Shown here: one piece after another, positions 1 through 64,000 of the stretch | How the letters are laid out: the number at the start of each line of letters is the position of its first letter | How positions within the stretch are numbered: position 1 is the first letter of the stretch | The notes under the pieces: generated by a model | The model's database searches: none | What the model was told of the DNA's origin: nothing | Seen by the model: only the letters and a program-made list of their open reading frames with translations | From: Escherichia phage inny | Strand: one strand, 5' to 3' | DNA: 64,000 bases | Sequence record: MN850601.1 | Made by a program: the position numbers and the translations under genes

Positions 1-568
1 CATCTCCTTCGTTGGTGTGTATATTAATAAGGTCACAAAACAAAGTCAAGTGTTTTTGTGTTGGATGAAAACGATCTGCTCCTTGATAGATAGGATACTC
101 AAACACACCCTTATGGTAGGAAGCATTGAAGGTTGGCTTCGAACCTTTAACACAAACAATAGCCATCTCTTTAGCGTTACTAAGATAGTTAACACCACTG
201 TTGATGGGTACAGGGTTTGTTTTAATCCATTCGATAGTACGGAACATACGAAAACCAAGCGGTTCAAGGATTTCACGTAGCTCCTGGATCTTCCAGATAT
301 CATACCAAACTATGCAAGTACCACCTTTTCTAAGCACCCTGTAGGCTTCTTTGAATACTTCTTTAAAATAAGGAATATCTACAACATCCCAATCACCGAA
401 GTTGTAAGATACACGGAATCTATCCGTATCTTTTCCAGTAGGCTCTCCAGACTGAAAATTTGTGTCACGAGAAATAGCATATGGTGGGTCAGTAAGAATC
501 AAATCTACACTATTGCTTTCGAGGGTTTGCAGGTAGTTTAATGCAGTGTTGTTTACAAATTCGCTCAT
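1..568 (-). CDS. DNA methyltransferase, beta-class (N6-adenine/N4-cytosine type), partial; 3' end lies beyond window start
   Basis: Truncated by window edge so absent from ORF track; minus-strand ATG at 568 preceded by GAAGGAG; translation MSEFVNNTALNYLQTLESNSVDLILTDPPYAISRD... has DPPY motif near N-terminus, uninterrupted to position 1. Confidence 0.75.
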   Translation of the reverse strand, partial: MSEFVNNTALNYLQTLESNSVDLILTDPPYAISRDTNFQSGEPTGKDTDRFRVSYNFGDWDVVDIPYFKEVFKEAYRVLRKGGTCIVWYDIWKIQELREILEPLGFRMFRTIEWIKTNPVPINSGVNYLSNAKEMAIVCVKGSKPTFNASYHKGVFEYPIYQGADRFHPTQKHLTLFCDLINIHTNEGD

Positions 569-628
569 TATATCTCCTTCAAAGAAAAGGAGCCGTTAGG
601 CTCCTTATATTCACACAATACTTAACTA

Positions 629-1576
629 TTAGAAACAGTGCAGGAAGTTTCGACCATACTGCAAACCAATAGGAGCAAATGGGATATCATCATCGAAATC
701 TTGAACAACAGGTTCTGGTTCTTTCGGTGCTGGTTCTTTCTTCTCTACTTTTTTAGTTTCTTTCTTAACTTCTTGTACTGGGGTAGACATTCCACGGATA
801 GCAGCAGCTACTTTATCAGACAAAGCAAGAACTTCACGAGCAGCTTCAATAATCTCTTCTGCCGTTACAGTTTTACCTGTATGATCACGACAAGCGTTAA
901 GAATTGCGTGTCCAACTGAAGCACCAAGATCATAGTCAGTCACATCAACGCCACGATCTTTAGCAATTTCTGCTTTCAGAGTAACAGTTGCAGATTGTAC
1001 CACACCAGCCAAGTCGAAAGCATCACCTTTCACACCAGCACGTAGAAGCTCCAGAGCGCCGTTTACAGCGTGTCCTGTTTCAATCCCTACGGTATCACGT
1101 TTTTTGTAGTTAGGCTTGCTACCTTCGTTATTAGATGGCTTATTTCCACCTTTTGAAGAAGATTGTGCTTGCTGAACACCTTCTGTTGAAAGAATAGTGA
1201 TTTTACCTTTAGAGGAATTGTAGTATGTTTTGCCATTCCATTCAGAAGGTTTAACATCCATAGTTAGTTCTACACCTTTTTCGATAGTAACCCACTTATC
1301 ACCATCTTTAACTTGCAGGTTTTCATGTTCTGGGTGCAGTTTAACTTCACCTAGGCTAACCCAAACACCTTTATCATCAGCACCAGCACCTTTCTCTTTA
1401 ATAAGCAGGGATGCTTTGTGAGTTGATTCAATTTTCTTATCTGGTTGACCTGCAACCTTAATATAAGAGACTTTCATTTCATCAAACTTATCCAGTTTGA
1501 CATATTCAACGATACCTTCAGCCCAGAATGCTTCTTTTTTAGTACGACGGTCGATTTCAGAATTAATTACTGGCAT
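629..1576 (-). CDS. ssDNA-binding protein-like
   Basis: 315 aa; C-terminal region ...EPVVQDFDDDIPF matches E. coli SSB acidic tail motif (here followed by 15 more residues); Gly/Ser/Asn-rich linker. Confidence 0.45.
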   Translation of the reverse strand: MPVINSEIDRRTKKEAFWAEGIVEYVKLDKFDEMKVSYIKVAGQPDKKIESTHKASLLIKEKGAGADDKGVWVSLGEVKLHPEHENLQVKDGDKWVTIEKGVELTMDVKPSEWNGKTYYNSSKGKITILSTEGVQQAQSSSKGGNKPSNNEGSKPNYKKRDTVGIETGHAVNGALELLRAGVKGDAFDLAGVVQSATVTLKAEIAKDRGVDVTDYDLGASVGHAILNACRDHTGKTVTAEEIIEAAREVLALSDKVAAAIRGMSTPVQEVKKETKKVEKKEPAPKEPEPVVQDFDDDIPFAPIGLQYGRNFLHCF

Positions 1577-1592
1577 AAATTCTCCTCTATAA

Positions 1593-1991
1593 TTACATTA
1601 CTTTAACACAAAACTCTCGTAAAAGAGTAGCGTCAGTTTCTTCCAACAGGTATTTACCAAGACCAATACCAAATCCTATTTCACCACTTTCGAAATGGAG
1701 GATTTGTATCTTTTCTCCACCAAGATTAATTACTTTTGCTTTTCCAGGATTATCCAAAACATCTCGTATTGTATCCTGTAGTAACATAAGCTCACGTTTT
1801 GTGATAGTGGTTTCAGATATCTCTTTGTTTTCTACTCTCACTGTTAAACGATTGTATCCACCAAAGAGACATAGTATTTGAATAAAAAAGGTATTATCTT
1901 GAGGTTCAACATCTTTTTTGGTTAGCTCAAGACGATTAGTTTCTCTACTGTAGAACGTCTCGACTAAGATTTTAGAACGATTATCTGTCAT
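1593..1991 (-). CDS. hypothetical protein
   Basis: 132 aa ORF, co-directional with leftward block. Confidence 0.5.
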   Translation of the reverse strand: MTDNRSKILVETFYSRETNRLELTKKDVEPQDNTFFIQILCLFGGYNRLTVRVENKEISETTITKRELMLLQDTIRDVLDNPGKAKVINLGGEKIQILHFESGEIGFGIGLGKYLLEETDATLLREFCVKVM

Positions 1992-2034
1992 TCAAGTCCT
2001 CATAATAACACATAATTATAATGTTTGTCAACAC

Positions 2035-2628
2035 TTAAATTTTAAATTCTTCATTGTTAAATGAATCCAGTGTACGTACTTCTGGTTCTTTGGGAATGAA
2101 AACGTCTTTTACAAAACGGAACATAGGGAAACGTTCTGCCATTTTACGGACGTGTGCTTCTTTACCCGTGTATCGGTGATTAATAGTACAAATATTAGTT
2201 TTCAGTGCAAATTCAAAATCTGGATGATATACGTAATTTTGACCATCCCAGTAACACAAGCAAATAGCTACATCAAAGTTCCATACGATTTCACTGCGTA
2301 CACCTTCTTCCATGATCATAAAGTTAAACTTAAGATCTTTATAGTATGCTTCAAATACCCATTTCAAATGTGGTAGTTCGGCATAAGTGTGTTCTGTTTG
2401 CTTAGTAAGTTGTTTAACATTACGTGCACCAACACCCAACATCAAAAATTTCTCTACTAGTACGAGTGTATTGTGGTTAGGCATACGCAAGTAAATATCA
2501 ATATCTTGCGCAGGTTTCTCTAATCGCCAGTCACGTACAGCGCCGCCAGCTACAATTGCAAACGGATCTACCAGTTGGCACATACGTAATACTTCTAAAG
2601 CTCGTACTTTTTGATCTTCAATATTCAT
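2035..2628 (-). CDS. nucleotidyltransferase (Pol-beta superfamily; CCA-adding-enzyme head-like)
   Basis: 197 aa; motif IVAGGAVRDWRLEKPAQDIDIY (GGxVRD...DxD). Confidence 0.6.
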   Translation of the reverse strand: MNIEDQKVRALEVLRMCQLVDPFAIVAGGAVRDWRLEKPAQDIDIYLRMPNHNTLVLVEKFLMLGVGARNVKQLTKQTEHTYAELPHLKWVFEAYYKDLKFNFMIMEEGVRSEIVWNFDVAICLCYWDGQNYVYHPDFEFALKTNICTINHRYTGKEAHVRKMAERFPMFRFVKDVFIPKEPEVRTLDSFNNEEFKI

Positions 2629-2767
2629 ATTTTCTCCTATCTCTTATGGTCTTTGCGTTATTCTAGATGTTCAAACATCTAATTATGAAATGGTTTAAAA
2701 GTGCGGAACAACCTTGGCAATCACAGATTGTTCCACATAAAAACTCCTTATAAAACAATATGTTAGA

Positions 2768-5347
2768 CTAGTGACAAGACGCCCATGAGTTACCAACATC
2801 GTAACCAGCAGTGAGAGGTACATTAAGATTGTAATACTCACCAGCTTTATTAACAGCGATAGATGCTAATTCTCCAGCACGACTGTAGGCTGTAAACCAA
2901 CCACCTTTCGGAGATTCATGTACGTTAGCCCAAATCTTGCCAGTACGTTTCTCTTCCTCTTCTTTCCAGGCATTAACCTTATCCAAACATTCTTTATCAA
3001 TTTTCTTTTGTTCTTCTGGATCATCAACTTGAGTCCAACCTAAAGATTCTTTAGAAAACCATTTAAAATGCACCAGATCACGAGTTACTTCAAGCTGTGC
3101 TTCATCGTGATATGCAATCATTTGTTGAACGAATGACTTATTTTTCCAGTCATCAACAAAAAAGTCAACAGCTAATCCTTCTTCTTCGATAAGATCGTCG
3201 TAGATAACCATTGCTCTTTTTGCACAAATAACACCACCACTCTGGAACAGAGAGTTAAGTATTGCGTGTGCAGATCGTGTAGGTACTTTTCTACCATCAA
3301 TACCAAGAATGTATTTCTTACCTGTTTTAACCCAAAAATCATGCAGACGTTCTTTAAGAAGCGCAAGAGGTTTTGCAGCTTCCCAGAAAGCATCGTATAC
3401 AAGTTGTCCTGTATACATATCACTACCTATAGTTTTTGCTACTTTTGCAGCTTGAGCACCATAAGTAATACCATACTTAACAGATTTAGCAGGGCTTCGT
3501 TCAAACTTACGACCAATAGTGTCAGAAATACGTCGAGCCATCATTGTATGAACATCATTAGGTTTTTCCAATAATAGAGCATTACAATATTCGTGTGGTT
3601 CCTGCTCGTACCGCCAACAGTAGTGTGATTCTATTTTTGCCTCAAGAGAATCAAAGTCATAACCAATTTGGAAGTATTTTGGAACTTCTACACCAAATAA
3701 GTTACGCATTTCATATCCGTACAGAGATGTTACACGTGGGATATTTGCTACTAACCTATGTTTCATACGAGACGTAGCTGCATCACACGTTGCAGCAGGG
3801 GTTGGTATACGACCATCAGCCCTTACTGCCGCCAGATAACCTTTATCGTAATCCTCTTCATCTTCTTCCCAATCAGCACCACCACCTAGGATAGAGTTTC
3901 TACGATGTTTATACGTAAGATATTGCACAATCTGCGTAGCATAAGGAAACTTTTCACCCAGTGCTTCCAAGTTAGGACAAATATCTTTCTCTTGCCCTTT
4001 TGTAAAGGAAGGGTTAGTAAGCACTTTAACACCACGACCTTTAGCTTTAGCAATACGATCTCTTAGTTTCCATTCCAAAGTTTCTGGTGTGCACTCCAGA
4101 TGATCACATCTGTCCTGGCAGAAGTTAGATGCTAATGTTTGATCAACATAGTCACGAATAGCTTTCTCCATTTGTGCTTCATCTTTCTTAATCTTAGTGC
4201 CAGATTTAAGAGTGATATCTTTATCTTTATATTCAGATGGACTCCAACCTAAACCAACTAACCAGTTTTTAATATGTGTAGTGTCGTCTAAAGTAGCAGG
4301 TACTGTAGGATCACAAATAGGTTCTTCTGCTGGAATAGGGAGTTTAAACTCTTTACCTAATGCAAATAGCCACCAACCATCTTCTTTTTGTACAAGTTCA
4401 CCAGAATGTTTCTCTGCAAACTTTATCATGTTACTTGAAGGTTCACCATTCTTTTTAAACTGTAGTTTAGGTGGAATGAATGATTTCAAATAACCTTTAG
4501 TAGCAGGTTTAGGAGGTAACACAGGTTCTGCCTCTAAACGACATGCTTCCATTCGAGCATCCAGATCACGAATATTATCTTCTGCTTGTTTCATATTGAA
4601 AGCAAAGCCACGGTGCTCTTGACGTGTAATAATATCAGCTACACGTTGTTCTAAGTTAAAGGGTTCAGACCATTTATTATAATCACCCCACTCTTCCATC
4701 AAATAACGGAATACTGCGGTGTTAGCTTTGTTATCGTAAATACAGTAATACAGCATATCTGCTGCAAATGTTTTAAATCTTTCAGTTTCAGGAATGTTTT
4801 TTCTAAAATCAATTTTAACATCCCCTCCAGCTTTCTTAGATAACTCTGCCAGACTATGACCACCGAAGCGATCAGGGTTTAGTGTCTTACTTAAGATCAT
4901 AGTATCACAAATTTCAATGTTACTATTACCCCAAGTATTGTACTTAATACTGTAGTTGAGTTTAAAAAATAATTTAATTGCCAGTAAGTCAAAGTTAATG
5001 ATGTTATGTCCAACTACTTTGGTAATTTTATAGTTTGAATTACCTTTAAATTTACCTGTTCCATTTACAAAATCAGGAAAATCTTTAAGAGGGAAATGGG
5101 TATATTCTAAATGCTCATATTCCTCCAGTCGGTATTCATACTTTCCGTCAGTCTCAACATACGGACGACCATCGAAAAGATATTTATCACCATCATGGAA
5201 AGCAATAATCTCTCCAGTATCATGACTTTCGCACACAATACAGTGCATTGCAAAACTATCTTTTAAACGATATGGACTTGCCAAGTAATCTACACTTTCG
5301 TCATTAAGCAAGTTGTTACTTTCAATGTCGAAAGTAAAAGCTCCCAT
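2768..5347 (-). CDS. DNA polymerase, family A, with 3'-5' exonuclease domain
   Basis: 859 aa; exo motif FTFDIESNN at N-terminus; motif A-like GYDFDSLEAK, motif B RSPAKSVKYGITYG, motif C AYHDEAQ. Confidence 0.9.
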   Translation of the reverse strand: MGAFTFDIESNNLLNDESVDYLASPYRLKDSFAMHCIVCESHDTGEIIAFHDGDKYLFDGRPYVETDGKYEYRLEEYEHLEYTHFPLKDFPDFVNGTGKFKGNSNYKITKVVGHNIINFDLLAIKLFFKLNYSIKYNTWGNSNIEICDTMILSKTLNPDRFGGHSLAELSKKAGGDVKIDFRKNIPETERFKTFAADMLYYCIYDNKANTAVFRYLMEEWGDYNKWSEPFNLEQRVADIITRQEHRGFAFNMKQAEDNIRDLDARMEACRLEAEPVLPPKPATKGYLKSFIPPKLQFKKNGEPSSNMIKFAEKHSGELVQKEDGWWLFALGKEFKLPIPAEEPICDPTVPATLDDTTHIKNWLVGLGWSPSEYKDKDITLKSGTKIKKDEAQMEKAIRDYVDQTLASNFCQDRCDHLECTPETLEWKLRDRIAKAKGRGVKVLTNPSFTKGQEKDICPNLEALGEKFPYATQIVQYLTYKHRRNSILGGGADWEEDEEDYDKGYLAAVRADGRIPTPAATCDAATSRMKHRLVANIPRVTSLYGYEMRNLFGVEVPKYFQIGYDFDSLEAKIESHYCWRYEQEPHEYCNALLLEKPNDVHTMMARRISDTIGRKFERSPAKSVKYGITYGAQAAKVAKTIGSDMYTGQLVYDAFWEAAKPLALLKERLHDFWVKTGKKYILGIDGRKVPTRSAHAILNSLFQSGGVICAKRAMVIYDDLIEEEGLAVDFFVDDWKNKSFVQQMIAYHDEAQLEVTRDLVHFKWFSKESLGWTQVDDPEEQKKIDKECLDKVNAWKEEEEKRTGKIWANVHESPKGGWFTAYSRAGELASIAVNKAGEYYNLNVPLTAGYDVGNSWASCH

Positions 5348-5410
5348 TCTCCCTCCTTAAAATATTTCTAAAGTCTTAATTTGTTAATACTGTACCACAA
5401 ATTAATTGTT

Positions 5411-5437
5411 TTGTAAAGGGGCTTTCGCCCCTTCTTG
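5411..5437. terminator. GC hairpin (GGGGC-TTTC-GCCCC) just downstream of leftward gene; possible terminator
   Basis: Perfect 5-bp GC stem with 4-nt loop flanked by T-rich sequence, 6 nt after stop of 5438..5833. Confidence 0.35.
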
Positions 5438-5833
5438 TTATTTATTGTCAGCACTTAGTTGTACTTTAATAAGGCAATTAGGGACACCATTGGTATTTCT
5501 CAAGCCTACACGTTCAATTTTAACAGTGCCTGTCAAACCATTAAAAGTGGAAACAATGTTATTAATGTTTTCATCCTTACTAGTGATATCAAGAATAACT
5601 TTATCACTAACATTTTTCAACATACGATCTACAAGCTCTCCCACAAAACCACTGGTAGTTTGAATGAGAAGGTATAGACAACCATCTTCAAACCACAAAT
5701 GTTCACCATAAGCATAACCGTATGGTTCTAATTCTGATCCGTCTTGAAATTTAAACTTAGCAATAGTTTTCGTATAATCATACGCTAAAGCAGAAGGGCA
5801 TACCCCATAGAGGATATTTTCGTTGTCTTTCAT
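5438..5833 (-). CDS. hypothetical protein
   Basis: Track ORF 5438..5962 trimmed to internal ATG (MKDNENILYG...) preceded by AAGGAG, avoiding 119-nt overlap with upstream gene; 131 aa. Confidence 0.5.
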   Translation of the reverse strand: MKDNENILYGVCPSALAYDYTKTIAKFKFQDGSELEPYGYAYGEHLWFEDGCLYLLIQTTSGFVGELVDRMLKNVSDKVILDITSKDENINNIVSTFNGLTGTVKIERVGLRNTNGVPNCLIKVQLSADNK

Positions 5834-5843
5834 ATTTTTCTCC

Positions 5844-7616
5844 TTAATAAGAACCAGCAGAAATATTTTCTGGGTTACTTGTGTATTGATCGTAATCGTG
5901 AAGTGTAGCTGTTTTAATCTCATAAAAGAAACTACCTGCTGCACCAGTCTCTGAAAACTCACGGTTCTTTAGAATGTAGCAATATGTGCGGTTACGTTCC
6001 ATAGGATCTTCAGCTTGTTTATCACGCTCCAGCGCAATTGTGATACCAGCACCTTTAGCAAGGAAGCTACTACCCATTGCATCATCTTCTACAATATGTT
6101 CATTACTATTGTTAGAAGACTTTTTAACGTGTGAAATTACAACAATGGTTATTGCGTACTCTTTCATAATGCGTTTCAGCCACGTCGCAAGTTCCTCTTG
6201 TTGTGACACGTCCATACCAGAAAGCAAGTCAGAATAAGGGTCGATAACAAGAATGGTTACTCCGAAATAAATAATCATTTCCAGAACCTTCTCTTTAATC
6301 ACATCTACGTTAGCTCCACGATCATCACAAACATAGAAACGTGGTGTTCCATCTTCTCGTTCGTAAAAATCACGAATCTTTTCTTCATTATCTTTTAAAA
6401 TCTTTTCCTTCTCTTCTTTCGTTTTACGGTGAAGAGGGATATGCAAGAATGAAGACAGTAAGTTACGAGAATACTTCTTATACGTTGCCTCCAAAGATAA
6501 AATACCAAGAGTATGTTCTGGGTGTGCAAGAATAATGTGTTTCGTAATCTCGTTAACCAACAGTGTCTTACCGATACTTGTTTTTGCAAGTATAACAGTA
6601 ATTTCTTCTTCTACCAAGCCTCCACCTAACATATTTGAAGCAACACGCATGAATGGAGGAAGGGTGATCATTTTAGCTTCCAGGCATTCCAAGGCTGCTT
6701 CATACAGTACGTTAGAAGCGTAAACACCAGCAGGTGTGTACAGTTTAGCTTTGAAAAAGCGATCAATAAAATGATCAATTTTTCCTTCTACTAGTGCCTG
6801 GTTAGGATCTTTAACATCAGTTAGTTCCATCACGTAAACTTTATTACGTGGTAAGATTTTAACACATTTCTCAACTGCTGCACGTCCAGCTTCATCATTA
6901 TCCATACATAGAACAATCTTTTTAAATTGGTCTAAGAATTTATAACGATGTTGAAGCTGCTTATGCAGAGATGTTTCGCCACAAGTACCAGATACTACAG
7001 CAGGAACAGGATATTTACCACCCTTGTTATAATCTTTTAGCATCTGTGTTGCAGCCAGCATATCGTGTTCACCACCAACGATTAGAATAGTACCGCTGTG
7101 GTTACGATATTTAAACTCCCCAAAAAGATCACAATCCTTTCCTGTTTCACCGATAGGATGTGAGAAATCTTTTGGATCGATACGTTGTTTATACCCAGCA
7201 ATATTGTAATCTTTAGTTGTAGGGTATAGTGTTGAAATTACTTCGCCAGTAGCTTCATCGTACATATAACGTACACCGAAAGGCTTAGAGATATCTTCAC
7301 GAATACCGCGATAACCTTTTGGATTAGTTCCAGTGCTGGCTTTTAGTTTATCATGTACTTCTGGATTAAACTCACTACCCAAGATATCCTCCTCTTCAAT
7401 TTCTTCGCCGTGTGCATTTAACCATTTTTGATCAGGGATAGTAAAGCCACAAGAAAAACAATGTGCGCCTCGATGGTCTTCATCGGCATCTAAGCCATAT
7501 ACCATCAAATTGTTTTGTGATCGATCACGCCCTCCTTTCATACAACGAGGACACCCAGTATGTCCTTCTTGACTCAGATCAATGTTATACCCATATTTAT
7601 TTACAACATAAGACAC
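5844..7616 (-). CDS. DNA primase-helicase (T7 gp4-like, DnaG-type primase fused to DnaB-type helicase)
   Basis: 590 aa; N-terminal zinc finger CPRCMKGG...CFSCGF; TOPRIM-like VLCMDNDEAGR; helicase Walker A LAKTSIGKT. Confidence 0.9.
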   Translation of the reverse strand: MSYVVNKYGYNIDLSQEGHTGCPRCMKGGRDRSQNNLMVYGLDADEDHRGAHCFSCGFTIPDQKWLNAHGEEIEEEDILGSEFNPEVHDKLKASTGTNPKGYRGIREDISKPFGVRYMYDEATGEVISTLYPTTKDYNIAGYKQRIDPKDFSHPIGETGKDCDLFGEFKYRNHSGTILIVGGEHDMLAATQMLKDYNKGGKYPVPAVVSGTCGETSLHKQLQHRYKFLDQFKKIVLCMDNDEAGRAAVEKCVKILPRNKVYVMELTDVKDPNQALVEGKIDHFIDRFFKAKLYTPAGVYASNVLYEAALECLEAKMITLPPFMRVASNMLGGGLVEEEITVILAKTSIGKTLLVNEITKHIILAHPEHTLGILSLEATYKKYSRNLLSSFLHIPLHRKTKEEKEKILKDNEEKIRDFYEREDGTPRFYVCDDRGANVDVIKEKVLEMIIYFGVTILVIDPYSDLLSGMDVSQQEELATWLKRIMKEYAITIVVISHVKKSSNNSNEHIVEDDAMGSSFLAKGAGITIALERDKQAEDPMERNRTYCYILKNREFSETGAAGSFFYEIKTATLHDYDQYTSNPENISAGSY

Positions 7617-7628
7617 AGGATTCTCCTA

Positions 7629-7898
7629 CTAAAATGATTCGTTTGTCTCCATAATATATTGCATTTCCAAATCTTCCATATGTTTCTTAAATTGGTAAAC
7701 AATTTCCGATGGGGAAATATCTATATCAAAAAGTTCTTTTGTACCAGAATAAAATCTAATACCATCAACAATAAGACCACCATAATAATCCCAATCACTT
7801 TCTCGTGAGAAAGGGTTAGGTTCTTCATAATAGTAATCTACTTCAACAATAATAGGTTCTTTATTATCTTGTTTATACTCAAAATCAAAAGTGTTCAT
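7629..7898 (-). CDS. hypothetical protein
   Basis: 89 aa ORF in leftward block. Confidence 0.5.
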   Translation of the reverse strand: MNTFDFEYKQDNKEPIIVEVDYYYEEPNPFSRESDWDYYGGLIVDGIRFYSGTKELFDIDISPSEIVYQFKKHMEDLEMQYIMETNESF

Positions 7899-8842
7899 TA
7901 TAAATCCTCGATAAGCAGTCTGCGGGTTTCATTTAAATCATCAATATTGTAGTTATCTCTTACATACTTAGCAAGAGCCAATCCCTTCTCAATACAAACA
8001 TCAGGAGATTCGATTAAGTATTCTACAATATCTTTCCACTCTTTAACTGAATCAGCAAAGAAGATTAGATCTTTAAATTCTTCAGTATAATAGTTCTCTC
8101 GTGGTGAACAAACGAGTGGCAAACCTTTAGCACCAGCTTCAAGAATTTTTAAATTACTTTTGGCATTATTAAAATGATTATTTACTAATGGAGCTATGGA
8201 GATTTGATGACCATCGTATGCTTCCATATAACACTCATAAGGACGAATACCTTCATAAACACAATCTGGTTGAATATCTTCTTTAATTTGCAACCATTGA
8301 GCACTACTTAACTCTTCGTGATCTCTACGAAATCCACATAAAGTTAAATCTTTACCAAAACCAGGAAGAATTGCTAAATCATGTTTATGTGTTTCACTTC
8401 CCGCCCAAACTAGTGGACTTTTAGAATAACGGTCTTTCGTAAGAACAAACTGTCCTTCATCAAAAGGTAATCCGTTAGGCACAATATGTACATTATCATT
8501 GTATTGGCTTAATTCAACCTTTAATGCCGGAGTTGTTGTAGTTACAAGATCGCTTCTTTCAAGGAACCATTTTAGGTCATCTCGGATTTGATTTTCAAAT
8601 AGTCCTTCAAGCATATGCCCTTCAGGAATAATTAAAGAATCATCCAGATCCATTACCAATTTAAACCCAAGTTGTTTAAGAGCCAGGAAACCTGGCTTTC
8701 CACGTGTTGGTACTCCATTGAACACAAAAATATTATGCTTAGGATTAATTGTCAGTTTGCGTTTATATGGCAAAATGATTCTATGAAAATCACATATACT
8801 ATACTTTTCATTTCCGCGTGTGTCAAGAATAATATTAGGCAT
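7898..8842 (-). CDS. glycosyltransferase (GT-B fold-like)
   Basis: 314 aa; C-terminal KILEAGAKGLPLVCSP resembles GT-B donor-binding motif; paralog of next gene. Confidence 0.55.
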   Translation of the reverse strand: MPNIILDTRGNEKYSICDFHRIILPYKRKLTINPKHNIFVFNGVPTRGKPGFLALKQLGFKLVMDLDDSLIIPEGHMLEGLFENQIRDDLKWFLERSDLVTTTTPALKVELSQYNDNVHIVPNGLPFDEGQFVLTKDRYSKSPLVWAGSETHKHDLAILPGFGKDLTLCGFRRDHEELSSAQWLQIKEDIQPDCVYEGIRPYECYMEAYDGHQISIAPLVNNHFNNAKSNLKILEAGAKGLPLVCSPRENYYTEEFKDLIFFADSVKEWKDIVEYLIESPDVCIEKGLALAKYVRDNYNIDDLNETRRLLIEDL

Positions 8843-8853
8843 ATATCTCCTTG

Positions 8854-9828
8854 TTAAAGACTTTCAATAACTTGACGACGCAGTTCATTGGCATCTGCAA
8901 GATTATAATTAAGACGAACGTGTTCTGCAAGCATCATACCACGATCTTCTGTGTATCTAGGGTTCCTCATTAGCTTGACAACTTCATAATGCCAAGATGC
9001 TTTAGAGTCTGCATAGATAACAGCCTTTGCATCTACCGGATTGAAGTACGGCAGCACAGGAGAACAGATAATAGGAAGACCCTTTGCACCTGCTTCCAAA
9101 ATCTTCAAATTGCTTTTACAGTTGTTGAAGTCATTATCTACCAGGGGAGCAATTGCAATACTGTGACCGTCATACACAGACATATACTCACCTAAATTTT
9201 TAATAGCTGGTTTATACTGTGCATTTGGAATCTTACGTTTTATTTTAACCCACTCCGCAGTAGTTAGATACTGACTATTATTTCCAACAGGTGCAGAAGG
9301 ATACACTTCATACCCTGCAATTGTCAATAGTGTATCATCAAATGTATTAGCTACAAGAGATAAATCAGGTTCGTGGCTTGCTCCTCCAGCCCAGATAATA
9401 GGCGTGTCAGAATTACGGTCTTTTGTCAAAGTAAATTGACCTTCGTCGTAAGGTAGTGCGTTTCTAATAACGACAACATTACGATTTAAATGACGAATTT
9501 TGTAAGCTAGGTATTCTGTTGTTACAGTAACAACATCTGCTAACTTGACCATCTCTACAATAGTCTTTGAGTGATTAGTAAATACGCCAGCCATATAATG
9601 TTCAGGATTAAGTGAATAAAAATCATCTAAATCAACAATAATCTTAACACCTTGTGCCTTCAGGCGTTTAACCTCGTCTGCTCCACGAGAATACACTCTA
9701 TTAAAAACTAAAACGTCTTTCTTAGGTTTAAACGTATTTCCAGCAAATGGCATTACAATACGATGGTAATCACAACCACTGCCTAACTTATTATCACACT
9801 TAAGTACAGGAGTATTAGGATTTACCAT
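8854..9828 (-). CDS. glycosyltransferase (GT-B fold-like), paralog
   Basis: Track ORF 8854..9867 trimmed to ATG (MVNPNTP...) with GAGGAGG SD; shares FNRV/FNGV, DLDD and KILEAGAKGLP segments with 7898..8842. Confidence 0.55.
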   Translation of the reverse strand: MVNPNTPVLKCDNKLGSGCDYHRIVMPFAGNTFKPKKDVLVFNRVYSRGADEVKRLKAQGVKIIVDLDDFYSLNPEHYMAGVFTNHSKTIVEMVKLADVVTVTTEYLAYKIRHLNRNVVVIRNALPYDEGQFTLTKDRNSDTPIIWAGGASHEPDLSLVANTFDDTLLTIAGYEVYPSAPVGNNSQYLTTAEWVKIKRKIPNAQYKPAIKNLGEYMSVYDGHSIAIAPLVDNDFNNCKSNLKILEAGAKGLPIICSPVLPYFNPVDAKAVIYADSKASWHYEVVKLMRNPRYTEDRGMMLAEHVRLNYNLADANELRRQVIESL

Positions 9829-10501
9829 ATTTTTGAGCCTCCTCATAAGAGATAAAAGTTTTACCATTGCGAAGATCCTCCAGTGATTGTTTATATTGTT
9901 CCCAGTTTACACCAATCCCCTGTTCTTTCTCTTCTTTTGACAGATTCGCAAAAGGTAAAGGATTATCTCCAAATACATCATCAGGATGGATAAACGCCAT
10001 AATTCGAATAGGACATGGCACGCCTTGAATACCTCGGTTCAAACCTGCCAGTGGAACGCGATGAATCCACTCTGCATCTTCATATCCATAACCGTGGGTG
10101 TATGAGCGGAAATAGCCAGCTTTCTCAATAACTGCACGGGAATACATACCAAACTGGCACATACCTAGTTCCCAAATAACCACTTCCCCTTCAATACCTT
10201 TTACTTTATCTTTAAAGTATTCAGGCATACCAAAGAAATCCCAACCATTTTCCTTCGCCTGTTTTACAAAATATGTTTCCCAACCTTGAACAACAGGATA
10301 GCAATCATCATCAAAAATAAACCAGTAATCATACCCTTCATCATAAAACTTTTTCATCAGTTCATTACGAGCATATGCAACACCTTTTCGTTCACGATCA
10401 TACTGTACAACAAAAGTAGCATTAGGATCAGTCACAAGATAATCTTTAAGAGGACGCTTACCTACAGTAATAACACCAACACCAATTTTTGTATTTTCCA
10501 A
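9815..10501 (-). CDS. glycosyltransferase (GT-A fold-like, DXD motif)
   Basis: 228 aa; YWFIFDDDCYP acidic DXD-type motif typical of nucleotide-sugar transferases. Confidence 0.5.
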   Translation of the reverse strand: MENTKIGVGVITVGKRPLKDYLVTDPNATFVVQYDRERKGVAYARNELMKKFYDEGYDYWFIFDDDCYPVVQGWETYFVKQAKENGWDFFGMPEYFKDKVKGIEGEVVIWELGMCQFGMYSRAVIEKAGYFRSYTHGYGYEDAEWIHRVPLAGLNRGIQGVPCPIRIMAFIHPDDVFGDNPLPFANLSKEEKEQGIGVNWEQYKQSLEDLRNGKTFISYEEAQKYGKS

Positions 10502-10510
10502 AATAACTCC

Positions 10511-11074
10511 TTAAATAATTTTATTCATGTCTTGACAATGTAAAAGGTGTGAAACAGCTTTTCTAGGATCATCATTACCTAAACGGTAGGTGTGAAATAA
10601 ATATAACCCACGTAATAAACCTAGCCTTTTGTTGTTAGCATGTAATGCTTTAGAGAAAATTATATCAAACTGTATTGACCTTTCCTCAAAAGGGATTTCA
10701 TTCCACAGACTCTTACGAAAGAGAAGAAAGAATCCTGCTAAGATAGCATCTGTAGGTACTTCCTCTATTGAGTTTCCCCATTCTAGATGTGCTCTTTTTG
10801 CAATCTCAATGTGGTGTAATATATTCGGATCTTCACTTCTTTCATTATTAAATAATTGATATGTTGATCCCAATCTGTTACAAGATGCACCAAGAACATC
10901 AAAATCAGGATTTGAACGGACAATTGATTCCAGCCAAGCAGGTTGTTCTGGAAGAAGAAACATTGTATCAATGTCTCTTAGGCAAATCCAACTATCTTCT
11001 GGTAAGACACTTATTGTGTCATTGATACCTTTTCCAATATCTCCAGAAAGATAGGGAGTTATGTGAAATATCAT
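10511..11074 (-). CDS. hypothetical protein (possible nucleotide-sugar transferase)
   Basis: 187 aa; CLRDIDTMF DxD-like segment; adjacent to glycosyltransferase genes. Confidence 0.45.
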   Translation of the reverse strand: MIFHITPYLSGDIGKGINDTISVLPEDSWICLRDIDTMFLLPEQPAWLESIVRSNPDFDVLGASCNRLGSTYQLFNNERSEDPNILHHIEIAKRAHLEWGNSIEEVPTDAILAGFFLLFRKSLWNEIPFEERSIQFDIIFSKALHANNKRLGLLRGLYLFHTYRLGNDDPRKAVSHLLHCQDMNKII

Positions 11075-11131
11075 ACTCCCTCCGTATTATTACTTTAGCA
11101 TTTTTAGACTAAAAAGTCCAAATGGTTTTAC

Positions 11132-11326
11132 CTATTGATTACGTTTTGCGAGTTCCATTTGGATAGCTAAACTGTGATCTCGTGCTTCCATATACTCTTT
11201 ATATGTTTCATTAAGATGATCACAACAAACATCACGCAGTTTAATCAGTTTATCTGTAGGGATACCACTAAGATCATCCCAAGATTTTACAACTTCACCA
11301 GTATCATTGATCCCAATGGTTTTCAT
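11132..11326 (-). CDS. hypothetical protein
   Basis: 64 aa; strong SD (AAGGAGG) upstream of ATG. Confidence 0.5.
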   Translation of the reverse strand: MKTIGINDTGEVVKSWDDLSGIPTDKLIKLRDVCCDHLNETYKEYMEARDHSLAIQMELAKRNQ

Positions 11327-11534
11327 CTACAACCTCCTTAATTGCTACAGCACAGTTTTTGCAGATACACTGCCCTTTACCTTTAGAAATCTGAATGTAA
11401 GGTTCATTTTCATTTTCGCCCTTACGTGAGTCATATATTACAGTATTGAAGCACACAACGCAAATATTTTTTAAGATTGTATACTTATCAACTTTCTTTT
11501 TTGTTTTAAAGTTAACTTCAATAACATCAGCCAT
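11304..11534 (-). CDS. Cys-rich zinc-finger-like small protein
   Basis: Track ORF 11304..11582 trimmed to ATG overlapping upstream stop (ATGA); CVVC...CICKNC cysteine pairs. Confidence 0.45.
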   Translation of the reverse strand: MADVIEVNFKTKKKVDKYTILKNICVVCFNTVIYDSRKGENENEPYIQISKGKGQCICKNCAVAIKEVVDENHWDQ

Positions 11535-11812
11535 CAGTGTAACACTCCCAGTATGTTGCTTTGTGACATAACCATAGAACATTCAACATTATCGTGACTA
11601 CGTGAAAAACGTTCCCAAACCTCTTCATCGACTCGTAAAGCTATACAAGGATAGACGTTATCATTGATCATTTCAATTGAATAAACATCCATATTGTCTT
11701 CGTCTTCGATGAACATCATTGCAAACTGTTCTAAATGTTTCCTAATGTAATGTACATCCTCTTCTGTAAGACCAATAACAAGATAACTTGCAACGATAAC
11801 GCCATCTTTCAT
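11534..11812 (-). CDS. hypothetical protein
   Basis: 92 aa ORF in leftward block. Confidence 0.5.
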   Translation of the reverse strand: MKDGVIVASYLVIGLTEEDVHYIRKHLEQFAMMFIEDEDNMDVYSIEMINDNVYPCIALRVDEEVWERFSRSHDNVECSMVMSQSNILGVLH

Positions 11813-11822
11813 CTATATCTCC

Positions 11823-12332
11823 TTAGCGATAAAATTGATGTTCTTTGTAGCGGTACACTAGAACCATATCTTTTTCCCAGTGTGCTCTTATTGTAGATTT
11901 TTTAAAGTATAATGCTCCTTTTGTAATATCTAATGCAATTCGTAATTCTGGAAAATGCGTATCGAGATAAAGTAGACGTTCTGCTATAGCCTTAGCTTCC
12001 TTCCACTTATCACGTTCCATAACGTTGAATGTCTTTGTGTAAGAGAATTGTCCTTTTTGAAACAAAACTTCTTTTATAGTATCAGGGAAATATGAATCTC
12101 TAGCCCTATTCAATACTACATTACCAACAGCAGACATACCGCGCTTTCCTTGATTACGACTTTCTGCATAGATTGCACAAGCTAATAGATTTTCTTTACT
12201 ATCACGCTTTGTACACTTGTGAACTACTTTAGCAGTTTTTACGTTTGCAGCTTCGGCTTGCGCCACAACAGGTGTAAATGTAAAAGCAGTTAAGGATAGT
12301 AACGCAATTGCGACAAAGGTTTTTATTGACAA
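11823..12332 (-). CDS. secreted cell-wall hydrolase (SleB/CwlJ-like)
   Basis: 169 aa; N-terminal signal peptide MSIKTFVAIALLSLTAFTFTPVVAQA; LLACAIYAESRNQG...VGNVVLNRARDSYFPDTIKEVLFQKGQFS resembles Hydrolase_2 family. Confidence 0.55.
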   Translation of the reverse strand: MSIKTFVAIALLSLTAFTFTPVVAQAEAANVKTAKVVHKCTKRDSKENLLACAIYAESRNQGKRGMSAVGNVVLNRARDSYFPDTIKEVLFQKGQFSYTKTFNVMERDKWKEAKAIAERLLYLDTHFPELRIALDITKGALYFKKSTIRAHWEKDMVLVYRYKEHQFYR

Positions 12333-12425
12333 ACTTGCCTCCTATTTTGTTAAACGAACTTTTATTGTAACACAGAAGAGGCTGTTTTGCAAGTGGAGGG
12401 GGGATAATCCCCCTCTTAGACTCTG

Positions 12426-13028
12426 TTAGATATTGTAAACCTTTGTATGAGTTACTACACCATCTTCTACAAAATCAATACGTTCTTGATCCGTAACTAG
12501 TGCAGACAACACTTTAAATTTAATTTTTACACGTTCAAAAGCTGGTTGACCATCTTTAAGATAATTATGTTCGGTTGTCACTGTCTTGTTTACAAAATCA
12601 ACTTTCGCTTTACCGTTTTCGCGCAAGTGGAATGTTTTTCCTGCTTTATACACAATTTCAACATTACCTTCGAGAGTAATTCCTTCAAAAAGTTCACCCT
12701 CTTCTTCATTTTCTTCACTTTTGAACAGACGACGAAACTCTTCCATATCAAGATAAACAACATCTTCAGAATAACTATCAGTAAGGTATGTCTTACCATC
12801 CATTAACCCGAAATATTGCCAGATCGCAGAATAAACATCACTAGTTGATCCAAGGGTTTCTCTGAGTTTAGTTCCACGGATTACTTCATAAACTTCAAAA
12901 TTGAAACCAGACTGCAAAGCATCAAACAGTACATCACTAACTTCTACAGCATAATCTTGATTGTTGTCAACATCCACAAGAAAATTGCCGCTACGAATAA
13001 GTTTTTGACCTTCTAAAGTAATACCCAT
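12426..13028 (-). CDS. hypothetical protein
   Basis: 200 aa; GAGGAG SD upstream. Confidence 0.55.
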   Translation of the reverse strand: MGITLEGQKLIRSGNFLVDVDNNQDYAVEVSDVLFDALQSGFNFEVYEVIRGTKLRETLGSTSDVYSAIWQYFGLMDGKTYLTDSYSEDVVYLDMEEFRRLFKSEENEEEGELFEGITLEGNVEIVYKAGKTFHLRENGKAKVDFVNKTVTTEHNYLKDGQPAFERVKIKFKVLSALVTDQERIDFVEDGVVTHTKVYNI

Positions 13029-13040
13029 TGTTTTCTCCTC

Positions 13041-13072
13041 TTTTATTTAAAATATGCGCCCCGAAGGGCGCT
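13041..13072 (-). terminator. hairpin GCGCCC-CGAA-GGGCGC downstream of terD-like gene
   Basis: 6-bp GC stem followed by AT-rich tract on minus strand, between 13081 stop and next gene's RBS. Confidence 0.4.
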
Positions 13073-13080
13073 ATGATTTA

Positions 13081-13677
13081 TTACTCGAACCAATCGTCGC
13101 CAGCGCCAAACGCTTTAACTACATCGTAAATGTCAAGCCCAGCTTTACCCACACCATACGCTTTCAGTTTCCATTCGCTATCTTCTCGCACCAGGGAGGC
13201 AACGTGGCAAATGGTATTACCTGCAAGTTCTGGAGCTAAGAAATCAAAATCCAGCAGTTCAACGTTACGTTCATCATCGAAGATTTTAAGGAAACCTTCG
13301 GTAGCGTGACCAAGGCGTTTTTTACCCGTTTCGTCATCAATAGTAATTACGAATGCAATTTCCTGTGCTTCAGCAGAGATATTATCCAGCGTAACATCAA
13401 TCTGCTCCATCTGTCCTACACCGTCACGAACATCTTCACCTGCAAAAGTAGAACGTTCAGGATCAAATTTCTGTGCGTAGCATACCAGGTGGCGAGGAGA
13501 CAACAGTTCCGGCAGACCAGATGCATTGTGTCGGCAAATCAGAGCACTAACATCCAGATCCAGTTTTTCGTTAGATTTCCAAGAGAATTCCAGACGAATG
13601 CGTTTCAGTGCTGGTGCAATCTTTTTCAGAGAAACTTTTTCGCTAGAACCTTTTTTCAGGGAAATTTTCTGAGTCAT
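13081..13677 (-). CDS. terD: TerD-family protein (tellurium-resistance TerD/TerE/TerZ domain)
   Basis: 198 aa; ISLKKGSSEKVSLKK, DLDVSALIC, AFVITIDD, FLKIFDDERNVELLDFDF, EWKLKAYGVGKAGL align with canonical TerD from memory. Confidence 0.85.
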   Translation of the reverse strand: MTQKISLKKGSSEKVSLKKIAPALKRIRLEFSWKSNEKLDLDVSALICRHNASGLPELLSPRHLVCYAQKFDPERSTFAGEDVRDGVGQMEQIDVTLDNISAEAQEIAFVITIDDETGKKRLGHATEGFLKIFDDERNVELLDFDFLAPELAGNTICHVASLVREDSEWKLKAYGVGKAGLDIYDVVKAFGAGDDWFE

Positions 13678-13749
13678 AATTTATTATCTCCTTTGTTGTT
13701 AATTTACGTTGTCTATTTTACTAATCTTTTCTACAAAGTCAAGCGTTTT

Positions 13750-14544
13750 TTACGCTTTTGCTCCAAATTTTTTAACCCACTCGCCAAACTCTTCGGATAG
13801 CAGTTTATCGTAAAGTTCTTCGTCAGACAAGGACAAATCTGCAATACCGATAAAATCAACATTATCGTATTCTTTTGCCAAGTCTTTCAGGAATTTAAAG
13901 TTTGCATTACCTACACCAACCATAAACCAGTAAACAGGAGTGTTGCGGTGTTTGTTCAGCAAACTACGTACTGCTGAAGTATCCATGTTCTCCCCGTCAG
14001 TTTGGAAGAAAATCATTGCAGGAGTACGATCAACTTGTGCATCAGTATCTACAACCTGTTCTACAACAGTACGTGTAACTTCTACACGTTCTTTTTTACC
14101 AGTTAGTTTAGCAAGGAAGCCCTTAGCCGGAACTTCTTCATACTCAACGACTTCGCGTGTAATATTTTTCATAGGTACACTACCGAAGTATGTATCATAG
14201 ATCTCTTGCATTACTGGAGCATAAGCTGTACCACCATTGATGCAAACATTAGACATACAAGAGCCGACATAATCATCATATACATCAGCCGTTGCAGGAG
14301 GCAGTTCAAAAGAAGAACTATTGAAAGCCCACATGTCAATCTGTGCATTATCATCAAACTTCATACCAAACGGCAGCAGCTTACCTACAAAATCACTGAC
14401 AGTGCCATCACGATACAGCTCACACATACTACCCGAAATATCTAAGGCGCTACCTACACGAAGAACAACATCGTTAATCTTTTTCTTACGCAGGGATACA
14501 GTAAGAGTTTCTTGACGTTTTTTAAGACTGATTTTATTGGACAT
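13750..14544 (-). CDS. von Willebrand factor A (vWA) domain protein, TerY-like
   Basis: 264 aa; MIDAS motif VGSALDISGSM; N-terminus MSNKISLKKRQETLTVSLRKK echoes the TerD N-terminal motif. Confidence 0.7.
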   Translation of the reverse strand: MSNKISLKKRQETLTVSLRKKKINDVVLRVGSALDISGSMCELYRDGTVSDFVGKLLPFGMKFDDNAQIDMWAFNSSSFELPPATADVYDDYVGSCMSNVCINGGTAYAPVMQEIYDTYFGSVPMKNITREVVEYEEVPAKGFLAKLTGKKERVEVTRTVVEQVVDTDAQVDRTPAMIFFQTDGENMDTSAVRSLLNKHRNTPVYWFMVGVGNANFKFLKDLAKEYDNVDFIGIADLSLSDEELYDKLLSEEFGEWVKKFGAKA

Positions 14545-14545
14545 A

Positions 14546-14815
14546 TTATTTCTCCTTTCTGACTGTAATGTTAGTAACTTCTAAATCCACTTCTACCACT
14601 TCTGTATCATATAAAATACAGTTAAGTTGACCTCTTTGTGAACCGTTCAGACACATTGCTTGGTTTGTATTAACCTTAATAAACACTAAGTTTCTGAACG
14701 TATCTAAACCAGCATCTTGATAGGCAACATAATATACGAATGTATCACCTGTGTCAAGTTCTCCAAAACATTTAGGTTCATCTGATTTGTCGTCTTTGAT
14801 ATTAAATTTAAGCAC
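14546..14815 (-). CDS. hypothetical protein
   Basis: 89 aa ORF. Confidence 0.5.
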   Translation of the reverse strand: MLKFNIKDDKSDEPKCFGELDTGDTFVYYVAYQDAGLDTFRNLVFIKVNTNQAMCLNGSQRGQLNCILYDTEVVEVDLEVTNITVRKEK

Positions 14816-15371
14816 TGTCTTCTCCTTTACCTGCTCTCAAGCCTAAATAGAAAGCCTCTCTGGTGATCTTTTGCAACTCGTTTAAAGAGATAGTTACAAC
14901 TAAATCATCTTCAATTTCTAGCTTTGAGTCTTCTTCTGTCTCAATGCAAGTATTATGCACTTTGTGGTAAGGATTGTCAACACGTTTAAATTTATTATTT
15001 TCAGTGCTGAAGAAGCAATCTGGATCTTCTTCCCCATCACCCCAACCCTGGTTAGGATCTTCTTCAGATCTTTCTGTTGGGATCTCGCCTGTAAAGTGCT
15101 CTTCTAATACCAGAGCAATCCCATCTCCAAGATCGGAAGAGAACATCAAATTACAAACTTCTTCCCAAGGCATAGACCACTTAAATCTTTTACGATTGCC
15201 ATGTTTATCTTCTTCGTTAGAGAAAACACTACCATAGCTATCATAATTCCCATACATCTCTTCGACAACCTTACCACCTTTCAAAAGAAATAGGTAGCAA
15301 GGAGAGCCATCGAAAGAGGTAGAAAGAGCAGCATTACCAGACTCTTTGCACAAGAAACTAAAACACCCCAT
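14808..15371 (-). CDS. hypothetical acidic protein
   Basis: 187 aa ORF. Confidence 0.5.
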   Translation of the reverse strand: MGCFSFLCKESGNAALSTSFDGSPCYLFLLKGGKVVEEMYGNYDSYGSVFSNEEDKHGNRKRFKWSMPWEEVCNLMFSSDLGDGIALVLEEHFTGEIPTERSEEDPNQGWGDGEEDPDCFFSTENNKFKRVDNPYHKVHNTCIETEEDSKLEIEDDLVVTISLNELQKITREAFYLGLRAGKGEDSA

Positions 15372-15571
15372 TATACACCAGCCTTAAGATCAATTAAAGC
15401 CAAAGTTGTTTCAGAGTGTGTTTGCTCGTCTACAGGTGCAGTCATATGATAATACAAAAAATCTTCGGCATCATACCAATCTGATTCTTGACCTTGTTTC
15501 CAACCATCAATGAAAGCATCTTCCATAATGGTTTGCAATTCTTCACGAGTTAAGTGAATATCTTTACTCAT
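15371..15571 (-). CDS. hypothetical protein
   Basis: 66 aa ORF, overlapping stop/start with neighbours. Confidence 0.45.
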   Translation of the reverse strand: MSKDIHLTREELQTIMEDAFIDGWKQGQESDWYDAEDFLYYHMTAPVDEQTHSETTLALIDLKAGV

Positions 15572-15777
15572 TACACATTTTCCTCTTTTACCAATTCCAT
15601 TGTTGAATTGTCAAAACCATCTTTAGAAGAATAGGTATAGACAGCACGTAGTTCTCGCAGGACAGTGAATACATTAGGATCATCTAACCAAGCATCCTGG
15701 AGGAGAACATAACGATCTTCATTGTCATACTGGACAGCAATCATAGAGCCAGACAGTTTGTAAATTTTAATATTCAT
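15571..15777 (-). CDS. hypothetical protein
   Basis: Track ORF 15571..15804 trimmed to ATG (MNIKIYKL...) with AAGGAG SD. Confidence 0.45.
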   Translation of the reverse strand: MNIKIYKLSGSMIAVQYDNEDRYVLLQDAWLDDPNVFTVLRELRAVYTYSSKDGFDNSTMELVKEENV

Positions 15778-15790
15778 AATATATTTCTCC

Positions 15791-16894
15791 TTAAAGTAGA
15801 CCACGTTTAACAGTTTGAATCATACCATCTTCAAGAGATTGCACTTCTTGAATGTAATCAATACGAGCAGCACGGGCTTCAGTGTTGATTCGGTTAGTTT
15901 CTTCCAACATTTTAACTAAGTTTTCTTGATCACGACGCAATGTTTCAATATCCAATACTTGACGATTAGCAAGTTGTGTAGCTTCAATCTGGTTTTGTGC
16001 AGCCAGATCACTACCCATTGCAATAGCAGCATTAAATTCATTCAGTACGTTGTTCTGTGTATCGGCTGCTTTCTTCTGGCGCAGACTTTCAATATACATA
16101 GAAAAGTTTGCAGAGTAAGCAGGAATAACATTGTTCACAATATTACGGGCTGATCGCATCAAACTTGCAGATACTTTCTGCATACTTTGTACACGTGGCC
16201 CCATCTGAACGCACAGTAAGCGTAAGGCTTTCAGGTCTGCAATACGAATTTCAAGCAGATCCATAGTGTCACGAGTACGTTGACGCTCTTCTACTTCATT
16301 TTCAGGTAGTGTATTAAGGCGAACTTCTTCTTTTTCATAAGTAGCTGTTAGAAGCTCTATATCCCTGTTTAAGCTAAGAGCATATTTTGCAATAGCCTCC
16401 TCTAAACGTTGCAGATATCGTAAAGAATCTTCTTCTTTTTTCAAGTCTGTTTGGAGTGTCTTTACCAAACCCTCAATACGATTATTGATGGTGTCAAATT
16501 CTCCAAACAAATCTTCTTTCATACCTAATACTTTCTTAACTAACTTACCTAAACCTTTAGATTGTTTAATAGAATTAGGATCAAGTTGCTTTGCTTGCTT
16601 AATAAGTGCAGTTAAACGTTCACTCATTTCATCTCCCTGAGATGAACGCTGGTGTTTAAGCACTTCAGCATTAAGGTTACGAAGAGTAAGTCCTGCATCA
16701 GCACCAACTTGTTCAATCTCTTCACGAGACATTGGAGGCAGCATTTGTACAGGTCGTGCAACAGCAGGGGCATATACAGGACTTGCATCCATAGCACTTG
16801 GAGCAAACAAAGACTTACTTTTTTCTGTTGTTGCCGTGAATACACTCATTTCAGACGGTTTGCTTTTTACGGCACTGATAAAAGGACTGGACAT
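15791..16894 (-). CDS. TelA/KlaA-like toxic-anion-resistance family protein
   Basis: 367 aa, coiled-coil rich; KQLDPNS and C-terminal LDIETLRRDQENLVKMLEETNRINTEARAAR resemble TelA family as recalled; sits inside the Ter-like cluster. Confidence 0.6.
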   Translation of the reverse strand: MSSPFISAVKSKPSEMSVFTATTEKSKSLFAPSAMDASPVYAPAVARPVQMLPPMSREEIEQVGADAGLTLRNLNAEVLKHQRSSQGDEMSERLTALIKQAKQLDPNSIKQSKGLGKLVKKVLGMKEDLFGEFDTINNRIEGLVKTLQTDLKKEEDSLRYLQRLEEAIAKYALSLNRDIELLTATYEKEEVRLNTLPENEVEERQRTRDTMDLLEIRIADLKALRLLCVQMGPRVQSMQKVSASLMRSARNIVNNVIPAYSANFSMYIESLRQKKAADTQNNVLNEFNAAIAMGSDLAAQNQIEATQLANRQVLDIETLRRDQENLVKMLEETNRINTEARAARIDYIQEVQSLEDGMIQTVKRGLL

Positions 16895-16962
16895 TCAATT
16901 TCCTCCATATTCTTTAGTAGATGGTGATACCTCTGTACCACCATCATAACACAAATTAAGTA

Positions 16963-17814
16963 TTAAACAAACATATCTAAATAATTTGTAGTAATAAATG
17001 CTCCATCTGCTTCCAGATTAACATAACCAGTAGCATTAGTGGTTAAGAAATCCAGATCGAAGGACTCTTTAACACCCCGTACCTCAACACGAGAGATATC
17101 GAATACAGGTAGTGTAACAGCCTCTTCGTGCAATACCGTACCTTTGTAGGTTGCCTTAATGATAAACTTGATATTACCCGTTCCAGCATCATACAAAACA
17201 CTTTCAAACCCTTTGAGAGTATATTTATCACCAGAAGTGAAGTGCAAAGTTGCTTTGTTTACAGTACGTTTTTTACGAGGAGTTCCTTTCACACGTTTAT
17301 GATCACTACGTTTTTTGTATTTAGGAATGAATACAAACGATACACTCTCAAGAAAGGTATCAACATCAAGGATTTTAATATCCTCTGTTGCAGCAAATTT
17401 TGAAGTCGTTGCATCAAAATGCTTTTCCCTGCGATCATACATAAAGATATCAAACCGATCTTCTAAATCAAACAAATTATGTATTTTAATTTCAGAATGC
17501 TTGCGCATTGCAGCAACCTTGAACTCTTCAAAACGTGGGTGTTCTACAAGTTCTTCAAGTTTTACACCAAAGACAGTATATTGCTTCGAAGTCTTTTCTG
17601 GTGTTGGCATTACAGAAGCATAATCACCGATTGCGCTCTTAAAGCAAAATTGTTCTTGACCTGTATTTTTACCAACGAATTTACAGTATTCGTCATTGTG
17701 CATACTTTCCTTAGTAGTACCAACAAACTCAAAACCATCTTTATTCTTCTCAAGGATTTCTTGATTAAAGATCCAACCTTCCAGGCGATATACTTTACCA
17801 ACTTCTAGTTTCAT
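16963..17814 (-). CDS. hypothetical protein
   Basis: 283 aa ORF. Confidence 0.55.
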   Translation of the reverse strand: MKLEVGKVYRLEGWIFNQEILEKNKDGFEFVGTTKESMHNDEYCKFVGKNTGQEQFCFKSAIGDYASVMPTPEKTSKQYTVFGVKLEELVEHPRFEEFKVAAMRKHSEIKIHNLFDLEDRFDIFMYDRREKHFDATTSKFAATEDIKILDVDTFLESVSFVFIPKYKKRSDHKRVKGTPRKKRTVNKATLHFTSGDKYTLKGFESVLYDAGTGNIKFIIKATYKGTVLHEEAVTLPVFDISRVEVRGVKESFDLDFLTTNATGYVNLEADGAFITTNYLDMFV

Positions 17815-17849
17815 CTGTTTCTCCTTCTTATTTAATCTGTATTAAATTA

Positions 17850-18440
17850 TTAACGACGACGTGAGCTACTAAAACTACGTTTCGACGAAGAATAACTTTT
17901 CGAAGACTTACTATAAGAGCTAATAGGGCTTGAGTAAGACTTACGAGCAGAGTAATCACTATTCACTTTTGTTGTTGACGGGCGTGAATACGTTTGTACA
18001 CTTTGCTGCTTAATTGTGTTTTGTTTAGTGGTTGTATATTTATTTCCTTGTTTATCATAAAAACTATGCTTTTGTGTTGTATATGCTTTACTGTTAGTTG
18101 TAGGAGCAGCGTTGTTATTAATAATTGTTGTACTGCTACCACCATCTCTATAACCGCCACCGCCACTATTACCACTCAACATATGACCAAGAAGCATACC
18201 TGTAGCAAACTCACCTACACCAGAAGAACCACTGCCGCCTCCTTGCACAACAACTGTTGAAGGTTGTGCAGGTGCTGCTTGAACAACTTGAGGTGCAGGT
18301 TGATTTACATATTGTTCATCTACCATCTGATTTGGTGTTTGTTGGTAACGTTGATTTTGTACATTTTCAGAATCATCACAACCTACCAGCAATGCACTAC
18401 CTAATACAACTGCAACAATAAAAGATTTAATGTTTTTCAT
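17850..18440 (-). CDS. lipoprotein
   Basis: Track ORF trimmed to ATG (MKNIKSF...) with GAGGG SD; signal peptide + lipobox LLVGC; Gly-rich then S/Y-rich tail. Confidence 0.6.
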   Translation of the reverse strand: MKNIKSFIVAVVLGSALLVGCDDSENVQNQRYQQTPNQMVDEQYVNQPAPQVVQAAPAQPSTVVVQGGGSGSSGVGEFATGMLLGHMLSGNSGGGGYRDGGSSTTIINNNAAPTTNSKAYTTQKHSFYDKQGNKYTTTKQNTIKQQSVQTYSRPSTTKVNSDYSARKSYSSPISSYSKSSKSYSSSKRSFSSSRRR

Positions 18441-18633
18441 TTGTAACCCTCTCATTTAAAGTCTCAACACAATTTTTAAAATCCCTAGAGAAACAATACA
18501 TCTGTTCTCCGTTCCTGTTGATAGTAATTGTATGGTTATCAATATATGTTGTCAAGATAAAAATCAAACAAAACAACCCTAGAGCAAAACAAATATTTTC
18601 AAACAGAATCCAAAGAACACGTAAAACCACCAT
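18427..18633 (-). CDS. small hydrophobic protein
   Basis: 68 aa with hydrophobic stretch; short and overlapping. Confidence 0.3.
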   Translation of the reverse strand: MVVLRVLWILFENICFALGLFCLIFILTTYIDNHTITINRNGEQMYCFSRDFKNCVETLNERVTNEKH

Positions 18634-18672
18634 CAGATCACCTCAACAAAGCCCCCGAAGTGGCTTAATGAA

Positions 18673-19650
18673 TTAAGCAACAGTCTGGTCTTCTTTTTCA
18701 GGGAAGATTAAACTTGCAATAACACCCAACCCAAGAGTACCTAACACAATATACATACTGATCGTCGGATCAATGTGTGCTGGCAGGAAACTCACTTTTG
18801 CGTGCAGAGTTTCTGCAAACGGATGATACATCAGTTTTACACCCACAAACACCAGGACTACGATAACTGCTTTCTCCAGATGAACCAAATACTTCAGTGC
18901 AACACTAAGAACAAAGAACAGAGCACGTAAACCTAAGATTGCACAAAGCATCGAAGAGAACACCAGCAGAGGTTCTTGTGTCACTGCAATTACTGCTGGA
19001 ACAGAGTCTACTGCAAAGATTACGTCTACCATTTCCATTACAAACACACAAACCAGAGCCGGAGTTGCTACACGAACACCATTTTTGATTGTGAAGAACT
19101 TCTCACCATCCATCTGATCAGATACAGGGAACAGCTTACGAACAATACGAGTAGCCCAGTGTTTAGAGTAATCAATTTCTGCATCATTATCCCCAGCGAA
19201 TACCATTTTAGCCGCACAGAAAAGGATGACAGCACCGAAGAAGATATTAACATACCAGCCCAAACTCAACAAGTAAGTACCTACTGCTACAAACACACCT
19301 CGGAAGACAATTGCACCTGCAATACCCCAAAGTAGAATCTTGTGCTGCAAGTGTGTGCTTTTAATACCAAAACTTGCGAAGACTGCCACAAATACTACTA
19401 AGTTATCTACAGAAAGAGATTTCTCCAACACATAACCACTCAAGAACAAGCTCGCAAAATCAGCACCGTGTTGGAAGTATACAAAACCATAGTAGGCTAA
19501 TGATACCCCAATCCAGAAAATTGACCAACCAATTGCAGATTTAAATGAGATCTCTTTGTTTTCTCTGTGTCCAAAGAAGTCAATACAAATCGACAAGACT
19601 AAAATACCCACTAAAACAACCACATCAATAATTGGGAAACCCAGTTGCAT
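18673..19650 (-). CDS. terC: TerC-family integral membrane protein
   Basis: 325 aa polytopic; LEKSLSVDNLVVFVAVF and AVDSVPAVIAV repeat motifs. Confidence 0.8.
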   Translation of the reverse strand: MQLGFPIIDVVVLVGILVLSICIDFFGHRENKEISFKSAIGWSIFWIGVSLAYYGFVYFQHGADFASLFLSGYVLEKSLSVDNLVVFVAVFASFGIKSTHLQHKILLWGIAGAIVFRGVFVAVGTYLLSLGWYVNIFFGAVILFCAAKMVFAGDNDAEIDYSKHWATRIVRKLFPVSDQMDGEKFFTIKNGVRVATPALVCVFVMEMVDVIFAVDSVPAVIAVTQEPLLVFSSMLCAILGLRALFFVLSVALKYLVHLEKAVIVVLVFVGVKLMYHPFAETLHAKVSFLPAHIDPTISMYIVLGTLGLGVIASLIFPEKEDQTVA

Positions 19651-19664
19651 TCTTTTCTCCTCTT

Positions 19665-19690
19665 TAATGCGGAGGACAATCCTCCGCTCT
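19665..19690 (-). promoter_or_regulatory. hairpin GCGGAGG-N5-CCTCCGC in 5' leader of terC-like gene
   Basis: 7-bp inverted repeat 15 nt upstream of the terC-like start. Confidence 0.3.
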
Positions 19691-19727
19691 ATGTCTTATA
19701 CTATAAACTGTTTTTAAAGAAAGTCAA

Positions 19728-19976
19728 CTAGTTCAGTTCTGTAATTTTAAGTTTATCTTCTTTGTTAATGATAGGGAAAGCTACAGCATCACCTACGTCA
19801 TCAATAAAGCAAATAGCAATACCACCTTCCACTTTGCTAATCTGACCATTAAAGGCATGATACGGGGCAGGAACTTGATCTCCATCTTCAAGGAGAATAG
19901 CCTCGTAAACCTTGCCGATAGTACAATCACGAGTGTTTCTAAATTTTTCAAGCACTTCAACATTTACTTTACGCAT
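19728..19976 (-). CDS. hypothetical protein
   Basis: 82 aa ORF. Confidence 0.5.
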   Translation of the reverse strand: MRKVNVEVLEKFRNTRDCTIGKVYEAILLEDGDQVPAPYHAFNGQISKVEGGIAICFIDDVGDAVAFPIINKEDKLKITELN

Positions 19977-19990
19977 ATAAAAATCCTCTC

Positions 19991-20197
19991 TTATTTGTTA
20001 GATTGAAAGATACCACGAAGTACCGCAAGAATGAACGTCACACAGACTACACTCCAAAACGTTACAGGAACATGATGCCAGTCTAAACCGATAATGTCAA
20101 TCATATAGTTGTATGCTAAAAGCAGTAGCCAACTAGGGATTAACACAATCAAGAACACAACAATAAAACAACCTAATACTGCTAAAACACCTGCCAT
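19991..20197 (-). CDS. small membrane protein
   Basis: 68 aa, two hydrophobic helices. Confidence 0.5.
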   Translation of the reverse strand: MAGVLAVLGCFIVVFLIVLIPSWLLLLAYNYMIDIIGLDWHHVPVTFWSVVCVTFILAVLRGIFQSNK

Positions 20198-20206
20198 ACT
20201 TTCTCC

Positions 20207-20923
20207 TTATTTCAGTTTGTAAACAATTACATTTAAACCTTTGTTCACTAGAGTTTCTTCGATCATAAGTTTTACAATATTCCAAGAACCTCCAGCCAAA
20301 CCACAACCAAGCATTGGTAAACCTACAATTTTACCGCCTGAAGATACAACATCGTCTCCCATACTATCTAACGCATTGTAGATAGCTTCATAATTCAGGT
20401 CACGCTTACCTTCCTCACGACGACTATAACCATATTGTCCATATAAATTATAAATTGTCAAATTGTTTTCTGTATATTTGGTAAACGTACCTAATTTTTT
20501 ATAATCACCACGTTTAGTGGCACAATCTGCTTTAAACGCACCAGGCCACTTGCTTTTAATTTTTGGTGCAATACCACTACCCATAGTGCAAAAACAGTTA
20601 CAGCAGTGTGCTATAGCGTCTATATCGCCTCTCTCGGCTGCTGCTAAAAGATCACCGTATACCTCAATGATACCTGCCGGATAACTTGTTACAATTTCAT
20701 CTTCCCAATACATTTTCTCTACACCACCGATCAGTGCAAAGTTTTGTGTAATGCGATCATCAATATAGTTAAGACCTGAAACATACACAGCGTATTCATC
20801 CTGTGCTGTAATACCTTGCACACGAATTCTTAAGACACCATCTTTATCTGTTGCTACACGCCCAAAATCTTTTTCTGTAATATTGGTGATAGGATCTCCG
20901 AAAGTCATTACTTTATTAGACAT
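20207..20923 (-). CDS. macro-domain (ADP-ribose binding/processing) protein
   Basis: Track ORF trimmed to ATG (MSNKVMTF...) with AAGGGGA SD; IDAIAHCCNCFCTMGSGIA and LPMLGCGLAGGSW resemble macro motifs. Confidence 0.6.
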   Translation of the reverse strand: MSNKVMTFGDPITNITEKDFGRVATDKDGVLRIRVQGITAQDEYAVYVSGLNYIDDRITQNFALIGGVEKMYWEDEIVTSYPAGIIEVYGDLLAAAERGDIDAIAHCCNCFCTMGSGIAPKIKSKWPGAFKADCATKRGDYKKLGTFTKYTENNLTIYNLYGQYGYSRREEGKRDLNYEAIYNALDSMGDDVVSSGGKIVGLPMLGCGLAGGSWNIVKLMIEETLVNKGLNVIVYKLK

Positions 20924-21773
20924 AATAATCCCCTTTAACATTAGGTTTGTTGATAATGTTGCTTTCAAAAAATTGACGTAGGAAATCAAAGTTCTCTTTG
21001 TATTTTTCAATGTTATTGTAACCTTCTGCAAGGCAACCAAAGAACAGTTGTTCTACATAATACAAAGGAAGTTGTGAAAGTGCAATTTTAAAATCAACTT
21101 CGCTTTGACTCATTAGATACTTAATAGGACGAACCAAACATTTAGCATCAGCTTCTTGCTTAATCATTTTAATAAAAGCTGCCAGATTATTGATATAGTT
21201 GAAGTTAAGTGCAGCTTCGGTGTTGGCTTCTGTACCTTCATACTTTGCAAAGTACAGGAAAAACGTATCGTTTTCAACACCTTCTTTGTCTAAAATTTCA
21301 ATAAGTTTTTCTTCGTGTGTTCCTGTAATATTAACATCATCAATGAAAATCAGAGTTTTATTACCCCAGAAATCACGATTGATAGAGAAAGTGTCACCAT
21401 CGATCAAAGCCTTACGATCTTCTTTGCTAAGAAATCCATAATCATTGATATAGCTCACTTTACGATGAACGATATCCCACTCCACTGGTTTACCACCTTT
21501 GATAGAGATTAGGTAGTTGAGGTGATCTACAAAATGTTCAGATAACACTGTAGCTGCATTTTTCACATAGTTATATGGAGATGGAATAACAACAAAACTT
21601 TCATTTACCAGTCGTTCTTCATACTTAGAAAAGAAACTTTCAGCCAGAATGCGCCCCATTCTTTTTGCTGCCTGGTTACTACCAAACTTTAGTTTGGAAT
21701 AATCTGCAATGTTAAATTTTGCTTCCTTCAGGTTAGTAAAAGTATTAGCAAAATGTTGAATTTGATTACGCAT
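20916..21773 (-). CDS. phosphoribosyltransferase (PRTase)-like protein
   Basis: 285 aa; TLIFIDDVNITGTH resembles PRPP-binding motif. Confidence 0.5.
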   Translation of the reverse strand: MRNQIQHFANTFTNLKEAKFNIADYSKLKFGSNQAAKRMGRILAESFFSKYEERLVNESFVVIPSPYNYVKNAATVLSEHFVDHLNYLISIKGGKPVEWDIVHRKVSYINDYGFLSKEDRKALIDGDTFSINRDFWGNKTLIFIDDVNITGTHEEKLIEILDKEGVENDTFFLYFAKYEGTEANTEAALNFNYINNLAAFIKMIKQEADAKCLVRPIKYLMSQSEVDFKIALSQLPLYYVEQLFFGCLAEGYNNIEKYKENFDFLRQFFESNIINKPNVKGDYYV

Positions 21774-22422
21774 TAATAAGTTCCTCTTTTTTAAGTTTAG
21801 CCAACAAGTCTTCTGGATTAATAATATGACAGAACTTCATCCCTATGTCAACAGCTTTTCCATCATAAATCAAACTATCTCCAACGTGTAAAATCTCTTC
21901 TGGTGCGAGATCAAACGTCACCATTTCATCAAAAGAGAGTTTAAAAAACCTAGGATCTGGTTTACACAAGCAAAACTCGTCAGAAAAATGCATAAAGTCA
22001 AATGGTAATTTTGTTAAGCCAGAATATACAGCTAAGAAACTACCTGGTACAAAATTAGTATTGCTCTTAATACTCAAAGAGTAGGTTGAACTTAGCTCTT
22101 CCAACTTCTTGCAAAGTTCAGGATTCAATGTTGGAGGATGTTTTATAAACATTGCCAAACAATCTCTTTTTAACCCATCCACTTTATCAAGATCAATGTT
22201 CAAACGAGTAGAAAGTGTTACCCAAGCATCCTTAGACGTTCCACAAATGCCTTTTTCTGCTTTTAAATCCAAGAAAGTTTTTACCTCTTTGTATACGGTA
22301 GCTGCTTCTGCCTCAGAGCAAGAGGCATACTCGGCAATAACCTTGTTGCGCTCTTCTGCATACAAAGGGTTAGCAGTAATAAGAGTATTCCATACATCAA
22401 AAGAAATATGCTTAACAGTCAT
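21766..22422 (-). CDS. HAD-superfamily hydrolase
   Basis: Track ORF trimmed to ATG (MTVKH...) with GGAGGA SD; motif I ISFDVWNTL, motif IV HVGDSLIYDG. Confidence 0.55.
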   Translation of the reverse strand: MTVKHISFDVWNTLITANPLYAEERNKVIAEYASCSEAEAATVYKEVKTFLDLKAEKGICGTSKDAWVTLSTRLNIDLDKVDGLKRDCLAMFIKHPPTLNPELCKKLEELSSTYSLSIKSNTNFVPGSFLAVYSGLTKLPFDFMHFSDEFCLCKPDPRFFKLSFDEMVTFDLAPEEILHVGDSLIYDGKAVDIGMKFCHIINPEDLLAKLKKEELINA

Positions 22423-22591
22423 TTTTAATCCTCCGTCCAAAAGAATATCATCTGCTTAATTTTATTGATTTCTTGATGTAGTAACTTTCCAGCATGTGAT
22501 TGATCTTTAATATTGACAGCAAGAATTTCAAGTTCCGTTAGTTTTTCTTGGATAGCTTTATATTCATCATCTGTAAGCATTTTCTTCCCCT

Positions 22592-22783
22592 TTAGAATGG
22601 TAATCTTTGTATGTCACTTATCCCCACACCAAGAAGTCTAGCAATATCCTTATCTAAAAGCAACTCTTTTTGTTCTAAAATGTTAATCAGATCTCCTAAT
22701 ACTTCTTTAATGTCACGATCATTTTTAGCAACGTGACCACCTGCTGTATCAACTTTATCTTTAAAAACAAAGTAATGATCCAT
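22592..22783 (-). CDS. hypothetical protein
   Basis: Track ORF trimmed to ATG (MDHYF...) with GGAGGG SD; 63 aa. Confidence 0.45.
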   Translation of the reverse strand: MDHYFVFKDKVDTAGGHVAKNDRDIKEVLGDLINILEQKELLLDKDIARLLGVGISDIQRLPF

Positions 22784-22795
22784 AATACCCTCCAT

Positions 22796-22828
22796 ATAAA
22801 TAAAGGAGGCTTTCGCCTCCTTTTATCA
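22796..22828 (-). terminator. hairpin GGAGGC-N4-GCCTCC with flanking T tracts
   Basis: Perfect 6-bp stem immediately downstream of AAA ATPase gene stop. Confidence 0.45.
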
Positions 22829-22829
22829 C

Positions 22830-23990
22830 TTAGTAAGAACGACCACCAAACACATACTCTGTGTAGTTTTTACGTTCTTTGTTTTTAATAACAACTTCAA
22901 TGTTGTTGCCTTTATCATCGGTGAACACAAAGTGATAACCGTCACCACCCATTGTACGGATGTGTTTTTCATCATACGTCAGCAAGATACGGTCTACACC
23001 CCAGTAGTAGTCACCTTCTTCATCTTTGTCTTCTACTGTAACGACCCCTTCCATTTCAGGAAGATGCTCCTCTCCTAGCTTATGGTCTACAGCTACAACA
23101 TAACGATTACCGCTAAACAAACCCTGTGCTGTCATACCGTCAATATCGGTATCTGCCGAAACATCTCCTGTACGATCTACACCGTTAACTTTCAGGAGTT
23201 TAACTTCTTTTGCAGCATAGCGGTGTTCAGTAATACTGATACCCATTAATGCAAGTGCATCAGAGAATTTGTCATTAGGGTAACGGTTAAGTTCTTCTAC
23301 TAGTGACTGAACAATATCAAAGTTCAAGTCCACGGAAAGATTATAAAGCGTTTCAAAATCTGGTAAAAAGGCTTTGTTCTCCAGATTTTTAGCCAGATAG
23401 TCATCCATAGTAGCTTTAGGTAGTTTCTTATAGCTAAAACTGTAGAAAATACGGCTAGGACGATTACGCAAAAATTCTGATACATAACCATCATTTTTAG
23501 TCAATACAAACAGCTTGTCATAGCCACCTACACCATCCAGCAGAGTAAGCAAACCATCCTGTGCATCTTTTTCAGCATACAGTTTATCAAATTCATCGAT
23601 CATAATCATCACAGGTTGTGTGATTTTAGACATAAAATTGATAAAGCCTTCGCCATTAAAAGCACTACCGATAGAAATAGTAGGAATACCCATTTCACGA
23701 AGAGCAGAAGACAGCATTTTAGCTTGCAAAGTTTTACCACTACCCTTCGTACCCTCAAGGAGAACACCTGTGTTTTTACCTTTGCGGCTAAGGAACGTCT
23801 TGATAATACGTTCTGATTTATCATCAGTATCACCGTATGTTACTGAAGGGACTTCCATATCGTTTTTAGGATACAGGAAGAACTCACCACTTTGAGTAAC
23901 ACCTACACCAAAAGTTCCTGCTGGAATTTCTTCAATATCTGTACCAGATTTCTGACGCAGGAAGATTTGATTGCCGAATACTGTAAACAT
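22830..23990 (-). CDS. AAA+ ATPase (classic AAA clade)
   Basis: 386 aa; Walker A GTKGSGKT, Walker B IMIDEFDK, LLTLLDG, FLRNRPSRIFYSF; paralog of 39536..40663. Confidence 0.75.
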   Translation of the reverse strand: MFTVFGNQIFLRQKSGTDIEEIPAGTFGVGVTQSGEFFLYPKNDMEVPSVTYGDTDDKSERIIKTFLSRKGKNTGVLLEGTKGSGKTLQAKMLSSALREMGIPTISIGSAFNGEGFINFMSKITQPVMIMIDEFDKLYAEKDAQDGLLTLLDGVGGYDKLFVLTKNDGYVSEFLRNRPSRIFYSFSYKKLPKATMDDYLAKNLENKAFLPDFETLYNLSVDLNFDIVQSLVEELNRYPNDKFSDALALMGISITEHRYAAKEVKLLKVNGVDRTGDVSADTDIDGMTAQGLFSGNRYVVAVDHKLGEEHLPEMEGVVTVEDKDEEGDYYWGVDRILLTYDEKHIRTMGGDGYHFVFTDDKGNNIEVVIKNKERKNYTEYVFGGRSY

Positions 23991-24010
23991 AGTTTTCTCC
24001 TCTATTTAAT

Positions 24011-24481
24011 TTAGTCAGATTCCCAAATGTTGTCTTTCTTAACCCACATTCGTTGATTATCTGAACCTCTATAACGTTTCGTTGTTGGTTGATTCATATC
24101 ATACTTACCATCTATCACTATGTCAACCAGTTTTTTAATTTTCTCTGGAATTTCTTCAAAAAGATATCCTGTATATAAGACAATATCTTTTTTGTTTCCA
24201 AAACAATCTCTTACCTTCTCAAGAACATACTCTACAGTGTCAATGTTCTCTTTGTCAAGAGGTTCACCACCTAAAACTGTTAATCCTTTAATGAAAGGTC
24301 GAGATAAATCTTCCAAGATAAGATCTAATGTTTCAGTAGTGAACTCTTGTCCGTAGTTATACGACCAGGCTTTCTGGTTAAAGCAGCCACGGCAACCGTG
24401 GCTACAACCGCTCACCCACAAAGAGCATCTTACACCATCACCGTTGAGCATGTCAACAGGTTCATATCCGGCGTAATTCAA
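24011..24481 (-). CDS. nrdG: anaerobic ribonucleotide reductase activating protein (radical SAM)
   Basis: 156 aa; LNGDGVRCSLWVSGCSHGCRGCFN (CxxxCxxC cluster); directly downstream of nrdD. Confidence 0.9.
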   Translation of the reverse strand: MNYAGYEPVDMLNGDGVRCSLWVSGCSHGCRGCFNQKAWSYNYGQEFTTETLDLILEDLSRPFIKGLTVLGGEPLDKENIDTVEYVLEKVRDCFGNKKDIVLYTGYLFEEIPEKIKKLVDIVIDGKYDMNQPTTKRYRGSDNQRMWVKKDNIWESD

Positions 24482-26277
24482 AAATGTTTCTCCCTTTCTA
24501 GTACCTCTTGCATTTTACCTTTATTATAAGGGCGAGAGTTAGGGGCAGAAAGGTATCCTGACACTCTTCTGATTACAGATATAGATTCTTCCTCATGATT
24601 GCCACAACTTGGACACTCGAAGCCTTTAGCTGTTGCCTTAAATTCACCATGAAAACCACATTTGAAACACTGATCTACAGGTTGGTTCACGCCAAAATAA
24701 GGAATTTTGTTGTAGGCATAATCTACAAGAGTTTCCAGTGCTTGCAAGTTATTTTTAAGGTTTGGTGTTTCTACATAACCTATGTTCCCACCGTTACTGA
24801 TTTGTGCAAAACCTTCCTCATAATCCCACTTTTGGAACGGGGTAGTGTGCATCCACACAGGTTGATGGAAAGAGTTTGTCAAGTAGTCACGATCAATAGA
24901 ACCAGGATAGCGATCATTTAATGCTTTGGCAAATTTATAGCACAAGGATTCTGCTGGTGTTCCATACAAACTAAAAGCTAAACCAGAACGTTCTTTAAAT
25001 GTGCCACAGATATCCTTCATATATTGAAGGATGTTTTTACCCATTGCTTTTGGATTGGTGTTACCTGGGTATAAAATCTCCATAGCTTCTGCTAAACCTA
25101 CATAACCGATACTAATAGAGGCATAACCACCTTCAAATAGTTTACCAATCTCTTCATTAGCTTCTAGTCGAGCTAAAGCCCCTTCCATAAACAATGTAGG
25201 GTTTTGAGATGCTTTGGTATGTCTAATACGGTTAACACGTAGCATATGTGCCTTATACGCCATCTCCATATGTTGTTCCAACAGTTCAGTAAATAAGATG
25301 CCCTTTTCACGGGACTCTGCTGCAATGATAGGTAAGTTTAAAGAAACTACGCCTAAGTTGAAACGACCATCATATTTTTCACCTTGCTCTGTTGCATAGT
25401 ATGACAAGAAGCTACGGCAACCCATGCTTGTGACGCGACCATCTGAAGATCCTGTAACTTCTTTATTTAAAGGTACAGAGATAAAATCAGGATAAATGCG
25501 TTCAGCACAACACTCCATTGCCAGTTGCTTCAAATCATAGTTTGGATCGCCAGCTTTCATGTTAACACCATCTTCCAAGAAGAAGATAACTTTAGGAAAC
25601 ACAGGAGTTACCCTATCTTTTCCCAATCCTTGTTTGTGCACCATTAGGTAGTTTTTAGTGATCATTCTACCAAAAGCAGAGGTATCCAAACCTAAACTAA
25701 TTGTTATAAAAGGTGACTGACCATTTACACTCATTAGAGTGTTCACCTGGTAGATTAAAGTTTGCATTGCATCATAGACCTGTTTATCTACCATACGCAT
25801 AGCAATATCATAATCGCCAACATCGGCATATATTTTATTAAAACTTGCTTTAACGTATTGACTAAGCCCAGTATCAACATGTGCACAAGTTTGTCCACCA
25901 TATTGGCTAGAAGCTACTGCTTGAATAATTTGAGTTAGGACAGTAGTCGCTACACCGATAGATTTTGGTTTTTCAATATGTGCATTACCAATACGGAAAC
26001 CGTTCTCAAGCATATCTTGGTAATTTACCAGGCAACAATTAGTTAAAGGTGAGAGTAAATAATCTAAATCGTGAATGTGACCATACCCACTTTTATGCCA
26101 TTCTGCCAGATCTTCCGGTAAAATATGGGTCATTGCCATGTGCTTGCTTAGGATACCTGCTAGTAAGTCTCGGTGAGTATTAACAATCATTGCAGGTTTG
26201 TTTGCATTTTCACGAGTAAATTCTTCGGATGTTTGTTCGAGGAATCCGATTACATCCTCATATAGTTTTTGGGTCAT
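24478..26277 (-). CDS. nrdD: anaerobic ribonucleoside-triphosphate reductase
   Basis: Track ORF trimmed to ATG (MTQKLYED...) with GGAGGA SD; C-terminal zinc ribbon CFKCGF...CPSCGN and glycyl-radical region IRRVSGYLSAPNSRPYNKGK. Confidence 0.92.
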   Translation of the reverse strand: MTQKLYEDVIGFLEQTSEEFTRENANKPAMIVNTHRDLLAGILSKHMAMTHILPEDLAEWHKSGYGHIHDLDYLLSPLTNCCLVNYQDMLENGFRIGNAHIEKPKSIGVATTVLTQIIQAVASSQYGGQTCAHVDTGLSQYVKASFNKIYADVGDYDIAMRMVDKQVYDAMQTLIYQVNTLMSVNGQSPFITISLGLDTSAFGRMITKNYLMVHKQGLGKDRVTPVFPKVIFFLEDGVNMKAGDPNYDLKQLAMECCAERIYPDFISVPLNKEVTGSSDGRVTSMGCRSFLSYYATEQGEKYDGRFNLGVVSLNLPIIAAESREKGILFTELLEQHMEMAYKAHMLRVNRIRHTKASQNPTLFMEGALARLEANEEIGKLFEGGYASISIGYVGLAEAMEILYPGNTNPKAMGKNILQYMKDICGTFKERSGLAFSLYGTPAESLCYKFAKALNDRYPGSIDRDYLTNSFHQPVWMHTTPFQKWDYEEGFAQISNGGNIGYVETPNLKNNLQALETLVDYAYNKIPYFGVNQPVDQCFKCGFHGEFKATAKGFECPSCGNHEEESISVIRRVSGYLSAPNSRPYNKGKMQEVLEREKHF

Positions 26278-26290
26278 TAATCCTCCGTGG

Positions 26291-26318
26291 AAAATAAAAG
26301 CCAGCATTAAGCTGGCTT
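26291..26318 (-). promoter_or_regulatory. stem-loop AAGCCAGC-N5-GCTGGCTT + T tract abutting nrdD RBS (terminator/attenuator)
   Basis: 8-bp perfect stem followed on minus strand by TTTTATTTT, about 14 nt upstream of nrdD ATG. Confidence 0.5.
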
Positions 26319-26366
26319 TAGGGTGGATCTTTATTTTAAATCTTTTTCGTAAGATTGTCCTTGATC

Positions 26367-27317
26367 TTAGTCAAGGTTTTTGGTAATACGTGTACAACCA
26401 TCAGAAGTCAAACCGTCAACTTGAGTTTCCCAAGTGCCATGAATATTTCGGAACAATGTTGTTACACCTTTTGGTTCATTAATAATGATTGCCATAACAA
26501 GTTTAGGATCGATAACAGACATAATCTTTTCCTCAATACCCTCTGTAATAACATTATTACGCACAATATTAATTACATCTTCTTGTACAGAAAGGGTACT
26601 TACGTTCTTAAGAGTATATACCTGCTGCGTAGTGTAAATGATACGAACATAACTTACAGAACGAGTAGGCACAGGTTTACGCGGTCGGCGAAAACGTGGT
26701 TTTGGTGAAGATTCAGTCTTACTTTCATTTTTTGAATAATACTCCTCAAACAGTTTAGTAAATGTTTTTACATCAACTACAAACCGATCTTTCCTATATG
26801 GAGAATTCTTATGTGCACCATTAATACCACTGTTTTCATCGAAGAAAGTAATGTTTTCTTCAGTTGAATATGTTAGATAATGGTTTGCATCTTTCCAATG
26901 TGGTTGTGGACAATGCGGATTACAAACGGAAAGCAGATAACTAATATCTTCTTCCGTTGCACTAGTATCCAAGAAACACGTATTATGCACAGTCAGTTCT
27001 ACTTTTGCAACCATATCCATTTCTTTATCCTCATTGGCAAGATATTCAGTACGAATAATCTCCAGAAAACCTTCAGGTGTTACTTCCATAAATGTGTATT
27101 CAGGGTGAAGTTCCATATATTCAAATCCACAACCATCTAATTGCTGTAGGAAGTTAGGATAGAAGAACAAGTCATTAACACTATGAATCAGATCATTGAT
27201 TTCTGCTTCAGATGTGTAACCAAAACTTTTGTGAATTGCTTCATTAAGAATATGCAGGATACCCATCTCTTCTGCTGCTTTTTTAACTTCCAGTTTATTA
27301 GCGTAAAATGCAATCAT
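26367..27317 (-). CDS. hypothetical protein
   Basis: 316 aa ORF. Confidence 0.55.
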   Translation of the reverse strand: MIAFYANKLEVKKAAEEMGILHILNEAIHKSFGYTSEAEINDLIHSVNDLFFYPNFLQQLDGCGFEYMELHPEYTFMEVTPEGFLEIIRTEYLANEDKEMDMVAKVELTVHNTCFLDTSATEEDISYLLSVCNPHCPQPHWKDANHYLTYSTEENITFFDENSGINGAHKNSPYRKDRFVVDVKTFTKLFEEYYSKNESKTESSPKPRFRRPRKPVPTRSVSYVRIIYTTQQVYTLKNVSTLSVQEDVINIVRNNVITEGIEEKIMSVIDPKLVMAIIINEPKGVTTLFRNIHGTWETQVDGLTSDGCTRITKNLD

Positions 27318-27334
27318 TATGTTCTCCTTCTAAA

Positions 27335-27769
27335 TTAGTTTAAAATTTCTTTGGCAATGGTAGAAGCAAGTTTTCCATCATATTGATTAGGATACTCTGC
27401 TTTAAGGTGTTTCATCATATCTGGCATTTTCTTGCCTGTCAAGGCAAATTCTTCAGCAATCGCTCGAAGGTCATCTTCAGATAGCATTTCTGGTAAATAT
27501 TTTTCCAGAGTGGTGATATCACGCATAGCTCGCTCACATTTGCTAATGGAAGCATTAACTTTCTTAAGTGAGTCTAGCTCCTCTTTAGCGTGTGCAATAC
27601 CAATCTTAACAATGTTAATCATAATATCATCTTCTGATTTATTTAGATTTGCCTTTTGAGTACGAGCAAGGTCAAACTCACCAATAATATTAGTTAACAA
27701 AGCAAAAGCACCCTTATCGGTTGTACGTGCTAAGATACGATCTGCTTTCATTTGTGTCACAATAGACAT
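27335..27769 (-). CDS. GatB/YqeY-domain protein
   Basis: 144 aa; KYLPEMLSEDDLRAIAEEF...MKHLKAEYPNQYDGKLASTIAKEIL resembles YqeY family. Confidence 0.65.
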   Translation of the reverse strand: MSIVTQMKADRILARTTDKGAFALLTNIIGEFDLARTQKANLNKSEDDIMINIVKIGIAHAKEELDSLKKVNASISKCERAMRDITTLEKYLPEMLSEDDLRAIAEEFALTGKKMPDMMKHLKAEYPNQYDGKLASTIAKEILN

Positions 27770-27781
27770 TCTATTCTCCTC

Positions 27782-28354
27782 TTATTTGCTAATGCTTTGA
27801 ATCTTATTTACAACACGGTTTATTGCCAGTGAAGCCCTAGGCTCCGCAATACCTGTTGCATAGATATAAGGATGACCTTTTGGAGACTCCCTTATACCGA
27901 ATGAACCTAATTCTAAACCATATTCATCTTCTACGTCAACCCCAATATTAGTGGGTACTAAATATGTTTTAACTCCATAATAAGTAGAGAAGAAACAGCG
28001 CATAGAGTTAGCATACTCTTCAATTGTAGCATCAGGGTAGAACTCAATCAACTCCAATTTCAAGAAAATATTAAAATGAGTATCATCTAAATTTTCTTCT
28101 GTACGGTAACATGGTGTTAGTGCCATATAAGGATTACCTGCTGCAAATTCAAAACCATCCTTCTCCATTTGCAGGAAAGATTGTTCTGCACTGGCTACAT
28201 AGTATTTACCGTTAGGATGCCCTAATGGGCGATCCTCTTTATTTTCTGGTAGTGTGTACGCCAGTATATCAGCATCCACGAGATATGGAACTTCCAACAT
28301 CTGTGCAAACCGACCATAGTAATCAATAGCTTGAGCTATTACTTCAACATTCAT
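27782..28354 (-). CDS. hypothetical protein (possible class II aaRS-like minimal catalytic core)
   Basis: 190 aa; YRTEENLDDTHFNIF (motif-2-like fRxE...HxxxF) and GLELGSFGIRE (motif-3-like); tentative. Confidence 0.5.
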   Translation of the reverse strand: MNVEVIAQAIDYYGRFAQMLEVPYLVDADILAYTLPENKEDRPLGHPNGKYYVASAEQSFLQMEKDGFEFAAGNPYMALTPCYRTEENLDDTHFNIFLKLELIEFYPDATIEEYANSMRCFFSTYYGVKTYLVPTNIGVDVEDEYGLELGSFGIRESPKGHPYIYATGIAEPRASLAINRVVNKIQSISK

Positions 28355-28602
28355 GAGCGACCTCCATTGCGGAATGCACGTTTAGTAATGTTCGACATAG
28401 TGATCAAATCTTGAAGCGTCATATCAGGAAAATGCTGTTCAAGAACACCTTCAACAGCGCCTACAATATCTGATAACTCGATAAGTTGCATCAGCTTGCA
28501 ATCTTGATCAATAGCATCCTGAAGTTCATAAAGCTCTTCTTGAATTTTAGCAATAGAACCATATTCCTCTTTGCTAATCTCCTTCAAATGATACCCTGCC
28601 AC
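28351..28602 (-). CDS. hypothetical protein (possible MazG-like all-alpha NTP pyrophosphohydrolase)
   Basis: 83 aa; EEL.EL.DA and E.V.E glutamate-rich helices; C-terminus resembles 56277..56594 product. Confidence 0.4.
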   Translation of the reverse strand: MAGYHLKEISKEEYGSIAKIQEELYELQDAIDQDCKLMQLIELSDIVGAVEGVLEQHFPDMTLQDLITMSNITKRAFRNGGRS

Positions 28603-28612
28603 TTTAACCCCC

Positions 28613-30349
28613 TTAGTTTACCAGTTTATTTATATCTGGTAAAAGATTTATTTCACCTAAAAAATCACCTTCACCTTCCTCTAACCAACTCTCATATGCT
28701 TGTGCATGATTATAGTTACCATCAAAAGAATCTGCAACAAATTTTTCTACAGCTTTTCGAGATGTGCCAGTGCCAAATACACCAAGTTTAATACCATTGA
28801 TCGGTAAAGTGGTGCTTGTTGGTACTTTCTCTGTTGCAACACGGTTAATATCTATAATCTCCTGTACGGTTGTGTTCCATTGTAAGCATTTAACACAACG
28901 GGTATGCGCTACATACAGTAGGTTTCGCTCTGCCTCTTCCAGTCCTATCCATTGACCAGTCTTTTTATCATAGTTGGAAGGAAAATCATTAGCAACAATA
29001 ACCTGATCCCACTCCAAACCTTTAGACTTGTGTGCTGTAGTCAGTGTGACTTTTGCTGTAGGAGAATTTCTATGCGTTCTAAGTGTATGTGCTATAGTGT
29101 TTGCCTTACCAGAAACTACGATGTTTAACAAGCGTTTAGCATCTGGATCAGCCTCTGCACACTCAACAAATTCATTCCAGTCTGCGTAAGGTAATACAGT
29201 TTCATGTTTTACTTTCTCAATATCTCCTCTCCGAAGAGCATTAACACTATCTACCATAGAGATAAAATCCCTGGTATCTACGTTAATAATAATTTCTTCC
29301 CCATCTGCAATACGATCCATTGCCTCCATAAGCAAGGTTAAATTCTTGCGAAAGATGATAGTGTAAGGTTTTGTATAGTCTACAACATCTGATTTGTAGC
29401 TACCTACTACAGTATCAAAGCCTTTACCAACCAAAGGATGACGCAAAGGTTCTTTATCGCTTAAAATCATATTGGCAATGTTTGCCACTTTGGGGCCAAA
29501 ACGGAAGCAAGCAGTTAATGGAAGCTCTGCCCCATATGTAGAGGTTTCCTTCATCATATTTTGGCTTCCACGGAACTGGTAGATGCTCTGATATTCGTCA
29601 CCCACCACTACTACTTGTTTTGCAGATTTAGCATTTCGCAGAATAGACAAGAATGCAGGGTTAACATCCTGAAATTCATCACCAAAAATAATATCATAAC
29701 CAAGATCAGCACCAGATAATTCAAACAATTTTACATAGGTATCATGCGTCATCAAAGTATCTGTATTAGGATCGATGCGCTCTCGCCACAATTGTTTTGC
29801 ATACTTAACTACTTCTGTAATTAGTTTGTGTTCGTTAATACCTTTTCTTTTAATATCTGCAAGATGTACACTAGGAAAATGTTTACGGCTGATAAAAGGA
29901 TCATCCGAAAATTCAAACTTACCTACGGTTTGCTTGATCATTAAACCAATCATAGCACGAGTTAAAAGTGTTTTCCCTCGTTTATCAATAAGATTATTAA
30001 TCTTAAATTTCTTTGCTATCTCACTACCTGTACCTGCAACGTTAACATACTGTCCTTCTGGTCGTGACAGTTTTGCACGTAAACGATGATCCAGGAATTG
30101 ATAGCAAATAGAATGCAATGTACGGCATTCTACATTTAGTGGCATCTTACGTCGTGCTTCTTCTGCCATGCTTTTATTGAAAGCTAAGTAAAGAATGCGA
30201 TCTTCTGTACTGTTAGCCAGCAAATAAAGTGTTGACGTTTTGCCTGATCCAGATTTAGCTTGGATAGTTAAAAAGCGATGGTCTGGAAAAGCCTCCTTAA
30301 TAGCTGTTTGCTCTTCTGTTGGAGTGAAGCTCAACTCTTTCTTAGCCAT
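28613..30349 (-). CDS. UvrD/Rep-family superfamily 1 DNA helicase
   Basis: Track ORF trimmed to ATG (MAKKELSF...); Walker A AKSGSGKTS, motif II FGDEFQDVN. Confidence 0.8.
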   Translation of the reverse strand: MAKKELSFTPTEEQTAIKEAFPDHRFLTIQAKSGSGKTSTLYLLANSTEDRILYLAFNKSMAEEARRKMPLNVECRTLHSICYQFLDHRLRAKLSRPEGQYVNVAGTGSEIAKKFKINNLIDKRGKTLLTRAMIGLMIKQTVGKFEFSDDPFISRKHFPSVHLADIKRKGINEHKLITEVVKYAKQLWRERIDPNTDTLMTHDTYVKLFELSGADLGYDIIFGDEFQDVNPAFLSILRNAKSAKQVVVVGDEYQSIYQFRGSQNMMKETSTYGAELPLTACFRFGPKVANIANMILSDKEPLRHPLVGKGFDTVVGSYKSDVVDYTKPYTIIFRKNLTLLMEAMDRIADGEEIIINVDTRDFISMVDSVNALRRGDIEKVKHETVLPYADWNEFVECAEADPDAKRLLNIVVSGKANTIAHTLRTHRNSPTAKVTLTTAHKSKGLEWDQVIVANDFPSNYDKKTGQWIGLEEAERNLLYVAHTRCVKCLQWNTTVQEIIDINRVATEKVPTSTTLPINGIKLGVFGTGTSRKAVEKFVADSFDGNYNHAQAYESWLEEGEGDFLGEINLLPDINKLVN

Positions 30350-30350
30350 T

Positions 30351-30827
30351 TCAACCTCTCTTAATTTGTTTAACAAGCATAGGAACAAAATCTCGTTTTA
30401 AAATTTGTTCAATAATATGATCAGGTAGCTGTTGGAAATTATAATTAAAAGCTACTGTCTCACCTTTAGGTGTTTCTACCCGCACATATAACATGTTACG
30501 AAGTTTATCCACTTGTGCTGTATATTCTAAACCATGTAATTGATGCATTGCAAACATCAAGTCATCAGTTTCAGTTTGGAATCTATCATTTGCTTGCATT
30601 AAGGACAAGGTAAAAGGTAGATTTTCCCTAAGAGCCACCTTCTTAGGAACTAGTGAAGGAAAATACTCACCAATAACTTCCTGTGTAAGCTGGATACACT
30701 CTTTTTCAAGTTGGTTTTGTTCCTTAAGTTCACAAACACTTTTTTGTAAAGTGTTAACCTCTTTTTGCAAAGCTGCTAGTTGAGCACTTAACTTTCTTTT
30801 TTGATTACGACCAAAACGTTTAGACAT
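30351..30827 (-). CDS. hypothetical protein
   Basis: 158 aa; N-terminal coiled coil. Confidence 0.55.
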   Translation of the reverse strand: MSKRFGRNQKRKLSAQLAALQKEVNTLQKSVCELKEQNQLEKECIQLTQEVIGEYFPSLVPKKVALRENLPFTLSLMQANDRFQTETDDLMFAMHQLHGLEYTAQVDKLRNMLYVRVETPKGETVAFNYNFQQLPDHIIEQILKRDFVPMLVKQIKRG

Positions 30828-30835
30828 ATTTCCCC

Positions 30836-31351
30836 CTAGTAAAACCCTTTAACAATCTGTATTAACTCGGCACAACGGTTGACCAACTTTTCCTCATACA
30901 ATACACGTTGTGGCATATGTTGTATAATATACTCCATTTGCTCATGCCATGTCCACTTTTCTTTTTTGTCTGGGATAACATCACTAGCACGAGAATTATC
31001 TTTTAATGTTTGTATAATCCAATTGCTTGGAAAGTGCTCTCCACCTTTCTTAAATGGTTTATAGTGGCCTAGAGTGAATTGAGAATCCCCTGTTAGAGCA
31101 CCCAATTTATTTAAATGGATAATCAAACTACGAAACACGTAGTATTCATAGATGTTATCCACCGTATAGCAAGCATAATATTTCAAGATGCCCTTATCTC
31201 GCGGATACTTACCAACATCCAGATTGCACCAGTTGACATTTTCTGGATCATAGTGGTGTTCCTTAAGCCATATTTCTCTTTCATCAAAGTCTGGATATAT
31301 TACCGCCCTGCTTACAGAGTCAACAAGTGGAAATTGAGCATCAAAAAACAT
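30836..31351 (-). CDS. hypothetical protein
   Basis: 171 aa ORF. Confidence 0.55.
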   Translation of the reverse strand: MFFDAQFPLVDSVSRAVIYPDFDEREIWLKEHHYDPENVNWCNLDVGKYPRDKGILKYYACYTVDNIYEYYVFRSLIIHLNKLGALTGDSQFTLGHYKPFKKGGEHFPSNWIIQTLKDNSRASDVIPDKKEKWTWHEQMEYIIQHMPQRVLYEEKLVNRCAELIQIVKGFY

Positions 31352-31372
31352 TATATTTTCCTTATTGGTTTG

Positions 31373-31738
31373 TTAAACGTTTTCTAAATCTTTTAAGGCA
31401 TTACCCAACGTTAGAACAATAACATCGTTTGCTGCCTCTTCCCCATTGATATTGGTGAAATTTGGTGTGACAAAAGTAACCATATAAAACTCGTCTACCT
31501 GGAAGACAGCAATAACACCATCCATCTTAACATCTTGACGAAAGGAAAAACCAATCATCTTCTCTTGCAAAGGCATATCCCCTTCCTTCATTACCGCTAG
31601 GGAGTTTTCAGGAATGTTATATTTATCTGCTCCGATGTAGATGTACGTAATGTTATCTTTATCGTGATGATACAGGGTTGCTTTTTCCATATCTAAACCT
31701 GACAGATCAAATACGTTAATTTCTTGTGTAGTCTTCAT
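31373..31738 (-). CDS. hypothetical protein
   Basis: Track ORF 31373..31813 trimmed to ATG (MKTTQEINVF...) with GGGAGGA SD. Confidence 0.5.
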   Translation of the reverse strand: MKTTQEINVFDLSGLDMEKATLYHHDKDNITYIYIGADKYNIPENSLAVMKEGDMPLQEKMIGFSFRQDVKMDGVIAVFQVDEFYMVTFVTPNFTNINGEEAANDVIVLTLGNALKDLENV

Positions 31739-32102
31739 AAATATCCTCCCAAATCCAATAATCATCTGTGTAAGTAGGATGCCTTTTATCCCACTCTGTT
31801 CTAGCCCAAGCAACCGCTGCTACTAACACATCACCATGACAAGGTTGAGGTGAGCAGAAGCAAACTAAGTCTTTCCCTTCTAATTCTAACAAATCCTCAA
31901 GAGTGATTTTACCACAACGAATTTGTTCCCACAACCACTCTTTATATCTTTGTATAGTTGACCCTCGTGGTTCATCATCCTTTAACTTAAAAGGATTTGC
32001 AAACTTTGAGGCTTTTAACCCCATATGAGGCATAGCTCTGCCAATGTAAACTGCACCTTCAGGTATTACTTTACCTAAGTGGTAAAAATTTAATACTTTC
32101 AT
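31716..32102 (-). CDS. conserved hypothetical protein with CxC...PxPCHxD motif
   Basis: Track ORF trimmed to first ATG (MKVLNFYH...); motif GKDLVCFCSPQPCHGDVL. Confidence 0.5.
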   Translation of the reverse strand: MKVLNFYHLGKVIPEGAVYIGRAMPHMGLKASKFANPFKLKDDEPRGSTIQRYKEWLWEQIRCGKITLEDLLELEGKDLVCFCSPQPCHGDVLVAAVAWARTEWDKRHPTYTDDYWIWEDIYEDYTRN

Positions 32103-32103
32103 A

Positions 32104-32454
32104 TTAACCCAAACACATCTGTGCAATCAAGCCCTGTATAAATTTATTAGCTTCTTTACTGTCGTAGTCAGTCTCTTCTGGATATCCATCTTCATCGTAC
32201 ACAACTGTACCTTCAATATACCCTGCCTCAATTAAGGCGCGGATCATATCAAATTGCCAGCATGAGTTACCAAATGGACGTTTACCATTAAAACACTCTT
32301 CTTCTCTCCATAACGTAGAGAGTAGTTGTCGGAAATATTCCCGTACAGTGACAGTACCAAGATCTGAATCCTCAAACATAACATCCAAGGCATCAGGATT
32401 GCTTTTCTCTACATAAGGAATATATTTAACACCATTAATAGTTACATCAAGCAT
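32104..32454 (-). CDS. hypothetical protein
   Basis: 116 aa ORF. Confidence 0.5.
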   Translation of the reverse strand: MLDVTINGVKYIPYVEKSNPDALDVMFEDSDLGTVTVREYFRQLLSTLWREEECFNGKRPFGNSCWQFDMIRALIEAGYIEGTVVYDEDGYPEETDYDSKEANKFIQGLIAQMCLG

Positions 32455-32817
32455 TTATTTCTCCTTATCATCATATTCTAGGAACATATCTGCACGATAT
32501 GCTTTACGCTCTTCAAACTTAGCAGGATCTACAACAATAAGCAATACAAGGTTAACATCTAAATACTTCTTAACAAATAGAAATAAATCTTTTCCACAGT
32601 TAAAACCTACACCAGTATAGGCATCCCCATATTGATCTACTGATTTAATCTTCTTACTAACCGTACACTCTATGCTATTCTTTTCTTCTTGGTATAAGGC
32701 TTTCCCACCCCAATATGTAAAGAATTTAGTACCGTCAGCACCAAGTTTAAAACCCTCTGTTGCATGTCCCGCAAATGAAAGTAAACATAACCAAGTGATC
32801 ATCAGGTACTTTAGCAT
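32455..32817 (-). CDS. secreted/periplasmic hypothetical protein
   Basis: Track ORF trimmed to ATG (MLKYLMITWLCLLSFAGHA...), signal-peptide-like N-terminus. Confidence 0.5.
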   Translation of the reverse strand: MLKYLMITWLCLLSFAGHATEGFKLGADGTKFFTYWGGKALYQEEKNSIECTVSKKIKSVDQYGDAYTGVGFNCGKDLFLFVKKYLDVNLVLLIVVDPAKFEERKAYRADMFLEYDDKEK

Positions 32818-32818
32818 T

Positions 32819-33301
32819 TTAACCACCCAATTGCAAATGTTTAGAAAGAACAATATCCCACTGATCACCACAACCGTTATCTATGCGGAACATAATGTAC
32901 GTATCATCTTCTTCTACAACATACCGTACCTCATAGGAGTTACAACAGCCTTCCCAATTTTTAACGGCTTCTGGTGTATGATGTGTAAGAATTTCATTAC
33001 CATCATATGACCAAAACAAAGGGGTAAGGTTTTCGAAGGTCAGTGAAGTAGGGTTTACTTCGTCTTTAACTGCTTCCTCATATTCCTTATGCGTTTGTAC
33101 TGCTTTAGTTAGTGTACTCATGTCTATCTCCTTTTCTCCTTCTTGACTATAGAGGATAGCGAACTCTCTAAACTCCACTTCACGCCATGTTTTCAGGTAG
33201 TGCTTTATAATTTTATCAACATCTGCCTGTTCAACATTACTTTTCAAGCAATAGTAGTCATGGTCTTCACCCATTCTACCCCATATGCTATACATTATCA
33301 T
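32819..33301 (-). CDS. hypothetical protein
   Basis: 160 aa ORF. Confidence 0.55.
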   Translation of the reverse strand: MIMYSIWGRMGEDHDYYCLKSNVEQADVDKIIKHYLKTWREVEFREFAILYSQEGEKEIDMSTLTKAVQTHKEYEEAVKDEVNPTSLTFENLTPLFWSYDGNEILTHHTPEAVKNWEGCCNSYEVRYVVEEDDTYIMFRIDNGCGDQWDIVLSKHLQLGG

Positions 33302-33569
33302 CTGATTGATCCTTCACATTGCTCTTGGCATACACAGGAATAACATCATGGTGATCTTTATTACTTTCGTCTGTTAAAGCCCAAAACAACTTACCTGCCG
33401 GATGTTTAAAGATGTAAGCAATAGGTTCCTCTTCCTGTGCCTCTTTGCTACGGATGCCATCCCGCCAGGCAAGCCAAGTGTAGATCATCATCTCTTGACG
33501 TTCTTCTTCATTAGGCCACAGATGGGGTAGAAAGTTTTTATCAAACCATTGCTTAAATTCTTCAGTCAT
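33288..33569 (-). CDS. hypothetical protein
   Basis: 93 aa ORF. Confidence 0.5.
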   Translation of the reverse strand: MTEEFKQWFDKNFLPHLWPNEEERQEMMIYTWLAWRDGIRSKEAQEEEPIAYIFKHPAGKLFWALTDESNKDHHDVIPVYAKSNVKDQSDDNV

Positions 33570-33579
33570 AGTCTACTCC

Positions 33580-33744
33580 TTAGCGTACAAAATTAACTTC
33601 TGCTTCTTTCAGCTTTGACACTTCTACATAACCACCATGATCATCTTTAATCCATTCTTTTCCTTTACGGATGATAACAGGATATGTAGAGTGAGTAAGT
33701 TTAGGTACAGATCTTTTTGTTTTAGTGATAGAAATGTTTTGCAT
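33580..33744 (-). CDS. small hypothetical protein (about 54 aa)
   Basis: Below ORF-track size cut-off; ATG preceded by AAGGAG; MQNISITKTKRSVPKL...; coordinates approximate. Confidence 0.35.
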   Translation of the reverse strand: MQNISITKTKRSVPKLTHSTYPVIIRKGKEWIKDDHGGYVEVSKLKEAEVNFVR

Positions 33745-33804
33745 AGTAATCTCCTTAGTAAACTTTACATAGAGTTTAGATTATTTAGTAGGTAGAGTCA
33801 ATAA

Positions 33805-34071
33805 CTAATTACTGTTAGATCTGTATTCTGTCTTCCATTCACAATGGTAAACTTCAACAGGTTCTAACTTCCAATGTTCAGGAACTAATTCAGGGCAATA
33901 TCTACAAAAGAGAAATAGATAGATAACTAAGACAGGTATTAAATAGTAAAATGGTATACGATCATAACCATACTTACGAGATAACATGTAGACATATAGA
34001 TAGGGTATAACAATTAATCCTATAACTATAAGTAAGAAGAGAAGTATAAACCTTAGTGTAGTAACACCCAT
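33805..34071 (-). CDS. small membrane protein
   Basis: 88 aa, two hydrophobic helices. Confidence 0.5.
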   Translation of the reverse strand: MGVTTLRFILLFLLIVIGLIVIPYLYVYMLSRKYGYDRIPFYYLIPVLVIYLFLFCRYCPELVPEHWKLEPVEVYHCEWKTEYRSNSN

Positions 34072-34235
34072 AGCATTCTCCTATACAGTAATATACTCTG
34101 TTCCTGCCCCTCCATGAGTGACAGGAACAATATCTATAGAGAATACTAACTCGCTTCGCTCGTCACCTTTCAGGTTTAGGGTAGCATGTTTTTCTGAAAA
34201 AGTCAATACTCTCCACAAAACTTTACAAAATACTT

Positions 34236-34508
34236 TTACATAGGTACAACAGAGTCTGTTTTGAAGTCGTACATATGATTTACACCTGTGATTTTTGACA
34301 TAGAGATTGCACGTTTAGCACCTGCAATTACCTGGTCTGTCTTCTTAATCTCTTCACGGAACTTACGTACAGTTAAAGAGAAGAAACGATGATCCATCCA
34401 TTGACGATTCACACGATCACGCTTGAAGTGACGGAAATCTTCAATCTGTTTATTGCGCAATCGGCGCAGTACATGCAATAGTTTATAGTAAGGGTGTTTA
34501 TTTTTCAT
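34236..34508 (-). CDS. hypothetical basic protein
   Basis: 90 aa, Arg/Lys-rich. Confidence 0.5.
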   Translation of the reverse strand: MKNKHPYYKLLHVLRRLRNKQIEDFRHFKRDRVNRQWMDHRFFSLTVRKFREEIKKTDQVIAGAKRAISMSKITGVNHMYDFKTDSVVPM

Positions 34509-34511
34509 AAT

Positions 34512-34940
34512 TTATTCTCCAAATCGAAAATCGTCAATATCATCAAACCATACACAATGGCGAGTCCTTTCTTTTTCTGTTGCAGACATTGTTTCAACAG
34601 CTTTAGGACTAAGCACAACAGGAATGTAACGAACAGGTCGTTCATAATAGTAGCCATACTTTTCTGTATTAGCTGCCTCAAAGACTTTACGGCGTTCTTC
34701 AAGATCTTCTATGGTGAATCCTACCATATAACCATCATGTTTGCTACCCCATCCTTCCTCACTTTCAACAATCGGGATATAAAAGCCGTTACGCGTCCCT
34801 GACGCTGGTTCTTCTTGAGCCTGAAGGCAAGCCTCCCATCCTGCTTTAAAGACGTTATAGAGCGATTTACGCACGTTATGAGTGCCGCTTTCGCTTGCTG
34901 GATAGAGTTCATTAAATTTGTCTTGGATTTGTTGTGTCAT
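34512..34940 (-). CDS. hypothetical protein
   Basis: 142 aa ORF. Confidence 0.55.
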   Translation of the reverse strand: MTQQIQDKFNELYPASESGTHNVRKSLYNVFKAGWEACLQAQEEPASGTRNGFYIPIVESEEGWGSKHDGYMVGFTIEDLEERRKVFEAANTEKYGYYYERPVRYIPVVLSPKAVETMSATEKERTRHCVWFDDIDDFRFGE

Positions 34941-35083
34941 ACTCGCCCCTTAGTGATTATTTGACCAGCTAAACAAATAGCTTGTAGTACAATAAAGAAG
35001 TAGCCTAATTTTACACTACCCAATACCCAGAATGCAATGTTTGCAAACAAACAAAAAGCAATATTAAGTCTAAAGAATAACAT

Positions 35084-35284
35084 TTAATCCCCTTCATATT
35101 TAGGTAAAGGCATATATGCCACAATAGGAGGGTAATCAAAGTGAAAATGATGGTTCACCACAATAATCTTACCAGACATACTTTTATGCACTTCACAATA
35201 CCCTTTTCCACCATCTTCCATTACCACCACATACTCACCTAGTGGGATATCGTATGGGTCTTCTACTTTTACCCATTCTGTCAT
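35084..35284 (-). CDS. hypothetical protein
   Basis: 66 aa ORF. Confidence 0.45.
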   Translation of the reverse strand: MTEWVKVEDPYDIPLGEYVVVMEDGGKGYCEVHKSMSGKIIVVNHHFHFDYPPIVAYMPLPKYEGD

Positions 35285-35550
35285 TTTGGAAACACCTCTT
35301 GTCCATCTTCATGCATTTGTAGTAAAGTTTCACAGATTTCATACACATCTTGATATGTTACAACTGAGAGATCAGATTCTTGATCTTCGACAAGCATAGC
35401 ACAAAGAGCTTTAATGTCAATACCTTTACAATGTTCCGTAGCTATACGGTACATTTCACCATCCTCCCAAACAATTGGTTGCGGAAGCAAAACGTCTGTA
35501 CCATCTTCACAAGTTACAATGTAGTCTGCAATATTATCACGAATTTTCAT
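35281..35550 (-). CDS. hypothetical protein
   Basis: 89 aa ORF. Confidence 0.5.
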   Translation of the reverse strand: MKIRDNIADYIVTCEDGTDVLLPQPIVWEDGEMYRIATEHCKGIDIKALCAMLVEDQESDLSVVTYQDVYEICETLLQMHEDGQEVFPK

Positions 35551-35804
35551 TGTACTACCCCCTTAAATCCAGATGTGCTGCCAGTTTTAACTTTTGCTTT
35601 AAGATGTTCCAACTCTACCATAGGTGTTGCTACTTGTATAGGATTTTCCTCAACCTCATGGATATAATATTCATAATAAGCATACTTACCAATAGAGTGC
35701 AGATACTTAATTGCATGTTCAGGCGAATCTGCTTCGACATACCCTAAATCTTTTGTGGTACGACCTTCGCAATCACCTTCGGTAGTTACATGATAAAGTG
35801 TCAT
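35547..35804 (-). CDS. hypothetical protein
   Basis: 85 aa ORF. Confidence 0.5.
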   Translation of the reverse strand: MTLYHVTTEGDCEGRTTKDLGYVEADSPEHAIKYLHSIGKYAYYEYYIHEVEENPIQVATPMVELEHLKAKVKTGSTSGFKGVVQ

Positions 35805-35953
35805 AAAACCTCCTCATAGTAAGGTAAAGCCTTGATCAGTTGTTCTGAAGTGCCATTTTGTACCCACGTAACACCATTGTCAACAGAAACATACCCTTTT
35901 TTGTCAATAAATTTACGCAGACAGCCAGTGAACTTATTTTTGTAGATAACCAT
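35801..35953 (-). CDS. small hypothetical protein (about 50 aa)
   Basis: Below track cut-off; GGAG upstream of ATG; stop overlaps next start (ATGA); coordinates approximate. Confidence 0.35.
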   Translation of the reverse strand: MVIYKNKFTGCLRKFIDKKGYVSVDNGVTWVQNGTSEQLIKALPYYEEVL

Positions 35954-35962
35954 GTTTACTCC

Positions 35963-37066
35963 TTAATCAATTTTTTCACTAACAAAATTTTTTATATTTT
36001 CATAATCTTCTAGATTATATGTTTCTGTATATCCATCCGGTAGCCACTCTTTTAAGCATAAAGAGCGGTTAAAACATTTTTTAACTTCTTTCTCCAAAGC
36101 GAAAATAGTAGCATAATCTCCACTGAAACTGTCAAGTAGATAATGCTTAAACATGCTGTTTTTACTTTGCTCTTTGATTCTACGATCAATATCTACCGTA
36201 ATCCCTGCTTTCAAGCAGGTATAAAACGGAGAAACCAATTTTTGTATATAAAAACACCAATTTGATTGTTGGTTTTCGGTGTACGGAATTTCTTTTACTC
36301 TTTTTTGCTTTTTAACATTCATCTCTGTAAAGGGTAATGCTTTATAGAGTGATGTTTGACCGTGGCGTGTCTCTACAGAAAGAACTCCCATATCAACAAA
36401 CATATTTATAATATTGCGTACCTGACGATCACTAACCATTCCAATATTAGCTAATGTTTTTTGAGTAGCGTAACATTCTTGCCCTTGTTCATTGAATCCA
36501 GCTATATAGCTATAGATTTCAACGGCTGGCAGTGTAGCGGTGTATTCATTACCAGATGGTGAATACCATTTTTTAAACATTTTCCATTCTGTAGGGGGAA
36601 GCTGTTCAGGAACAGCTTTAACAGTAGATACTTGCTCTGTCTGTGGCTTTTCTGCATTTACAGAGGCTTTCGCTTCTCTTGGGGGAGTAATATGTGCATC
36701 TGTGAGAGGTAGCGCACGTAATTTTAAAGGACGTTTTGGAATTCGTTCTCCGACCTCTTCTAAAAGACCGATTTTAATCATAATACCAATCAATTCATTA
36801 ACTGTCTTACGGCTACAGCTACAAACTTTACTTAACTTCGTTTGTGTTTCAAAACATATTCCCCCTGATTTATCCCAATCTGAAACATAGCAATATAATT
36901 TTTGCATTTCTACACTAAACTTAACTTTTCCACCACCAACACTTGAGGAGTAGATAAACTCAATCTCACAAAAGTAATGAGGTATATTCAAAGTTCGGTC
37001 TTTAATTTCTCCTGTTTGTTTATCAACATACTGGTATTTTTCACGAATCAATTTAATTTTAGACAT
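35963..37066 (-). CDS. putative DNA-binding protein with two helix-turn-helix-like segments
   Basis: Track ORF trimmed to ATG (MSKIKLIREK...) with AGGAG SD; HTH-like SRKTVNELIGIMIKIGLL and SDRQVRNIINMFVDMGVL. Confidence 0.5.
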   Translation of the reverse strand: MSKIKLIREKYQYVDKQTGEIKDRTLNIPHYFCEIEFIYSSSVGGGKVKFSVEMQKLYCYVSDWDKSGGICFETQTKLSKVCSCSRKTVNELIGIMIKIGLLEEVGERIPKRPLKLRALPLTDAHITPPREAKASVNAEKPQTEQVSTVKAVPEQLPPTEWKMFKKWYSPSGNEYTATLPAVEIYSYIAGFNEQGQECYATQKTLANIGMVSDRQVRNIINMFVDMGVLSVETRHGQTSLYKALPFTEMNVKKQKRVKEIPYTENQQSNWCFYIQKLVSPFYTCLKAGITVDIDRRIKEQSKNSMFKHYLLDSFSGDYATIFALEKEVKKCFNRSLCLKEWLPDGYTETYNLEDYENIKNFVSEKID

Positions 37067-37103
37067 TAGAATAATCTCCTTATAAATCACGCTTAATGCG
37101 CTA

Positions 37104-37286
37104 CTAAAGTGAATGAGGATCATTTACCTTTTTTTGTTTGATATTCTCTGCTGCTTCAGTAATGATTTCTAACATCAAATCACTGACCATAATTTGCCTT
37201 TTCTTGGCTTCAGCAAATAAAACCTTGAAGATTTCAGGGTCAACGTGTAGGTAAGTGCGCGGAATTGGTTTCTTAGTTTCGCTCAT
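37104..37286 (-). CDS. ribbon-helix-helix (CopG/Arc-like) small DNA-binding protein
   Basis: Track ORF trimmed to ATG (MSETKKPIPRTYLHVDPEIFKVL...) with AAGGAG SD; beta-strand + two helices pattern. Confidence 0.45.
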   Translation of the reverse strand: MSETKKPIPRTYLHVDPEIFKVLFAEAKKRQIMVSDLMLEIITEAAENIKQKKVNDPHSL

Positions 37287-37299
37287 AGTTTTCTCCTTA

Positions 37300-37653
37300 T
37301 TACATCCACAGATTATGGAAATACTTAGCAAACAAAATACGACCTTCTAAACGATCTTGCCGCTGTTTTTCATTAACTTCTTCTGGTGGAGTTGAGTCCT
37401 TAAAAGAAGACTCCATTTTTTCAAGAATTTCTAACCAGTGTTCTGCTGCTCGTTCTTCCATATAAGGTAGATAGTCACCTTTAGCGTGTGGGTACATCCG
37501 ACGAAGTAACCCACTAGGAATTTTAACATTGTTTGTGGCTATCACTTTTGCACGATATGCAGAAAGTGCATTGTAGATCAGTTTACTTAGTGTCACATCT
37601 AGATCAAGAAGATCACTCTCTTCAAATTGAATTTCATCGTGTACAATTTTCAT
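37300..37653 (-). CDS. hypothetical protein
   Basis: 117 aa ORF. Confidence 0.5.
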   Translation of the reverse strand: MKIVHDEIQFEESDLLDLDVTLSKLIYNALSAYRAKVIATNNVKIPSGLLRRMYPHAKGDYLPYMEERAAEHWLEILEKMESSFKDSTPPEEVNEKQRQDRLEGRILFAKYFHNLWM

Positions 37654-37664
37654 ATCACTCTCCT

Positions 37665-37955
37665 TTATAGTAAAACACGTTTTGCACTGCTTGGTGCATT
37701 GTCGAACATGTTTATCACTTTGTCAAGTTTGTGTATTAACTCGTTCGTAATGTTCCACTCTTTGTATGATCTCCATTGTTTCTTATTCTCACCTACCTGG
37801 TGTAAAACTTTGATTGGTGCATTCAAACGTACATTGCGTTCTTTGTCCTCTTCAAAAGAGGCTAACCATTTTTCGTTATGCCCATGAACAGCAATAATAA
37901 TGCCAAAACCATCAAAAGTTTCTGTAATATTCTTAGTTGCTAGTGTGATGTTCAT
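37665..37955 (-). CDS. hypothetical protein
   Basis: 96 aa; first gene of leftward block. Confidence 0.5.
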   Translation of the reverse strand: MNITLATKNITETFDGFGIIIAVHGHNEKWLASFEEDKERNVRLNAPIKVLHQVGENKKQWRSYKEWNITNELIHKLDKVINMFDNAPSSAKRVLL

Positions 37956-38014
37956 ATCTAACCTCTTTTGTTACGATGCACACAGAGTACCAGAAATTAA
38001 TTTCAGATCAAGTA

Positions 38015-38042
38015 TTGACATACTGTTTTATTGTGCTAATCT
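38015..38042 (+). promoter_or_regulatory. sigma70-like promoter (TTGACA-N16-TAATCT) at strand-switch region
   Basis: Consensus -35 with spaced -10-like hexamer about 35 nt upstream of first rightward gene. Confidence 0.4.
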
Positions 38043-38074
38043 TAATGCATACACAAATGAGAGGAGATAAACGA

Positions 38075-38626
38075 ATGCAAAACATCGATCTGACTTGGAT
38101 AGAAGCCAAAGAAGCAATGTTAAAAGGCAAACGCGTTAAACATAAATACTTCTGCGAAGGAGAATGGTTTGAAATGTGTAACCGATCCATTGTAGATGAA
38201 AAAGGGAATGACATGCAACAATGGTTCAAAAATGAAATTTGGCAGGGAACAGGTTGGTCTATAGTTGAAGAGCAGCCTAGCTCAAGCGCACTGTTTAGCC
38301 CTATTATGTATCGCGTTATCGGTGCTTTAGTTGTTGATCACGGGATTGCAGTGGAAAAAGAATGCTGGGAAGAGGTATCTTTTTTCAACCTGGCTTCTTA
38401 TGCAAAAAGCCATATGCACTTGTTTGAAGAAGGGGATGAATTTGTTCTTCGTATGCGATATGGCAAAGAATTCAGATTACCACTTGATAACGATGTAGAC
38501 ACTGTTGTAAAATGGTTAGCAGAGCATTACGCTTACGATGCAATTTGTGGTCGCAGCTTCGGCAACGAACGCTGGGACATGATTTGTGAAAAATATGATT
38601 TTGAGCCGGAGTACGGAGTTTTATAA
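38075..38626 (+). CDS. hypothetical protein
   Basis: Track ORF 37976..38626 trimmed to ATG (MQNIDLTW...) with GAGGAG SD. Confidence 0.55.
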   Translation: MQNIDLTWIEAKEAMLKGKRVKHKYFCEGEWFEMCNRSIVDEKGNDMQQWFKNEIWQGTGWSIVEEQPSSSALFSPIMYRVIGALVVDHGIAVEKECWEEVSFFNLASYAKSHMHLFEEGDEFVLRMRYGKEFRLPLDNDVDTVVKWLAEHYAYDAICGRSFGNERWDMICEKYDFEPEYGVL

Positions 38627-38877
38627 TGTTAAGTATCAAACCTAAAATGATAACAGAAGACGAAGCAGACTTTATTTTCAAATGTGGACGTGTATGGAGA
38701 GAATTCACAAAAGGGAATGAAGTGGTGGTTGTTGTCGAACACAAGATATCTATCCAGGATCTGTTTGGACAATATGTTGATGTTATTAAATTAGGTATTG
38801 ACAAGGGTTTAGTTGAGGTGTTAACATTAGATCAAGTTGAAGCAGAGCACCTCGACAAAGTAGTGGTTGAATTTTAA
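38626..38877 (+). CDS. hypothetical protein
   Basis: 83 aa ORF. Confidence 0.5.
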   Translation: MLSIKPKMITEDEADFIFKCGRVWREFTKGNEVVVVVEHKISIQDLFGQYVDVIKLGIDKGLVEVLTLDQVEAEHLDKVVVEF

Positions 38878-38897
38878 AATACAGATGGGAGAAAGGT

Positions 38898-39071
38898 ATG
38901 AGTTTCTTTGTTACAGTATTTATGGCTATCTGGATTGTAGTCTCACTCGTTCTTTTCCTGGTGGGTTGTCTGGAAGAGATTAAGAAAGCGGTTATTTGCG
39001 GTTTCTTTGGCTTTATTATCTCTCCTGCCTGGATGTGGTTCTTCATTATGATTGGTTTCCTTAAAAGGTAA
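38898..39071 (+). CDS. small membrane protein (57 aa)
   Basis: Below track cut-off; GGGAGAAAGGT upstream of ATG; MSFFVTVFMAIWIVVSLVLFLVGCLEE... Confidence 0.4.
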   Translation: MSFFVTVFMAIWIVVSLVLFLVGCLEEIKKAVICGFFGFIISPAWMWFFIMIGFLKR

Positions 39072-39085
39072 GTGAGGAATAAAGA

Positions 39086-39523
39086 ATGAGTAAAACAAAC
39101 GCAATCGCAGATAAAGCAACTGATGTACTTCTGAACATGGTTAACGTCACTATTCAAACAATGAGTGATGTTGTAGAGTTTGGAAAACAACAAATTCCAG
39201 AAGTAATTCATCAATTATTAATGTGGAAAGCAGTATCCGCAGGTTTATGGCAACTTTTTAGTATTTGCTTTATGTTTATTACTTTTATTGTTGTGCGGAA
39301 CCTCATAAAAGCAATTAAAGATAAAGAATGTCTGTGGTCACGAGATCGCTATGGTGAGGTATCTGCTTTGCCTATTGTTGGTCTTGTTGTCTGTGCTTTC
39401 TTTTTCTTTTTAGGATTTGTTATTTTCTTTTCGAATTTCGATTGGCTAAAAATTATTATTGCACCAAAAGTGTATCTGATTGAATTTGCTGCTGATTTAA
39501 TTCGTTCATCTCAACAAAGATAA
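39086..39523 (+). CDS. membrane protein (two TM helices)
   Basis: 145 aa; GAGGAA SD; hydrophobic segments. Confidence 0.55.
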   Translation: MSKTNAIADKATDVLLNMVNVTIQTMSDVVEFGKQQIPEVIHQLLMWKAVSAGLWQLFSICFMFITFIVVRNLIKAIKDKECLWSRDRYGEVSALPIVGLVVCAFFFFLGFVIFFSNFDWLKIIIAPKVYLIEFAADLIRSSQQR

Positions 39524-39535
39524 AAGGGGTTTAAA

Positions 39536-40663
39536 ATGAAATACACGATTTATGGTGATATTGTAAGTGTAAATAAAGATATGGGCGTGGAATCTAACTA
39601 TCTTCCACCTGGATTCTATACTGTTAGTCGTGATCCCCTTGGCAATTACTTTTTAAGCCGTGGTAATCTAACAGGTGTACCGGATGTTCTGTATGGTGAA
39701 ACAGAAAAACGAGCAAATCACGTTATTCGTACATTCCATCGCCGGAGTGCACAAGGTAAAAACACAGGTTTGCTCCTGACAGGCACTAAGGGCAGTGGTA
39801 AAACTATGTTAGCCAAACTCATTAGTCGTGACCTTGTAGAAGAAGGTATTCCAACTATTATGGTTACTCAAGCCTACAGCGATGCTAATTTCATTGAACT
39901 TATTAGCAAGATCACCGACAAAGCAGTGATTATTTTTGACGAGTTTGATAAAGTATATGAGAAGAAACAAGATCAAGAAGCACTTCTCACTTTGTTAGAT
40001 GGTACTGGCAGTGGTAATAAACTGTTTATTCTAACTAAAAACAGTGGCTTTATCTCTGAATTCTTTCTAAATCGTCCTAGTCGTGTGTTTTATAATTTTA
40101 ATTATGATAAAATCTCACTAGAAACTATGATTGACTATTTAGATAAAAACCTGGATAACAAAGCACACTTTGATAATTTCCAAAGGCTTTGGGATGTAAG
40201 TTTAGAGTTGTCCTTTGATGTGATCCAAGGTATAGTAGAAGAACTTAATTTCTACCCTGATTTATCCTTTAAAGAATGCATCTCTATGATGGGCGTTTCT
40301 TTGGGTGGTGGTAATAAGTGGGATATCAGCAGCGTTGTTATTAATGGGAAACTTCAGAAAGTTAGCTGGGTATCTAGTTGGCATAACTTCACACCTGCAA
40401 TCTTTTTAGGTGGCTCGTGCACACTAGACGTGTACTTGTCATCTCCAAGTGATGCAGACTCTAAAGAAGCCCTTGCTAATAGCTCTTACGTGGTTTTTGA
40501 TGATGAAGGAGATGCTCGAATTCCATTGAATGCGACAAAAATGAAAGCAGATCTTATTACAGGCGGTAAAATCGTTGTGTTTAGTGATGATCCAGAAGAT
40601 TCTTTCCGTATTGTTCTGGAACCAACTATCACCAATGGTGCAACTTTGGCAAGCGTGTTTTAA
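39536..40663 (+). CDS. AAA+ ATPase (classic AAA clade), paralog of 22830..23990
   Basis: 375 aa; Walker A GTKGSGKT, Walker B IIFDEFDK, LLTLLDG, FLNRPSRVFYNF. Confidence 0.75.
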   Translation: MKYTIYGDIVSVNKDMGVESNYLPPGFYTVSRDPLGNYFLSRGNLTGVPDVLYGETEKRANHVIRTFHRRSAQGKNTGLLLTGTKGSGKTMLAKLISRDLVEEGIPTIMVTQAYSDANFIELISKITDKAVIIFDEFDKVYEKKQDQEALLTLLDGTGSGNKLFILTKNSGFISEFFLNRPSRVFYNFNYDKISLETMIDYLDKNLDNKAHFDNFQRLWDVSLELSFDVIQGIVEELNFYPDLSFKECISMMGVSLGGGNKWDISSVVINGKLQKVSWVSSWHNFTPAIFLGGSCTLDVYLSSPSDADSKEALANSSYVVFDDEGDARIPLNATKMKADLITGGKIVVFSDDPEDSFRIVLEPTITNGATLASVF

Positions 40664-40679
40664 GTAAGCCAGCAAATAA

Positions 40680-40702
40680 AAACCCGCTCCGGCGGGTTTT
40701 CT
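40680..40702 (+). terminator. rho-independent terminator
   Basis: AAACCCGC-TCCG-GCGGGTTT followed by TCTTG, 17 nt after ATPase stop. Confidence 0.6.
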
Positions 40703-40737
40703 TGTATTGATGCCAGATTTAATAAGAGGAGTAATAG

Positions 40738-41910
40738 ATGACAGCACCAAAATCATGGGAACAATATAAAGAAGAATTAACACCCCTTGCTAAAAATCGC
40801 AATATTCAAATCCGGGGTTATGTTGGTGAATGGAAAGGGAACAAGACTAAACTTAAGCTATCTTGCCCTAAACATGGAGAGTGGAACACCACGAACATTA
40901 ATGATTTTAAGAAGGGACGTGGTTGTCCTATCTGTTCTGGTAAGAAGCCGTTAACATGGGAAACAGAATTGCCGATCTTGGAAGAGATAGCACAGAAGAG
41001 GGGGTATCAGGTGTTAGGGTACGTGGGAGAATGGAAAGGGAATAAAACAAAACTTGATTTGTTGTGTCATTGTGGTAATAAATGGGATACTACAAGTATT
41101 AACAATTTTAAACGTGGTAGCGGTTGTCCACAATGTAAGAGGGAGAGACAAACAATGTCCGACGATCAACATATTGCAGATTTCTTTTCTACAGGGGAAT
41201 TTAAGGAAGGCACTATCTTCACCAATACAGGGAAACGTAACAAGCGTGATGCAGTATGGATGGTTGAGTGTCCTGTTTGCTCCCATGATGAATATGTTCA
41301 AGCAGGTGTTTGTGATGGTAAATTTTACTCTGCAGGACATAACCTTAAACAAGGGTATATTCCGTGTCGTTGTGGGAACTATCAGTATACAGAAGACCAG
41401 ATCACCTATAGGGTAAAAAAGGAAGTAGAAGGGAAAGGGTATGTCTGGGTAGATTGGATTACCAAACCCTCTTCTATAGGTAAGTTTAAATATCTTTGTC
41501 TTGTGCATGGTGAGCAGATAGGGAGTGCTCGTAATTTATTAAGCCTCGGTCAAGGTTGTCCACAGTGTGCTGGTCATAATCAACAGCAATTATATATTAA
41601 TATTGTTAAAGATAATGATATTATAGTTGCTCTTAAGTTTGGTATATCTAAAGATAGCGATAGACGATTAAACGGTCAAAATAGCCGTAATCTGTTTTTT
41701 ATGGAGCGTATTTGTTTATATGATTTTAGCACAGTGAAACAATGTAGGGCTGCTGAAAGAGCTATAAAGAAAAAATTAAAAACTGGTATTTTAACGGCAA
41801 GAGAGTTGAAAGATGGTTATACAGAAACAGTAAGTGTTTCTGATTTGGAAAATCTTCAAAAAATTATTACACAATATGGTGGCAAATTAGTATACAGTAA
41901 GGAGATGTAA
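40738..41910 (+). CDS. multi-zinc-ribbon repeat protein (possible nucleic-acid-binding/nuclease)
   Basis: 390 aa; four repeats of GYVGEWKGNKTKL...W.TT.IN.FK.G.GCP.C type; CxxC pairs. Confidence 0.55.
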   Translation: MTAPKSWEQYKEELTPLAKNRNIQIRGYVGEWKGNKTKLKLSCPKHGEWNTTNINDFKKGRGCPICSGKKPLTWETELPILEEIAQKRGYQVLGYVGEWKGNKTKLDLLCHCGNKWDTTSINNFKRGSGCPQCKRERQTMSDDQHIADFFSTGEFKEGTIFTNTGKRNKRDAVWMVECPVCSHDEYVQAGVCDGKFYSAGHNLKQGYIPCRCGNYQYTEDQITYRVKKEVEGKGYVWVDWITKPSSIGKFKYLCLVHGEQIGSARNLLSLGQGCPQCAGHNQQQLYINIVKDNDIIVALKFGISKDSDRRLNGQNSRNLFFMERICLYDFSTVKQCRAAERAIKKKLKTGILTARELKDGYTETVSVSDLENLQKIITQYGGKLVYSKEM

Positions 41911-42462
41911 ATGCGGATTACTGATAAGTATGTGTTCTTCTTCTCGGCAAAAGATGAATTTAGCAACTGGTATCTATCATCTTTTATTGAACCTTTAGCT
42001 CCCAAGTATAATAATTCTATTACAAGTTCTGTTGAATTTACTTGTGTGGAACAATATATGATGTGGAGAAAAGCATGTTTGTTTTATGATTACAACATTG
42101 CATCTTCTATTTTAACCGGAGATCTAAGATATACAGGAGAAAAAGAACAGGCATATTATAAGCGACTAGGTAGATTAGTTAAAGATTACGATGAAGCTAC
42201 TTGGACTTCTTTACGGGAGAAGATTGTCAAGCGTGGTTTGTATCTTAAATACACACAAAATGAAGATCTCAAAAATAAACTTATCGCTTACGCAGATAAG
42301 GAGTTCGTAGAGGCAAGCCCTTATGATTCTATTTATGGTATCAAAATGGGAATGTGGGATCGTGATGTGGAAAATAAGGACTGTTGGAAAGGACAAAATC
42401 TTTTAGGAAAATGGCATACAGACCTTGCTGTTTATCTAAAAGCACAATCTGATATTTCCTGA
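41911..42462 (+). CDS. NADAR (YbiA-like, DUF1768) domain protein
   Basis: 183 aa; FFFSAKDEFSNWY, FTCVEQYMMWRKA, EASPYDSIYGIKMG, WKGQNLLGKW align with YbiA as recalled. Confidence 0.7.
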   Translation: MRITDKYVFFFSAKDEFSNWYLSSFIEPLAPKYNNSITSSVEFTCVEQYMMWRKACLFYDYNIASSILTGDLRYTGEKEQAYYKRLGRLVKDYDEATWTSLREKIVKRGLYLKYTQNEDLKNKLIAYADKEFVEASPYDSIYGIKMGMWDRDVENKDCWKGQNLLGKWHTDLAVYLKAQSDIS

Positions 42463-42678
42463 TATTTTGAAAATTTTTATTTTTATAAAAAGGGGTGTGG
42501 GTTTCATGTACGGAAATCCACCCTCTGAATAATATATCCAGAGTAAATATTATTCTGTACTCTGTTAATAAAGTATTTAATTTGTTTGTTTGACTATGGT
42601 ATCTGATCTTTAAAAGACATACTATCTCTTAACTACTACTTATAACAGAACAGTAAAATCATTTTTATAAAAAGTACA

Positions 42679-42885
42679 AAATTATTTAAAGTTTTTACAG
42701 ATTTTTGGGTACAAATTTTGAAAATGAAAAGTTCAAGTTTGGTCAAAATTATTTAAAGTTTTTGTACGTATTTCTGTCCAGATTTTGAAAATGAAAACTT
42801 CAATTTTTTAAAAATTCCCCAGTTTATTTAAAGTTTTTTTGCCTTTTTCCGTAGAAAAATCAAAAATGAAAAGTTCAATTTCGTG
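42679..42885. repeat. three tandem copies of a ~66-bp unit (ATTTAAAGTTTTT ... TTTGAAAATGAAAAGTTCAA)
   Basis: Direct repeats seen at about 42679, 42746, 42811. Confidence 0.7.
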
Positions 42886-42899
42886 TTTTTATAGGTGTG

Positions 42900-43015
42900 T
42901 TAATGAGAATCATTTTCGTTTGTAAATGAGAATCATTATCATTTAACTATGTAAGTGATAATCATTCTCAGTAAGAGAATGAGAATCATTAGCAAATGAG
43001 AATTTTCTCATTTAG
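42900..43015. promoter_or_regulatory. cluster of five ATGAGAATCATT-type palindromic boxes (Fur-box-like)
   Basis: atgagaatcatt x2, gtgataatcattctca, aatgagaatcatt, aatgagaattttctcatt; ATGAGAATCATTATC matches 14/15 of the Fur consensus core. Confidence 0.45.
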
Positions 43016-43244
43016 AGAATAACGCGCAGGGGCGGTGTTTGTCTCGCGCTCCCGTGTCCCCTCGCCATACAATAAGAATAGCATAACCAACAACAAAAGC
43101 AAGCGATTATTTTTATCTTTACATTTCTTTACAAATTTATTTTAGACGAGCTACCGGCGATCAACCTTCCAACCAGTGCCCCCTGGTATGTTAGCCCCGC
43201 CTTTACGCCGTGGGGGTGGCGTTTCCTCTTCTGTATGTAAAACA

Positions 43245-43272
43245 GTATAAGCCCGATCCCTGGGCTTGTCAA
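43245..43272 (-). promoter_or_regulatory. orphan sigma70-like promoter (TTGACA-N17-TATACT) reading leftward into GC-rich non-coding DNA
   Basis: Reverse complement of tgtcaa...agtata; no ORF with plausible start downstream. Confidence 0.35.
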
Positions 43273-43274
43273 GA

Positions 43275-43541
43275 TTATTTTTTGTTTTCTTGCCAGGATA
43301 GGACACCTAACCAAAAATACATGTCGCCCCGCGCCCCTGGCGGGATCTTGCTTTCCCCGCCGCCACTACAAGCCCATAGATAACCATTAGCGAACGGATC
43401 AAAATGATCTATTTCTTCCACCTTATGATCGCCCAGGTTGAGAACGGTTTCAACCTTTAAGCCCGTTGCGCTTGCTACCTGGTGCACCGTGCCGCCTTGC
43501 CAGCCTAATGAGTGCATGAGGTGTAGAGTAGTATTTGTCAT
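43275..43541 (-). CDS. hypothetical protein
   Basis: 88 aa; led on minus strand by hairpin + CATCAAAGAAAGGG RBS like the rightward cassettes. Confidence 0.5.
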   Translation of the reverse strand: MTNTTLHLMHSLGWQGGTVHQVASATGLKVETVLNLGDHKVEEIDHFDPFANGYLWACSGGGESKIPPGARGDMYFWLGVLSWQENKK

Positions 43542-43544
43542 GGT

Positions 43545-43640
43545 ATCGCCCTTTCTTTGATGTGCGCCCTGGTTGGCGCGGTAGAAAGATAATAGCCCTT
43601 TCCTTTATAGATAGCAAGCAAAAAAAAGAAATGAAAAAAA
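43545..43640 (-). promoter_or_regulatory. promoter + stem-loop cassette (minus-strand copy)
   Basis: On minus strand: TTGCTT-N17-TATTAT, then hairpin GCGCC-N6-GGCGC, then ACATCAAAGAAAGGG. Confidence 0.4.
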
Positions 43641-43664
43641 GATTAAAAAAGGGGTTGACGTTCC

Positions 43665-43693
43665 TCACCTGGTAGCGTATTATTCATCTTGTC
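43665..43693 (+). promoter_or_regulatory. sigma70-like promoter (TTGACG-N17-TATTAT)
   Basis: Divergent from minus-strand cassette. Confidence 0.4.
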
Positions 43694-43810
43694 GAGGGGG
43701 GCGAGGCACAACGACAATAAACAAAAGGAGGGCGCAATGTAGGACGGGCAAAGGTGAGGATCTCCATAATCCACCGTCACAATAACATTACTTATAAAAG
43801 GTTGATAACG

Positions 43811-43906
43811 ATGATCAAGAAAGAAAACAGCTTGACGGTTGGAACGATTAACGCTATCATTCTTGCCGTTCCATTTTGGATTGTAGTTGCGGTTATTATT
43901 TTTTAA
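43811..43906 (+). CDS. tiny hydrophobic peptide (31 aa), speculative
   Basis: MIKKENSLTVGTINAIILAVPFWIVVAVIIF; weak SD. Confidence 0.25.
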   Translation: MIKKENSLTVGTINAIILAVPFWIVVAVIIF

Positions 43907-43914
43907 AAATATTC

Positions 43915-43970
43915 TTGACAACGTTTTTTAATCTGATAAGATGTATCACATAGGGCGGCAATAGTGCCGC
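43915..43970 (+). promoter_or_regulatory. early promoter + 5' stem-loop cassette
   Basis: TTGACA-N16-TAAGAT, then CATAGG + hairpin GCGGCA-ATAG-TGCCGC. Confidence 0.55.
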
Positions 43971-43994
43971 TCATAACAGAAGAGAGAAATAATC

Positions 43995-44267
43995 ATGGCA
44001 TCATATAGCGCATCAATGATCGTAATGGGCATCACTGGTAAACCTATGCGCGGTGGCGGATCTTTCGCTAACATCAATATTGATGGGCGTTTATCCCTGG
44101 ATGCAGCGATCACCGTGGCACGGGAAACATTTAAAAAAGAATGTAATTTCAATAAACAAGATTATCTCGGTTTCGCTATTGAAAAAACCGCGCGATTTGT
44201 GGATTATAAAAGCCCGAAAATGATCGACACTACACTAAAAGCGCAAGATGTAGCGTTTTTGCTTTAA
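43995..44267 (+). CDS. hypothetical protein
   Basis: 90 aa; follows cassette. Confidence 0.55.
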   Translation: MASYSASMIVMGITGKPMRGGGSFANINIDGRLSLDAAITVARETFKKECNFNKQDYLGFAIEKTARFVDYKSPKMIDTTLKAQDVAFLL

Positions 44268-44269
44268 GT

Positions 44270-44330
44270 CTTGACACTGAAAAATAATTTGGTAATATAT
44301 ACTCCATAAGGCGGGAAATGGTTTCCCGCC
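44270..44330 (+). promoter_or_regulatory. early promoter + 5' stem-loop cassette
   Basis: TTGACA-N16-TAATAT, hairpin GGCGGGAAA-TGG-TTTCCCGCC, then CATCAAAGAAAGGG. Confidence 0.55.
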
Positions 44331-44355
44331 AGGCCATCAAAGAAAGGGTAACACA

Positions 44356-44718
44356 ATGAGCAAGCAAATCAATACTATCATGTTAAACCTGGTATCTTTC
44401 CGCGACGACGTGAAAAATCTTCCACGTGATGCAGTGGATGCACGGATCGAAAGCTATCGCTCACAGATCGCAACGCTACCGCTAAAACGTGATCAACATG
44501 CCGCTAATATGATGCTTAATGCTATGCTTAAAAAGATGATTCAATGTGATCTTACCCTGGCTTATGAATATGCTGGCGATCTCTTTGTAACATATAGCAA
44601 GCCCGTACCAGGTATGAGCACAACGGAAGAATTGCATGCCTTAAATCTGCGACAAGATGCATGGGATAACATGCGCCGTGTTATGGTATGGGTAGAAAGC
44701 GGTAAAATTTACGAATAA
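44356..44718 (+). CDS. hypothetical protein
   Basis: 120 aa; follows cassette. Confidence 0.55.
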   Translation: MSKQINTIMLNLVSFRDDVKNLPRDAVDARIESYRSQIATLPLKRDQHAANMMLNAMLKKMIQCDLTLAYEYAGDLFVTYSKPVPGMSTTEELHALNLRQDAWDNMRRVMVWVESGKIYE

Positions 44719-44724
44719 AAACGG

Positions 44725-44778
44725 TTGACATTGCACTAAAACCTGATAAGCTATCTTAAAGCGGGAATAGTTCCCGCT
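44725..44778 (+). promoter_or_regulatory. early promoter + 5' stem-loop cassette
   Basis: TTGACA-N16-TAAGCT, hairpin GCGGGAA-TAG-TTCCCGC. Confidence 0.5.
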
Positions 44779-44796
44779 TACATAGGATAAAACTTT

Positions 44797-44943
44797 ATGA
44801 AACAATATGTAATGAGTATTCACACCAAAAACGGCGCTACTGTTACGACTCCGGCACGGTTTGCACTTGTAAACCGTTGCAAGAGACTAAAACGAGAGCT
44901 AAAAAACAACCGTGCAACGGGCTTTAAACGCTGGGGAGGATAA
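44797..44943 (+). CDS. small basic protein (about 48 aa)
   Basis: Below track cut-off; MKQYVMSIHTKNGATVTT...KRLKRELKNNRATGFKRWGG; coordinates approximate. Confidence 0.4.
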   Translation: MKQYVMSIHTKNGATVTTPARFALVNRCKRLKRELKNNRATGFKRWGG

Positions 44944-44945
44944 TC

Positions 44946-45206
44946 TTGTTTTTTCTAAAAGTTTTTGATAATGTGATCGCTTTTGAACATGCTACAACGT
45001 TCAACCTGGCGAGATACGCTATCAGGTTTAAAGATAATGTTTATCCCCGTGCTGGCGGCGGTTACACTATTTTTAATCATCGTAATGCGCAACTAACAGA
45101 TATAACGAATCCAGATCCTGGGGTGTATCGCATAGGCTGGCTACCGTCAAAAGACGCGGCAAGCATGTTTAAGGTATGTAAACTACTAACAGAAGAGGCG
45201 AACTAA
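44946..45206 (+). CDS. hypothetical protein (TTG start)
   Basis: 86 aa; GGAGGA 5 nt upstream of TTG, coupled to previous stop. Confidence 0.4.
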   Translation: MFFLKVFDNVIAFEHATTFNLARYAIRFKDNVYPRAGGGYTIFNHRNAQLTDITNPDPGVYRIGWLPSKDAASMFKVCKLLTEEAN

Positions 45207-45207
45207 C

Positions 45208-45762
45208 ATGGGGCGTGAATATGTGATCCAGTCCTGGGTAAAGCATGATGCTAATGATCCGCGCATAATACCAGATGACATGATCGATCACATGGTAGGA
45301 TATAGCGGGGAGCAGATAGGAAATCGAGCGGCAAAGAGCAACGGCAACACAAAGGCGCGATCCGTTCGCCCTGGTTGGCTGGCAAATGGTAACGCTGACA
45401 TTGCAAGCGCCGCAGATCCAAGCGATGACGCTAAAAATAATCCCTTATACAGCATTGATCCGGCTTTTAAGGTGTTAGAAGAGTATCCCGCTAAATTAGC
45501 CGCACTAGATAAGGCATACGAAGAAAAGCGCATGGCATGGACTGTATACAACACCGCTAAAATGGTGCTAGATGCAAAATTGATTAAAGCCCAGGAGAAG
45601 ATCAATAAACTTGTTGCAGTAGCGCAAGAGGAAGACCAGGACGACCAGGAGGAAGAGGAAGAAATCATGCCTACCCTGGAAGAGGAAGAGATCCAGCCAT
45701 ACATGCCGACGGAAGAGGAAAAAAGACAAGCCCTAAAAAATTATGAAAATTGTATTGTGTAA
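45208..45762 (+). CDS. hypothetical protein with strongly acidic C-terminal region
   Basis: 184 aa; QEEDQDDQEEEEEIMPTLEEEEIQPYMPTEEE. Confidence 0.55.
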   Translation: MGREYVIQSWVKHDANDPRIIPDDMIDHMVGYSGEQIGNRAAKSNGNTKARSVRPGWLANGNADIASAADPSDDAKNNPLYSIDPAFKVLEEYPAKLAALDKAYEEKRMAWTVYNTAKMVLDAKLIKAQEKINKLVAVAQEEDQDDQEEEEEIMPTLEEEEIQPYMPTEEEKRQALKNYENCIV

Positions 45763-45765
45763 GGC

Positions 45766-45871
45766 TTGACATATGCAAACAAGCCCCGTAATATGTACCA
45801 CATAAAGCGGGGCAACGCCCCATAAGGTGAAATAAAAAATCACTTGACACCTGAAATCAGTAAGCTATAAT
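45766..45871 (+). promoter_or_regulatory. tandem early promoters, first with stem-loop
   Basis: TTGACA-N17-TAATAT + hairpin GGGGC-AAC-GCCCC; then TTGACA-N16-TATAAT. Confidence 0.5.
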
Positions 45872-45908
45872 GCTTATATAGATTGAAACATTACTAAGGA
45901 ATAAAAGC

Positions 45909-46088
45909 ATGGCTATTATTGCAAATACTGAGATCGTAGGTTTAGATTCTATCATCCTGGCATATGAGGAAGCTATAGAAATGTATGTGGTTTCCTATGG
46001 TGATTATATCCGTGAATATAAATCTATTGATCTAGCTTTTGAATGTTATATTCGCCAGGTCAATAAAGCCTATGATGATTATCGTTAA
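45909..46088 (+). CDS. small hypothetical protein (59 aa)
   Basis: Below track cut-off; AAGGA upstream; MAIIANTEIVGLDSIILAYEEAIEMYV... Confidence 0.4.
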   Translation: MAIIANTEIVGLDSIILAYEEAIEMYVVSYGDYIREYKSIDLAFECYIRQVNKAYDDYR

Positions 46089-46107
46089 AAGTTTTAGTCT
46101 TGTGCTA

Positions 46108-46136
46108 TTGACAACGAACGATAGTACAAGCATAAT
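46108..46136 (+). promoter_or_regulatory. sigma70-like promoter (no stem-loop)
   Basis: TTGACA-N17-CATAAT. Confidence 0.4.
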
Positions 46137-46183
46137 AACTTTTATCGGGAATACTCCTAACTAATCAAAAGAGATTAAAGACT

Positions 46184-46549
46184 ATGGCTAAAAATATCAA
46201 TGTTTCTGCTTATGCTACCCTGGCTAACACTGCTAAAATTGAACTATCCAGCATTGAAGCGGTACATATTAGCGCCCGTCGCTGGTTTCAAAAGTCTTAT
46301 GGTAATACTTATTTCTCTTTGATGGTTGACGTTGAGATCGGCGGTAAACTGATTGAAGTCGTTAACGTTCCGTTTCAATATGGTTATGGTGATCATTTTG
46401 ATACCGTTGCCCTAGAAGAGTTTAGCAAGGTTATCAACCTGGAAGGTAAAGACTTTTCAAATTATGCTTACCTTTCCCGTTTTTGCCGTGACAATGGGAT
46501 CGCTGTATACAGTCATGCAAGCGATGTTAAACGTAAAAAAGATCTATAA
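46184..46549 (+). CDS. hypothetical protein
   Basis: 121 aa ORF. Confidence 0.55.
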   Translation: MAKNINVSAYATLANTAKIELSSIEAVHISARRWFQKSYGNTYFSLMVDVEIGGKLIEVVNVPFQYGYGDHFDTVALEEFSKVINLEGKDFSNYAYLSRFCRDNGIAVYSHASDVKRKKDL

Positions 46550-46555
46550 AAAGCA

Positions 46556-46612
46556 TTGACAACAGAAAGAAAAAGAGTAAACTGTATCACATCAGGACGG
46601 GGAACGGTTTCC
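46556..46612 (+). promoter_or_regulatory. early promoter + 5' stem-loop cassette
   Basis: TTGACA-N16-TAAACT, hairpin GGGGAA-CGGT-TTCCCC, then CTAACAAAGAGAG. Confidence 0.5.
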
Positions 46613-46638
46613 CCCTCCTAACAAAGAGAGAAATAAAA

Positions 46639-46821
46639 ATGGCTAAATGCACTATCTGTAAGAAAGAAATAGTATTAGTTCCAAGCGCCCGTGAACGTGC
46701 CGCTAAGTTCGGTGGCAAACCGTCAGACTATACGAAAATGTTTACTACCCATGCAGCTTGTCAGGTAGCAAAACGTTCACAAGAAAGCGTAGAATTAATG
46801 CGTAAACTTTCCAAAAAATAA
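46639..46821 (+). CDS. hypothetical protein
   Basis: 60 aa; follows cassette. Confidence 0.5.
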   Translation: MAKCTICKKEIVLVPSARERAAKFGGKPSDYTKMFTTHAACQVAKRSQESVELMRKLSKK

Positions 46822-46823
46822 TA

Positions 46824-46883
46824 TTGACAAAGTATTTTATTACTATATAATGGTTTACATCGAGAGCGGGAATAGTTCCCGCC
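46824..46883 (+). promoter_or_regulatory. early promoter + 5' stem-loop cassette
   Basis: TTGACA-N16-TATAAT, hairpin GCGGGAA-TAG-TTCCCGC. Confidence 0.55.
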
Positions 46884-46906
46884 TCACTGAAAAAGAGATT
46901 AACATC

Positions 46907-47146
46907 ATGGCTAAATCAAAAATGTTCTTAGGTCACAAAAATAAAACTCATTGGAATGTAAGCCTTTGGATCAACAACGATGAAGGTTTTTATAATCTTG
47001 CGCGTGAATTTATCGCAGCTAACACCAATAAGAATGACGCAGCGCGGGATATGATGTTATTCCTTGAAAGTATGGATCAAGATAAAACGCCAGACGGTTA
47101 CAAGTTCAGTAAAACTGCAATCCGTGCCGCTATGGTAGGAATGTAA
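46907..47146 (+). CDS. hypothetical protein
   Basis: Track ORF 46850..47146 trimmed to ATG after cassette (MAKSKMFLGH...). Confidence 0.5.
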   Translation: MAKSKMFLGHKNKTHWNVSLWINNDEGFYNLAREFIAANTNKNDAARDMMLFLESMDQDKTPDGYKFSKTAIRAAMVGM

Positions 47147-47155
47147 TAAAATAGC

Positions 47156-47216
47156 TTGACACTGTTTTTTATTCTGGTATAGTTTATCACATAGGGCGGG
47201 AAATGGTTTCCCGCCA
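47156..47216 (+). promoter_or_regulatory. early promoter + 5' stem-loop cassette
   Basis: TTGACA-N17-TATAGT, CATAGG + hairpin GGCGGGAAA-TGG-TTTCCCGCC, AAATCAAAGAAAGG. Confidence 0.55.
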
Positions 47217-47237
47217 AATCAAAGAAAGGTTATTATT

Positions 47238-47465
47238 ATGGCTATCGTTATTGTTCGCGTATCCGGTACGGTTGGAAGCTCCCAAGTAGTAGCAGTTATC
47301 ACCGAGAAGAAAGGGGATGATCTTCACTCTTCCTTGAATAGCTGGGCGGTCGCTAACTTCGGGCAATGGTCGAGCGTTGAGTACATCGAATCCTACCAGG
47401 TGCCAACGATTAGCCTAACAGATCTGAATGTTGATCGCTTGTTGTGCCTGGATGGATTAAACTAA
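47238..47465 (+). CDS. hypothetical protein
   Basis: 75 aa; follows cassette. Confidence 0.5.
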   Translation: MAIVIVRVSGTVGSSQVVAVITEKKGDDLHSSLNSWAVANFGQWSSVEYIESYQVPTISLTDLNVDRLLCLDGLN

Positions 47466-47473
47466 AAATAATC

Positions 47474-47530
47474 TTGACAAGATAACTAAAATCAGTAAAA
47501 TGTAATGCATAGGGCGGCAATAGTGCCGCT
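47474..47530 (+). promoter_or_regulatory. early promoter + 5' stem-loop cassette
   Basis: TTGACA-N16-TAAAAT, CATAGG + hairpin GCGGCA-ATAG-TGCCGC. Confidence 0.55.
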
Positions 47531-47552
47531 CATAGTAAGAGAGATTATCAAA

Positions 47553-47768
47553 ATGGCTAATATCCGCACACTGTTAAAAAATGCAAGTCAAGTTTTATTT
47601 TCAGATGACGAGTATTTCAACAAAGACATTACAGGCGTGAAAAATTTAAAAGACGTGAAGGATGTTATCGGTATCCGTGGATCTTTACGTAAAGGTGACA
47701 TATACGGTAACAAGGTGCAATATAAACTGTCAAAAGATTATGATTTTACTTTGACAATTATTTCATAA
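47553..47768 (+). CDS. hypothetical protein
   Basis: Track ORF 47505..47768 trimmed to ATG after cassette (MANIRTLL...). Confidence 0.5.
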   Translation: MANIRTLLKNASQVLFSDDEYFNKDITGVKNLKDVKDVIGIRGSLRKGDIYGNKVQYKLSKDYDFTLTIIS

Positions 47769-47774
47769 AACCGC

Positions 47775-47836
47775 TTGCAATACTGCAAAAATAAAGTAAA
47801 CTGTATTCATCAAGGCGGTGGAATAGCCCACCGCCT
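47775..47836 (+). promoter_or_regulatory. early promoter + 5' stem-loop cassette
   Basis: TTGCAA-N17-TAAACT, hairpin GGCGGTGG-AATAGC-CCACCGCC. Confidence 0.5.
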
Positions 47837-47859
47837 AACAAAGAGAAGAGGAAAACATC

Positions 47860-48030
47860 ATGATCACTTTCGCTACCCGTGAAGCCGCTCGCAACGTTGC
47901 ACGTAAAGTTAACGCCGCCAACCTGGGCGCTACGCTTAAAGCCCCGGTAAAAGATGAATCAGGTAAATGGATCTTCCCTGGTTTGCGTCACGCTGATAAG
48001 CTGGGAACGTTAACGTTAAAAAATAAATAA
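47860..48030 (+). CDS. small hypothetical protein (about 56 aa)
   Basis: Below track cut-off; MITFATREAARNVARKVNAANLGATLKAPVKDESGKW...; coordinates approximate. Confidence 0.4.
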   Translation: MITFATREAARNVARKVNAANLGATLKAPVKDESGKWIFPGLRHADKLGTLTLKNK

Positions 48031-48037
48031 TATCCGC

Positions 48038-48098
48038 TTGACAGTAGCATGATTTATAAGTAAAGTAACAACAACGGCGGGAAATGGTTTCCCGCCAT
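48038..48098 (+). promoter_or_regulatory. early promoter + 5' stem-loop cassette
   Basis: TTGACA-N17-TAAAGT, hairpin GGCGGGAAA-TGG-TTTCCCGCC. Confidence 0.55.
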
Positions 48099-48116
48099 CA
48101 ATAAAGAGATAAGATT

Positions 48117-48476
48117 ATGAAATCAGCAAAAGCAATTAAAACTTATATTGTGTCGGCTATTTCTTTTGAAGGTACTACAACCGAAAAAGAAAAGATCACC
48201 GAACTGATGCGCCGTTTTAACTCTGAATACTGGTATCCCGATAATCAAAAACGTTACAATTATAACGTGATCAAGGCGATAGCCTCATGGTTACAAGGTT
48301 TACCGTCAGAAATCAATATTGCTTTTGATTATAACGAGATCGATCACTTATTAATTGAATGGAAGTACATAAAAGAAACAAGCAAAGAAACAACCGTTAC
48401 CCGTGAGCGGGAAAATTATTGGTTATATATTGCAAGCATGATCGTAATCCTGGCAAAACAGCATAACGTGGCGTAA
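48117..48476 (+). CDS. hypothetical protein
   Basis: 119 aa; follows cassette. Confidence 0.55.
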   Translation: MKSAKAIKTYIVSAISFEGTTTEKEKITELMRRFNSEYWYPDNQKRYNYNVIKAIASWLQGLPSEINIAFDYNEIDHLLIEWKYIKETSKETTVTRERENYWLYIASMIVILAKQHNVA

Positions 48477-48490
48477 TTAAGAGGAAAAAC

Positions 48491-48628
48491 ATGAACGCAT
48501 CACAGCAGATCGAAAAATTCAACCGCAGCAAGGCGCGTAAAGATTGGAACGAAGAGATCACCAAAAAAGGCGACAAGCGGAACAAAACAAAGAGAGATCG
48601 CAGCACAAAAAGATACTGGAACGAATAA
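48491..48628 (+). CDS. small basic protein (about 45 aa)
   Basis: Below track cut-off; AAGAGGAAAAAC upstream; MNASQQIEKFNRSKARKDWNEEITKKGDKRNKTKRDR... Confidence 0.35.
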   Translation: MNASQQIEKFNRSKARKDWNEEITKKGDKRNKTKRDRSTKRYWNE

Positions 48629-48633
48629 CAAAA

Positions 48634-48656
48634 AAGGGCGCTTATTGCGCCCTTTT
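48634..48656 (+). terminator. rho-independent terminator
   Basis: AAGGGCGC-TTAT-TGCGCCCTTTT. Confidence 0.6.
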
Positions 48657-48746
48657 AGCTTATATAGAGGCTTGTTACCCATAGGCAATGGTAACGCCAG
48701 GATAAGCCTATAAACCACGTTAGACAGCTTTACAGGAGCTTTAAAA

Positions 48747-48929
48747 ATGAAATTAGAAGAAATAAGCAAGGCACTAGCCCAGGGGCAAAGGTTAAACGCC
48801 CGTTATCGTGATCAATATGGCTTCATAACCAGCGGCGTGATCCTGGGGATTGAAGGCAATAAGATTTTTATTGACACGTTGAAAAACGTTGTATATAGTG
48901 ACAATATAATCTCAATAAAACATATATGA
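48747..48929 (+). CDS. hypothetical protein
   Basis: 60 aa; AGGAG SD. Confidence 0.45.
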   Translation: MKLEEISKALAQGQRLNARYRDQYGFITSGVILGIEGNKIFIDTLKNVVYSDNIISIKHI

Positions 48930-48937
48930 GGCAAGAA

Positions 48938-49339
48938 ATGAAAAAATTATTGATCGCTGGTTTAATCTCTTTTGGCATGGTTGGAACATCTAGCGCGGCG
49001 ATATCCTCCACAGTAGCAGAATTAAGCGCCGTTGATGCAATGGAAAACGTGATGCTTATTAATAATGCGATCCCCGATGAAATCATGGAGGATTCACACA
49101 TGATCGCTTATGGTGCTGTTACACAACTAACGGCAAAAATAGATAAATCTATTGTTAATGGCTTAAATGAAGATGTACCATGTGAAATTATTACCAGTGT
49201 GCTCACTACTCAAAATTTTACGCCGTGGTTAAAAAGTATTCAAAAAGTACACAGTACAGCCGCAGATCGTAGCAATGAAAAACTAGTGTCAGCACTTGCA
49301 ACGTATACCCTGGCAAAATGCACCGAGATAAAAGATTGA
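48938..49339 (+). CDS. secreted hypothetical protein
   Basis: Track ORF trimmed to ATG (MKKLLIAGLISFGMVGTSSAA...), signal-peptide-like. Confidence 0.55.
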   Translation: MKKLLIAGLISFGMVGTSSAAISSTVAELSAVDAMENVMLINNAIPDEIMEDSHMIAYGAVTQLTAKIDKSIVNGLNEDVPCEIITSVLTTQNFTPWLKSIQKVHSTAADRSNEKLVSALATYTLAKCTEIKD

Positions 49340-49364
49340 CAACATAGAAAGCACGTTATAAGAT
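49336..49364 (+). promoter_or_regulatory. sigma70-like promoter (no stem-loop)
   Basis: TTGACA-N17-TAAGAT. Confidence 0.4.
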
Positions 49365-49386
49365 ACACACAACAAAGGAGAACTAC

Positions 49387-49689
49387 ATGAACGGCATAGC
49401 TAAAACGTTTTTTCTTTTTTCTGGTGTAAATGATCCATCAATAAAAGTCGATAGTGTAAAAGAAAACAATACTATCACCGCTAAATTGTTTCAAGATGAA
49501 ACAAATAACGTGCTAATCATTAATCTTAAAGAAATAACGAAAGGTTATTGTACTATTGCTTACCATGCAATCTATCATGCTGGTACTAGTGAGGAAGTGC
49601 AAACAAGCAACAACGAAAGCGCGGCGCTACCTGGTGATCTGGTGCTGGGCGTTATCAGTTTAATTGTCAATGATTTTTTTAAGGAGTAA
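49387..49689 (+). CDS. hypothetical protein
   Basis: 100 aa; AAAGGAG SD. Confidence 0.55.
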   Translation: MNGIAKTFFLFSGVNDPSIKVDSVKENNTITAKLFQDETNNVLIINLKEITKGYCTIAYHAIYHAGTSEEVQTSNNESAALPGDLVLGVISLIVNDFFKE

Positions 49690-49693
49690 AACC

Positions 49694-49789
49694 ATGCCCT
49701 ATTTACATTTATTTTTCGGGATCTTATTGTCAGGATCTTTTTTCTTCTGTATACTTGTTTCTATTGTAAACCACGTTTTAAGACATTAA
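49694..49789 (+). CDS. tiny hydrophobic peptide (31 aa), speculative
   Basis: AAGGAG SD; MPYLHLFFGILLSGSFFFCILVSIVNHVLRH. Confidence 0.25.
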   Translation: MPYLHLFFGILLSGSFFFCILVSIVNHVLRH

Positions 49790-49798
49790 GGAAACAAC

Positions 49799-49918
49799 AT
49801 GAAAATTATTCCCGTACAGTATAGCGTAATAAATCCAGCATATGAGGAAGGAAGGAAAACAAGCATGGTTTTATGTTATATTGCTACTATAGCCATGTTG
49901 TTATATATTGTGTTTTAA
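49799..49918 (+). CDS. tiny membrane peptide (39 aa), speculative
   Basis: MKIIPVQYSVINPAYEEGRKTSMVLCYIATIAMLLYIVF. Confidence 0.25.
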   Translation: MKIIPVQYSVINPAYEEGRKTSMVLCYIATIAMLLYIVF

Positions 49919-49947
49919 TAGGTTTTATAGTTGTACGCTTTAAAGGC

Positions 49948-49975
49948 TTGACAATTTTTTGTTATGCTTTAAAAT
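49948..49975 (+). promoter_or_regulatory. sigma70-like promoter (no stem-loop)
   Basis: TTGACA-N16-TAAAAT. Confidence 0.4.
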
Positions 49976-50018
49976 ATATCTTGAAAACGGCAAAGGCCGC
50001 AAACAAAAGGGTAAAATT

Positions 50019-50342
50019 ATGAAATCTGTGATAGGTGTTTATTTGGATAACTCTGATTTTTTCTATCATCGCGCGCGTTTACTTGATGCTATTGAAATGA
50101 TAGAATCAGGCTTTAAAGAGTATCGCCTTGCACATGATGACCTGGAAGCATTACAGGGCAATAGTGTTTTTACATTGCAAGCGAAAGCACTATGCAAAAG
50201 CCGGATCGAGATTGCGAGCAAAAAGATAGAACGCGGCATGTCCTGGTTGCGCACCGCAGAAATCAACATGGGGCAATGGTACGGCGAAAACTTAGAAAAT
50301 AAACATACTTTTGTCAATGTAGAAAATATTGAAGATTATTGA
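50019..50342 (+). CDS. hypothetical protein
   Basis: Track ORF 49959..50342 trimmed to ATG (MKSVIGVY...). Confidence 0.5.
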   Translation: MKSVIGVYLDNSDFFYHRARLLDAIEMIESGFKEYRLAHDDLEALQGNSVFTLQAKALCKSRIEIASKKIERGMSWLRTAEINMGQWYGENLENKHTFVNVENIEDY

Positions 50343-50343
50343 T

Positions 50344-50406
50344 TGACAGCACACCGAACGGGTAGTATATTGTATCTCATAGAGCGGGGAAATGGTTTCC
50401 CCGCCT
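50344..50406 (+). promoter_or_regulatory. early promoter + 5' stem-loop cassette
   Basis: TTGACA-N17-TATATT, CATAGAG + hairpin GCGGGGAAA-TGG-TTTCCCCGC. Confidence 0.55.
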
Positions 50407-50424
50407 TAAAAGAAGAGATAAGCT

Positions 50425-50709
50425 ATGAAGATCACAAAAGCACTTTCCAACTATGCAGCACGTCGCGGCTTATGTTTAACCGTTGAAAACTTAGGGAAAG
50501 AAGATTTTTTGTGCTTTTGGGAGCTTGAGAATGATAATGAGTGGATCTTCTCTTATTCTATCTGCGAAGATCAAAACGGTTGTTTATTAACCTGGCGCGG
50601 TAATATCTATCTACCGGAAGAAATCAAAGAAGAATTACCAGGCACGATCATGACTGAGAAACAGCTTAAGGAAGTGATTAATTTTGTAGGGCAAAACATT
50701 AAAAAATAA
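50425..50709 (+). CDS. hypothetical protein
   Basis: 94 aa; follows cassette. Confidence 0.55.
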   Translation: MKITKALSNYAARRGLCLTVENLGKEDFLCFWELENDNEWIFSYSICEDQNGCLLTWRGNIYLPEEIKEELPGTIMTEKQLKEVINFVGQNIKK

Positions 50710-50710
50710 T

Positions 50711-50771
50711 TTGACACTAGGCAAACAACGTAGTAAAGTTTATCACATAGGGCGGCAATAGTGCCGCTCAT
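50711..50771 (+). promoter_or_regulatory. early promoter + 5' stem-loop cassette
   Basis: TTGACA-N17-TAAAGT, CATAGG + hairpin GCGGCA-ATAG-TGCCGC (near-identical to 43915 and 47474 copies). Confidence 0.55.
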
Positions 50772-50790
50772 AACAGAAGAGAAACAAATC

Positions 50791-50961
50791 ATGATCCCGA
50801 CTATGTTTTATGTATCGCGCAAAGGTCACAATATTTTTTGGTCTGAAGATTTAAATGAAGCCATGACGTTTGCCCGTGATCGTGTAGCTATCGGTGGCGT
50901 TAACATCACCGTAACCGATGAAAACGGCATTGAATACTATAACGGCGACGATGAAGAGTAA
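50791..50961 (+). CDS. hypothetical protein
   Basis: Track ORF 50761..50961 trimmed to ATG after cassette (MIPTMFYVSRKGHN...). Confidence 0.45.
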   Translation: MIPTMFYVSRKGHNIFWSEDLNEAMTFARDRVAIGGVNITVTDENGIEYYNGDDEE

Positions 50962-50965
50962 TTAA

Positions 50966-50992
50966 TGAGGCGGGGGAGTATTCCCCGCCGTC
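50966..50992 (+). promoter_or_regulatory. 5' stem-loop without obvious own promoter
   Basis: GGCGGGG-N-CCCCGCC hairpin then GTCAATAAAGAGG before ATG of 51009. Confidence 0.4.
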
Positions 50993-51008
50993 AATAAAGA
51001 GGTAAATC

Positions 51009-51278
51009 ATGAAAATATCTTTGGACGTTGCAATCAAGGCCATCGAATCCGGTTACACCCTGGTAAAAGATGATAAGGCTAAAACCGTGCACCACGTTAA
51101 CAAGGAAACAGGCGAAAGCATGATCACATATAAAGCCGCCTACTTTCTCCAATCAGTAGCAGATCCGCGCGTACAACGCCAGGTTACGGCGGCTATTGCT
51201 AAAAAATTATGTGCTTTACAGGGTACAAGTTTTAACGAGATCGCCCCGTGTTTTGACTGGTCGAGCTTGAAAAAATAG
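51009..51278 (+). CDS. hypothetical protein
   Basis: 89 aa ORF. Confidence 0.55.
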   Translation: MKISLDVAIKAIESGYTLVKDDKAKTVHHVNKETGESMITYKAAYFLQSVADPRVQRQVTAAIAKKLCALQGTSFNEIAPCFDWSSLKK

Positions 51279-51280
51279 TT

Positions 51281-51340
51281 TGACAATACGCGGTTATCTG
51301 GTAAAGTGTACGACATAGGGCGGGGCAATAAGGCAACGCC
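51281..51340 (+). promoter_or_regulatory. early promoter + 5' stem-loop cassette
   Basis: TTGACA-N16-TAAAGT, CATAGG + GC-rich hairpin (GGGCGGGGCAATAAGGCAACGCCC). Confidence 0.5.
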
Positions 51341-51360
51341 CATTAATGAGGGTAGAATCA

Positions 51361-51465
51361 TGTTAGAGAAAATTTTCACGGTTGTAGTAGTGGGCCTGGC
51401 GTTATCGGTTGGAGTGGTTGCAACTATGGCTAACATGATCCTATCTTCCCACGGTATTGGATAAG
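51361..51465 (+). CDS. tiny membrane peptide (about 34 aa), speculative
   Basis: MLEKIFTVVVVGLALSVGVVATMANMILSSHGIG; coordinates approximate. Confidence 0.3.
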
Positions 51466-51474
51466 GTGAATCAA

Positions 51475-51690
51475 ATGATCACGAATAAGACAGGTAAAAC
51501 GGAATTCTTGCGCGGCTTGCAAATAGGTAAACCTGAGATCTGGCATTGCACTAAATCCGCGCATAATGAAATGAAAGATTTTACCGCTACTTTACAACGT
51601 GTTAAAATATCTATCACGCAGAAAAAAGCCTTGTTAGTAGTAGAAAACGAGATACCGCAAACCATTATTATTGTCGAGCGTACAGCATGA
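51475..51690 (+). CDS. hypothetical protein
   Basis: Track ORF 51457..51690 trimmed to first ATG (MITNKTGK...). Confidence 0.45.
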   Translation: MITNKTGKTEFLRGLQIGKPEIWHCTKSAHNEMKDFTATLQRVKISITQKKALLVVENEIPQTIIIVERTA

Positions 51691-52073
51691 AAACTGAAAT
51701 CATTATTGAAATCATCAACGGTTATAAAGAAGCCTTTATTTTTGCTGAATCAGCCAGGGATCATGAAGGTAATTTTATAGATGACATGACTGATCATGAG
51801 TTTTCAGATCAAGCCCATCAGCGGATCATACATGACGTGGCGGCGTTTTGTGATGCCAATGATGCCGCTATCTCTGAGGCAATGAGCGACGGCGCTACAG
51901 CAAACCAGATCGGGAATGACTTACATTTCACCCGTAACGGTCACGGTGTAGGCTTTTGGGATCGCCCTGAAATATACACTACTAACACCGCCAACCGCCT
52001 AACAAATGCAGCTAAATTAATGCCATCGGTGCATGCTTACATTGGTGAAGATAATTTGATTTATATTGAATAA
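51687..52073 (+). CDS. hypothetical protein
   Basis: 128 aa; start overlaps previous stop. Confidence 0.55.
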   Translation: MKTEIIIEIINGYKEAFIFAESARDHEGNFIDDMTDHEFSDQAHQRIIHDVAAFCDANDAAISEAMSDGATANQIGNDLHFTRNGHGVGFWDRPEIYTTNTANRLTNAAKLMPSVHAYIGEDNLIYIE

Positions 52074-52079
52074 AAAGTA

Positions 52080-52137
52080 TTGACACCGATCCCCAATATG
52101 GTACTATTTACCACGTAGGCGGGAAGTGGTTTCCCGC
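52080..52137 (+). promoter_or_regulatory. early promoter + 5' stem-loop cassette
   Basis: TTGACA-N16-TACTAT, hairpin GGCGGGAAG-TGG-TTTCCCGCC. Confidence 0.5.
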
Positions 52138-52161
52138 CAGGTAATCAAAAAGGTAAATACT

Positions 52162-52551
52162 ATGCGCAACCTGGTTTCTGTTTCTAACGTTGAAAAATTT
52201 CAATCTTTACAGGGTATCGTTAACAACGTAGCGCCTTTTTTAGTCAACGGCTTGATTGCAAAGATGAAAAATAAACATCATGCGGCATGGTCTGCTTACT
52301 GCTTTGATAATGATGAAAAAGCGGCTGAAATGATGTTAAATATGCTGTTAGACAGTGTAGAATCATCTTTACCGGAAAACATCGCAGAAGAGATCACCTA
52401 TCGTTATAATATGGCGATCACTTACCAGGAGGTTGCGCAATTCAACATGATGGATGATGACGAACAACAGGATCAGGAAATGTTTTGGGAGTATGCAGAT
52501 CGTCAATCGGCTTTTGATGAAAAATTAGCGATGTATTATAACGAATATTAA
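52162..52551 (+). CDS. hypothetical acidic protein
   Basis: Track ORF 52126..52551 trimmed to ATG (MRNLVSVS...); acidic MMDDDEQQDQEMFWEY. Confidence 0.55.
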   Translation: MRNLVSVSNVEKFQSLQGIVNNVAPFLVNGLIAKMKNKHHAAWSAYCFDNDEKAAEMMLNMLLDSVESSLPENIAEEITYRYNMAITYQEVAQFNMMDDDEQQDQEMFWEYADRQSAFDEKLAMYYNEY

Positions 52552-52566
52552 TACACGGTAAAAGAA

Positions 52567-52592
52567 AGGGGCGCACTAAGCGCCCTTTTTTG
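52567..52592 (+). terminator. rho-independent terminator
   Basis: GGGGCGC-ACTAA-GCGCCCTTTTTTG. Confidence 0.6.
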
Positions 52593-52936
52593 TATTCTTT
52601 TTTCACGATGGAAGTAACACGTAAAGAATAGGCGTAAAGGTGGCGTAAAACAGCCTAAAACCGATTATAACCGCTTAAACAAGGTAATAATGATTAATCA
52701 CCTTGCCAGGATGAAAAAGCTGTTATAAAGCTATTTAGAGCGTTTAAAGCACATAGGAAATAATTTGCTTTTTATCTTGCCTTTTATCCTGCTTTTGATT
52801 ATTATTATGGAACGGGCGGCACCTGGGAGCAGGGGAAGATAATCACCGGACGATCTTATTATATATTGATAGCTTCCACCTATCAAATAACAAAACATCA
52901 AAGAAATAAACTATCAAATCTTTACAATTCTACCTA

Positions 52937-52996
52937 TTGACACCGGATCGCCCTTATACTAAGATGTATCACGTAAGGCGGGAAGTGGTTTCCCGC
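52937..52996 (+). promoter_or_regulatory. early promoter + 5' stem-loop cassette
   Basis: TTGACA-N17-TAAGAT, hairpin GGCGGGAAG-TGG-TTTCCCGC. Confidence 0.55.
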
Positions 52997-53015
52997 TCAA
53001 TATAGGAATCATATC

Positions 53016-53246
53016 ATGATCGAACAAATTAAACGCGCTGAAGCTATTAACGGCAATGTGATCTATTCTGTCAGCAATAACGAAAAAGGCGTACCCTATG
53101 CAGCGGTGATAGTACAGCCTGACGGTGATTATTGGTTTACTGTATACGGATCTTATTCTTTTGGGCGTCCAGTACATGATAAAATTTTGAAAGTAGCTAA
53201 TCCCACTGGGAAGAATATCACAGTAGAAAAATTTTTTGAAAAATAA
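53016..53246 (+). CDS. hypothetical protein
   Basis: 76 aa; follows cassette. Confidence 0.5.
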   Translation: MIEQIKRAEAINGNVIYSVSNNEKGVPYAAVIVQPDGDYWFTVYGSYSFGRPVHDKILKVANPTGKNITVEKFFEK

Positions 53247-53321
53247 CTTGCTTTATAGCCTCTGTTAACTTATAGTTATCGTGTAGGGCAAATCATTTTA
53301 AACGGTAAACGAGGAATCACC

Positions 53322-53705
53322 ATGAGCAATATCATCAACCTGGCGGCTACTGTAAACGGTAAAGATTTTAACGGCGCTGTAGATCGTGATCCTATGTGGT
53401 GCTTATCAGTGTTTAAAGGTGACTTGGTTGAAGTTAGAACAACCGAAGGGTATAGCGATGATTATAAATGCGAGATCCATTTACATAACTGGTACACGGG
53501 TAAAACTTATGCGCTGAATCACGCGTTTATCGGGAAAATTGAATATCGCGAGATGATCGACGAAGAAACGGGGCAAGATTTTAGCCAGCATGTTTATATT
53601 CGTTCCGAAACATTAGCCGAACGTTTGATCGAGAAAATGAAAGCAAAAAATAAAATTAATTTATCTCATTGGATTGATATAACAAACGATCCGGCTTATA
53701 AGTAA
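53322..53705 (+). CDS. hypothetical protein
   Basis: 127 aa; GAGGAA SD. Confidence 0.55.
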   Translation: MSNIINLAATVNGKDFNGAVDRDPMWCLSVFKGDLVEVRTTEGYSDDYKCEIHLHNWYTGKTYALNHAFIGKIEYREMIDEETGQDFSQHVYIRSETLAERLIEKMKAKNKINLSHWIDITNDPAYK

Positions 53706-53719
53706 ATAACATTTCACAC

Positions 53720-53748
53720 CAGGGCGCACAAAGCGCCCTTTCTTTTTA
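53720..53748 (+). terminator. rho-independent terminator
   Basis: GGGCGC-ACAAA-GCGCCCTTTCTTTTT. Confidence 0.55.
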
Positions 53749-53951
53749 CCTAAAGAAAGATGATAGCTTTTACCTATCAAAAACGTTCACCGAAAAAAGT
53801 GAATAGATCGCGGTATCGAGCTAATCAAGGAGCAGATGAACAACCATACCATGAAGATCATAAGGCGCTTACAACGTGTTTTAGACCGCTTATTTTTAAT
53901 TTCTTCATGCAACTATCTGGCAAAAACAGCCTTTTTCTTGTCTTTCCCCTT

Positions 53952-54025
53952 AAATGATAATCATTCTTATCTATAGCTGATTATTTATGCAATAAATTGC
54001 ATAATGCAATAATGATAATCATTCC
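53952..54025. promoter_or_regulatory. two Fur-box-like palindromes
   Basis: AAATGATAATCATTCTTATC and ATAATGATAATCATTC against consensus GATAATGATAATCATTATC. Confidence 0.45.
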
Positions 54026-54319
54026 TAACTTAAGACCATCTAACCTATAAAATAATAAGTTATCTAACTAAATTAAAACTAATTATCTCACTTTTATTTA
54101 TAACTTACTGTTACTATCTCATTGATAACATTGTATTAAACAACAATAACTAATATAAATCATTACTAAGCTAAATATAATCTATCTAACCCTTAAAACT
54201 ACAATTATAATCTATCGAATTGTTGCACAAAGTAACTATTAAATTGTTAGTAACATTACTAAATAATTCACATCCTATCTATTTATGATCTAATCTTTAC
54301 CTTCCTATCTATTACTTAG

Positions 54320-54371
54320 ATAATCATTTCATACAGTAACCATTTCATGTAGTAATCATTCCATACAATAA
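54320..54371. repeat. three tandem ~17-bp iteron-like repeats
   Basis: taatcatttcatacagtaac / catttcatgtagtaat / cattccatacaataac. Confidence 0.6.
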
Positions 54372-54503
54372 CTATAACAAGAAATATAATTCGCAAGCGT
54401 ATCATTAGCAGCCTATGCCGGACACATAGGCGGCTAATAATAACGCAACTACACACCCCACATAATAACCATCACCGATAGTCATTATTTGTGCTTATGT
54501 AGC

Positions 54504-54563
54504 TTGCAACAACTGCAAGCGCAACAATATACAATTGTATATTGTATCCCTTACATTGTTGCG
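54504..54563. repeat. nested inverted repeats around a perfect 20-bp palindrome
   Basis: TTGCA-ACAAC-TGCAA; GCAACAAT ... ATTGTTGC flanking CAATATACAATTGTATATTG. Confidence 0.6.
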
Positions 54564-54892
54564 GTGCGTTATTATTAGCTAATGTTTAGAACATTGGCTA
54601 TAATATAAGCTAAATAATAAGCTATACAATAATAAACATCGTGAATAATGATGCTGATGATCATAATGCGCCACCTTCCAGGGGGCGCTATGTGAACACA
54701 AAGAAATCTTTCTTGTCAAGAAAAATATTAACACTATTGCGCAAAATTATTTATATATGAATAGATGGTTTTTCATACTATTGTTATTATTTATCGGGCA
54801 TAGTTATAGCCTATTTGTTGAGCCTACTCTTTTAAAAGCGCAATAAAGTAGAATTATCTTGATTTTTAGTCGGTTTTATAGTACAGAAAGTA

Positions 54893-54915
54893 TGCAAATG
54901 ATAATCATTATCAAC
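54893..54915. promoter_or_regulatory. near-consensus Fur-box-like palindrome
   Basis: AAATGATAATCATTATC matches 16/17 of Fur consensus TAATGATAATCATTATC. Confidence 0.5.
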
Positions 54916-55078
54916 TATCTTCCACGGGTGGCACTATTTCACGCCAGATCATTTCATTTGGCAAGGTGTATATAGATGTTTAGACTTGCCAAGCCATTGA
55001 TTTACTTAGAATTTATCTGTTTTGTTGTGAGTAGTACCTTTCTTGCTCAGAAAATAATCAAAAGTCTTATAAGTCATT

Positions 55079-55110
55079 GAATGATAATGCAAATGATAAT
55101 TATTCTCATT
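55079..55110. promoter_or_regulatory. tandem Fur-box-like half-sites
   Basis: GAATGATAATGCAAATGATAATTATTCTCATT. Confidence 0.4.
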
Positions 55111-55229
55111 GATATTTGAGGGGGACGGTCGGCAGAAATCGGGGGGGCGCTGAAAATCGCGTTAAGCACCTCTCGCAAGCGAGCAGTGTTTTGCGGCAAG
55201 TTATTGATATTATTGACTTTACGCTTATG

Positions 55230-55342
55230 AAAAGGGGGTGTGTCGAAATAAATCGGGTATACCGGAAAATTTTTGTGGCATAGATATTTATTTGTCTATA
55301 TTATGTACAAAGGGGTGTGTTAAAAATAATAGGTATATATAG
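55230..55342 (+). promoter_or_regulatory. two copies of conserved motif AAAGGGG(G)TGTGT-N11-12-GGTATA upstream of rightward late-type block
   Basis: aaagggggtgtgtcgaaataaatcgggtata and aaaggggtgtgttaaaaataataggtatata; partial third copy near 42489. Confidence 0.35.
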
Positions 55343-55470
55343 AATAATTGATAGGGAAATCCTATACTAATCCCTCCATTAATGATGTTCCTAGATTACT
55401 GTTCTTGTAATAGATGAAAAGACGCTGTATAATGTGTGGCATGAAACGTAAACTTATAAAGGAGTCTGAT

Positions 55471-55848
55471 ATGTGTGTCCCTCTCAGCAGTCCACTGCTG
55501 TTAGAATTTTACAAAGCATGGATGGAAGATCATTCCTCAATGCATCGTGAGAATGTTGGTTTGTGTATTTGCCTTATGGATTATCTGGCAACCACTATGT
55601 CAAAGAAAAAACCTACGCAAGAAGATATAGAACATTTCAAGATGGTTCGTAGTAAAACGTTAGAAGAGATGAAATTGCAATTCACGTGTGCTGGGCTATC
55701 CTCCTTCCTGCCCTTTAATGATGACCTTCTGTGTTATGAAGATGAAGGTAAGAAACATTCTTGCCATACTAACCCAGGGAGATTGCAGTGGGTGAAAGAT
55801 CGTATTGCCGATTCATGTTTGGTGTTAGGGGGTGGTAATGAAAAGTAA
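55471..55848 (+). CDS. hypothetical protein, paralog family A (LLEFYKAW...CHTN..RLQWVKDRI)
   Basis: Track ORF 55414..55848 trimmed to ATG with AAGGAG SD (MCVPLSSPLLLEFYKAWMEDH...). Confidence 0.55.
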   Translation: MCVPLSSPLLLEFYKAWMEDHSSMHRENVGLCICLMDYLATTMSKKKPTQEDIEHFKMVRSKTLEEMKLQFTCAGLSSFLPFNDDLLCYEDEGKKHSCHTNPGRLQWVKDRIADSCLVLGGGNEK

Positions 55849-56206
55849 TATTCCGTTGAGTAGTGCAGCTTTAATACGATTCTATAAAGCATGGATTGCC
55901 AACCATCCGGCAATGAATCGCACAACGAGTGGCTTGTGTGGTTGTCTGGTAGATTATGTAGATGATTTTGTTGGCGAGGTAACTAGAGAAGAAGATAAAA
56001 GATGGCGTGATCGTTTGTTGGATAGTTTGAAATACGAAATGAGGAAACAATTTACATGTGCAGGACTGGACTACAATCTTCCGTTCAATGTAGATTGCAT
56101 GGATTACCTTTCAGAGTGTATAGACTTGGCGTGTCATACCAACACGTTACGTCTTCAATGGGTGAAAGACAGAATCGAAGATGCAAATAATGCTTGCATT
56201 GAATAG
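55838..56206 (+). CDS. hypothetical protein, paralog family A
   Basis: Track ORF trimmed to ATG (MKSNIPLSSAALIRFYKAWIANH...); shares GLCGCLVDY, FTCAGL, LPFN, CHTNTLRLQWVKDRIED. Confidence 0.55.
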   Translation: MKSNIPLSSAALIRFYKAWIANHPAMNRTTSGLCGCLVDYVDDFVGEVTREEDKRWRDRLLDSLKYEMRKQFTCAGLDYNLPFNVDCMDYLSECIDLACHTNTLRLQWVKDRIEDANNACIE

Positions 56207-56276
56207 AAATGTCTGTACACTGTGTTCCATAAGATATGCAATATCGCGCATAACAAACTACTAATGAGAGGTGTAA

Positions 56277-56594
56277 ATGAGAACCTTAGCTTTGTATATT
56301 GATCCTCACTCCATTCGAGAAATGCGAGATGTACAACAGGACTATGAATTCTACCCAGAAATTTGTGAACGCTATGAAACTATTCTTAGTTCTGTAGAAG
56401 ATCCAGATACTAGTGAAACAGGTGTTTCCCACTTACTGTGGATGTTGAATGAAATTCAGGATGGGTGTAATGGTATGTCTGAAACCAAACGCCATCGTTG
56501 GCTAGGCTATATTCAGGGTGTTATGGTTATGAAAAACCTTATTACAGTGAATGATGAACGTAATGCTACACGCCCTGTCTTTAATGGAGCATAA
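56277..56594 (+). CDS. hypothetical protein
   Basis: 105 aa; GAGAGG SD. Confidence 0.55.
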   Translation: MRTLALYIDPHSIREMRDVQQDYEFYPEICERYETILSSVEDPDTSETGVSHLLWMLNEIQDGCNGMSETKRHRWLGYIQGVMVMKNLITVNDERNATRPVFNGA

Positions 56595-56595
56595 C

Positions 56596-56811
56596 ATGAA
56601 AAGCATTCAGGTGTGTATTGAAAATAATTGTGGTTATCTGGGGTTGACACACGTTGCTTTCCCTCTTATGTTAGATGCCGATATCGCTTACAGCGGAGTT
56701 GCTTATGTGTCATTCAAGACAATGAGCCAAGTACCTGGCTGGAAGTGGGAAGTAGTTGATGTTGTTGAAGGAGAAGACTATGTTTTCCTTCCACACGAAT
56801 ATACTGTTTAA
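56596..56811 (+). CDS. hypothetical protein
   Basis: Track ORF 56551..56811 trimmed to ATG (MKSIQVCIENN...). Confidence 0.5.
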   Translation: MKSIQVCIENNCGYLGLTHVAFPLMLDADIAYSGVAYVSFKTMSQVPGWKWEVVDVVEGEDYVFLPHEYTV

Positions 56812-56826
56812 AAAGAGGAAAAGAAG

Positions 56827-57003
56827 ATGGATAAACAAACTACTGTATACTTAGTAACAAAGAATACCCCAGGCTGGAGCCAATGCAGCACTGTACCTTA
56901 CAAAATCTGTGCAACATTAGAACTAGCACAACGTGCAGAAGCAGAAGTGAATGCCATGCAATACAGCTATGGTGAAATCATTCCTTTTACTCTTGAACAA
57001 TAA
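56827..57003 (+). CDS. small hypothetical protein (about 58 aa)
   Basis: Below track cut-off; AAGAGGAAAAGAAG upstream; MDKQTTVYLVTKNTPGWSQCSTVPYKI... Confidence 0.4.
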   Translation: MDKQTTVYLVTKNTPGWSQCSTVPYKICATLELAQRAEAEVNAMQYSYGEIIPFTLEQ

Positions 57004-57014
57004 GGAGTTGTGTA

Positions 57015-57467
57015 ATGTTTGAAATTGGTAAAGTGTATCGTTTTAAGAACCCATCTTATATCCGTAAGTTTGCTAACGTGTCTGAGTGCAATAGCAGGAT
57101 TGCTTCTTTTTTAGGTGATTCCTATTTTCGTGTATTAGATGTGGATGACTGGTATGGTGTCACTGCTTTGCAATCCTTAGCAGGAGAACAAGAAATTATC
57201 GCTCAAAATGAAGGAGACTTTCTTCAGTGTTACACGTTACTTGCAAAAAGTGAGTTTGAGTATTTTGTAGAAGTCTTAGAGGAAGCACCAAAAAGTAAAC
57301 ACGAAGAGAAATACCTGCTTGTAGTGGATGGAGTTCCGATCATGGAAACCATCTCCCGTGAGGAAGTTGAAAAAGAGGCGAAACGTTACAAGCTGGATCG
57401 TACACAGAGTGTAGTTGAAGTCTATTCTCTTGTTGGTGTTGCAGATATTAGTGTGAACATCGTATAA
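57015..57467 (+). CDS. hypothetical protein
   Basis: 150 aa; AAGGAG SD. Confidence 0.55.
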   Translation: MFEIGKVYRFKNPSYIRKFANVSECNSRIASFLGDSYFRVLDVDDWYGVTALQSLAGEQEIIAQNEGDFLQCYTLLAKSEFEYFVEVLEEAPKSKHEEKYLLVVDGVPIMETISREEVEKEAKRYKLDRTQSVVEVYSLVGVADISVNIV

Positions 57468-57470
57468 TAT

Positions 57471-57683
57471 ATGTGTAATGACAGATACATTCTTCGTGTA
57501 TCTGATAAGTCTCCTATGTTTGACTGGCGGGGCTGGTGGCTACTAGCTCCGATGCAAGGTCTGACAGACGTGGAAAAGGAGGCTTATGTGTATACAAAAG
57601 AAGAGATAGAAGATAGCCTTTATTTGACAGATAACATTAAGAATGGTATCTTTGAGTGTAAATTGAAAGGAGAGGAAGAATGA
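57471..57683 (+). CDS. hypothetical protein
   Basis: 70 aa; no clear SD. Confidence 0.4.
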   Translation: MCNDRYILRVSDKSPMFDWRGWWLLAPMQGLTDVEKEAYVYTKEEIEDSLYLTDNIKNGIFECKLKGEEE

Positions 57684-57979
57684 CTATTACAGAAAAACTG
57701 CGCTGTATTGCAAAGCAAAGTGGAGAAGGTTTATGGTTTCCTATTGAGGAAATTATTCAGGACTGTTATGATCAGGCTAAGACTGGCAAATACTCCAAAG
57801 CATTTAAACCGTCTGTTTTCGGTTTGGATGACTATCCAAAAAATGAACAAGCAAAGAAACGACAAGTTGATTTGATTGATCTTGCTATGGAAGCACTACG
57901 AGAGCATGGGCTTAGTAAGGTGTATGCTTTAAACACCAAAGAGGGTTTTGTAGATTCAGTGATCGTAGATTGGTATTAA
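57680..57979 (+). CDS. hypothetical protein
   Basis: 99 aa; AAAGGAGAGG SD. Confidence 0.55.
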   Translation: MTITEKLRCIAKQSGEGLWFPIEEIIQDCYDQAKTGKYSKAFKPSVFGLDDYPKNEQAKKRQVDLIDLAMEALREHGLSKVYALNTKEGFVDSVIVDWY

Positions 57980-57988
57980 GGAGAGATC

Positions 57989-58207
57989 ATGCAAGACAAC
58001 AGTGGATGTAACCTGACTGTAGGTGATACTGTTATTTACACACCGATGAAACCCAATGATTTTCCTATGCTCGGTACTGTTGTAGATATTACAGACCGTT
58101 TTGTCACCATCTCTACAGGAGATATGCAGGTTGTACGTGATCGCAGAAATATCACCCGCTTTACGGACACTAAAACAACATCTGAGAAGTGGTATCCTGT
58201 ACACTAA
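57989..58207 (+). CDS. hypothetical protein
   Basis: 72 aa; AAGGAGAG SD. Confidence 0.5.
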   Translation: MQDNSGCNLTVGDTVIYTPMKPNDFPMLGTVVDITDRFVTISTGDMQVVRDRRNITRFTDTKTTSEKWYPVH

Positions 58208-58221
58208 AAGGAGTGTGTAAC

Positions 58222-58563
58222 ATGAAAAGCAGCCCCTATTTGCTAGAATTTTATAAGTGGTGGTTAGAACAAGAAGATACAAACTTTAGCAAAAAGCATT
58301 ATGGTCTTTGCACGTGTCTTGTAGACTTCTTATACAATATTGCTTGGATAAAAGATGTTGAGAGTGTATCAAAGCTCCAATCCTCTGTACGAGAGGAAAT
58401 GAAGGAACAGTTTAAGAAAGCGGGTTTGAACCATTTACATCCGTTTAATACGGATTTCTCGCACTACTTTACGGAAACAGAACTAGGCATTGCACACCTT
58501 AATAAAGAACGTGTACAATGGGTGATTGATCGTATTCGTGATATGGAGGAATACAATGGTTAA
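58222..58563 (+). CDS. hypothetical protein, paralog family A
   Basis: Track ORF trimmed to ATG (MKSSPYLLEFYKWWLEQ...); GLCTCLVDF, LHPFN, RVQWVIDRIRD. Confidence 0.55.
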   Translation: MKSSPYLLEFYKWWLEQEDTNFSKKHYGLCTCLVDFLYNIAWIKDVESVSKLQSSVREEMKEQFKKAGLNHLHPFNTDFSHYFTETELGIAHLNKERVQWVIDRIRDMEEYNG

Positions 58564-58765
58564 GTTTAAAACTTTCTGTGCAATCACTGTTTGTCTTATT
58601 CTTGCATACGTGTTATTCTCTAGTATCATTCGTTTAGGTGAGTATATGGCAAGAGAAGCTCGTGAAAGTGAAGCTAAAAAAGAACAGTGCATCGTGTTAA
58701 AGCACCAAAGGGATGCTGAAAAATTTCTTGAACAGGATTGTGGGCGCTATGTGAATTATAATTAG
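58556..58765 (+). CDS. small membrane-anchored protein, paralog family B
   Basis: Track ORF trimmed to ATG (MVKFKTFCAITVCLILAYVLF...); C-terminus KEQCIVLKHQRDAEKFLEQDC matches 63553..63777. Confidence 0.5.
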   Translation: MVKFKTFCAITVCLILAYVLFSSIIRLGEYMAREARESEAKKEQCIVLKHQRDAEKFLEQDCGRYVNYN

Positions 58766-58774
58766 GAGGGAAGT

Positions 58775-59023
58775 ATGTTAGATATTTTTACCTTTGATCG
58801 TGTTGGTACACCGATTACCGAAGAAGAACGTACCAAAATTGAACAAGAATTGGATGCTTTACGTGCGTCTCTTACAGACACAGCCTCACTACAACGTGAA
58901 GCTGCACATCTCACAGAGATCACTGGTATTCAGTGGAACACGGAGTGGGTTGTAATTACAATTGAAGCGGATATTTGGGGACATGAAGAGACGCTACGTA
59001 CCGGAGTAGTAACGGTTTGGTGA
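58775..59023 (+). CDS. hypothetical protein
   Basis: 82 aa; AGGAGGG SD. Confidence 0.55.
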   Translation: MLDIFTFDRVGTPITEEERTKIEQELDALRASLTDTASLQREAAHLTEITGIQWNTEWVVITIEADIWGHEETLRTGVVTVW

Positions 59024-59069
59024 TAGATGTTATTCTTTTGTGTTTCTTGATATATAAATAGGAGGGTTT

Positions 59070-59294
59070 ATGGTAAAACGTCTGGAATGGGATGCGTGTA
59101 CTGCTCACGCTTGTCACTGTGATATTGTTGAAGATCCTAATGGAGAGATGGTGTATTATGAGGATTACGAAGCATTGCACAATGCTGTGATTGCTTTACT
59201 GGATGATATTAGCTCACGCTATCCAGGACAACAATTCACGTGTCCACATATCCAACTATTAGCCGAACTTACGGAGTATCCAAGTGTTCCATAA
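59070..59294 (+). CDS. hypothetical Cys/His-rich protein
   Basis: 74 aa; AGGAGGG SD; CTAHACHCD ... CPH. Confidence 0.5.
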   Translation: MVKRLEWDACTAHACHCDIVEDPNGEMVYYEDYEALHNAVIALLDDISSRYPGQQFTCPHIQLLAELTEYPSVP

Positions 59295-59295
59295 T

Positions 59296-59463
59296 ATGGG
59301 TGTCCCTGAACAACTGCTCTTTATTGTAGGATTAGTAGGCTTATTGGCGGCTGGCGCTAAAGCCGCTTCTCACACGCATTACATAATGTTAAGATTTCTG
59401 TTCCTACTCCCTTCTATCCTTGTATTATTAGTCATATTGATTGATAACATTTTTCACAATTAA
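59296..59463 (+). CDS. tiny membrane protein (about 55 aa), speculative
   Basis: MGVPEQLLFIVGLVGLLAAGAKAASHTHYIMLRFLFLLPSILVLLVILIDNIFHN. Confidence 0.3.
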   Translation: MGVPEQLLFIVGLVGLLAAGAKAASHTHYIMLRFLFLLPSILVLLVILIDNIFHN

Positions 59464-59472
59464 GGAGAGGTT

Positions 59473-60057
59473 ATGAGTAAAATTATACCAAGCAGTTATG
59501 AATTATTGCAGTTTTATGTATATTACTTAGACTGGGTTAATAGATCGAATGTTAAAGACAATGCGATGTTTAGTAAAAACATCTGTTTAACAGAAAGTAT
59601 CTTCCGTTATTGGCACACAGGCAGAAAGTGTACACACAGTGAAGCTATGCGCATTGTAGGTGAATACCTGGAGCAATTGCAAAAAGCAGAACTTCCTGTC
59701 CTTCACCCATTCAACGAATCTAAAGAAGAATTAGAACAAGAGTGTAGAGAAGGTAAGTGCCATTTAAATGAAAAACGTATCGAATGGGTGAGGCAACGTT
59801 TAGCCGATGCAGGGAATCCTCCTAGTGACTCTGACTATACGTGGTATGATGTAGAGGGTTTAGTTCAAGGTTTTGAGGCTTGTGCTATAGGTAATACCAA
59901 CTTTGCCAAAGTTTTATGCGAGGTTTATGATCTGGCAGATAAAATCCGAAATCACGGATGGAAACAAGAGCATAAAGAATCATATGAACGCCTTGACAAG
60001 ATTTTCAAACAGATCTATTCTAACCACAAAGAGATGTTCCAAATGGAGGATGTGTAA
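59473..60057 (+). CDS. hypothetical protein, distant member of paralog family A
   Basis: 194 aa; AAGGAGAGG SD; LLQFYVYYLDW, LHPFN, RIEWVRQRLAD. Confidence 0.55.
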   Translation: MSKIIPSSYELLQFYVYYLDWVNRSNVKDNAMFSKNICLTESIFRYWHTGRKCTHSEAMRIVGEYLEQLQKAELPVLHPFNESKEELEQECREGKCHLNEKRIEWVRQRLADAGNPPSDSDYTWYDVEGLVQGFEACAIGNTNFAKVLCEVYDLADKIRNHGWKQEHKESYERLDKIFKQIYSNHKEMFQMEDV

Positions 60058-60743
60058 TGAAAGAGATTATGTTTGAAGGGCATCGTTACGAAGTTCCAGA
60101 CAATGCAAATTTCATGGCTCGTGATATCACTGGAGATGTGTTCTGGTTTGAAGATGAACCTGTGTTTTCTTCGAACAAACACTGGTTTTCACAACAATCT
60201 TCTTCGGAAAATATGACTTTTGGCTACGTAGAGCCTAAAGTGCGCTGCAAAGCAGCTTCTTCTTTGGTAAAAATTTCCCAAGATGATCAAGAAAATACTC
60301 CAGATGTTGTTAGTGCACTACTGAAGTACATTGCAGAACTTGAGAAGAAAATTAAAGAAGCAGAAACTAAGGTGAAAGCACGATCAGCCATCATTGAAGC
60401 TATGTCTGAACGTATCTTAGAGCTAGAAGATTTGTGTGGAGAGGCTTATCAAGTGGTTGGTGCGCTGGCTTGTGAAGCACAAATGTTTGAAACTTCAGAA
60501 CAAGTTTCACATATGTTAGATAATTTGAGTGAATGTAAAATGATTCATGATGATGTATTGCCATTTTGTTGCAATGTTAACAAAACAGAGCAAACACAAG
60601 ATTCAGAAACAGTTTATGTTCCGCTAATGTGTGTTCCAGATCATCTAAAAGGTGTATTCTCTTGTAAATGGTCGCTGTTGAGCGTTACTAATTGTGGTGA
60701 AAACTATTCTGCCAACATTGAATTGCTAAAACACGTTAAATAA
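60057..60743 (+). CDS. hypothetical Cys-rich protein
   Basis: 228 aa; GGAGGA SD; coiled-coil centre. Confidence 0.55.
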   Translation: MKEIMFEGHRYEVPDNANFMARDITGDVFWFEDEPVFSSNKHWFSQQSSSENMTFGYVEPKVRCKAASSLVKISQDDQENTPDVVSALLKYIAELEKKIKEAETKVKARSAIIEAMSERILELEDLCGEAYQVVGALACEAQMFETSEQVSHMLDNLSECKMIHDDVLPFCCNVNKTEQTQDSETVYVPLMCVPDHLKGVFSCKWSLLSVTNCGENYSANIELLKHVK

Positions 60744-60753
60744 GGAGAGTAAT

Positions 60754-61158
60754 ATGTGGTCTGTTAAAATCAAATATAATGCGCAGTATTATGGTGGAAA
60801 GCCTTACGAAGTTGTTATTTGTGACTGTATCTCTAAAGAAGTTGCACAGCTTTGTGGCGCTGGTGTTAGTGAAGCTATGAACAAAATGCATAACTCGACT
60901 GTGCGTTACCTGGATCAAGATATTCCAGAAGATGTAAATGACTATGCTTACGAAGTTATTTACAGTGAAGGTAAGAAGCTCTCTATTGAAGATGCACTTA
61001 AAGCACTACCTGCTATGTGCAGCCCAACGCCAGAAGCAGTTAAAGAGGTTTTACCAGAATCCAACCCCGATGAATATGCTTCTATGGTTGCTTCAGATAT
61101 GTGGAATCTCTGTCGAGAAACTATGATTAAAAATCTTGTGGAAATGGCGCATGAGTAA
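60754..61158 (+). CDS. hypothetical protein
   Basis: 134 aa; AAGGAGAG SD. Confidence 0.55.
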   Translation: MWSVKIKYNAQYYGGKPYEVVICDCISKEVAQLCGAGVSEAMNKMHNSTVRYLDQDIPEDVNDYAYEVIYSEGKKLSIEDALKALPAMCSPTPEAVKEVLPESNPDEYASMVASDMWNLCRETMIKNLVEMAHE

Positions 61159-61369
61159 AACACACTTTATACATCCGTTTGATCCAAAGAACAAGGCGGT
61201 TATACACCGCCGTTGGACTGAAACGCGCATTACAAAATGTCCTGTGCCAGCAGCACAGGAATATAACAAAACATATAAAGCAGAATTTGTGGAGTACACC
61301 TTTGTAAATAACAAAGGGAAGGAGGTTTATGTTCCAGAATACTGCCTTTGGATAAAATGGGAGGAATAA
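61151..61369 (+). CDS. hypothetical protein
   Basis: Track ORF 61136..61369 trimmed to ATG (MSKTHFIHPF...). Confidence 0.5.
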   Translation: MSKTHFIHPFDPKNKAVIHRRWTETRITKCPVPAAQEYNKTYKAEFVEYTFVNNKGKEVYVPEYCLWIKWEE

Positions 61370-61536
61370 TGCAAACATTTTTTATCGACAAGTTCAATAA
61401 AAGTATGAACACGTGGATGGCAACATTCACTATGCAATTTGCGTCATTTAAAGAAGCTCAAGAATGGTGCGATCAACACAAGGATTTTGATTTTTACTAT
61501 CAAGTTAATGCAAACCTTTCTCCAGAGGAGAAATAA
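61369..61536 (+). CDS. small hypothetical protein (55 aa)
   Basis: Track ORF 61348..61536 trimmed to ATG with GGGAGGA SD (MQTFFIDKF...). Confidence 0.45.
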   Translation: MQTFFIDKFNKSMNTWMATFTMQFASFKEAQEWCDQHKDFDFYYQVNANLSPEEK

Positions 61537-61537
61537 T

Positions 61538-61882
61538 ATGTTGGCTGATATTGAAATCCTTATGTACCGACAAGGTATGATCAAAATGTGGTTAGATTCT
61601 TTTAGCAACATATACTGCACAGTACGATCAGCAGACGAGCGTAAAACGCTTATTTTATCTGCTATTGTTGATAAACAACGTTTCTTCAAAGAAATTTTGC
61701 AAACAGGCTTCTCCGATGCAGGAGTAGAAATTGCAACTCTTAGTCTTGGGGTGCTGTCTTACTTGGAATCTGTTGTTTTATATGTCTTCTCTTTAGAGGA
61801 AGACTTGCAATTCGAAGCATTAAAACTTATCTTAGATGCTGCAATTGACATAGAACAAAATCGAATTGATTCTTTTGAATAA
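61538..61882 (+). CDS. hypothetical protein
   Basis: Track ORF 61439..61882 trimmed to ATG with GGAGAAATAAT upstream (MLADIEIL...). Confidence 0.5.
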   Translation: MLADIEILMYRQGMIKMWLDSFSNIYCTVRSADERKTLILSAIVDKQRFFKEILQTGFSDAGVEIATLSLGVLSYLESVVLYVFSLEEDLQFEALKLILDAAIDIEQNRIDSFE

Positions 61883-61897
61883 AATAAGGAGAAAACT

Positions 61898-62356
61898 ATG
61901 AAAGAGGTTAAACATTATCCACATGGTCGTAGTTTTGTAGCTGTATGGCATGTTCCTGCTCGTAATGAACTATTTTGTGCATCTTTTCATTACAAAGATG
62001 GACAATATTTCACCTATGACGAGACGATGGATGATTTTATCCCAGAGTGCGATCATGGGTATACACCAATGTTCTTTAAACGTATGAAAGCTCGTTTCTT
62101 CGTTACAGATGTTGATGGTGAACCTACTTGGCACATCGAAGAAGATTGGCAAGATTCTGTGGATATTAAAGAAGCCCCAGAATGGGCTACACTACTGGTA
62201 CACGTCAAAACCCCTACTCTTGACGTTATGGCGTGGGTTAATCATGATGATACCCATTACCAATACATAAATGGTAGCACAGAGATTTCTGGTGAGATTA
62301 TTGGTCGTTGGAAGCCTACGAATCAGGTTGCTATTGTCGGGTATAAGACAGTATAA
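61898..62356 (+). CDS. hypothetical protein
   Basis: 152 aa; AAGGAG SD. Confidence 0.55.
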   Translation: MKEVKHYPHGRSFVAVWHVPARNELFCASFHYKDGQYFTYDETMDDFIPECDHGYTPMFFKRMKARFFVTDVDGEPTWHIEEDWQDSVDIKEAPEWATLLVHVKTPTLDVMAWVNHDDTHYQYINGSTEISGEIIGRWKPTNQVAIVGYKTV

Positions 62357-62357
62357 T

Positions 62358-62552
62358 ATGAAAAATAGTGTAGATTGGGATGATTTATCCGATTTTGAAA
62401 AATGGTTCTTAGGTAGTGGTTGTTATGCAGATGGGGATCTCGAAAGAGATCCTTCTGGAAACTACACTATGCCATTAACCCAAGGTTTTTATGAGTGCTG
62501 GTGCGCAGCACAAAACAACGTACTGAATAAGGAGACAACACAATGCAATTAA
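62358..62552 (+). CDS. hypothetical protein
   Basis: Track ORF 62271..62552 trimmed to ATG (MKNSVDWDDL...). Confidence 0.45.
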   Translation: MKNSVDWDDLSDFEKWFLGSGCYADGDLERDPSGNYTMPLTQGFYECWCAAQNNVLNKETTQCN

Positions 62553-62782
62553 ACATCGGACAACCAATTTTTGATGCAGATACTGGTCAATATGCAGTGA
62601 TTGTTGCTCGTATGAGCGGTGATGACCTTATTGTTTCAGAACTACTCGGATCAGATCCGCAACTGCGCGTAGTATGTGACCTATATCTTCGAGACGAAAG
62701 TGATCGCATTGCACTGAAAGAAGATGGTATGCTCTACTATACCTGGACTAGAGATCCTGGGGTAACGGAGGTAGAGGTATAA
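62543..62782 (+). CDS. hypothetical protein
   Basis: 79 aa; AAGGAGA SD. Confidence 0.5.
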   Translation: MQLNIGQPIFDADTGQYAVIVARMSGDDLIVSELLGSDPQLRVVCDLYLRDESDRIALKEDGMLYYTWTRDPGVTEVEV

Positions 62783-63081
62783 TGGTAAGGAATAGGGGTT
62801 TACATAAAAGAAGACACCTTACTTACTGGCATCGTAAAGTACATGAACCTGTATCAAAGAAAGAATGGCAATATCTGCCTTATGGGAAGGAGCGAAGAAA
62901 GTATCTGTTAGCTCATTTAAGGGTACATGGTTCTCTTCCTGTTAACAGTAAGTGGCAATTGCAAACAGCTTATGACGAAGATATGAAATATCTGTTAAAG
63001 AGAGGCATTATTTGCCTTGTTAAGATAGGGCGATGGAAATCTCGTCAATCTTATATCGTACTTAAACAGGAGAAACCATGA
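62782..63081 (+). CDS. hypothetical basic protein (possible winged-helix DNA binding)
   Basis: 99 aa, Arg/Lys-rich; GGAGGTAGAGG upstream. Confidence 0.5.
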   Translation: MVRNRGLHKRRHLTYWHRKVHEPVSKKEWQYLPYGKERRKYLLAHLRVHGSLPVNSKWQLQTAYDEDMKYLLKRGIICLVKIGRWKSRQSYIVLKQEKP

Positions 63082-63329
63082 ATATCAAAGATGTTGTAGC
63101 ATATGTAGAAGATGAAGTTAAAAACCATACAAGTTTACTGAAAGTAATGGTTGTGGTTAAAGATGGTATTGGACAAGTAAACGTACAACATGTCTTATCT
63201 GACACTGTATACAATGTGTTTGAATGTAAAGAAACACCTCATGGAGTACGTGTGGTTTATATTGATAACAATTTCAAAGAATGTGTGAGACATACCTTAG
63301 AAGATGAACTAAGGATCACAATCTTATGA
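63078..63329 (+). CDS. hypothetical protein
   Basis: 83 aa; AGGAGAAACC SD. Confidence 0.5.
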   Translation: MNIKDVVAYVEDEVKNHTSLLKVMVVVKDGIGQVNVQHVLSDTVYNVFECKETPHGVRVVYIDNNFKECVRHTLEDELRITIL

Positions 63330-63499
63330 GTTATTATGTTGTACCTTATGCCAATAAGTGGAGAGTAAGAGAAACTTGTTTTCTATTCTCCTGGTGGGCT
63401 ACGTTCGGAGATGGTTGTGGAAATGATACAGGAAAGCCTGTAGAGTACGACACAAAAGAAGAATGTGAACAATGGATAAAATTAACACAAAGATGTTGA
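63326..63499 (+). CDS. small hypothetical protein (about 57 aa)
   Basis: Below track cut-off; MSYYVVPYANKWRVRETCFLFSWWATFGDGCGND...; coordinates approximate. Confidence 0.35.
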   Translation: MSYYVVPYANKWRVRETCFLFSWWATFGDGCGNDTGKPVEYDTKEECEQWIKLTQRC

Positions 63500-63552
63500 C
63501 ACGATCTTAACTTCTTGTTAGTATCAATGTGTACTAACGATAAGGAGGGTTT

Positions 63553-63777
63553 ATGAAGTCTGTAAACAAGTTGCAACAATTTTTGTTATCAACAGCAATC
63601 TCTTTGCTTTTGTTAATTGGTATTCTGTATGGTGCATCTAACTTGTACAATCTACATAATGATGTAGAACAGAACAAAGAGAAGTGCATCATTCTAAAAC
63701 ACAATAAACAAGCAGAAGATTTCTTAAAGAATAAGTGTTACAACTACATTGATTATGAGGAGACAAACAATGATTAA
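63553..63777 (+). CDS. small membrane-anchored protein, paralog family B
   Basis: 74 aa; AAGGAGGG SD; TM helix then KEKCIILKHNKQAEDFLKNKC. Confidence 0.5.
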   Translation: MKSVNKLQQFLLSTAISLLLLIGILYGASNLYNLHNDVEQNKEKCIILKHNKQAEDFLKNKCYNYIDYEETNND

Positions 63778-64000
63778 AGAATTAGGTATGCGAGTATACA
63801 GTGAGTGGACTCCAAGCAATGGCCCAGGAGTTGTTGCAGCTAAATGTATCAATGGTCGTATTGAGTACCTGGAAGGGTATGAAGATAATGAAGAGTTAGT
63901 AGATTATGCTAAATCTTTTATTGAAGATGATACAGACTTTATTGTATTATATGATACAGGAGAGTTAGAGTATGGATATGATGGAGATGGGGATATCTTT
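63770..64000 (+). CDS. hypothetical protein, partial (3' end beyond window)
   Basis: GAGGAGACAAACA upstream of ATG; MIKELGMRVYSEWTPSNGPGVVAAKCINGR... open to window end; coordinates approximate. Confidence 0.4.
   Translation, partial: MIKELGMRVYSEWTPSNGPGVVAAKCINGRIEYLEGYEDNEELVDYAKSFIEDDTDFIVLYDTGELEYGYDGDGDIF

Follow-up and report, generated by a model that had tools for sequence, protein, structure and literature searches.

The locus considered here raises a simple question: what are three tandem repeats in a gene-free part of a phage genome for, and do they act as DNA, as RNA or as a set of promoters? The stretch analysed, called the window throughout, comprises 64,000 nucleotides of Escherichia phage inny (MN850601.1), a phi92-like phage (genus Justusliebigvirus, subfamily Stephanstirmvirinae) with 97-99% identity to such phages over 1.2 kb of the region; phages Antha and outra are the closest matches to the region. 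Some GenBank records label the repeats of the array 'repeat_region', and the rV5 paper marks a 'non-coding' box without comment. No functional description of the array was found in the literature searched, and as far as can be told it is uncharacterised. Nor did the literature searched describe the replication origin, the early control region or the mode of DNA entry of the rV5-, phAPEC8- and phi92-like phages, although such phages turn up in many isolations and are frequent candidates for therapeutic use.

The array and its surroundings

The initial annotation reported three tandem repeats of ~66 bp downstream of the NADAR gene. Three tandem units do lie there (Table 1), but their spacing is not ~66 bp: the direct units start near 42677, 42744 and 42819, at spacings of 67 and 75 bp. 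Tandem Repeats Finder, which had been proposed as a check, confirmed the repeat while reporting two of the three units (42677-42807, period 67, 2.0 copies, 82% matches, score 185), the third being missed because the spacing there is 75. A repeat-family search returned three copies, at 42661, 42728 and 42803, again with spacings of 67 and 75 and with 72% identity. Box A, TATTTAAAGTTTTT, occurs exactly three times in the 64-kb window, once in each unit, and box B, AAAATGAAAAGTTCAA, follows at 42721, 42788 (with its one mismatch) and 42863, an offset from box A of 38 bp in all three units. Any other match to box A in the window needs two mismatches and is at the level of chance (4.4 expected). 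Beyond such chance-level matches with two to three mismatches, neither box was found elsewhere in the 64-kb window, and neither was found away from the array in the complete 147-kb BME3 genome.

Table 1. Coordinates of the array units and of the elements on either side of them, in window positions
Feature	Position	Strand	Remarks
NADAR-domain gene	41911-42462		Upstream neighbour of the array; Pfam E 2.3e-36
Left edge, CTGATATTTC x1.9 (TGATATTT(C/G) repeats)	42449-42467	+	Tandem Repeats Finder
GC-rich hairpin with U-run, CCCCUUUUUAUAAAAA	42491-42527	-	Minus strand only; direct sequence reading
Unit 1	42677-42743	+	Box A 42683-42696, T-tract spacer, box B 42720-42736
Unit 2	42744-42818	+	Box A 42750-42763; box B 42787-42803 with 1 mismatch
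Unit 3	42819-42885	+	Box A 42825-42838; box B 42862-42878
About five palindromes of type TAAATGAGAATCATTATCATTT	42898-43010	.	Mismatched at 3-5 of the 19 positions of the E. coli Fur consensus
Ultra-conserved GC-rich block	43020-43245	.	
P2, sigma-70-like promoter zone	43075-43134	-	Just downstream of TGTAAAG repeats; faces palindromes and array
P1, TTGACA-17-TATACT	43244-43272	-	11/12 match
88-aa protein gene, phrog_19316	43275-43541	-	Own predicted promoter

The array is 77-80% AT and, at 79.5%, is the second AT-richest 200-bp stretch of the window. In a rough wedge model of intrinsic curvature, bend peaks follow each box A and the strongest predicted bend among the units is in unit 3; as the peaks are no more than moderate, curvature is not weighed here as strong evidence. 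No conserved open reading frame was found in the array, and the short ones annotated in some records are without conservation among relatives, so that a coding function was rejected. A search of 5,426 E. coli genomes gave no match and a search of plasmids nothing meaningful, which rules out that the array was copied from the host or from plasmids. When viral contigs were scanned, the two-box pattern was swamped by chance matches from AT-rich viruses, and the three-box pattern was found in two contigs only, both from the phi92-like phage group.

The array lies in a gene-free stretch that extends from the stop of the NADAR gene to the small minus-strand gene of the 88-aa protein and is flanked by converging transcription units; genes in the window run leftward to ~38 kb and rightward beyond. 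It is the core of a gene-free, cis-acting module of ~0.8 kb, in which the array is followed by Fur-box-like palindromes and then by an ultra-conserved GC-rich block with minus-strand sigma-70-like promoters. The cluster of Fur-like boxes noted beside the array in the initial annotation is confirmed in this position and adjoins the array directly. At the left edge of the non-coding region the short repeats begin, in the window, within the final codons of the NADAR reading frame, and GATATTTG-type repeats open the homologous region in Tr1, FKP3, CR3, Mydo and SSE121, where the upstream genes differ. A spacer of ~150 bp separates the array from a hairpin (42527-42491) that is likely, from its stem and U-run, to be an intrinsic terminator for leftward transcripts that have passed the array. 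This hairpin was present in both folds and is retained in Tr1 with compensatory changes; a simple terminator scan did not flag it.

The GC-rich block stands in a phage of 37% GC and contains no open reading frame. Two sequences within it are invariant in eight lineages, CTTTACA-N3-CTTTACAAA (43117-43135) and TACCGGCGAT (43152-43161), and the part from 43116 to 43241 is 80-88% identical between Stephanstirmvirinae and Vequintavirinae, far above the expectation from protein divergence. It holds a hairpin, ACCAG...CTGGT, with some compensatory changes; its alifold consensus is weak and strand-ambiguous, its single-sequence fold is no better than that of shuffles, and neither an Rfam nor a tRNA match was found at the block. 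In the window the P2 zone consists of TTGTAA-17-AATAAT (43134-43106) and TTGCTT-16-TATTCT (43102-43075). A P2-equivalent promoter matching at 9/12 positions is present in six of eight lineages, while the window and phAPEC8 have a weaker one together with a 9/12 site 22 nt upstream; as consensus matches, minus-strand promoters at the P2 position are therefore found in some form in all eight. P1 overlaps a terminator-like hairpin of the 88-aa gene, and its TTGACA is retained in Tr1, FKP3 and the Klebsiella phage.

Among the genes to the left, an endonuclease gene (40738-41910, with CapR and T5orf172 domains) lies between those for an ATPase and the NADAR protein. It looks like a mobile homing-endonuclease insertion, because Klebsiella phage phi1_175008 has a 342-nt gene alone at that position. 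The AAA+ ATPase (39536-40663) is variously annotated as an FtsH-like protease, an ATPase or a DnaC-like protein. Its predicted model (pLDDT 87) has a classic-clade AAA core with beta-rich N- and C-terminal domains and is closest to BCS1 and Trip13; the protein is not initiator-like.

Conservation in two subfamilies

Comparison of copy number in related genomes, which had also been suggested as a check, showed conservation of the array and no departure from three units. It occupies the same place in five lineages of the Stephanstirmvirinae, being found behind the NADAR gene not only in the phi92-like phages but also in Citrobacter phage Tr1, in Klebsiella phages phi1_175008 and FKP3/KP13-26 and in the phAPEC8-like phages. 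These other lineages are ~65-71% identical to the window at the locus and their box-A spacings are 67/76, 67/75 and 66/75 bp; in phAPEC8, where the middle unit is degenerate, the first and third units are 138 bp apart. Spacers between the boxes have diverged among lineages, with ~28 bp free to vary. The consensus from a register alignment of all units is TTATTTAAA(G/C)TTTT, a phased T-tract and AAAAynrAAAttTaAA. Unit 2 of the window terminates in TTTTTTAAAAATTCCCCAG, and this junction before unit 3 is retained in other genera. The retention of such junction features shows that unit 1 of one genus is the ortholog of unit 1 in another, and likewise for units 2 and 3; the triplication is hence old and the copy number fixed. 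Among eight Justusliebigvirus genomes, variation was seen at none of 93 box positions, compared with 26 of 214 in the left spacer and 6 of 116 in the rest of the array.

An inverted repeat, TTGAA...TTCAA, had been attributed to each unit. It is intact in units 1 and 2, but unit 3 reads ATCAA...TTCAA, and it does not hold as a general feature of the units, being specific to the phi92 group and missing from the homologous units of other genera. Most genera have a second TTTAAAGTTT-like copy that ends box B, at a distance of 46 bp from box A. Phages of the phi92 group have TTCAAGTTT in its place, and it is this replacement that creates the inverted repeat.

Three phages of the Vequintavirinae, CR3, Mydo and SSE121, have a counterpart that was found via the GC block and not via the NADAR gene. 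No array was found beside the NADAR gene of the Vequintavirinae, which is in a different context there, and the NADAR proteins of the two subfamilies are 37-45% identical. Directly beside the same palindromes (one to four of the same type before the GC block) and the GC block itself, these phages carry three tandem units of different sequence, unannotated in their records, at spacings of 78/63 bp in CR3, 74/67 bp in Mydo and 75/67 bp in SSE121. The arrays are like that of the window in having three units, the same position and the same module layout, and their two spacings, each between 63 and 78 bp, add up to 141-142 bp. They are unlike it in unit sequence, which follows GGGTTCTCGATCG...CGTATT...GAAAAAATTTTT, in being GATC-rich (4-6 GATC sites each) and not AT-rich (51-67% AT), and in the order of the long and short spacings, which is swapped. 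Their box is a palindrome, TCTCGATCGAGA, unrelated to box A. Both subfamilies thus keep three units, a first-to-third distance of 138-143 bp, an array length of 204-217 bp and the position in the module. What appears to be the recognition sequence has been replaced between the subfamilies while the number of units, their span and their position have been kept, and this is the outcome that co-evolution with a phage-encoded binding protein would predict.

A probable binding array and the alternatives

The array is real and strongly constrained, and in kind it belongs with the repeat arrays of control or origin-like regions in phages: a single-copy element of fixed number and geometry, with constrained boxes, placed between promoter-like sites and a terminator-like hairpin. 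It is almost certainly a working DNA site. We estimate a probability of roughly 0.7 that it is a DNA-level assembly site for a protein that is sequence-specific, lineage-specific and probably phage-encoded. The argument for this is the combination of a unique locus, a fixed geometry, invariant boxes with free spacers, and the exchange of the box with the architecture retained; that the binder would be specific to a lineage is what makes a phage gene its probable source. Of the kinds of binding array raised in the initial annotation, one for a replication protein is the best supported, given that the element is single-copy and non-coding, that its number and geometry are fixed and that its boxes are invariant within the genus. 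The suggestion of a partition-protein array found no support, nor did a partition centromere of the sopC/parS kind: the phages are lytic, no Par-like family (ParA or ParB included) was found among the scanned neighbour genes, and there was no match in plasmids.

The most likely role of the array, although we would put the chance well below even, is that of a transcription-activated replication origin. A lineage-specific protein encoded by the phage would bind the three phased bipartite units, each made up of box A, T-tract spacer and box B, and transcription by the RNA polymerase of the host would begin at P2 and P1, the conserved minus-strand promoters of the GC block. The leftward transcript would cross the palindromes and the array and end at the terminator (42527-42491), which would stop it before antisense entry into the NADAR operon, and its passage across the array would open or prime the region. 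Binding of the protein, firing of the promoters and a start of replication here are steps that we infer from sequence features, the promoters and the terminator being predicted from matches to consensus and from conservation among relatives. Of the specific roles considered, an origin fits best: the region is gene-free between converging units, its conserved promoters serve no coding purpose apart from reading into it, and a dedicated terminator is placed behind it. Clustered direct repeats of a site at one non-coding locus, as expected of an origin, are present as three units at one locus, in DNA that is AT-rich and moderately bent in the Stephanstirmvirinae and dense in GATC in the Vequintavirinae.

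Known phage origins offer partial parallels, among them the iterons of lambda ori, the promoter and unwinding element of T4 oriF and oriG, and the ori of lactococcal phage c2 with its non-coding early transcript. The array resembles iteron-type and transcription-activated origins in having single-copy, non-coding direct repeats in bent, AT-rich DNA, a promoter whose non-coding transcript would read into the repeats, and a repeat sequence that is lineage-specific, as if co-evolving with a phage protein. It differs from the iteron type in its exactly three bipartite units of 67-75 bp, much longer than the 12-22 bp iterons of classical origins, and in the lack of an adjacent initiator gene and of DnaA or IHF sites. 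No cognate initiator gene could be identified next to the repeats, neither a consensus DnaA box (TTWTNCACA) nor an IHF site (WATCAANNNNTTR) was found in the five Stephanstirmvirinae modules, and the main replisome genes are >30 kb from the array. The 51-67% AT of the Vequintavirinae arrays also speaks against an unwinding element kept in both subfamilies. On account of the length of the units and the unconserved AT-richness, an origin is proposed here tentatively.

The same promoters and terminator could instead belong to a non-coding RNA unit, with a transcript of ~0.55-0.75 kb from P2 or P1 in which a hairpin at the 5' end would be followed by the hairpins of the palindromes, the three AU-rich repeats and the terminator. 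Through its repeats this RNA would act on an RNA-binding protein of host or phage, by binding or titrating it, and one possible role would be that of a decoy against defence, as with the pseudo-ToxI repeats of phiTE. Conserved minus-strand promoters do lie upstream of the array and a minus-strand terminator downstream, leftward transcription from P1 and P2 serves no gene, and phiTE, a related rV5-like phage, provides a precedent for a repeat-based RNA decoy (PMC3475682) in which tandem repeats in a non-coding stretch likewise have a promoter before and a terminator after them. We nevertheless consider it unlikely, since the ToxI and pseudo-ToxI repeats are 36 nt long, near-identical, variable in number and at another locus, whereas the array has a fixed three units of 67-75 nt with no conserved fold, only 72% alike and with free spacers, quite unlike homogenised antitoxin repeats, and its copy number never varies among the genomes compared. 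Pseudo-ToxI lies at 106.7 kb in phiTE and the module at 39.7 kb, and it was therefore dismissed as a homologue of the array; repeats of the type III antitoxin kind were dismissed for the unit length and divergence, the lack of conserved structure and the fact that no minus-strand gene follows. Single-sequence folds of the two strands gave z-scores of -1.45 and -1.78, not significant against shuffles, and the minus-strand alifold consensus is just -2.45 kcal/mol (the plus strand was folded as a single sequence only), which led us to reject a conserved RNA structure. Rfam and tRNA scans gave no match at the array, so that a known RNA family was rejected as well, and spacing kept within 1-2 bp across subfamilies fits a DNA geometry better than an unstructured RNA. 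It is also rather improbable that the array is an operator or boundary, at which a phage regulator on the three units would act on transcription passing between the early block at the right end and the operons of the interior, whether by blocking, by insulating or by timing it; the shut-off of leftward early transcripts would be one example. Bipartite sites at fixed spacing would suit a DNA-binding regulator, leftward and rightward transcription units converge at the array, a divergent promoter hub is beside it, and the module includes the small, highly conserved gene for the 88-aa protein. However, every predicted promoter is upstream of the array and none is overlapped by it, a terminator is already in place behind it, and three units kept at a span of 141-143 bp over such evolutionary depth exceed the needs of a simple roadblock. 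The 88-aa protein is itself not an obvious binder because its most conserved segment is unchanged between the subfamilies though box A differs; its predicted fold found no match among known DNA-binding folds. The proposal in the initial annotation that the units are reiterated promoters, each serving a host or phage-modified RNA polymerase, is very improbable. Three tandem strong promoters at the left end of T7 provide a precedent. Read on the minus strand, box A is CTTTAAATAA, loosely like the late promoters of the T4 type (TATAAATA) and the rV5 late motif TggTAaAAtA (PMC3606486). Against this, a search of 42463-43100 for sigma-70 sites (-35 and -10 hexamers 16-18 bp apart) found minus-strand sites outside the array only, leaving the array itself without one on either strand; there is no gene downstream in either direction, and promoter searches by the annotators of phAPEC8 put none at the array. 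Since a genome of 147 kb has the motif nowhere but in the array, it does not represent a class of promoters, and a general promoter or regulatory motif was rejected on the same ground; in the Vequintavirinae, moreover, the box has been replaced by the unrelated palindrome.

A protein-binding array therefore remains our preferred reading. The comparison defines a compact cis-acting module that both subfamilies have in common and that is built around three units of fixed geometry. Origin mapping, protein pull-downs and engineering can now be aimed at this module. It may equally be regarded as a region not to be disrupted, or as a possible handle for plasmid-based propagation.

Genome ends and DNA entry

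The window spans the physical ends of the genome. The GenBank record of phi92 annotates direct terminal repeats of 343 bp at both ends, and since the first base of phi92 corresponds to window position 54821, the terminal repeat maps to 54821-55163, inside a non-coding stretch of 1.7 kb (53706-55413). The ends of the BME3 record (PP239276) agree with this, and the BME3 paper gives a repeat of 342 bp by PhageTerm (PMC12210895). The array is 11.6 kb from the right genome end in phi92 and 12.3 kb in the window, or ~8% of the genome, and the ~25 small genes between are of unknown function, the first few having their own predicted sigma-70 promoters. Palindromes of the type beside the array, TAAATGAGAATCATT(A/C)TCATTT, occur also at 53950-54026, 54894-54912 and 55083-55113, with 2-5 mismatches to the 19-position Fur consensus over all sites; in the full phi92-like genome they are confined to the array flank and the terminal non-coding region. 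The one at 54894 (two mismatches) coincides precisely with the border that the BME3 annotation gives to the terminal repeat. Six palindromes of the same type are present in a non-coding region of the T5-like phage T5_ev219 (2655-3175 of the compared segment), and that a host factor, perhaps Fur, is common to two unrelated phage families through these sites is a testable idea.

These positions bring to mind a T5-like DNA-entry checkpoint, or a site for handling DNA near the end, at which a right-hand early block of ~12 kb would enter first and the DNA would pause at the module until early proteins were made. In T5 the first-step DNA is 7.9% of the genome (bioRxiv 10.1101/866236), close to the distance of the array from the right end. 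The palindromes shared with T5_ev219 lie in the non-coding region after the last terminal-repeat gene, which is the position of T5 Repeat Region 3, a candidate injection-stop signal containing two 66-bp direct repeats (bioRxiv 10.1101/866236). Both this region and the module are sizeable untranslated stretches that have been conserved, lie at ~8% of the genome from one end, border small early genes and have direct repeats of ~66 bp beside TAAATGAGAATCATTCTCATTT-type palindromes; the restriction of these palindromes, apart from the array flank, to the surroundings of the terminal repeat points the same way. A weak further link is the daunorubicin sensitivity common to Vequintavirinae and T5-like phages (PMC13250531). 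We still judge a checkpoint or end-handling site to be quite unlikely. The repeat sequences of the array and of T5 are without similarity, there are no paired DnaA boxes here, the terminal repeat is 343 bp as against 10 kb, repeats and palindromes follow each other in the opposite order when read from the nearest end, and the early genes are transcribed toward the end and not inward. No protein like T5 A1 or A2 was seen among the ten largest open reading frames of the block, although this is a weak test, and two-step injection, known in T5, has not been reported for these myoviruses. The module-bearing phages phiTE and PVP-SE1 are reported to be circularly permuted, and if this is true the module would have no fixed distance from an end. 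As a separate observation, the left neighbours of the module are retained in phages WPEC1 (segment 3470-6228) and WPEC6, with genomes of 155-161 kb, but to its right a minus-strand block with histidyl-tRNA-synthetase-like and methyltransferase genes replaces the early genes, so it is not always beside terminal early genes. The fuller proposal, that the module would be a two-step entry checkpoint in phi92-like and rV5-like myoviruses, with early proteins or P1/P2 transcription releasing the stall and the palindromes serving as a host-factor site, possibly for Fur, that two unrelated phage families use to the same end, is slightly more doubtful again. Whatever its role, the palindrome type shared with the T5 injection-stop region makes the function of the T5 repeats testable in a second system.

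Several smaller observations concern the terminal region and the early genes. In the BME3 record the feature called 'DTR-L' is displaced by 72 bp relative to the repeat implied by phi92 and by the record's own ends, and the record is redundant, its first 343 bp being equal to its last 343 bp and another ~750 bp being present twice. The non-coding stretch 53706-55413 contains the AT-richest part of the window (54046-54245, 80.5% AT) and many short degenerate repeats, such as a 16-mer repeated 3.2 times at 54321-54372. At least the first early genes open with a strong sigma-70 promoter, directly behind which stands a conserved GC hairpin, GGGCGGCAATAGTGCCGCTC (43915-43975); the observation also takes in the gaps of ~90 bp between small genes from 44 to 53 kb, and positions 3747-3766, 4386-4405 and 5275-5294 of the compared segment L008. 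The annotators of phAPEC8 listed it as a PHIRE 'promoter', but it is more likely to be a 5' stem-loop of early transcripts.

Follow-up and report, generated by a model that had tools for sequence, protein, structure and literature searches.

Two non-coding regions in the genome of Escherichia phage inny (MN850601.1) hold clusters of palindromes that resemble the Fur boxes of enterobacterial iron-uptake promoters. This raises the question of whether a strictly virulent myovirus of the phAPEC8/rV5 type carries operators for a regulator of its host and, if so, which phage process they might serve. The window analysed here is a stretch of 64,000 nucleotides, to which all positions refer; the two regions are termed gap 1 and gap 2.

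Fur-type boxes in two non-coding gaps

A first-pass annotation had pointed out near-consensus Fur-box-like palindromes, and all the sequences it quoted lie where it placed them or within 1-2 nt: AAATGATAATCATTATC at 54896-54912, ATAATGATAATCATTC at 54009-54024, AAATGATAATCATTCTTATC at 53952-53971 and ATGAGAATCATTATC at 42926-42940, with more copies at 42899-43015 and 55083-55113. The individual sites are given below, with scores from a position weight matrix (PWM) derived from 17 authentic Fur boxes in promoters of E. coli K-12.

42899-42923: gap-1 tandem array, Fur-type box 1, GTTAATGAGAATCATTTTCGTTTGT; 21.0 bits on the + strand, 14.1 bits in an overlapping - strand register
42922-42946: Fur-type box 2, GTAAATGAGAATCATTATCATTTAA; 22.7 and 16.7 bits
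42951-42975: Fur-type box 3, GTAAGTGATAATCATTCTCAGTAAG; 16.9 and 11.9 bits
42975-42999: Fur-type box 4, GAGAATGAGAATCATTAGCAAATGA; 16.6 and 11.2 bits
42992-43020, + strand: proximal degenerate box GCAAATGAGAATTTTCTCATTTA, followed by an invariant GAAT (within GAGAAT, 43015-43020), as seen in alignments
53950-53974: gap-2 Fur-type box TTAAATGATAATCATTCTTATCTAT; 16.4 bits (positional ortholog in phAPEC8/ZCKP1, 18.9 bits)
54008-54026: gap-2 Fur-type box AATAATGATAATCATTCCT, weakened here; 12.9 bits (18.6 bits in muut, ESCO8 and EmilieFrey)
54894-54918: best Fur-type box of the window, GCAAATGATAATCATTATC, with 2 mismatches to the 19-bp consensus; 25.0 bits (positional ortholog in phAPEC8, 17.3 bits)
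55083-55113: composite gap-2 site GATAATGCAAATGATAATTATTCTCATTGAT with three overlapping registers; 12.9, 21.7 (at 55089) and 16.7 bits (positional ortholog in phAPEC8/ZCKP1, 18.3 bits)

Seven sites in the window reach at least 16 bits (16.4-25.0 bits), and all seven fall within the two gaps. Host Fur boxes scored by leave-one-out yield a median of 12.2 and a maximum of 19.9 bits, a maximum surpassed by four of the phage sites; mismatches to the 19-mer Fur consensus number 2-5 in phage and 2-8 in host sites. The consensus derived from 51 distinct phage sites, AAATGAGAAT-N-ATTCTCATT, contains a perfect 7-1-7 core, TGAGAATNATTCTCA, and the sites display the 7-1-7 inverted repeat or NATWAT-hexamer array, with opposite-strand matches paired at i and i+6 throughout, i.e., in overlapping registers 6 bp apart. 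The half-site ATTCTCA is common to the phage motif and the host ryhB, fhuA and fecI boxes. Moreover, the exact phage palindrome is present at at least 120 bacterial loci, and 7 of the 11 Pfam-identifiable ORFs flanking it there belong to iron-uptake classes (a TonB-dependent receptor, a FecI-type sigma factor, a Peripla_BP_2 protein, an ABC ATPase, an Fe2+ transport protein and two FbpA-like binding proteins).

The density of the palindromes had been considered unlikely by chance, and the counts bear this out. The core AATGATAATCATT, with at most 2 mismatches, occurs 29 times in the window, compared to 6.3 +/- 2.5 times (maximum 15) in 100 dinucleotide-preserving shuffles; likewise, first-order Markov simulations of the window predict 0.17 sites of at least 16 bits (maximum 2) where seven are found. 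Control DNA from E. coli (79.5 kb) has no site of 14 bits or more besides the training sites, and in the complete genome of the relative EmilieFrey (146.7 kb) all sites of at least 16 bits are confined to the same two gaps. PWM scores, 7-1-7 architecture, genome-wide restriction to non-coding DNA, the deep positional conservation described below and the flanking iron genes in bacteria thus strongly support the view, already held in the first-pass annotation, that these sequences are Fur-type boxes.

Conservation of the boxes and of an adjoining element

Gap-1 modules were compared across Stephanstirmvirinae and Vequintavirinae infecting Escherichia, Klebsiella, Salmonella, Cronobacter, Serratia and Pectobacterium. 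Each of the 24 modules contains one to five boxes located 186-295 bp from an invariant core, and the interval from the proximal box to the invariant GAAT is free of indels in all of them. Many Vequintavirinae possess a single composite box in gap 1. Box 1 scores 17.7-19.3 bits in relatives, and box 2 is identical in muut, ESCO8 and EmilieFrey. In the lineage of the window, a 1-nt deletion has damaged the centre of the proximal box; a relative (L016/L038) retains a 17.7-bit box at this position. Iterons specific to individual lineages flank the gap-1 boxes on their left side.

Gap 2 spans 1.7 kb of AT-rich non-coding DNA with plentiful repeats and palindromes, and the GenBank records of many relatives open inside it. 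Three of its boxes keep their position between genera, where the flanks are 70-76% identical or unalignable. The nearest ORF lies 100-800 bp from the gap-2 boxes, and the main early promoter (55405-55433) is approximately 300 bp away. When close relatives are compared, conservation of the boxes does not clearly exceed that of the flanks (fraction of variable columns in boxes vs flanks: 0.113 vs 0.053 in gap 1, 0.053 vs 0.114 in gap 2), and the substitutions hit degenerate motif positions, namely heptamer position 4 (T/G) and the central N.

Chance AT-rich palindromes in AT-rich non-coding DNA might be invoked, given that both gaps have a GC content of only 32% and that Fur boxes look like -10 hexamers. 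Yet, none of 1000 simulations with the local composition of each gap reached the observed number of boxes, and the sites are kept across two subfamilies despite diverging flanks. The simulations, along with the conservation across subfamilies and of position in gap 2, refute a chance origin, to which we assign a negligible probability. The Fur-type sites are ancient; their maintenance by selection is part of the explanation by host Fur operators, to which we give an even chance as a whole.

Directly right of the gap-1 array lies a nearly invariant element of about 210 bp (43024-43233), which comprises the following parts:

43024-43066: GC-rich hairpin domain right of the boxes, variable in sequence, with the structure formed in every lineage
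43117-43136: two TCTTTACA direct repeats in 10-bp phase, kept in all lineages according to the alignment
43148-43233, + strand: nearly invariant core with GCTACCGGCGATCAACCTTCC, hairpin 1 (43172-43187), helix 2 (43188-43222) and a U/C-rich tail

The GC-rich domain folds with -8.6 to -18.6 kcal/mol, depending on the lineage, and prefers neither strand. The core features about 60 invariant columns in an alignment of 20 lineages. Its predicted pairs are formed in 94% of the alignment cells, compared to 34-53% if the 3' partners are slid; its covariation score was reached by 0 of 500 shuffles, and changes in the hairpins are compensatory. Helix 2 reaches 99% paired cells on the + strand vs 71% on the - strand, and the + strand version is more stable in 19 of 19 lineages. 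A covariance model of the core finds one copy in the window (127.6 bits), and the fold stability of the whole transcript is ordinary (z = +0.6). Searches of Rfam gave no match at gathering thresholds or in sensitive mode, E. coli genomes contained no copy, and significant complementarity of the element to RyhB was not found. As judged from these folding models, the element behaves like a structured + strand RNA with a terminator-like end helix.

Candidate promoters and proposed control by host Fur

In the lineage of the window, the pair GCAAAT-N17-GAGAAT extends across the proximal box and represents a candidate + strand promoter. The orthologous box of Vequintavirinae reads TTGAAT-N18-cAGAAT; its left hexamer is TTGAAT instead of the palindromic GCAAAT and fits the requirement for a -35 element. 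Since the box itself imposes the N18 spacing, this distance does not constitute independent evidence for a promoter, and the -10-like hexamer of some lineages (CTGAAT, CGGAAT) is devoid of the key A at position 2, making the promoter weak by consensus. A further promoter-like sequence is located at the far end of the element:

43244-43272, - strand: sigma-70-like promoter TTGACA-17-TATACT, with 11 of 12 consensus matches

This promoter is directed into the conserved element, and the gene at 43541..43275 has its terminator hairpin in the promoter spacer, which it makes up. The hairpin covaries, the -10 hexamer remains TAnnnT in nine lineages, and a homing-endonuclease cassette in L045 brings along a second - strand promoter unit. 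The strong, conserved promoter and the second unit point to - strand transcription across the element, and hence the direction of transcription is ambiguous despite the + strand helix.

Three roles had been suggested for the palindromes. We disfavour operators of a phage repressor that has a specificity like that of Fur, for reasons given below, where titration of Fur is also discussed. A coupling to host iron fits best, since the proximal box is locked beside a conserved RNA-like element. Our preferred reading, which we hold to be about evenly balanced between right and wrong, is that the boxes are functional operators for host Fur, which would render local transcription in the early region of these phages iron-responsive. 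Fur binding, the existence of the promoter, the transcribed strand, the role of the RNA and the physiological output are each predictions from sequence in this scheme. With iron plentiful in the host, dimers of Fe2+-Fur would bind the 7-1-7 cores and probably polymerise over the five-box array (42899-43015) and over the three or four sites at 53950-55113. Bound Fur would then act on transcription units that begin in the sites or cross them, either by occluding RNA polymerase or by blocking its progress; once iron becomes limiting, Fur would leave the sites. The most obvious candidate target is the structured element of about 210 nt (43024-43233). In most lineages, a -35/-10-like pair (TTGAAT-N18-cAGAAT) is aimed into it, and the spacer of this pair is taken up by the proximal box. 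The - strand promoter at the far end would generate an antisense transcript, and Fur could set the balance between the two transcripts. The lineage of the window carries its four strong boxes upstream of the putative promoter, not on it, and such a placement more often goes with activation or anti-silencing than with occlusion. The clusters suggest that large lytic phages sense how much iron is available in the infected cell. In the literature searched, we found no earlier report of these phage sites as Fur operators or of Fur binding to them.

Alternative roles and related systems

The boxes might instead act as a decoy that titrates holo-Fur as phage DNA reaches hundreds of copies. Similar to a multicopy Fur box in FURTA, this would derepress the iron-uptake regulon of the host and feed iron-dependent enzymes of the phage, which by annotation encodes class I and class III ribonucleotide reductases. 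About 8-10 sites per genome with a predicted affinity that is very high and exceeds that of native operators, the variation from one to five boxes per array among lineages, the distance of the gap-2 sites from ORFs and similar clusters in unrelated T5-like phages are all compatible with such a sponge. However, a decoy does not need the indel-free position of the proximal box relative to the element seen in 24 of 24 modules, and many Vequintavirinae have but the single composite gap-1 box. Fur is an abundant protein with several thousand copies per cell, and titration would thus come late in infection. On balance, we deem this role unlikely. The same low probability is assigned to a recruitment of Fur for architecture or DNA transactions rather than transcription control, for instance as a pause or anchor for the entering genome, as an origin or packaging landmark, or in anti-silencing of H-NS-bound AT-rich DNA as at ftnA. 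The position of the boxes of T5 and its relatives (in T5, direct repeat C and palindromes E, G, H and I) at the untranslated end of the terminal repeat, by the 7.9% nick and first-step-transfer boundary, would suit this idea, as would the repeat-filled gap 2 with its record ends, the iterons in gap 1 and the upstream location of the four strong boxes in this lineage. Yet, neither gap of the window contains a DnaA box (TTWTNCACA), unlike T5 with its ordered DnaA boxes, the GC skew merely tracks gene orientation, and we know of no system in which Fur is tied to DNA entry or replication.

Less probable still is a role of the palindromes as operators for a DNA-binding protein of the phage with a specificity that happens to resemble that of Fur. 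At 21 bp with AAA/TTT flanks, the phage consensus slightly exceeds the 19-bp Fur box in length, and it favours G at heptamer position 4; moreover, the annotation of the adjacent early block includes several small putative transcription factors. However, a tblastn search with E. coli Fur detected no homolog in the window or in the complete EmilieFrey genome (best E-value 3.7), and GAGAAT/ATTCTC variants are ordinary in native E. coli boxes. Furthermore, the identical palindrome clusters in unrelated T5-like phages and flanks iron-uptake genes in diverse bacteria.

Regulation by host Fur, our preferred reading, can be set beside known systems. Boxes in iron-uptake promoters of Enterobacterales (fhuF, fecI, cirA, ryhB, entC) share the sequence, the 7-1-7/hexamer-array layout and the 6-bp registers, and the phage sites score equal to or above these operators with a matrix built from them. 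In contrast to the chromosomal boxes, those of the phage reside in large non-coding regions of a virulent genome, form arrays of up to five and adjoin no iron-related gene. A Fur box beside a short conserved structured non-coding element with a terminator-like end helix recalls the genes of the Fur-repressed small RNAs RyhB of E. coli and PrrF of Pseudomonas, but the phage element is longer (about 210 nt), lacks sequence or Rfam similarity to them, and its strand and 5' end are putative. At E. coli ftnA, an upstream Fur array antagonises H-NS silencing. The four strong boxes upstream of a promoter in AT-rich DNA resemble this arrangement, whereas most other phage lineages have a single box overlapping the promoter-like pair.

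Fur boxes also occur on temperate phages, such as at stx1 of Shiga-toxin phages. Another example is the sitABCD operon of lambdoid coliphages (PMC6969025). Both are host Fur operators on phage DNA, but they govern cargo (moron) genes that serve the lysogen, and not conserved early control regions of a virulent phage itself.

T5-like phages harbour clusters of the same boxes. In T5, motif matches of up to 21.5 bits cluster in a long conserved untranslated region of this likewise large virulent enterobacterial phage and coincide with features annotated merely as direct repeat C and palindromes E, G, H and I. Repeat Region 3, the injection-stop region (10.1101/866236), encompasses direct repeat C along with palindromes E-I, and the T5 literature consulted ascribes its function to DnaA boxes, with Fur unmentioned. 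Arrays of host Fur operators might constitute a shared, unrecognised control module of the rV5/phAPEC8 supergroup and T5-like phages that serves as an iron checkpoint at the start of infection; we regard this as a speculative and rather improbable proposal. If true, the rV5/phAPEC8 module would gate a conserved non-coding RNA, and direct repeat C and palindromes E-I of T5 would be Fur boxes within the long-unexplained first-step-transfer/injection-stop region. The family of T5 is unrelated, and the T5 boxes differ from those described here by lying inside the terminal repeat, next to the first-step-transfer boundary.

Fur-type boxes in two gaps of the early region

The 14 kb around the boxes are 96-97% identical to ESCO8, muut, EmilieFrey and other Escherichia phages of the genus Justusliebigvirus (Stephanstirmvirinae), which are virulent myoviruses of ~146 kb and kin to phAPEC8 and, more distantly, rV5. 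Three records termed “Campylobacter phage” (MG065645, MG065689, MG065656) share ~94-95% identity with this coliphage over 14 kb; probably, their hosts were mislabelled or the cultures contaminated. The first-pass annotation had reported clusters of near-consensus Fur-box-like palindromes in two places, which correspond to the early region's two large non-coding gaps; between them lies a ~10-kb run of small plus-strand genes. The EmilieFrey annotation suggests that the gene following gap 2 may start ~55 nt later.

Gaps and Fur-type sites in the window (bits, score on a weight matrix from E. coli K-12 Fur boxes)
42463-43275: gap 1, between a plus-strand NADAR-domain gene and a lone minus-strand gene of 88 aa
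42899-42993: tandem gap-1 sites of 21.0, 22.7, 16.9 and 16.6 bits, spaced by 23, 29 and 24 bp
53706-55413 or slightly beyond: gap 2, after a terminator at 53721-53739
53950: gap-2 site, 16.4 bits
54008: gap-2 site, 12.9 bits
54894: gap-2 site, 25.0 bits
55089: gap-2 site, 21.7 bits

All box sequences quoted by the first-pass annotation were found at their places, and the density it considered unlikely by chance is borne out: allowing two mismatches at most, the palindromic core is found 29 times versus 6.3 times in shuffled sequence, and seven sites reach at least 16 bits, compared to 0.17 expected from simulated background. Local-composition simulations of each gap never attained the observed counts (0 of 1000). 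The matrix was built from 17 Fur boxes in 11 E. coli K-12 chromosome stretches (14 classic Fur-regulated promoter regions), and upon leave-one-out scoring these host boxes show a median of 12.2 and a maximum of 19.9 bits. The training boxes were chosen from known Fur-regulated promoters as those closest to the consensus, which implies some circularity; yet, this concern is limited by the leave-one-out scores and by a clean negative control, 79.5 kb of E. coli DNA without any site of at least 14 bits beyond the training sites. In the complete EmilieFrey genome, sites of at least 16 bits are confined to the same two gaps. A weaker Fur-like site (GTTAATGCAAACCTTTCTC, 14.6 bits) at 61504-61522, outside both gaps and probably inside a gene, also occurs in EmilieFrey at 96843.

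The palindrome derived from 51 distinct phage sites, AAATGAGAAT-N-ATTCTCATT, contains the core TGAGAAT-N-ATTCTCA, a perfect 7-1-7 unit as recognised by a single Fur dimer. In the phage boxes, two registers are offset by 6 bp, as is characteristic of the classical 19-bp box, and the hexamer variants GCAAAT, GAGAAT and ATTCTC are each present in the native E. coli boxes extracted. As an independent test, bacterial genomes were searched for the exact palindrome AATGAGAATNATTCTCATT, which turned up at no fewer than 120 bacterial loci. Iron-uptake classes account for seven of the 11 adjoining ORFs nameable by Pfam (a TonB-dependent receptor, a FecI-type ECF sigma factor, a siderophore-type periplasmic binding protein, an ABC ATPase, an Fe2+ transport protein and two FbpA-like binding proteins), and therefore, the palindrome is a Fur operator in bacteria, where Fur boxes are textbook elements of iron regulation. 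None of the ArgR, PurR, Zur, FNR and CRP box patterns fits the motif, as judged in an informal comparison. Matrix scores, motif form, bacterial iron-gene context and conservation together lend good support, at the level of sequence, to the proposed identity of the palindromes as Fur boxes.

Conservation of the boxes and variation around them

Gap-1 modules were collected from GenBank relatives and IMG/VR contigs, including phAPEC8, Klebsiella phages phi1_175008 and KB57, Salmonella KE22, Cronobacter EspYZU14, Serratia Kashira, Pectobacterium phiTE, Av-05 and others. Strong boxes, one to five per module, are present in each of the 24 distinct modules, 186-295 bp from the invariant core of a conserved element to their right. 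As identity between the neighbouring proteins of these phages is no more than 35-78%, the boxes have been retained for a long time, and judging from the modules compared, Fur-type boxes rank with the most conserved non-coding features of this lytic phage group. Footprinting of close relatives (four to five genomes) did not place the boxes clearly above their flanks. The module L045, a candidate for a box-less one, was discarded as such, as an HNH homing endonuclease splits its element and an intact box lies further left. The 197-aa endonuclease gene (PHROG 953; L045 6420-7013, minus strand) is inserted between ...CCGGCGAT and CCACCTTCC... of the element.

Further left of the boxes, gap 1 is lineage-specific. 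The window carries three ~70-bp direct repeats at 42661-42881, left of the Fur array, each with TTATTTAAAGTTTTT and the palindrome-like TTGAAAATGAAAAGTTCAA, and phiTE (L032 1080-1250) has six GGGTCTCGATC iterons in the same place. Moreover, a motif, AAAGGGGTGTG, recurs at 42480-42500, 55225-55245 and 55300-55320; at least the copy at 42480 is preceded by a TATAAAAA-like stretch. This motif may represent some signal, for instance a promoter specific to the phage.

Three gap-2 boxes have positional orthologs in Phapecoctavirus (phAPEC8, ZCKP1), while the rest of this gap is 70-76% identical or unalignable. The homologous large gap of Vequintavirinae contains several boxes, mostly 100-800 bp from any ORF, which is why we rejected the idea that they act as operators immediately before small early genes. 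In the window, the following gene block has its best sigma-70 match at 55405-55433, ~300 bp right of the last gap-2 box. Gap 2 also holds a number of repeats:

54321-54384: 16-bp tandem repeats (TAATCATTTCATACAG-like)
54433-54447 and 54565-54579: perfect 15-nt inverted repeat, 117 bp apart
54514-54555: palindrome with 21-nt arms

For many relatives, the GenBank record begins or ends within gap 2, possibly a sign of a genome terminus or origin. Origin signatures were not apparent, as DnaA boxes are absent from either gap and the cumulative GC skew tracks gene orientation only.

A conserved RNA-like element beside the gap-1 boxes

Rightward from the boxes, all lineages share an invariant GAAT, a GC-rich hairpin that is variable in sequence but always formed, two direct repeats and a core of ~85 nt with about 60 invariant columns.

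43024-43233: conserved element of ~210 bp (core, 43148-43233)
43117-43136: two TCTTTACA direct repeats in 10-bp phase, in all lineages between GC-rich hairpin and core
43272-43244, minus strand: strong, near-consensus sigma-70-like promoter (TTGACA-17-TATACT), pointing into the element from the other side

The TCTTTACA repeats presumably resemble protein sites of the response-regulator type. Within the core, the pairing of hairpin 1 is kept in differing sequences (ACCAG/CUGGU, ACC.GGCG/CGCC.GGU, GCCG/CGGC, ACCAGGU/GCCUGGU). An explicit core structure yields 94% paired cells compared to 34-53% with the partners slid, and its covariation score is reached by no shuffle. Helix 2, which is terminator-like, never varies and hence provides no covariation evidence; it includes three fixed G.U pairs and one U.G/C.G switch, its cells are paired to 99% on the plus strand versus 71% on the minus strand, and in 19 of 19 lineages it is stabler on the plus strand, by 6.4 kcal/mol. 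A U/C-rich tail follows the helix. The stability of the whole transcript has a z-score of +0.6, and therefore, only the local helices are supported. The element is probably a new phage non-coding RNA, near-invariant across Stephanstirmvirinae and Vequintavirinae.

No Rfam family matched the element, either at gathering thresholds or in sensitive mode, no tRNAs were detected, and a search for copies of the element in E. coli genomes was negative. A covariance model finds the single gap-1 copy in the window, and thus no core paralogs beside the gap-2 boxes. An anti-RyhB or RyhB-mimic function was dismissed, as 33% of shuffles match the duplex energy with RyhB, and so was a link to the pseudo-ToxI locus of phiTE, which lies elsewhere in that genome (~106.7 kb).

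The box nearest to the element (42992..43020 in the window) reads TTGAAT-GATAATCATTCTCATTTG-cAGAAT in Vequintavirinae. In its left hexamer, the palindrome gives way to a closer match with the -35 consensus; the 7-1-7 core occupies the 18-bp spacer before a -10-like hexamer that contains the invariant GAAT, the same geometry as in classical Fur repression. A plus-strand RNA of ~210 nt would start from this candidate promoter and end at helix 2. However, some lineages have no A at position 2 of the -10 hexamer, the box itself dictates the spacing, and the window's lineage has a 1-nt deletion in this box, with four strong boxes upstream of the putative promoter. On the opposite strand, the -10 of the promoter at 43272-43244 stays TAnnnT in nine lineages, and its 17-bp spacer is the covarying terminator hairpin of the upstream gene (43541..43275). 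The endonuclease cassette of L045 also points to minus-strand transcription, as it adds a second unit (TTGACA-hairpin-CATAAT) oriented like the native minus-strand one. Given these weaknesses and the strong minus-strand promoter, the element may be transcribed from both strands. No transcriptome of the rV5/phAPEC8 supergroup was found in the literature.

T5-like phages and the putative role of the boxes

Among viral contigs, too, the palindrome is common, and the complete isolate genomes of 108-121 kb that carry it are T5-like phages. Here, four to six strong boxes are clustered within 500-700 bp at the untranslated inner end of the terminal repeat.

~9149-9670: box cluster of chee24 (L173/L289); further clusters in the T5-like sequences L211, L213, L227, L236 and L237
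9468-9637: T5 (AY587007), annotated direct repeat C copies 1-4 and palindromes E, G, H and I, scoring up to 21.5 bits

The T5 boxes lie just left of the 7.9% nick, the first-step-transfer boundary. A detailed preprint on this region does not mention Fur or iron (10.1101/866236).

Most likely, with about even odds in our estimation from sequence, the boxes would make local transcription responsive to iron, with the conserved RNA-like element as the foremost candidate target. Possibly, the boxes instead titrate Fur, play an architectural role or are bound by a phage-encoded protein. The occurrence of one motif in two unrelated phage families argues for a host reader over a phage-encoded one; tblastn with E. 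coli Fur detected no homolog in the window or the complete EmilieFrey genome.

To our knowledge, Fur boxes on phages are known only before cargo genes of temperate phages, whereas the boxes described here are found on strictly lytic, broad-host-range, therapy-relevant phages. The literature on Fur boxes in these phages yielded only the sitABCD operon of lambdoid phages, with a Fur box in its upstream region (PMC6969025). If Fur binds, these lytic phages would sense or manipulate the iron status of the host, and they could perform differently in the body than in rich laboratory media; both the gut and infected tissue are iron-limited. The boxes also provide a candidate explanation, cheaply testable, for the unexplained injection-stop repeats of T5, and they draw attention to what looks like a new conserved phage non-coding RNA-like element. 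An unrelated viral contig (IMGVR_UViG_3300042896_000600; L240 1810-1888) contains three identical copies of CTGAATGAGAATCATTCTCATTTG in tandem, spaced by 30 bp.

Follow-up and report, generated by a model that had tools for sequence, protein, structure and literature searches.

A conserved leftward promoter of phi92-like phages and the structured non-coding RNA that it probably drives towards a repeat-rich, ORF-free region

Organization of the locus

The window, a 64-kb stretch of DNA, comes from a Justusliebigvirus (phi92-like) phage. The locus under study comprises the minus-strand gene gp224, the leftward promoter P1 and, next to P1, an ORF-free, repeat-rich region of ~800 bp that is conserved across two phage subfamilies (Table 1). 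The 88-aa minus-strand gene reported in an initial annotation of this DNA is indeed present and corresponds to gp224, for which a comparison with Pfam gave no match. The gp224 promoter and the rightward promoter stand back to back, forming a divergent hub.

Table 1. Features of the locus, in window coordinates
Feature	Position	Strand	Remarks
Rightward promoter	43655-43683	plus	TTGACG-17-TATTAT; 10/12 consensus
gp224 cassette	43549-43617	minus	promoter, 5' hairpin and leader
gp224 promoter	43617-43589	minus	TTGCTA-17-TATTAT
gp224 5' hairpin	43579-43564	minus	GCGCCaaccagGGCGC
gp224 leader	43562-43549	minus	CATCAAAGAAAGGG
gp224	43275-43541	minus	88 aa; Phi92_gp224 / PAULA_0094 in relatives; PHROG 19316, E 3e-59
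P1	43244-43272	minus	-35 TTGACA 43272-43267, 17-nt spacer, -10 TATACT 43249-43244
GC hairpin in P1 spacer	43249-43267	minus	AAGCCCagggatcGGGCTT, then ATACTGTTTT
Block B	43147-43238	minus	purine-rich leader, pseudoknot, hairpin H1, invariant tract
H-type pseudoknot	43195-43221	minus	predicted
Stem S1	43221-43218 with 43209-43206	minus	CGCC with GGCG
Stem S2	43216-43213 with 43198-43195	minus	CCCC with GGGG
Pseudoknot loops		minus	L1 = 1 nt; L3 = UAAAGGC
Hairpin H1	43166-43194	minus	irregular: CU-aa-CA-u-ACCAG [GGGGCA] CUGGU-UG-ga-AG
Invariant tract	43147-43170	minus	GGAAGGUUGAUCGCCGGUAGCUCG; near-invariant, apparently single-stranded
Second leftward promoter region	43075-43134	minus	
Ancestral P2	43102-43097, N16, 43080-43075	minus	TTGCTT, TATTCT; degenerate here, 8/12
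Alternative promoter	43134-43106	minus	TTGTAA-17-AATAAT; 9/12, from window scan
GTAAA box	43118-43132	minus	GTAAAGAAATGTAAA; exact fit to CpxR~P consensus GTAAA-N5-GTAAA
Block A	43026-43066	minus	GC-rich, downstream of P2; core GAGACAAACACC
Block A core	43034-43045	plus	GGTGTTTGTCTC
Five palindromes	42899-43014		type TGAGAATCATTCTCA; spaced 20-29 bp
Three direct repeats (iterons)	42661-42881		67-75 bp, in 22-25% GC DNA

The exact leader CATCAAAGAAAGGG occurs twice in the 64 kb, at 43549-43562 on the minus strand and at 44335-44348 on the plus strand, in both cases after a sigma70-like promoter and a 5' hairpin. Allowing up to two mismatches gave five matches against 0.54 expected, a count reached in 0 of 100 shuffles. 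Three promoter/stem-loop cassettes could be aligned, with hairpins of -11.9 to -16.7 kcal/mol, and such a cassette accompanies every early gene nearby. The aligned copies and the CATCAAAGAAAGGG counts confirm the proposal that the cassette (promoter, hairpin and RBS) is in use on both strands. The further proposal that gp224 shares its leader with the rightward array stands as regards the layout, but not the exact 14-mer, which is found at a single rightward gene only.

P1 is conserved and contains a terminator-like hairpin

We compared the locus among 33 distinct relatives from at least eight genera, many of them close kin, spanning the Stephanstirmvirinae and at least six Vequintavirinae genera. 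The leftward TTGACA-N17-TATACT promoter of the initial annotation was recovered as P1, which scores 11/12, is the top promoter match within 42300-44500 and has a predicted start at ~43236-43238. P1 homologues were present in 33/33 relatives (9-12/12, spacing 17-18 nt), with 15-22 nt between the end of the -10 element and the pseudoknot described below. The spacer sequences are unrelated between relatives; the hexamers and their spacing are retained. Judged by these comparative criteria, P1 is a genuine promoter. No conserved rightward promoter facing block B was found among the relatives, and the searchable literature yielded no transcriptome of any related phage.

The P1 spacer holds a GC hairpin (-8.8 kcal/mol, z -1.7) that scores as the terminator of gp224. 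Its stem sequence varies between lineages with pairing retained, and the hairpin is weak or absent where the genome has no upstream minus-strand gene. Since it resembles a gp224 terminator, P1 and the spacer hairpin together look like a composite terminator/promoter. This hairpin had been absent from the initial annotation.

The DNA downstream of P1 is non-coding

P1 reads into the segment noted initially as GC-rich (43030-43240), which has 44-45% GC, compared with 22-26% immediately to the left and ~37% for the window. The initial view of 43030-43240 as a single 210-nt RNA gene does not hold, as the segment consists of two modules with P2 and the GTAAA-N5-GTAAA box between them; the GC-rich DNA likewise falls into two blocks, 43020-43066 and 43145-43235, with an AT-rich stretch in between.

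When the region downstream of P1 was examined for a conserved frame, a conserved start codon and indels in multiples of 3 nt, no conserved ORF emerged. The core is 117-129 nt long among the relatives, with every class modulo 3 represented, and its length is off by 1-2 nt even between relatives that are 96-99% identical; no start codon conserved across the relatives was found 3' of P1. In most curated or careful annotations of relatives the region is left without genes. It could be argued that a small protein has been overlooked by the ORF rules, because some records annotate short ORFs here and the GC-rich plus-strand frames are often stop-free over ~125 nt. However, those annotated ORFs disagree in frame and strand between records and, given the start codon and length data, a small protein is extremely improbable and already largely refuted. 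The initial annotation had seen no plausible ORF start in the segment and had named coding in related phages as a finding that would speak against it; the region is non-coding there, and this part of the claim stands.

Block B shows covariation consistent with a pseudoknotted RNA

The block-B locus was matched in 236 phage records, with 82-88% identity in distant genera. A block-B covariance model, with scores of 33-91 bits, detects exactly one copy per genome except in Ro1 and P7_Pc, which each have two. In Ro1 and P7_Pc the promoter and the structure are duplicated together, and homology of the extra copies breaks off within the invariant tract; the extra copy of Ro1 forms the 5' UTR of a 197-aa ORF, lying 25 nt before the SD sequence and ATG.

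Across the relatives S2 takes the forms CCCC/GGGG, CUCC/GGGG, CCAA/UUGG and CCAG/CUGG. At pair 19-36, 26 sequences have CG and 5 have AU; at pair 20-35 the counts are 25 CG, 3 AU and 1 GC. A single U-G occurs among the sequences. These compensatory changes persist when positions are counted without gaps from the invariant GGCG. S1 (CGCC/GGCG) is predicted by RNAalifold and is invariant except in three sequences that lack the outer pair, so that, beyond S2 itself, the complete pseudoknot is something we infer. The loops on the minus strand measure 1-2 nt (L1), 1-3 nt (L2) and 6-7 nt (L3, A-rich). Read from the plus strand, L3 would shrink to 1 nt, and the geometry fits the minus strand only.

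In a hand-registered alignment 92% of cells are paired versus 85% in shuffles (0/500) and covariation is 0.143 versus 0.044, with slid controls giving 28-51% paired. In a covariance-model alignment, 7/10 pairs of H1 changed on both sides, with a covariation of 0.198 versus 0.065 in shuffles (0/500), and the H1 variants include GCGCCG/CGGCuGC and, in one lineage, a GAAA tetraloop. Given an unbiased MAFFT alignment, RNAalifold recovered nothing beyond S1 and a portion of H1, and its covariation term was ~0, so the support for S2 and H1 comes from the hand-fitted or model-fitted alignments. Thermodynamic support for the fold was discarded, as single-sequence folding energies are ordinary on both strands (z +0.5 and +0.7, not significant). 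We also rejected a long-range stem proposed by RNAalifold (GGCGGGGCUA/UAGCUCGCC), which is lost in type-2 variants and in the extra copies and competes with S2. A plus-strand RNA as the main product was rejected given the lack of a conserved rightward promoter, the fewer G-U cells (6 on the minus strand versus 1 on the plus strand) and the impossible L3; an antisense RNA from the plus strand might still be made in addition.

The structure prediction and covariance search that the initial annotation had suggested thus yielded covarying S2 and H1 pairs in relatives and no Rfam family, and the alignments place an RNA structure on the leftward strand downstream of P1. Taken together, these comparisons suggest that P1 and block B form a conserved, promoter-driven, structured non-coding RNA, which we consider likely.

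Searches for known RNAs were negative. Rfam 15 at gathering thresholds returned no hits in the whole window, and with E up to 10 over 42400-43700 it returned none on block B and chance-level miRNA-type hits on the palindromes. ARAGORN found no tRNA or tmRNA in the window or in seven related loci; these include OY978796.1, in which tRNA-Met/Ile/Lys are annotated here, so a tRNA-like element was rejected and those annotations look spurious. A host origin of block B was rejected on the lack of a blastn match in 5,426 E. coli genomes, and the pseudo-ToxI of phage phiTE on its position at 106.7 kb, which is another locus. Scans of viral, genome and metagenome contigs with the 14-base pattern ATCGCCGGTAGNTCG gave listed matches that were mostly chance, in GC-rich organisms, and nhmmer filtering of these listed matches left at least six extra true loci, all from IMG/VR. 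As chance hits dominate them, the ATCGCCGGTAGNTCG scans have no bearing on presence in bacteria or metagenomes; AAGGTGGATCGCCGGTAG is an example of a longer scan pattern. No description of the pseudoknotted RNA was found in searchable sources.

Could the conserved blocks act as DNA only, as cruciforms or single-strand hairpins with protein sites, the RNA being irrelevant? The neighbourhood is dense in DNA sites (palindromes, iterons and the GTAAA direct repeat), and the invariant tract is conserved far beyond the needs of base pairing and is apparently a point of insertion or recombination. However, the promoter lies at a fixed distance upstream and has been duplicated together with the structure, the G-U-compatible changes favour one strand, and the GNRA tetraloop and strand-specific pseudoknot geometry point to RNA. 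The numbers are small, so these points weaken the DNA-only reading and do no more; we consider it very unlikely. Hairpins of this kind could serve, for example, as priming or initiator-loading signals.

A further reading takes P1 as a mere terminator/promoter junction whose transcript is noise that fades in non-coding DNA. The gp224-terminator hairpin in its spacer fits this, as do the cassettes at the neighbouring early genes and the purine-rich leader ACAGAAGAGGAAA, which the P1 transcript has in common with the mRNA of the 90-aa gene. Yet P1 and block B are kept in CR9, POP15 and Erwinia phages, which have no upstream minus-strand gene, and noise would not be expected to keep such sequence identity and compensatory pairs across subfamilies. 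A structured RNA is preferred, and we give the junction reading a slim chance.

Extent of the P1 transcript

No terminator-like site was found on the minus strand at 43147-43020, and none is visible in the other genera. Enterobacterial (Hfq-type) small RNAs typically end in a Rho-independent terminator, a GC hairpin followed by a U-tract. With no intrinsic terminator after the structured part, a discrete 'small' RNA is unproven; of the initial proposal of a small non-coding RNA, the non-coding part is supported and the discrete small size is not.

Nevertheless, a free RNA of ~90-100 nt acting in trans on a host or phage target has to be weighed as the main rival. It could be released by processing or by Rho-dependent termination in the AU-rich 43146-43106; the invariant tract (GGAAGGUNGAUCGCCGGUAGCUCG) could then pair with the target, or the RNA could bind and sequester a conserved host protein. 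The apparently unpaired 22-nt tract is extremely conserved in phages of Escherichia, Klebsiella, Salmonella, Cronobacter, Pectobacterium, Erwinia and Serratia, which fits a target conserved in all Enterobacterales, and two diverged paralogues are retained in Ro1 and P7_Pc. Against this, no genus has an intrinsic terminator or 3' U-tract after the structure, and P2 follows directly, so that read-through is expected. The invariant tract has no second copy in the window and no complementary site elsewhere in it, and the E. coli genomes gave no match at blastn sensitivity, which is too coarse for short seeds. On balance a trans-acting RNA appears rather unlikely. The AGGU-n-GAUC of the tract is presumably similar to a Shine-Dalgarno sequence that continues in the direction of the 3' end of 16S; other presumed resemblances, of the GTAAA repeat to OmpR/PhoB and of the tract to a T-loop, a D-arm or an anti-SD partner, are not claimed.

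Alternatively, block B could be a riboswitch-like or attenuator leader, in which the pseudoknot senses a ligand or protein and gates the leftward polymerase or, in Ro1, expression of the ORF. Its position is promoter-proximal and fixed, the junction and loop nucleotides are invariant and the peripheral stems variable, and the Ro1 element is a 5' UTR. Moreover, S1b has two invariant, mutually exclusive partners, since the CGCCG within the invariant tract (43157-43153) could pair with it in place of S1a. A switch could therefore operate through ACGGCG, paired either to the upstream CGCC (S1) or to this downstream CGCCG, but both partners are invariant and leave no covariation in support of the alternative pairing. 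There is also no identifiable expression platform (terminator or SD-sequestering helix), the relaxed Rfam search matched no riboswitch, and most genomes have no downstream gene to regulate. An attenuator is accordingly improbable.

P1 leads into tandem promoters, palindromes and iterons

The initial annotation had described P1 as an orphan, a description that has to be replaced: P1 heads a tandem series of leftward promoters directed at the ~800-bp ORF-free region. In most genera P2 combines TTGCAA, TTGATC or TTGACC with TATATT, TATTAT or GATAAT at 16-17 nt, scores 9-10/12 and lies at a constant offset. The GTAAA box just upstream exactly matches the CpxR~P consensus GTAAA-N5-GTAAA (PMC3158067). 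In other genera 5 bp separate it from the -35 element of P2 downstream, and it is at a fixed position in 24/33 sequences; by count alone it is not significant, with one hit in the window versus 0.34 expected. It is a candidate CpxR~P-like site, whose real partner could be a phage-encoded protein. Block A is conserved across genera and always adjoined by a palindrome, and phage HMD-6 carries a second copy of it together with the promoter. It yielded no convincing structure.

The palindromes are found in all genera examined. They were rejected as RNA hairpins: the half-sites vary independently with no compensation, which argues for DNA protein-binding sites. The Fur consensus GATAATGATAATCATTATC is matched by four sites at 15-16/19 in 42899-42993 and by three at 15-17/19 in 54008-55107; with up to three mismatches there are five matches versus 0.05 expected. 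The palindromes thus resemble Fur boxes (GATAATGATAATCATTATC, or TGATAATnATTATCA in its 7-1-7 form), but the half-sites are mostly TGAGAAT, not TGATAAT, and the position of the palindromes, beyond P2 and not overlapping a promoter, is atypical; a phage-encoded protein could be the real partner.

GC content is 22-25% over 42500-42900. Triple iterons also occur in other genera. Compared with W70 and 4MG, the motif here has the opposite orientation, which fits DNA-level sites that work whichever way they face the transcript. Common to the genera are the palindromes, the iterons, the 22-25% GC DNA, GATATTTG repeats and the tandem promoters. The region thus has the architecture of an iteron origin, with clustered repeats and palindromes in AT-rich, ORF-free DNA.

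On this basis we propose the following model. P1 would be a real early promoter, used by host sigma70 RNA polymerase and fused to the gp224 terminator hairpin, from which a leftward non-coding transcript would start near 43237. Its first ~90 nt would comprise the pseudoknot (43221-43195), the hairpin (43194-43166) and the unpaired, near-invariant tract (43170-43147). The P1 module would be the first of two tandem leftward promoter modules (three in other genera), and transcription, with no ORF in the way, would run into the Fur-box-like palindromes, the three iterons and AT-rich DNA. As the mechanism that we favour among those considered, the ~800-bp region may be a replication-origin or control region of the phage in which the P1 RNA acts in cis: transcription by the host polymerase into the repeats would activate or prime initiation, and the 5' fold would make the transcript more stable or control how far it extends.

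The cis-acting role at an origin or control region is tentative, at somewhat below even odds, and for the whole explanation, RNA and cis role together, we estimate a rough probability of 0.4. Strand composition does not favour an origin here, as the cumulative GC-skew minimum lies at ~38 kb; placing the origin at that minimum was in turn rejected because it coincides with a switch in gene orientation. Nor is it evident why a transcript that activates an origin should require such strong conservation of its fold. Palindromes of this type also occur in another ORF-free region, at 53.96-55.41 kb, which could equally be the origin. The rV5 genome paper marks only a 'non-coding' box, and its skew analysis found no origin.

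In a more elaborate version, the pseudoknot would be a new riboswitch-like or protein-responsive sensor that gates host-polymerase transcription into the origin. The start of DNA synthesis would thereby respond to a cellular signal, and the Fur-like and CpxR-like boxes would contribute inputs from iron and envelope stress. We regard this version as a long shot.

Relation to known systems

Collectively, the locus shares features with several known systems. PeSLs are composite early-promoter/stem-loop (terminator/promoter) motifs of T4-like phages (PMC2839356, PMC4122927). Like them, the elements described here join a GC stem-loop to an early promoter of the sigma70 type and are reused beside short early genes of unknown function, and P1 likewise has a terminator hairpin embedded in the promoter. 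Unlike PeSLs, the coding cassettes carry their stem-loops downstream of the start, as 5' hairpins of the mRNA, and P1 leads to a conserved pseudoknotted RNA rather than to a gene; the phage family and motif sequence also differ, so the likeness is functional and homology is not implied.

Transcription-dependent initiation is known from the R-loop origins ori(uvsY) and ori(34) of T4 and from ColE1 RNA II; the primary origin of T7 has tandem promoters (phi1.1A/B) followed by an AT-rich stretch, and lambda ori has four palindromic iterons. The locus resembles these systems in its gene-less tandem promoters pointing into AT-rich iteron DNA, and its palindrome array (4-5 copies, ~20-29 bp spacing) is comparable to the lambda O-binding sites. 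As in ColE1 RNA II, a structured 5' RNA domain would lie upstream of the putative initiation zone. In contrast to these origins, the promoters here are of the host sigma70 type, GC skew is unsupportive and there is a second similar ORF-free region.

Classical H-type pseudoknots are found in the T2/T4 gene 32 leader and in the preQ1-I and SAM-II aptamers. The predicted pseudoknot shares with them two short GC stems, a loop 1 of 1-2 nt, an A-rich loop 3 of 6-7 nt and a position near the transcript 5' end with AU-rich unstructured RNA after it, but shows no similarity, by sequence or covariance model, to any Rfam family and mostly has no downstream gene. The put RNAs of HK022 are promoter-proximal, cis-acting antiterminators, conserved through their contact with host polymerase. 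Block B is likewise a folded, very conserved, promoter-proximal element that travels with its promoter; however, put is built from two stem-loops, lacks a pseudoknot and reads through terminators into genes, whereas the phage element has no downstream genes or mapped terminators.

The rV5-like and phi92-like phages (Vequintavirinae and Stephanstirmvirinae) are widely isolated and are candidates for therapy and biocontrol. The locus provides a testable unit that comprises two promoters, between them a pseudoknotted RNA of ~90 nt whose base pairs are specified, and arrays resembling host-regulator sites. More than 200 genomes keep this unit, which at present either goes unannotated or is wrongly labelled as tRNAs or tiny ORFs. 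Should the RNA act at an origin, it would offer a handle on the start of replication in these phages, and were the sensor-gated version true, the region would be a type of origin under RNA and host-factor control that has no described counterpart among lytic phages. An RNA acting in trans would be a new phage RNA directed against something that all Enterobacterales conserve. In both cases the annotation is corrected and a covariance model for the family is supplied.

Promoter hub and cassette layout

The initial annotation had proposed a divergent promoter hub serving a cassette family that works in both orientations, with a further leftward promoter reading into GC-rich DNA, and each of these elements was recovered. 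The gp224 promoter and a rightward promoter lie back to back, the leftward promoter (P1) is the top match in 42300-44500 (11 of 12 positions), and 43020-43240 has a GC content of 44-45% compared to 22-26% in the adjoining DNA. The leaders of gp224 and of two rightward genes (120 aa and 90 aa) can be aligned, and each follows the order promoter, 5′ GC hairpin (folding energies of the cassette hairpins, -11.9 to -16.7 kcal/mol), purine-rich RBS leader and ATG. Exact copies of the leader motif CATCAAAGAAAGGG occur in the 64 kb only at 43549-43562 (-) and 44335-44348 (+); allowing up to two mismatches there are five matches versus 0.54 expected. The first rightward transcript has a start-stop mini-ORF in its leader (43725-43742; strong SD AAGGAGG, then ATG followed immediately by TAG); a 31-aa membrane-peptide ORF begins further downstream, at 43812.

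Absent from the initial annotation was that the P1 spacer AAGCCCagggatcGGGCTT is a hairpin scoring as a terminator for gp224. This makes P1 a composite terminator/promoter comparable to the PeSL motifs found in T4-like phages (PMC2839356, PMC4122927). The 812 bp between gp223 and gp224 are without an annotated gene in carefully curated records. gp224 has no Pfam match. gp222 is a possible mobile nuclease gene located approximately 0.5 kb from the non-coding DNA.

Features of the gp222-gp224 region and of the second ORF-free region
Feature	Position	Strand	Remarks
gp222	40738-41910		CapR-homology repeats, T5orf172 domain; matches PHROG 681 'endonuclease' family
gp223	ends at 42462		NADAR domain protein, left of gp224
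GATATTTG repeats	end of gp223
Hairpin GGGTGTGGGTTTCatgtacgGAAATCCACCC	42492-42530		directly after gp223 stop; on the minus strand followed by CUUUUUAU
Three iterons	42661-42881		67-75 bp; DNA of 22-25% GC
Five TGAGAATCATTCTCA-type palindromes	42899-43014		20-29 bp apart
Block A	43066-43026	minus	second conserved block, core GAGACAAACACC
P2, second leftward promoter	43075-43134	minus	elsewhere TTGCAA/TTGATC/TTGACC, 16-17 nt, TATATT/TATTAT, well conserved; degenerate in this genus
Direct repeat GTAAAGAAATGTAAA	43132-43118	minus	GTAAA-N5-GTAAA, exact match to CpxR~P consensus (PMC3158067)
Block B	43147-43238	minus	structured 5′ domain of predicted P1 transcript
H1	43194-43166	minus	irregular hairpin after pseudoknot
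Invariant tract AAGGUGGAUCGCCGGUAGCUCG		minus	nearly invariant, directly after H1
P1, leftward promoter	43272-43244	minus	TTGACA-N17-TATACT
gp224 (Phi92_gp224)	43275-43541	minus	88-aa ORF, PHROG 19316
gp224 promoter	43617-43589	minus	TTGCTA-17-TATTAT
Rightward promoter	43655-43683	plus	back to back with gp224 promoter
Second ORF-free region	53960-55410		no ORF of at least 60 aa

P1 and block B are conserved across rV5-like and phi92-like phages

A sensitive blastn search with 43000-43300 matched 236 phage records, all identifiable ones being rV5-like or phi92-like myoviruses (hosts Escherichia, Klebsiella, Salmonella, Cronobacter, Pectobacterium, Erwinia, Enterobacter, Serratia and others), whereas complete E. 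coli genomes yielded none. Over the surrounding 2-kb stretch Escherichia phage Paula is 99.3% identical, and about 50 other Justusliebigvirus/phi92-like phages are 96-99% identical. Two 'Campylobacter phage' records, A150 (MG065639.1) and B15 (MG065650.1), share ~98% identity with these E. coli phages here, which probably reflects wrong host labels or else contaminant records. For distant genera the matching stretch shrinks to 43116-43241 at 82-88% identity, with the flanking genes far below. The lack of coding potential that had been proposed for this segment extends to the relatives: the core spans 117-129 nt with every class modulo 3 represented, its hairpin loop differs by 1-2 nt even between near-identical phages, no start codon in it is conserved among relatives, and the short ORFs annotated here in some records are mutually inconsistent.

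For comparison we used 33 distinct sequences, with loci from ~20 records and at least six from IMG/VR. All 33 carry a sigma70-type promoter at the P1 position (9-12 of 12; -35 TTGACA, TTGACG or TTGCAA; spacing 17-18 bp; -10 TATACT, CATAAT, TATATT or TACAAT), with the -10 ending 15-22 nt ahead of the first conserved stem and with promoter spacers of unrelated sequence. No conserved rightward promoter faces block B among relatives. In most lineages with an upstream minus-strand gene the promoter spacer is a GC hairpin, its arms lineage-specific yet complementary. P1 is kept in CR9, POP15 and the Erwinia phages without such a gene, so it is not merely a terminator by-product. A non-functional read-out of the cassette junction is an improbable account of P1.

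Block B probably encodes a structured RNA

The predicted P1 transcript comprises a purine-rich leader, a pseudoknot (CGCC-A-CCCC(C)-AC-GGCG-UAAAGGC-GGGG), H1 and the invariant tract. In stem S2 the hairpin-loop CCCC pairs with GGGG downstream, the pairing varying as CUCC/GGGG (4MG), CCAG/CUGG (an IMG/VR phage) and CCAA/UUGG (one Erwinia phage and the second copies carried by Ro1 and P7_Pc). Together with S1 (CGCC/GGCG), which is invariant in relatives, S2 would form an H-type pseudoknot whose loops measure 1-2, 1-3 and 6-7 nt, the last being A-rich. Among the H1 variants are GCGCCG/CGGCuGC, a GAAA tetraloop and G-C replacing A-G.

Two alignments, both fitted to the structure, were compared to shuffled controls. 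In the hand-registered alignment (A2) 92.0% of cells were paired versus 85.3% in shuffles (0/500), with covariation of 0.143 versus 0.044 (0/500) and 28-51% pairing in slid controls; in the covariance-model alignment (A4) the values were 89.7% versus 81.4% and 0.198 versus 0.065 (0/500), with both-sided change in 7 of 10 H1 pairs versus 3.7 in shuffles (0/500). RNAalifold on an unbiased MAFFT alignment recovered S1 and part of H1 and nothing further. The single-sequence folding energy of block B is ordinary, and neither Rfam nor ARAGORN gave a match there. The minus strand is favoured as the RNA strand by promoter direction, G-U cells (six versus one on the plus strand) and a tetraloop and pseudoknot loop geometry compatible with that strand only. 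We consider a function of the conserved blocks purely as DNA improbable.

The covariance model found exactly one copy per genome and two in Ro1 and P7_Pc. It picked out no further copy in the window, and the 3-kb loci taken from phage HMD-6 and Shewanella phage 1/4 gave no match.

Extra copies and separable modules

Raoultella phage Ro1 (L024, 1290-2260) and Pectobacterium phage P7_Pc (L018, 1297-1660) each have the unit of P1, pseudoknot and hairpin twice, in diverged form. The extra Ro1 copy, with AAGGAGG and then ATG after it, is the 5′ UTR of a 197-aa ORF without a Pfam match, which is inserted within the invariant tract and flanked there by GGATCGC repeats; only the 3′ end of the ORF remains in P7_Pc. 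This looks like a mobile insertion that was later deleted. Since promoter and structure duplicate jointly and the Ro1 copy is a 5′ UTR, the structure travels with its promoter, as a 5′ domain. A sensor or attenuator leader would suit the Ro1 arrangement; elsewhere neither a terminator nor a gene was found downstream of the block B structure, and we hold this reading, too, to be improbable.

In the rV5-like Escherichia phage HMD-6 (L028, 1480-1760) a unit made up of a palindrome, block A (GGTGnTTGTCTCC) and a leftward promoter is present twice in tandem, and the 3-kb locus contains no block B; the two modules are therefore separable.

DNA elements left of block B

Of the 33 relatives, 24 keep the GTAAAGAAATGTAAA repeat, located 5 bp upstream of the P2 -35. 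Its CpxR~P match is a single occurrence versus 0.34 expected by chance, which is not significant. The palindromes agree with 15-16 of the 19 Fur-box consensus positions and are kept in all related genera examined, Shewanella phage 1/4 among them; their layout recalls the lambda origin with its four palindromic iterons. The Fur-like palindromes (15-17 of 19 for window sites overall) and the CpxR~P-like repeat are putative binding sites, by resemblance. Other genera have an identical element order plus a third leftward promoter. The iteron motif ACTTGAnn-TTTTCATTTTC is strand-inverted here relative to W70, 4MG and Erwinia phages (L007, L020, L022 and L025 compared), whose iterons have two GATC sites apiece and CGAAAAAATTTTT at the end. 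This inversion, together with palindrome half-sites varying without compensation, indicates DNA-level protein sites.

The GGGTGTGGGTTTCatgtacgGAAATCCACCC hairpin, whose equivalent is annotated as a plus-strand terminator in the phAPEC8 record, could terminate leftward transcripts ~750 nt from P1. In Klebsiella phage vB_Kpn_K45PH128C2 (OY978796.1, L004) the tRNA-Met, tRNA-Ile and tRNA-Lys annotations at 1362-1515 and 1982-2057 cover the palindromes, block A and a stretch with a promoter. They appear spurious, as ARAGORN detects no tRNA in the locus.

A second ORF-free region and the possible role of the P1 RNA

The rV5 genome paper shows only a box labelled 'non-coding' and located no origin. 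The gp223-gp224 interval goes unmentioned in the papers on Certrevirus, Septuagintavirus and phiTE, and the searchable literature yielded no description of the block B RNA. The box is probably the second ORF-free region, which could be the real origin. Its palindromes are nearer the canonical Fur box (TGATAATCATTATCA at 54899 is an exact 7-1-7 consensus; 54894-54912 matches at 17 of 19), and it holds several repeat families, a GATATTTG motif, and a hairpin GCGCCaccttccaggGGGCGC that has the word GGAAGGTGG in common with block B. Across the window, cumulative GC skew reaches its minimum at 37955-37976, at a 20-bp divergent junction of leftward and rightward gene blocks with no non-coding region.

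Collectively, these results give good support to a promoter and a structured non-coding RNA conserved together as one module. A processed, trans-acting RNA is unlikely, though less so than the other alternatives. We favour, at a probability of roughly 0.35-0.4, a P1 RNA acting in cis in an origin or control region, because there is no terminator or downstream gene and the tandem leftward promoters point into iterons and AT-rich DNA. The figure is kept low by the lack of a replication link, the skew lying elsewhere and the similar palindromes in the second ORF-free region. On this reading, modelled on T7, T4 and ColE1, the P1 RNA would serve the origin or control region of these phages in cis.
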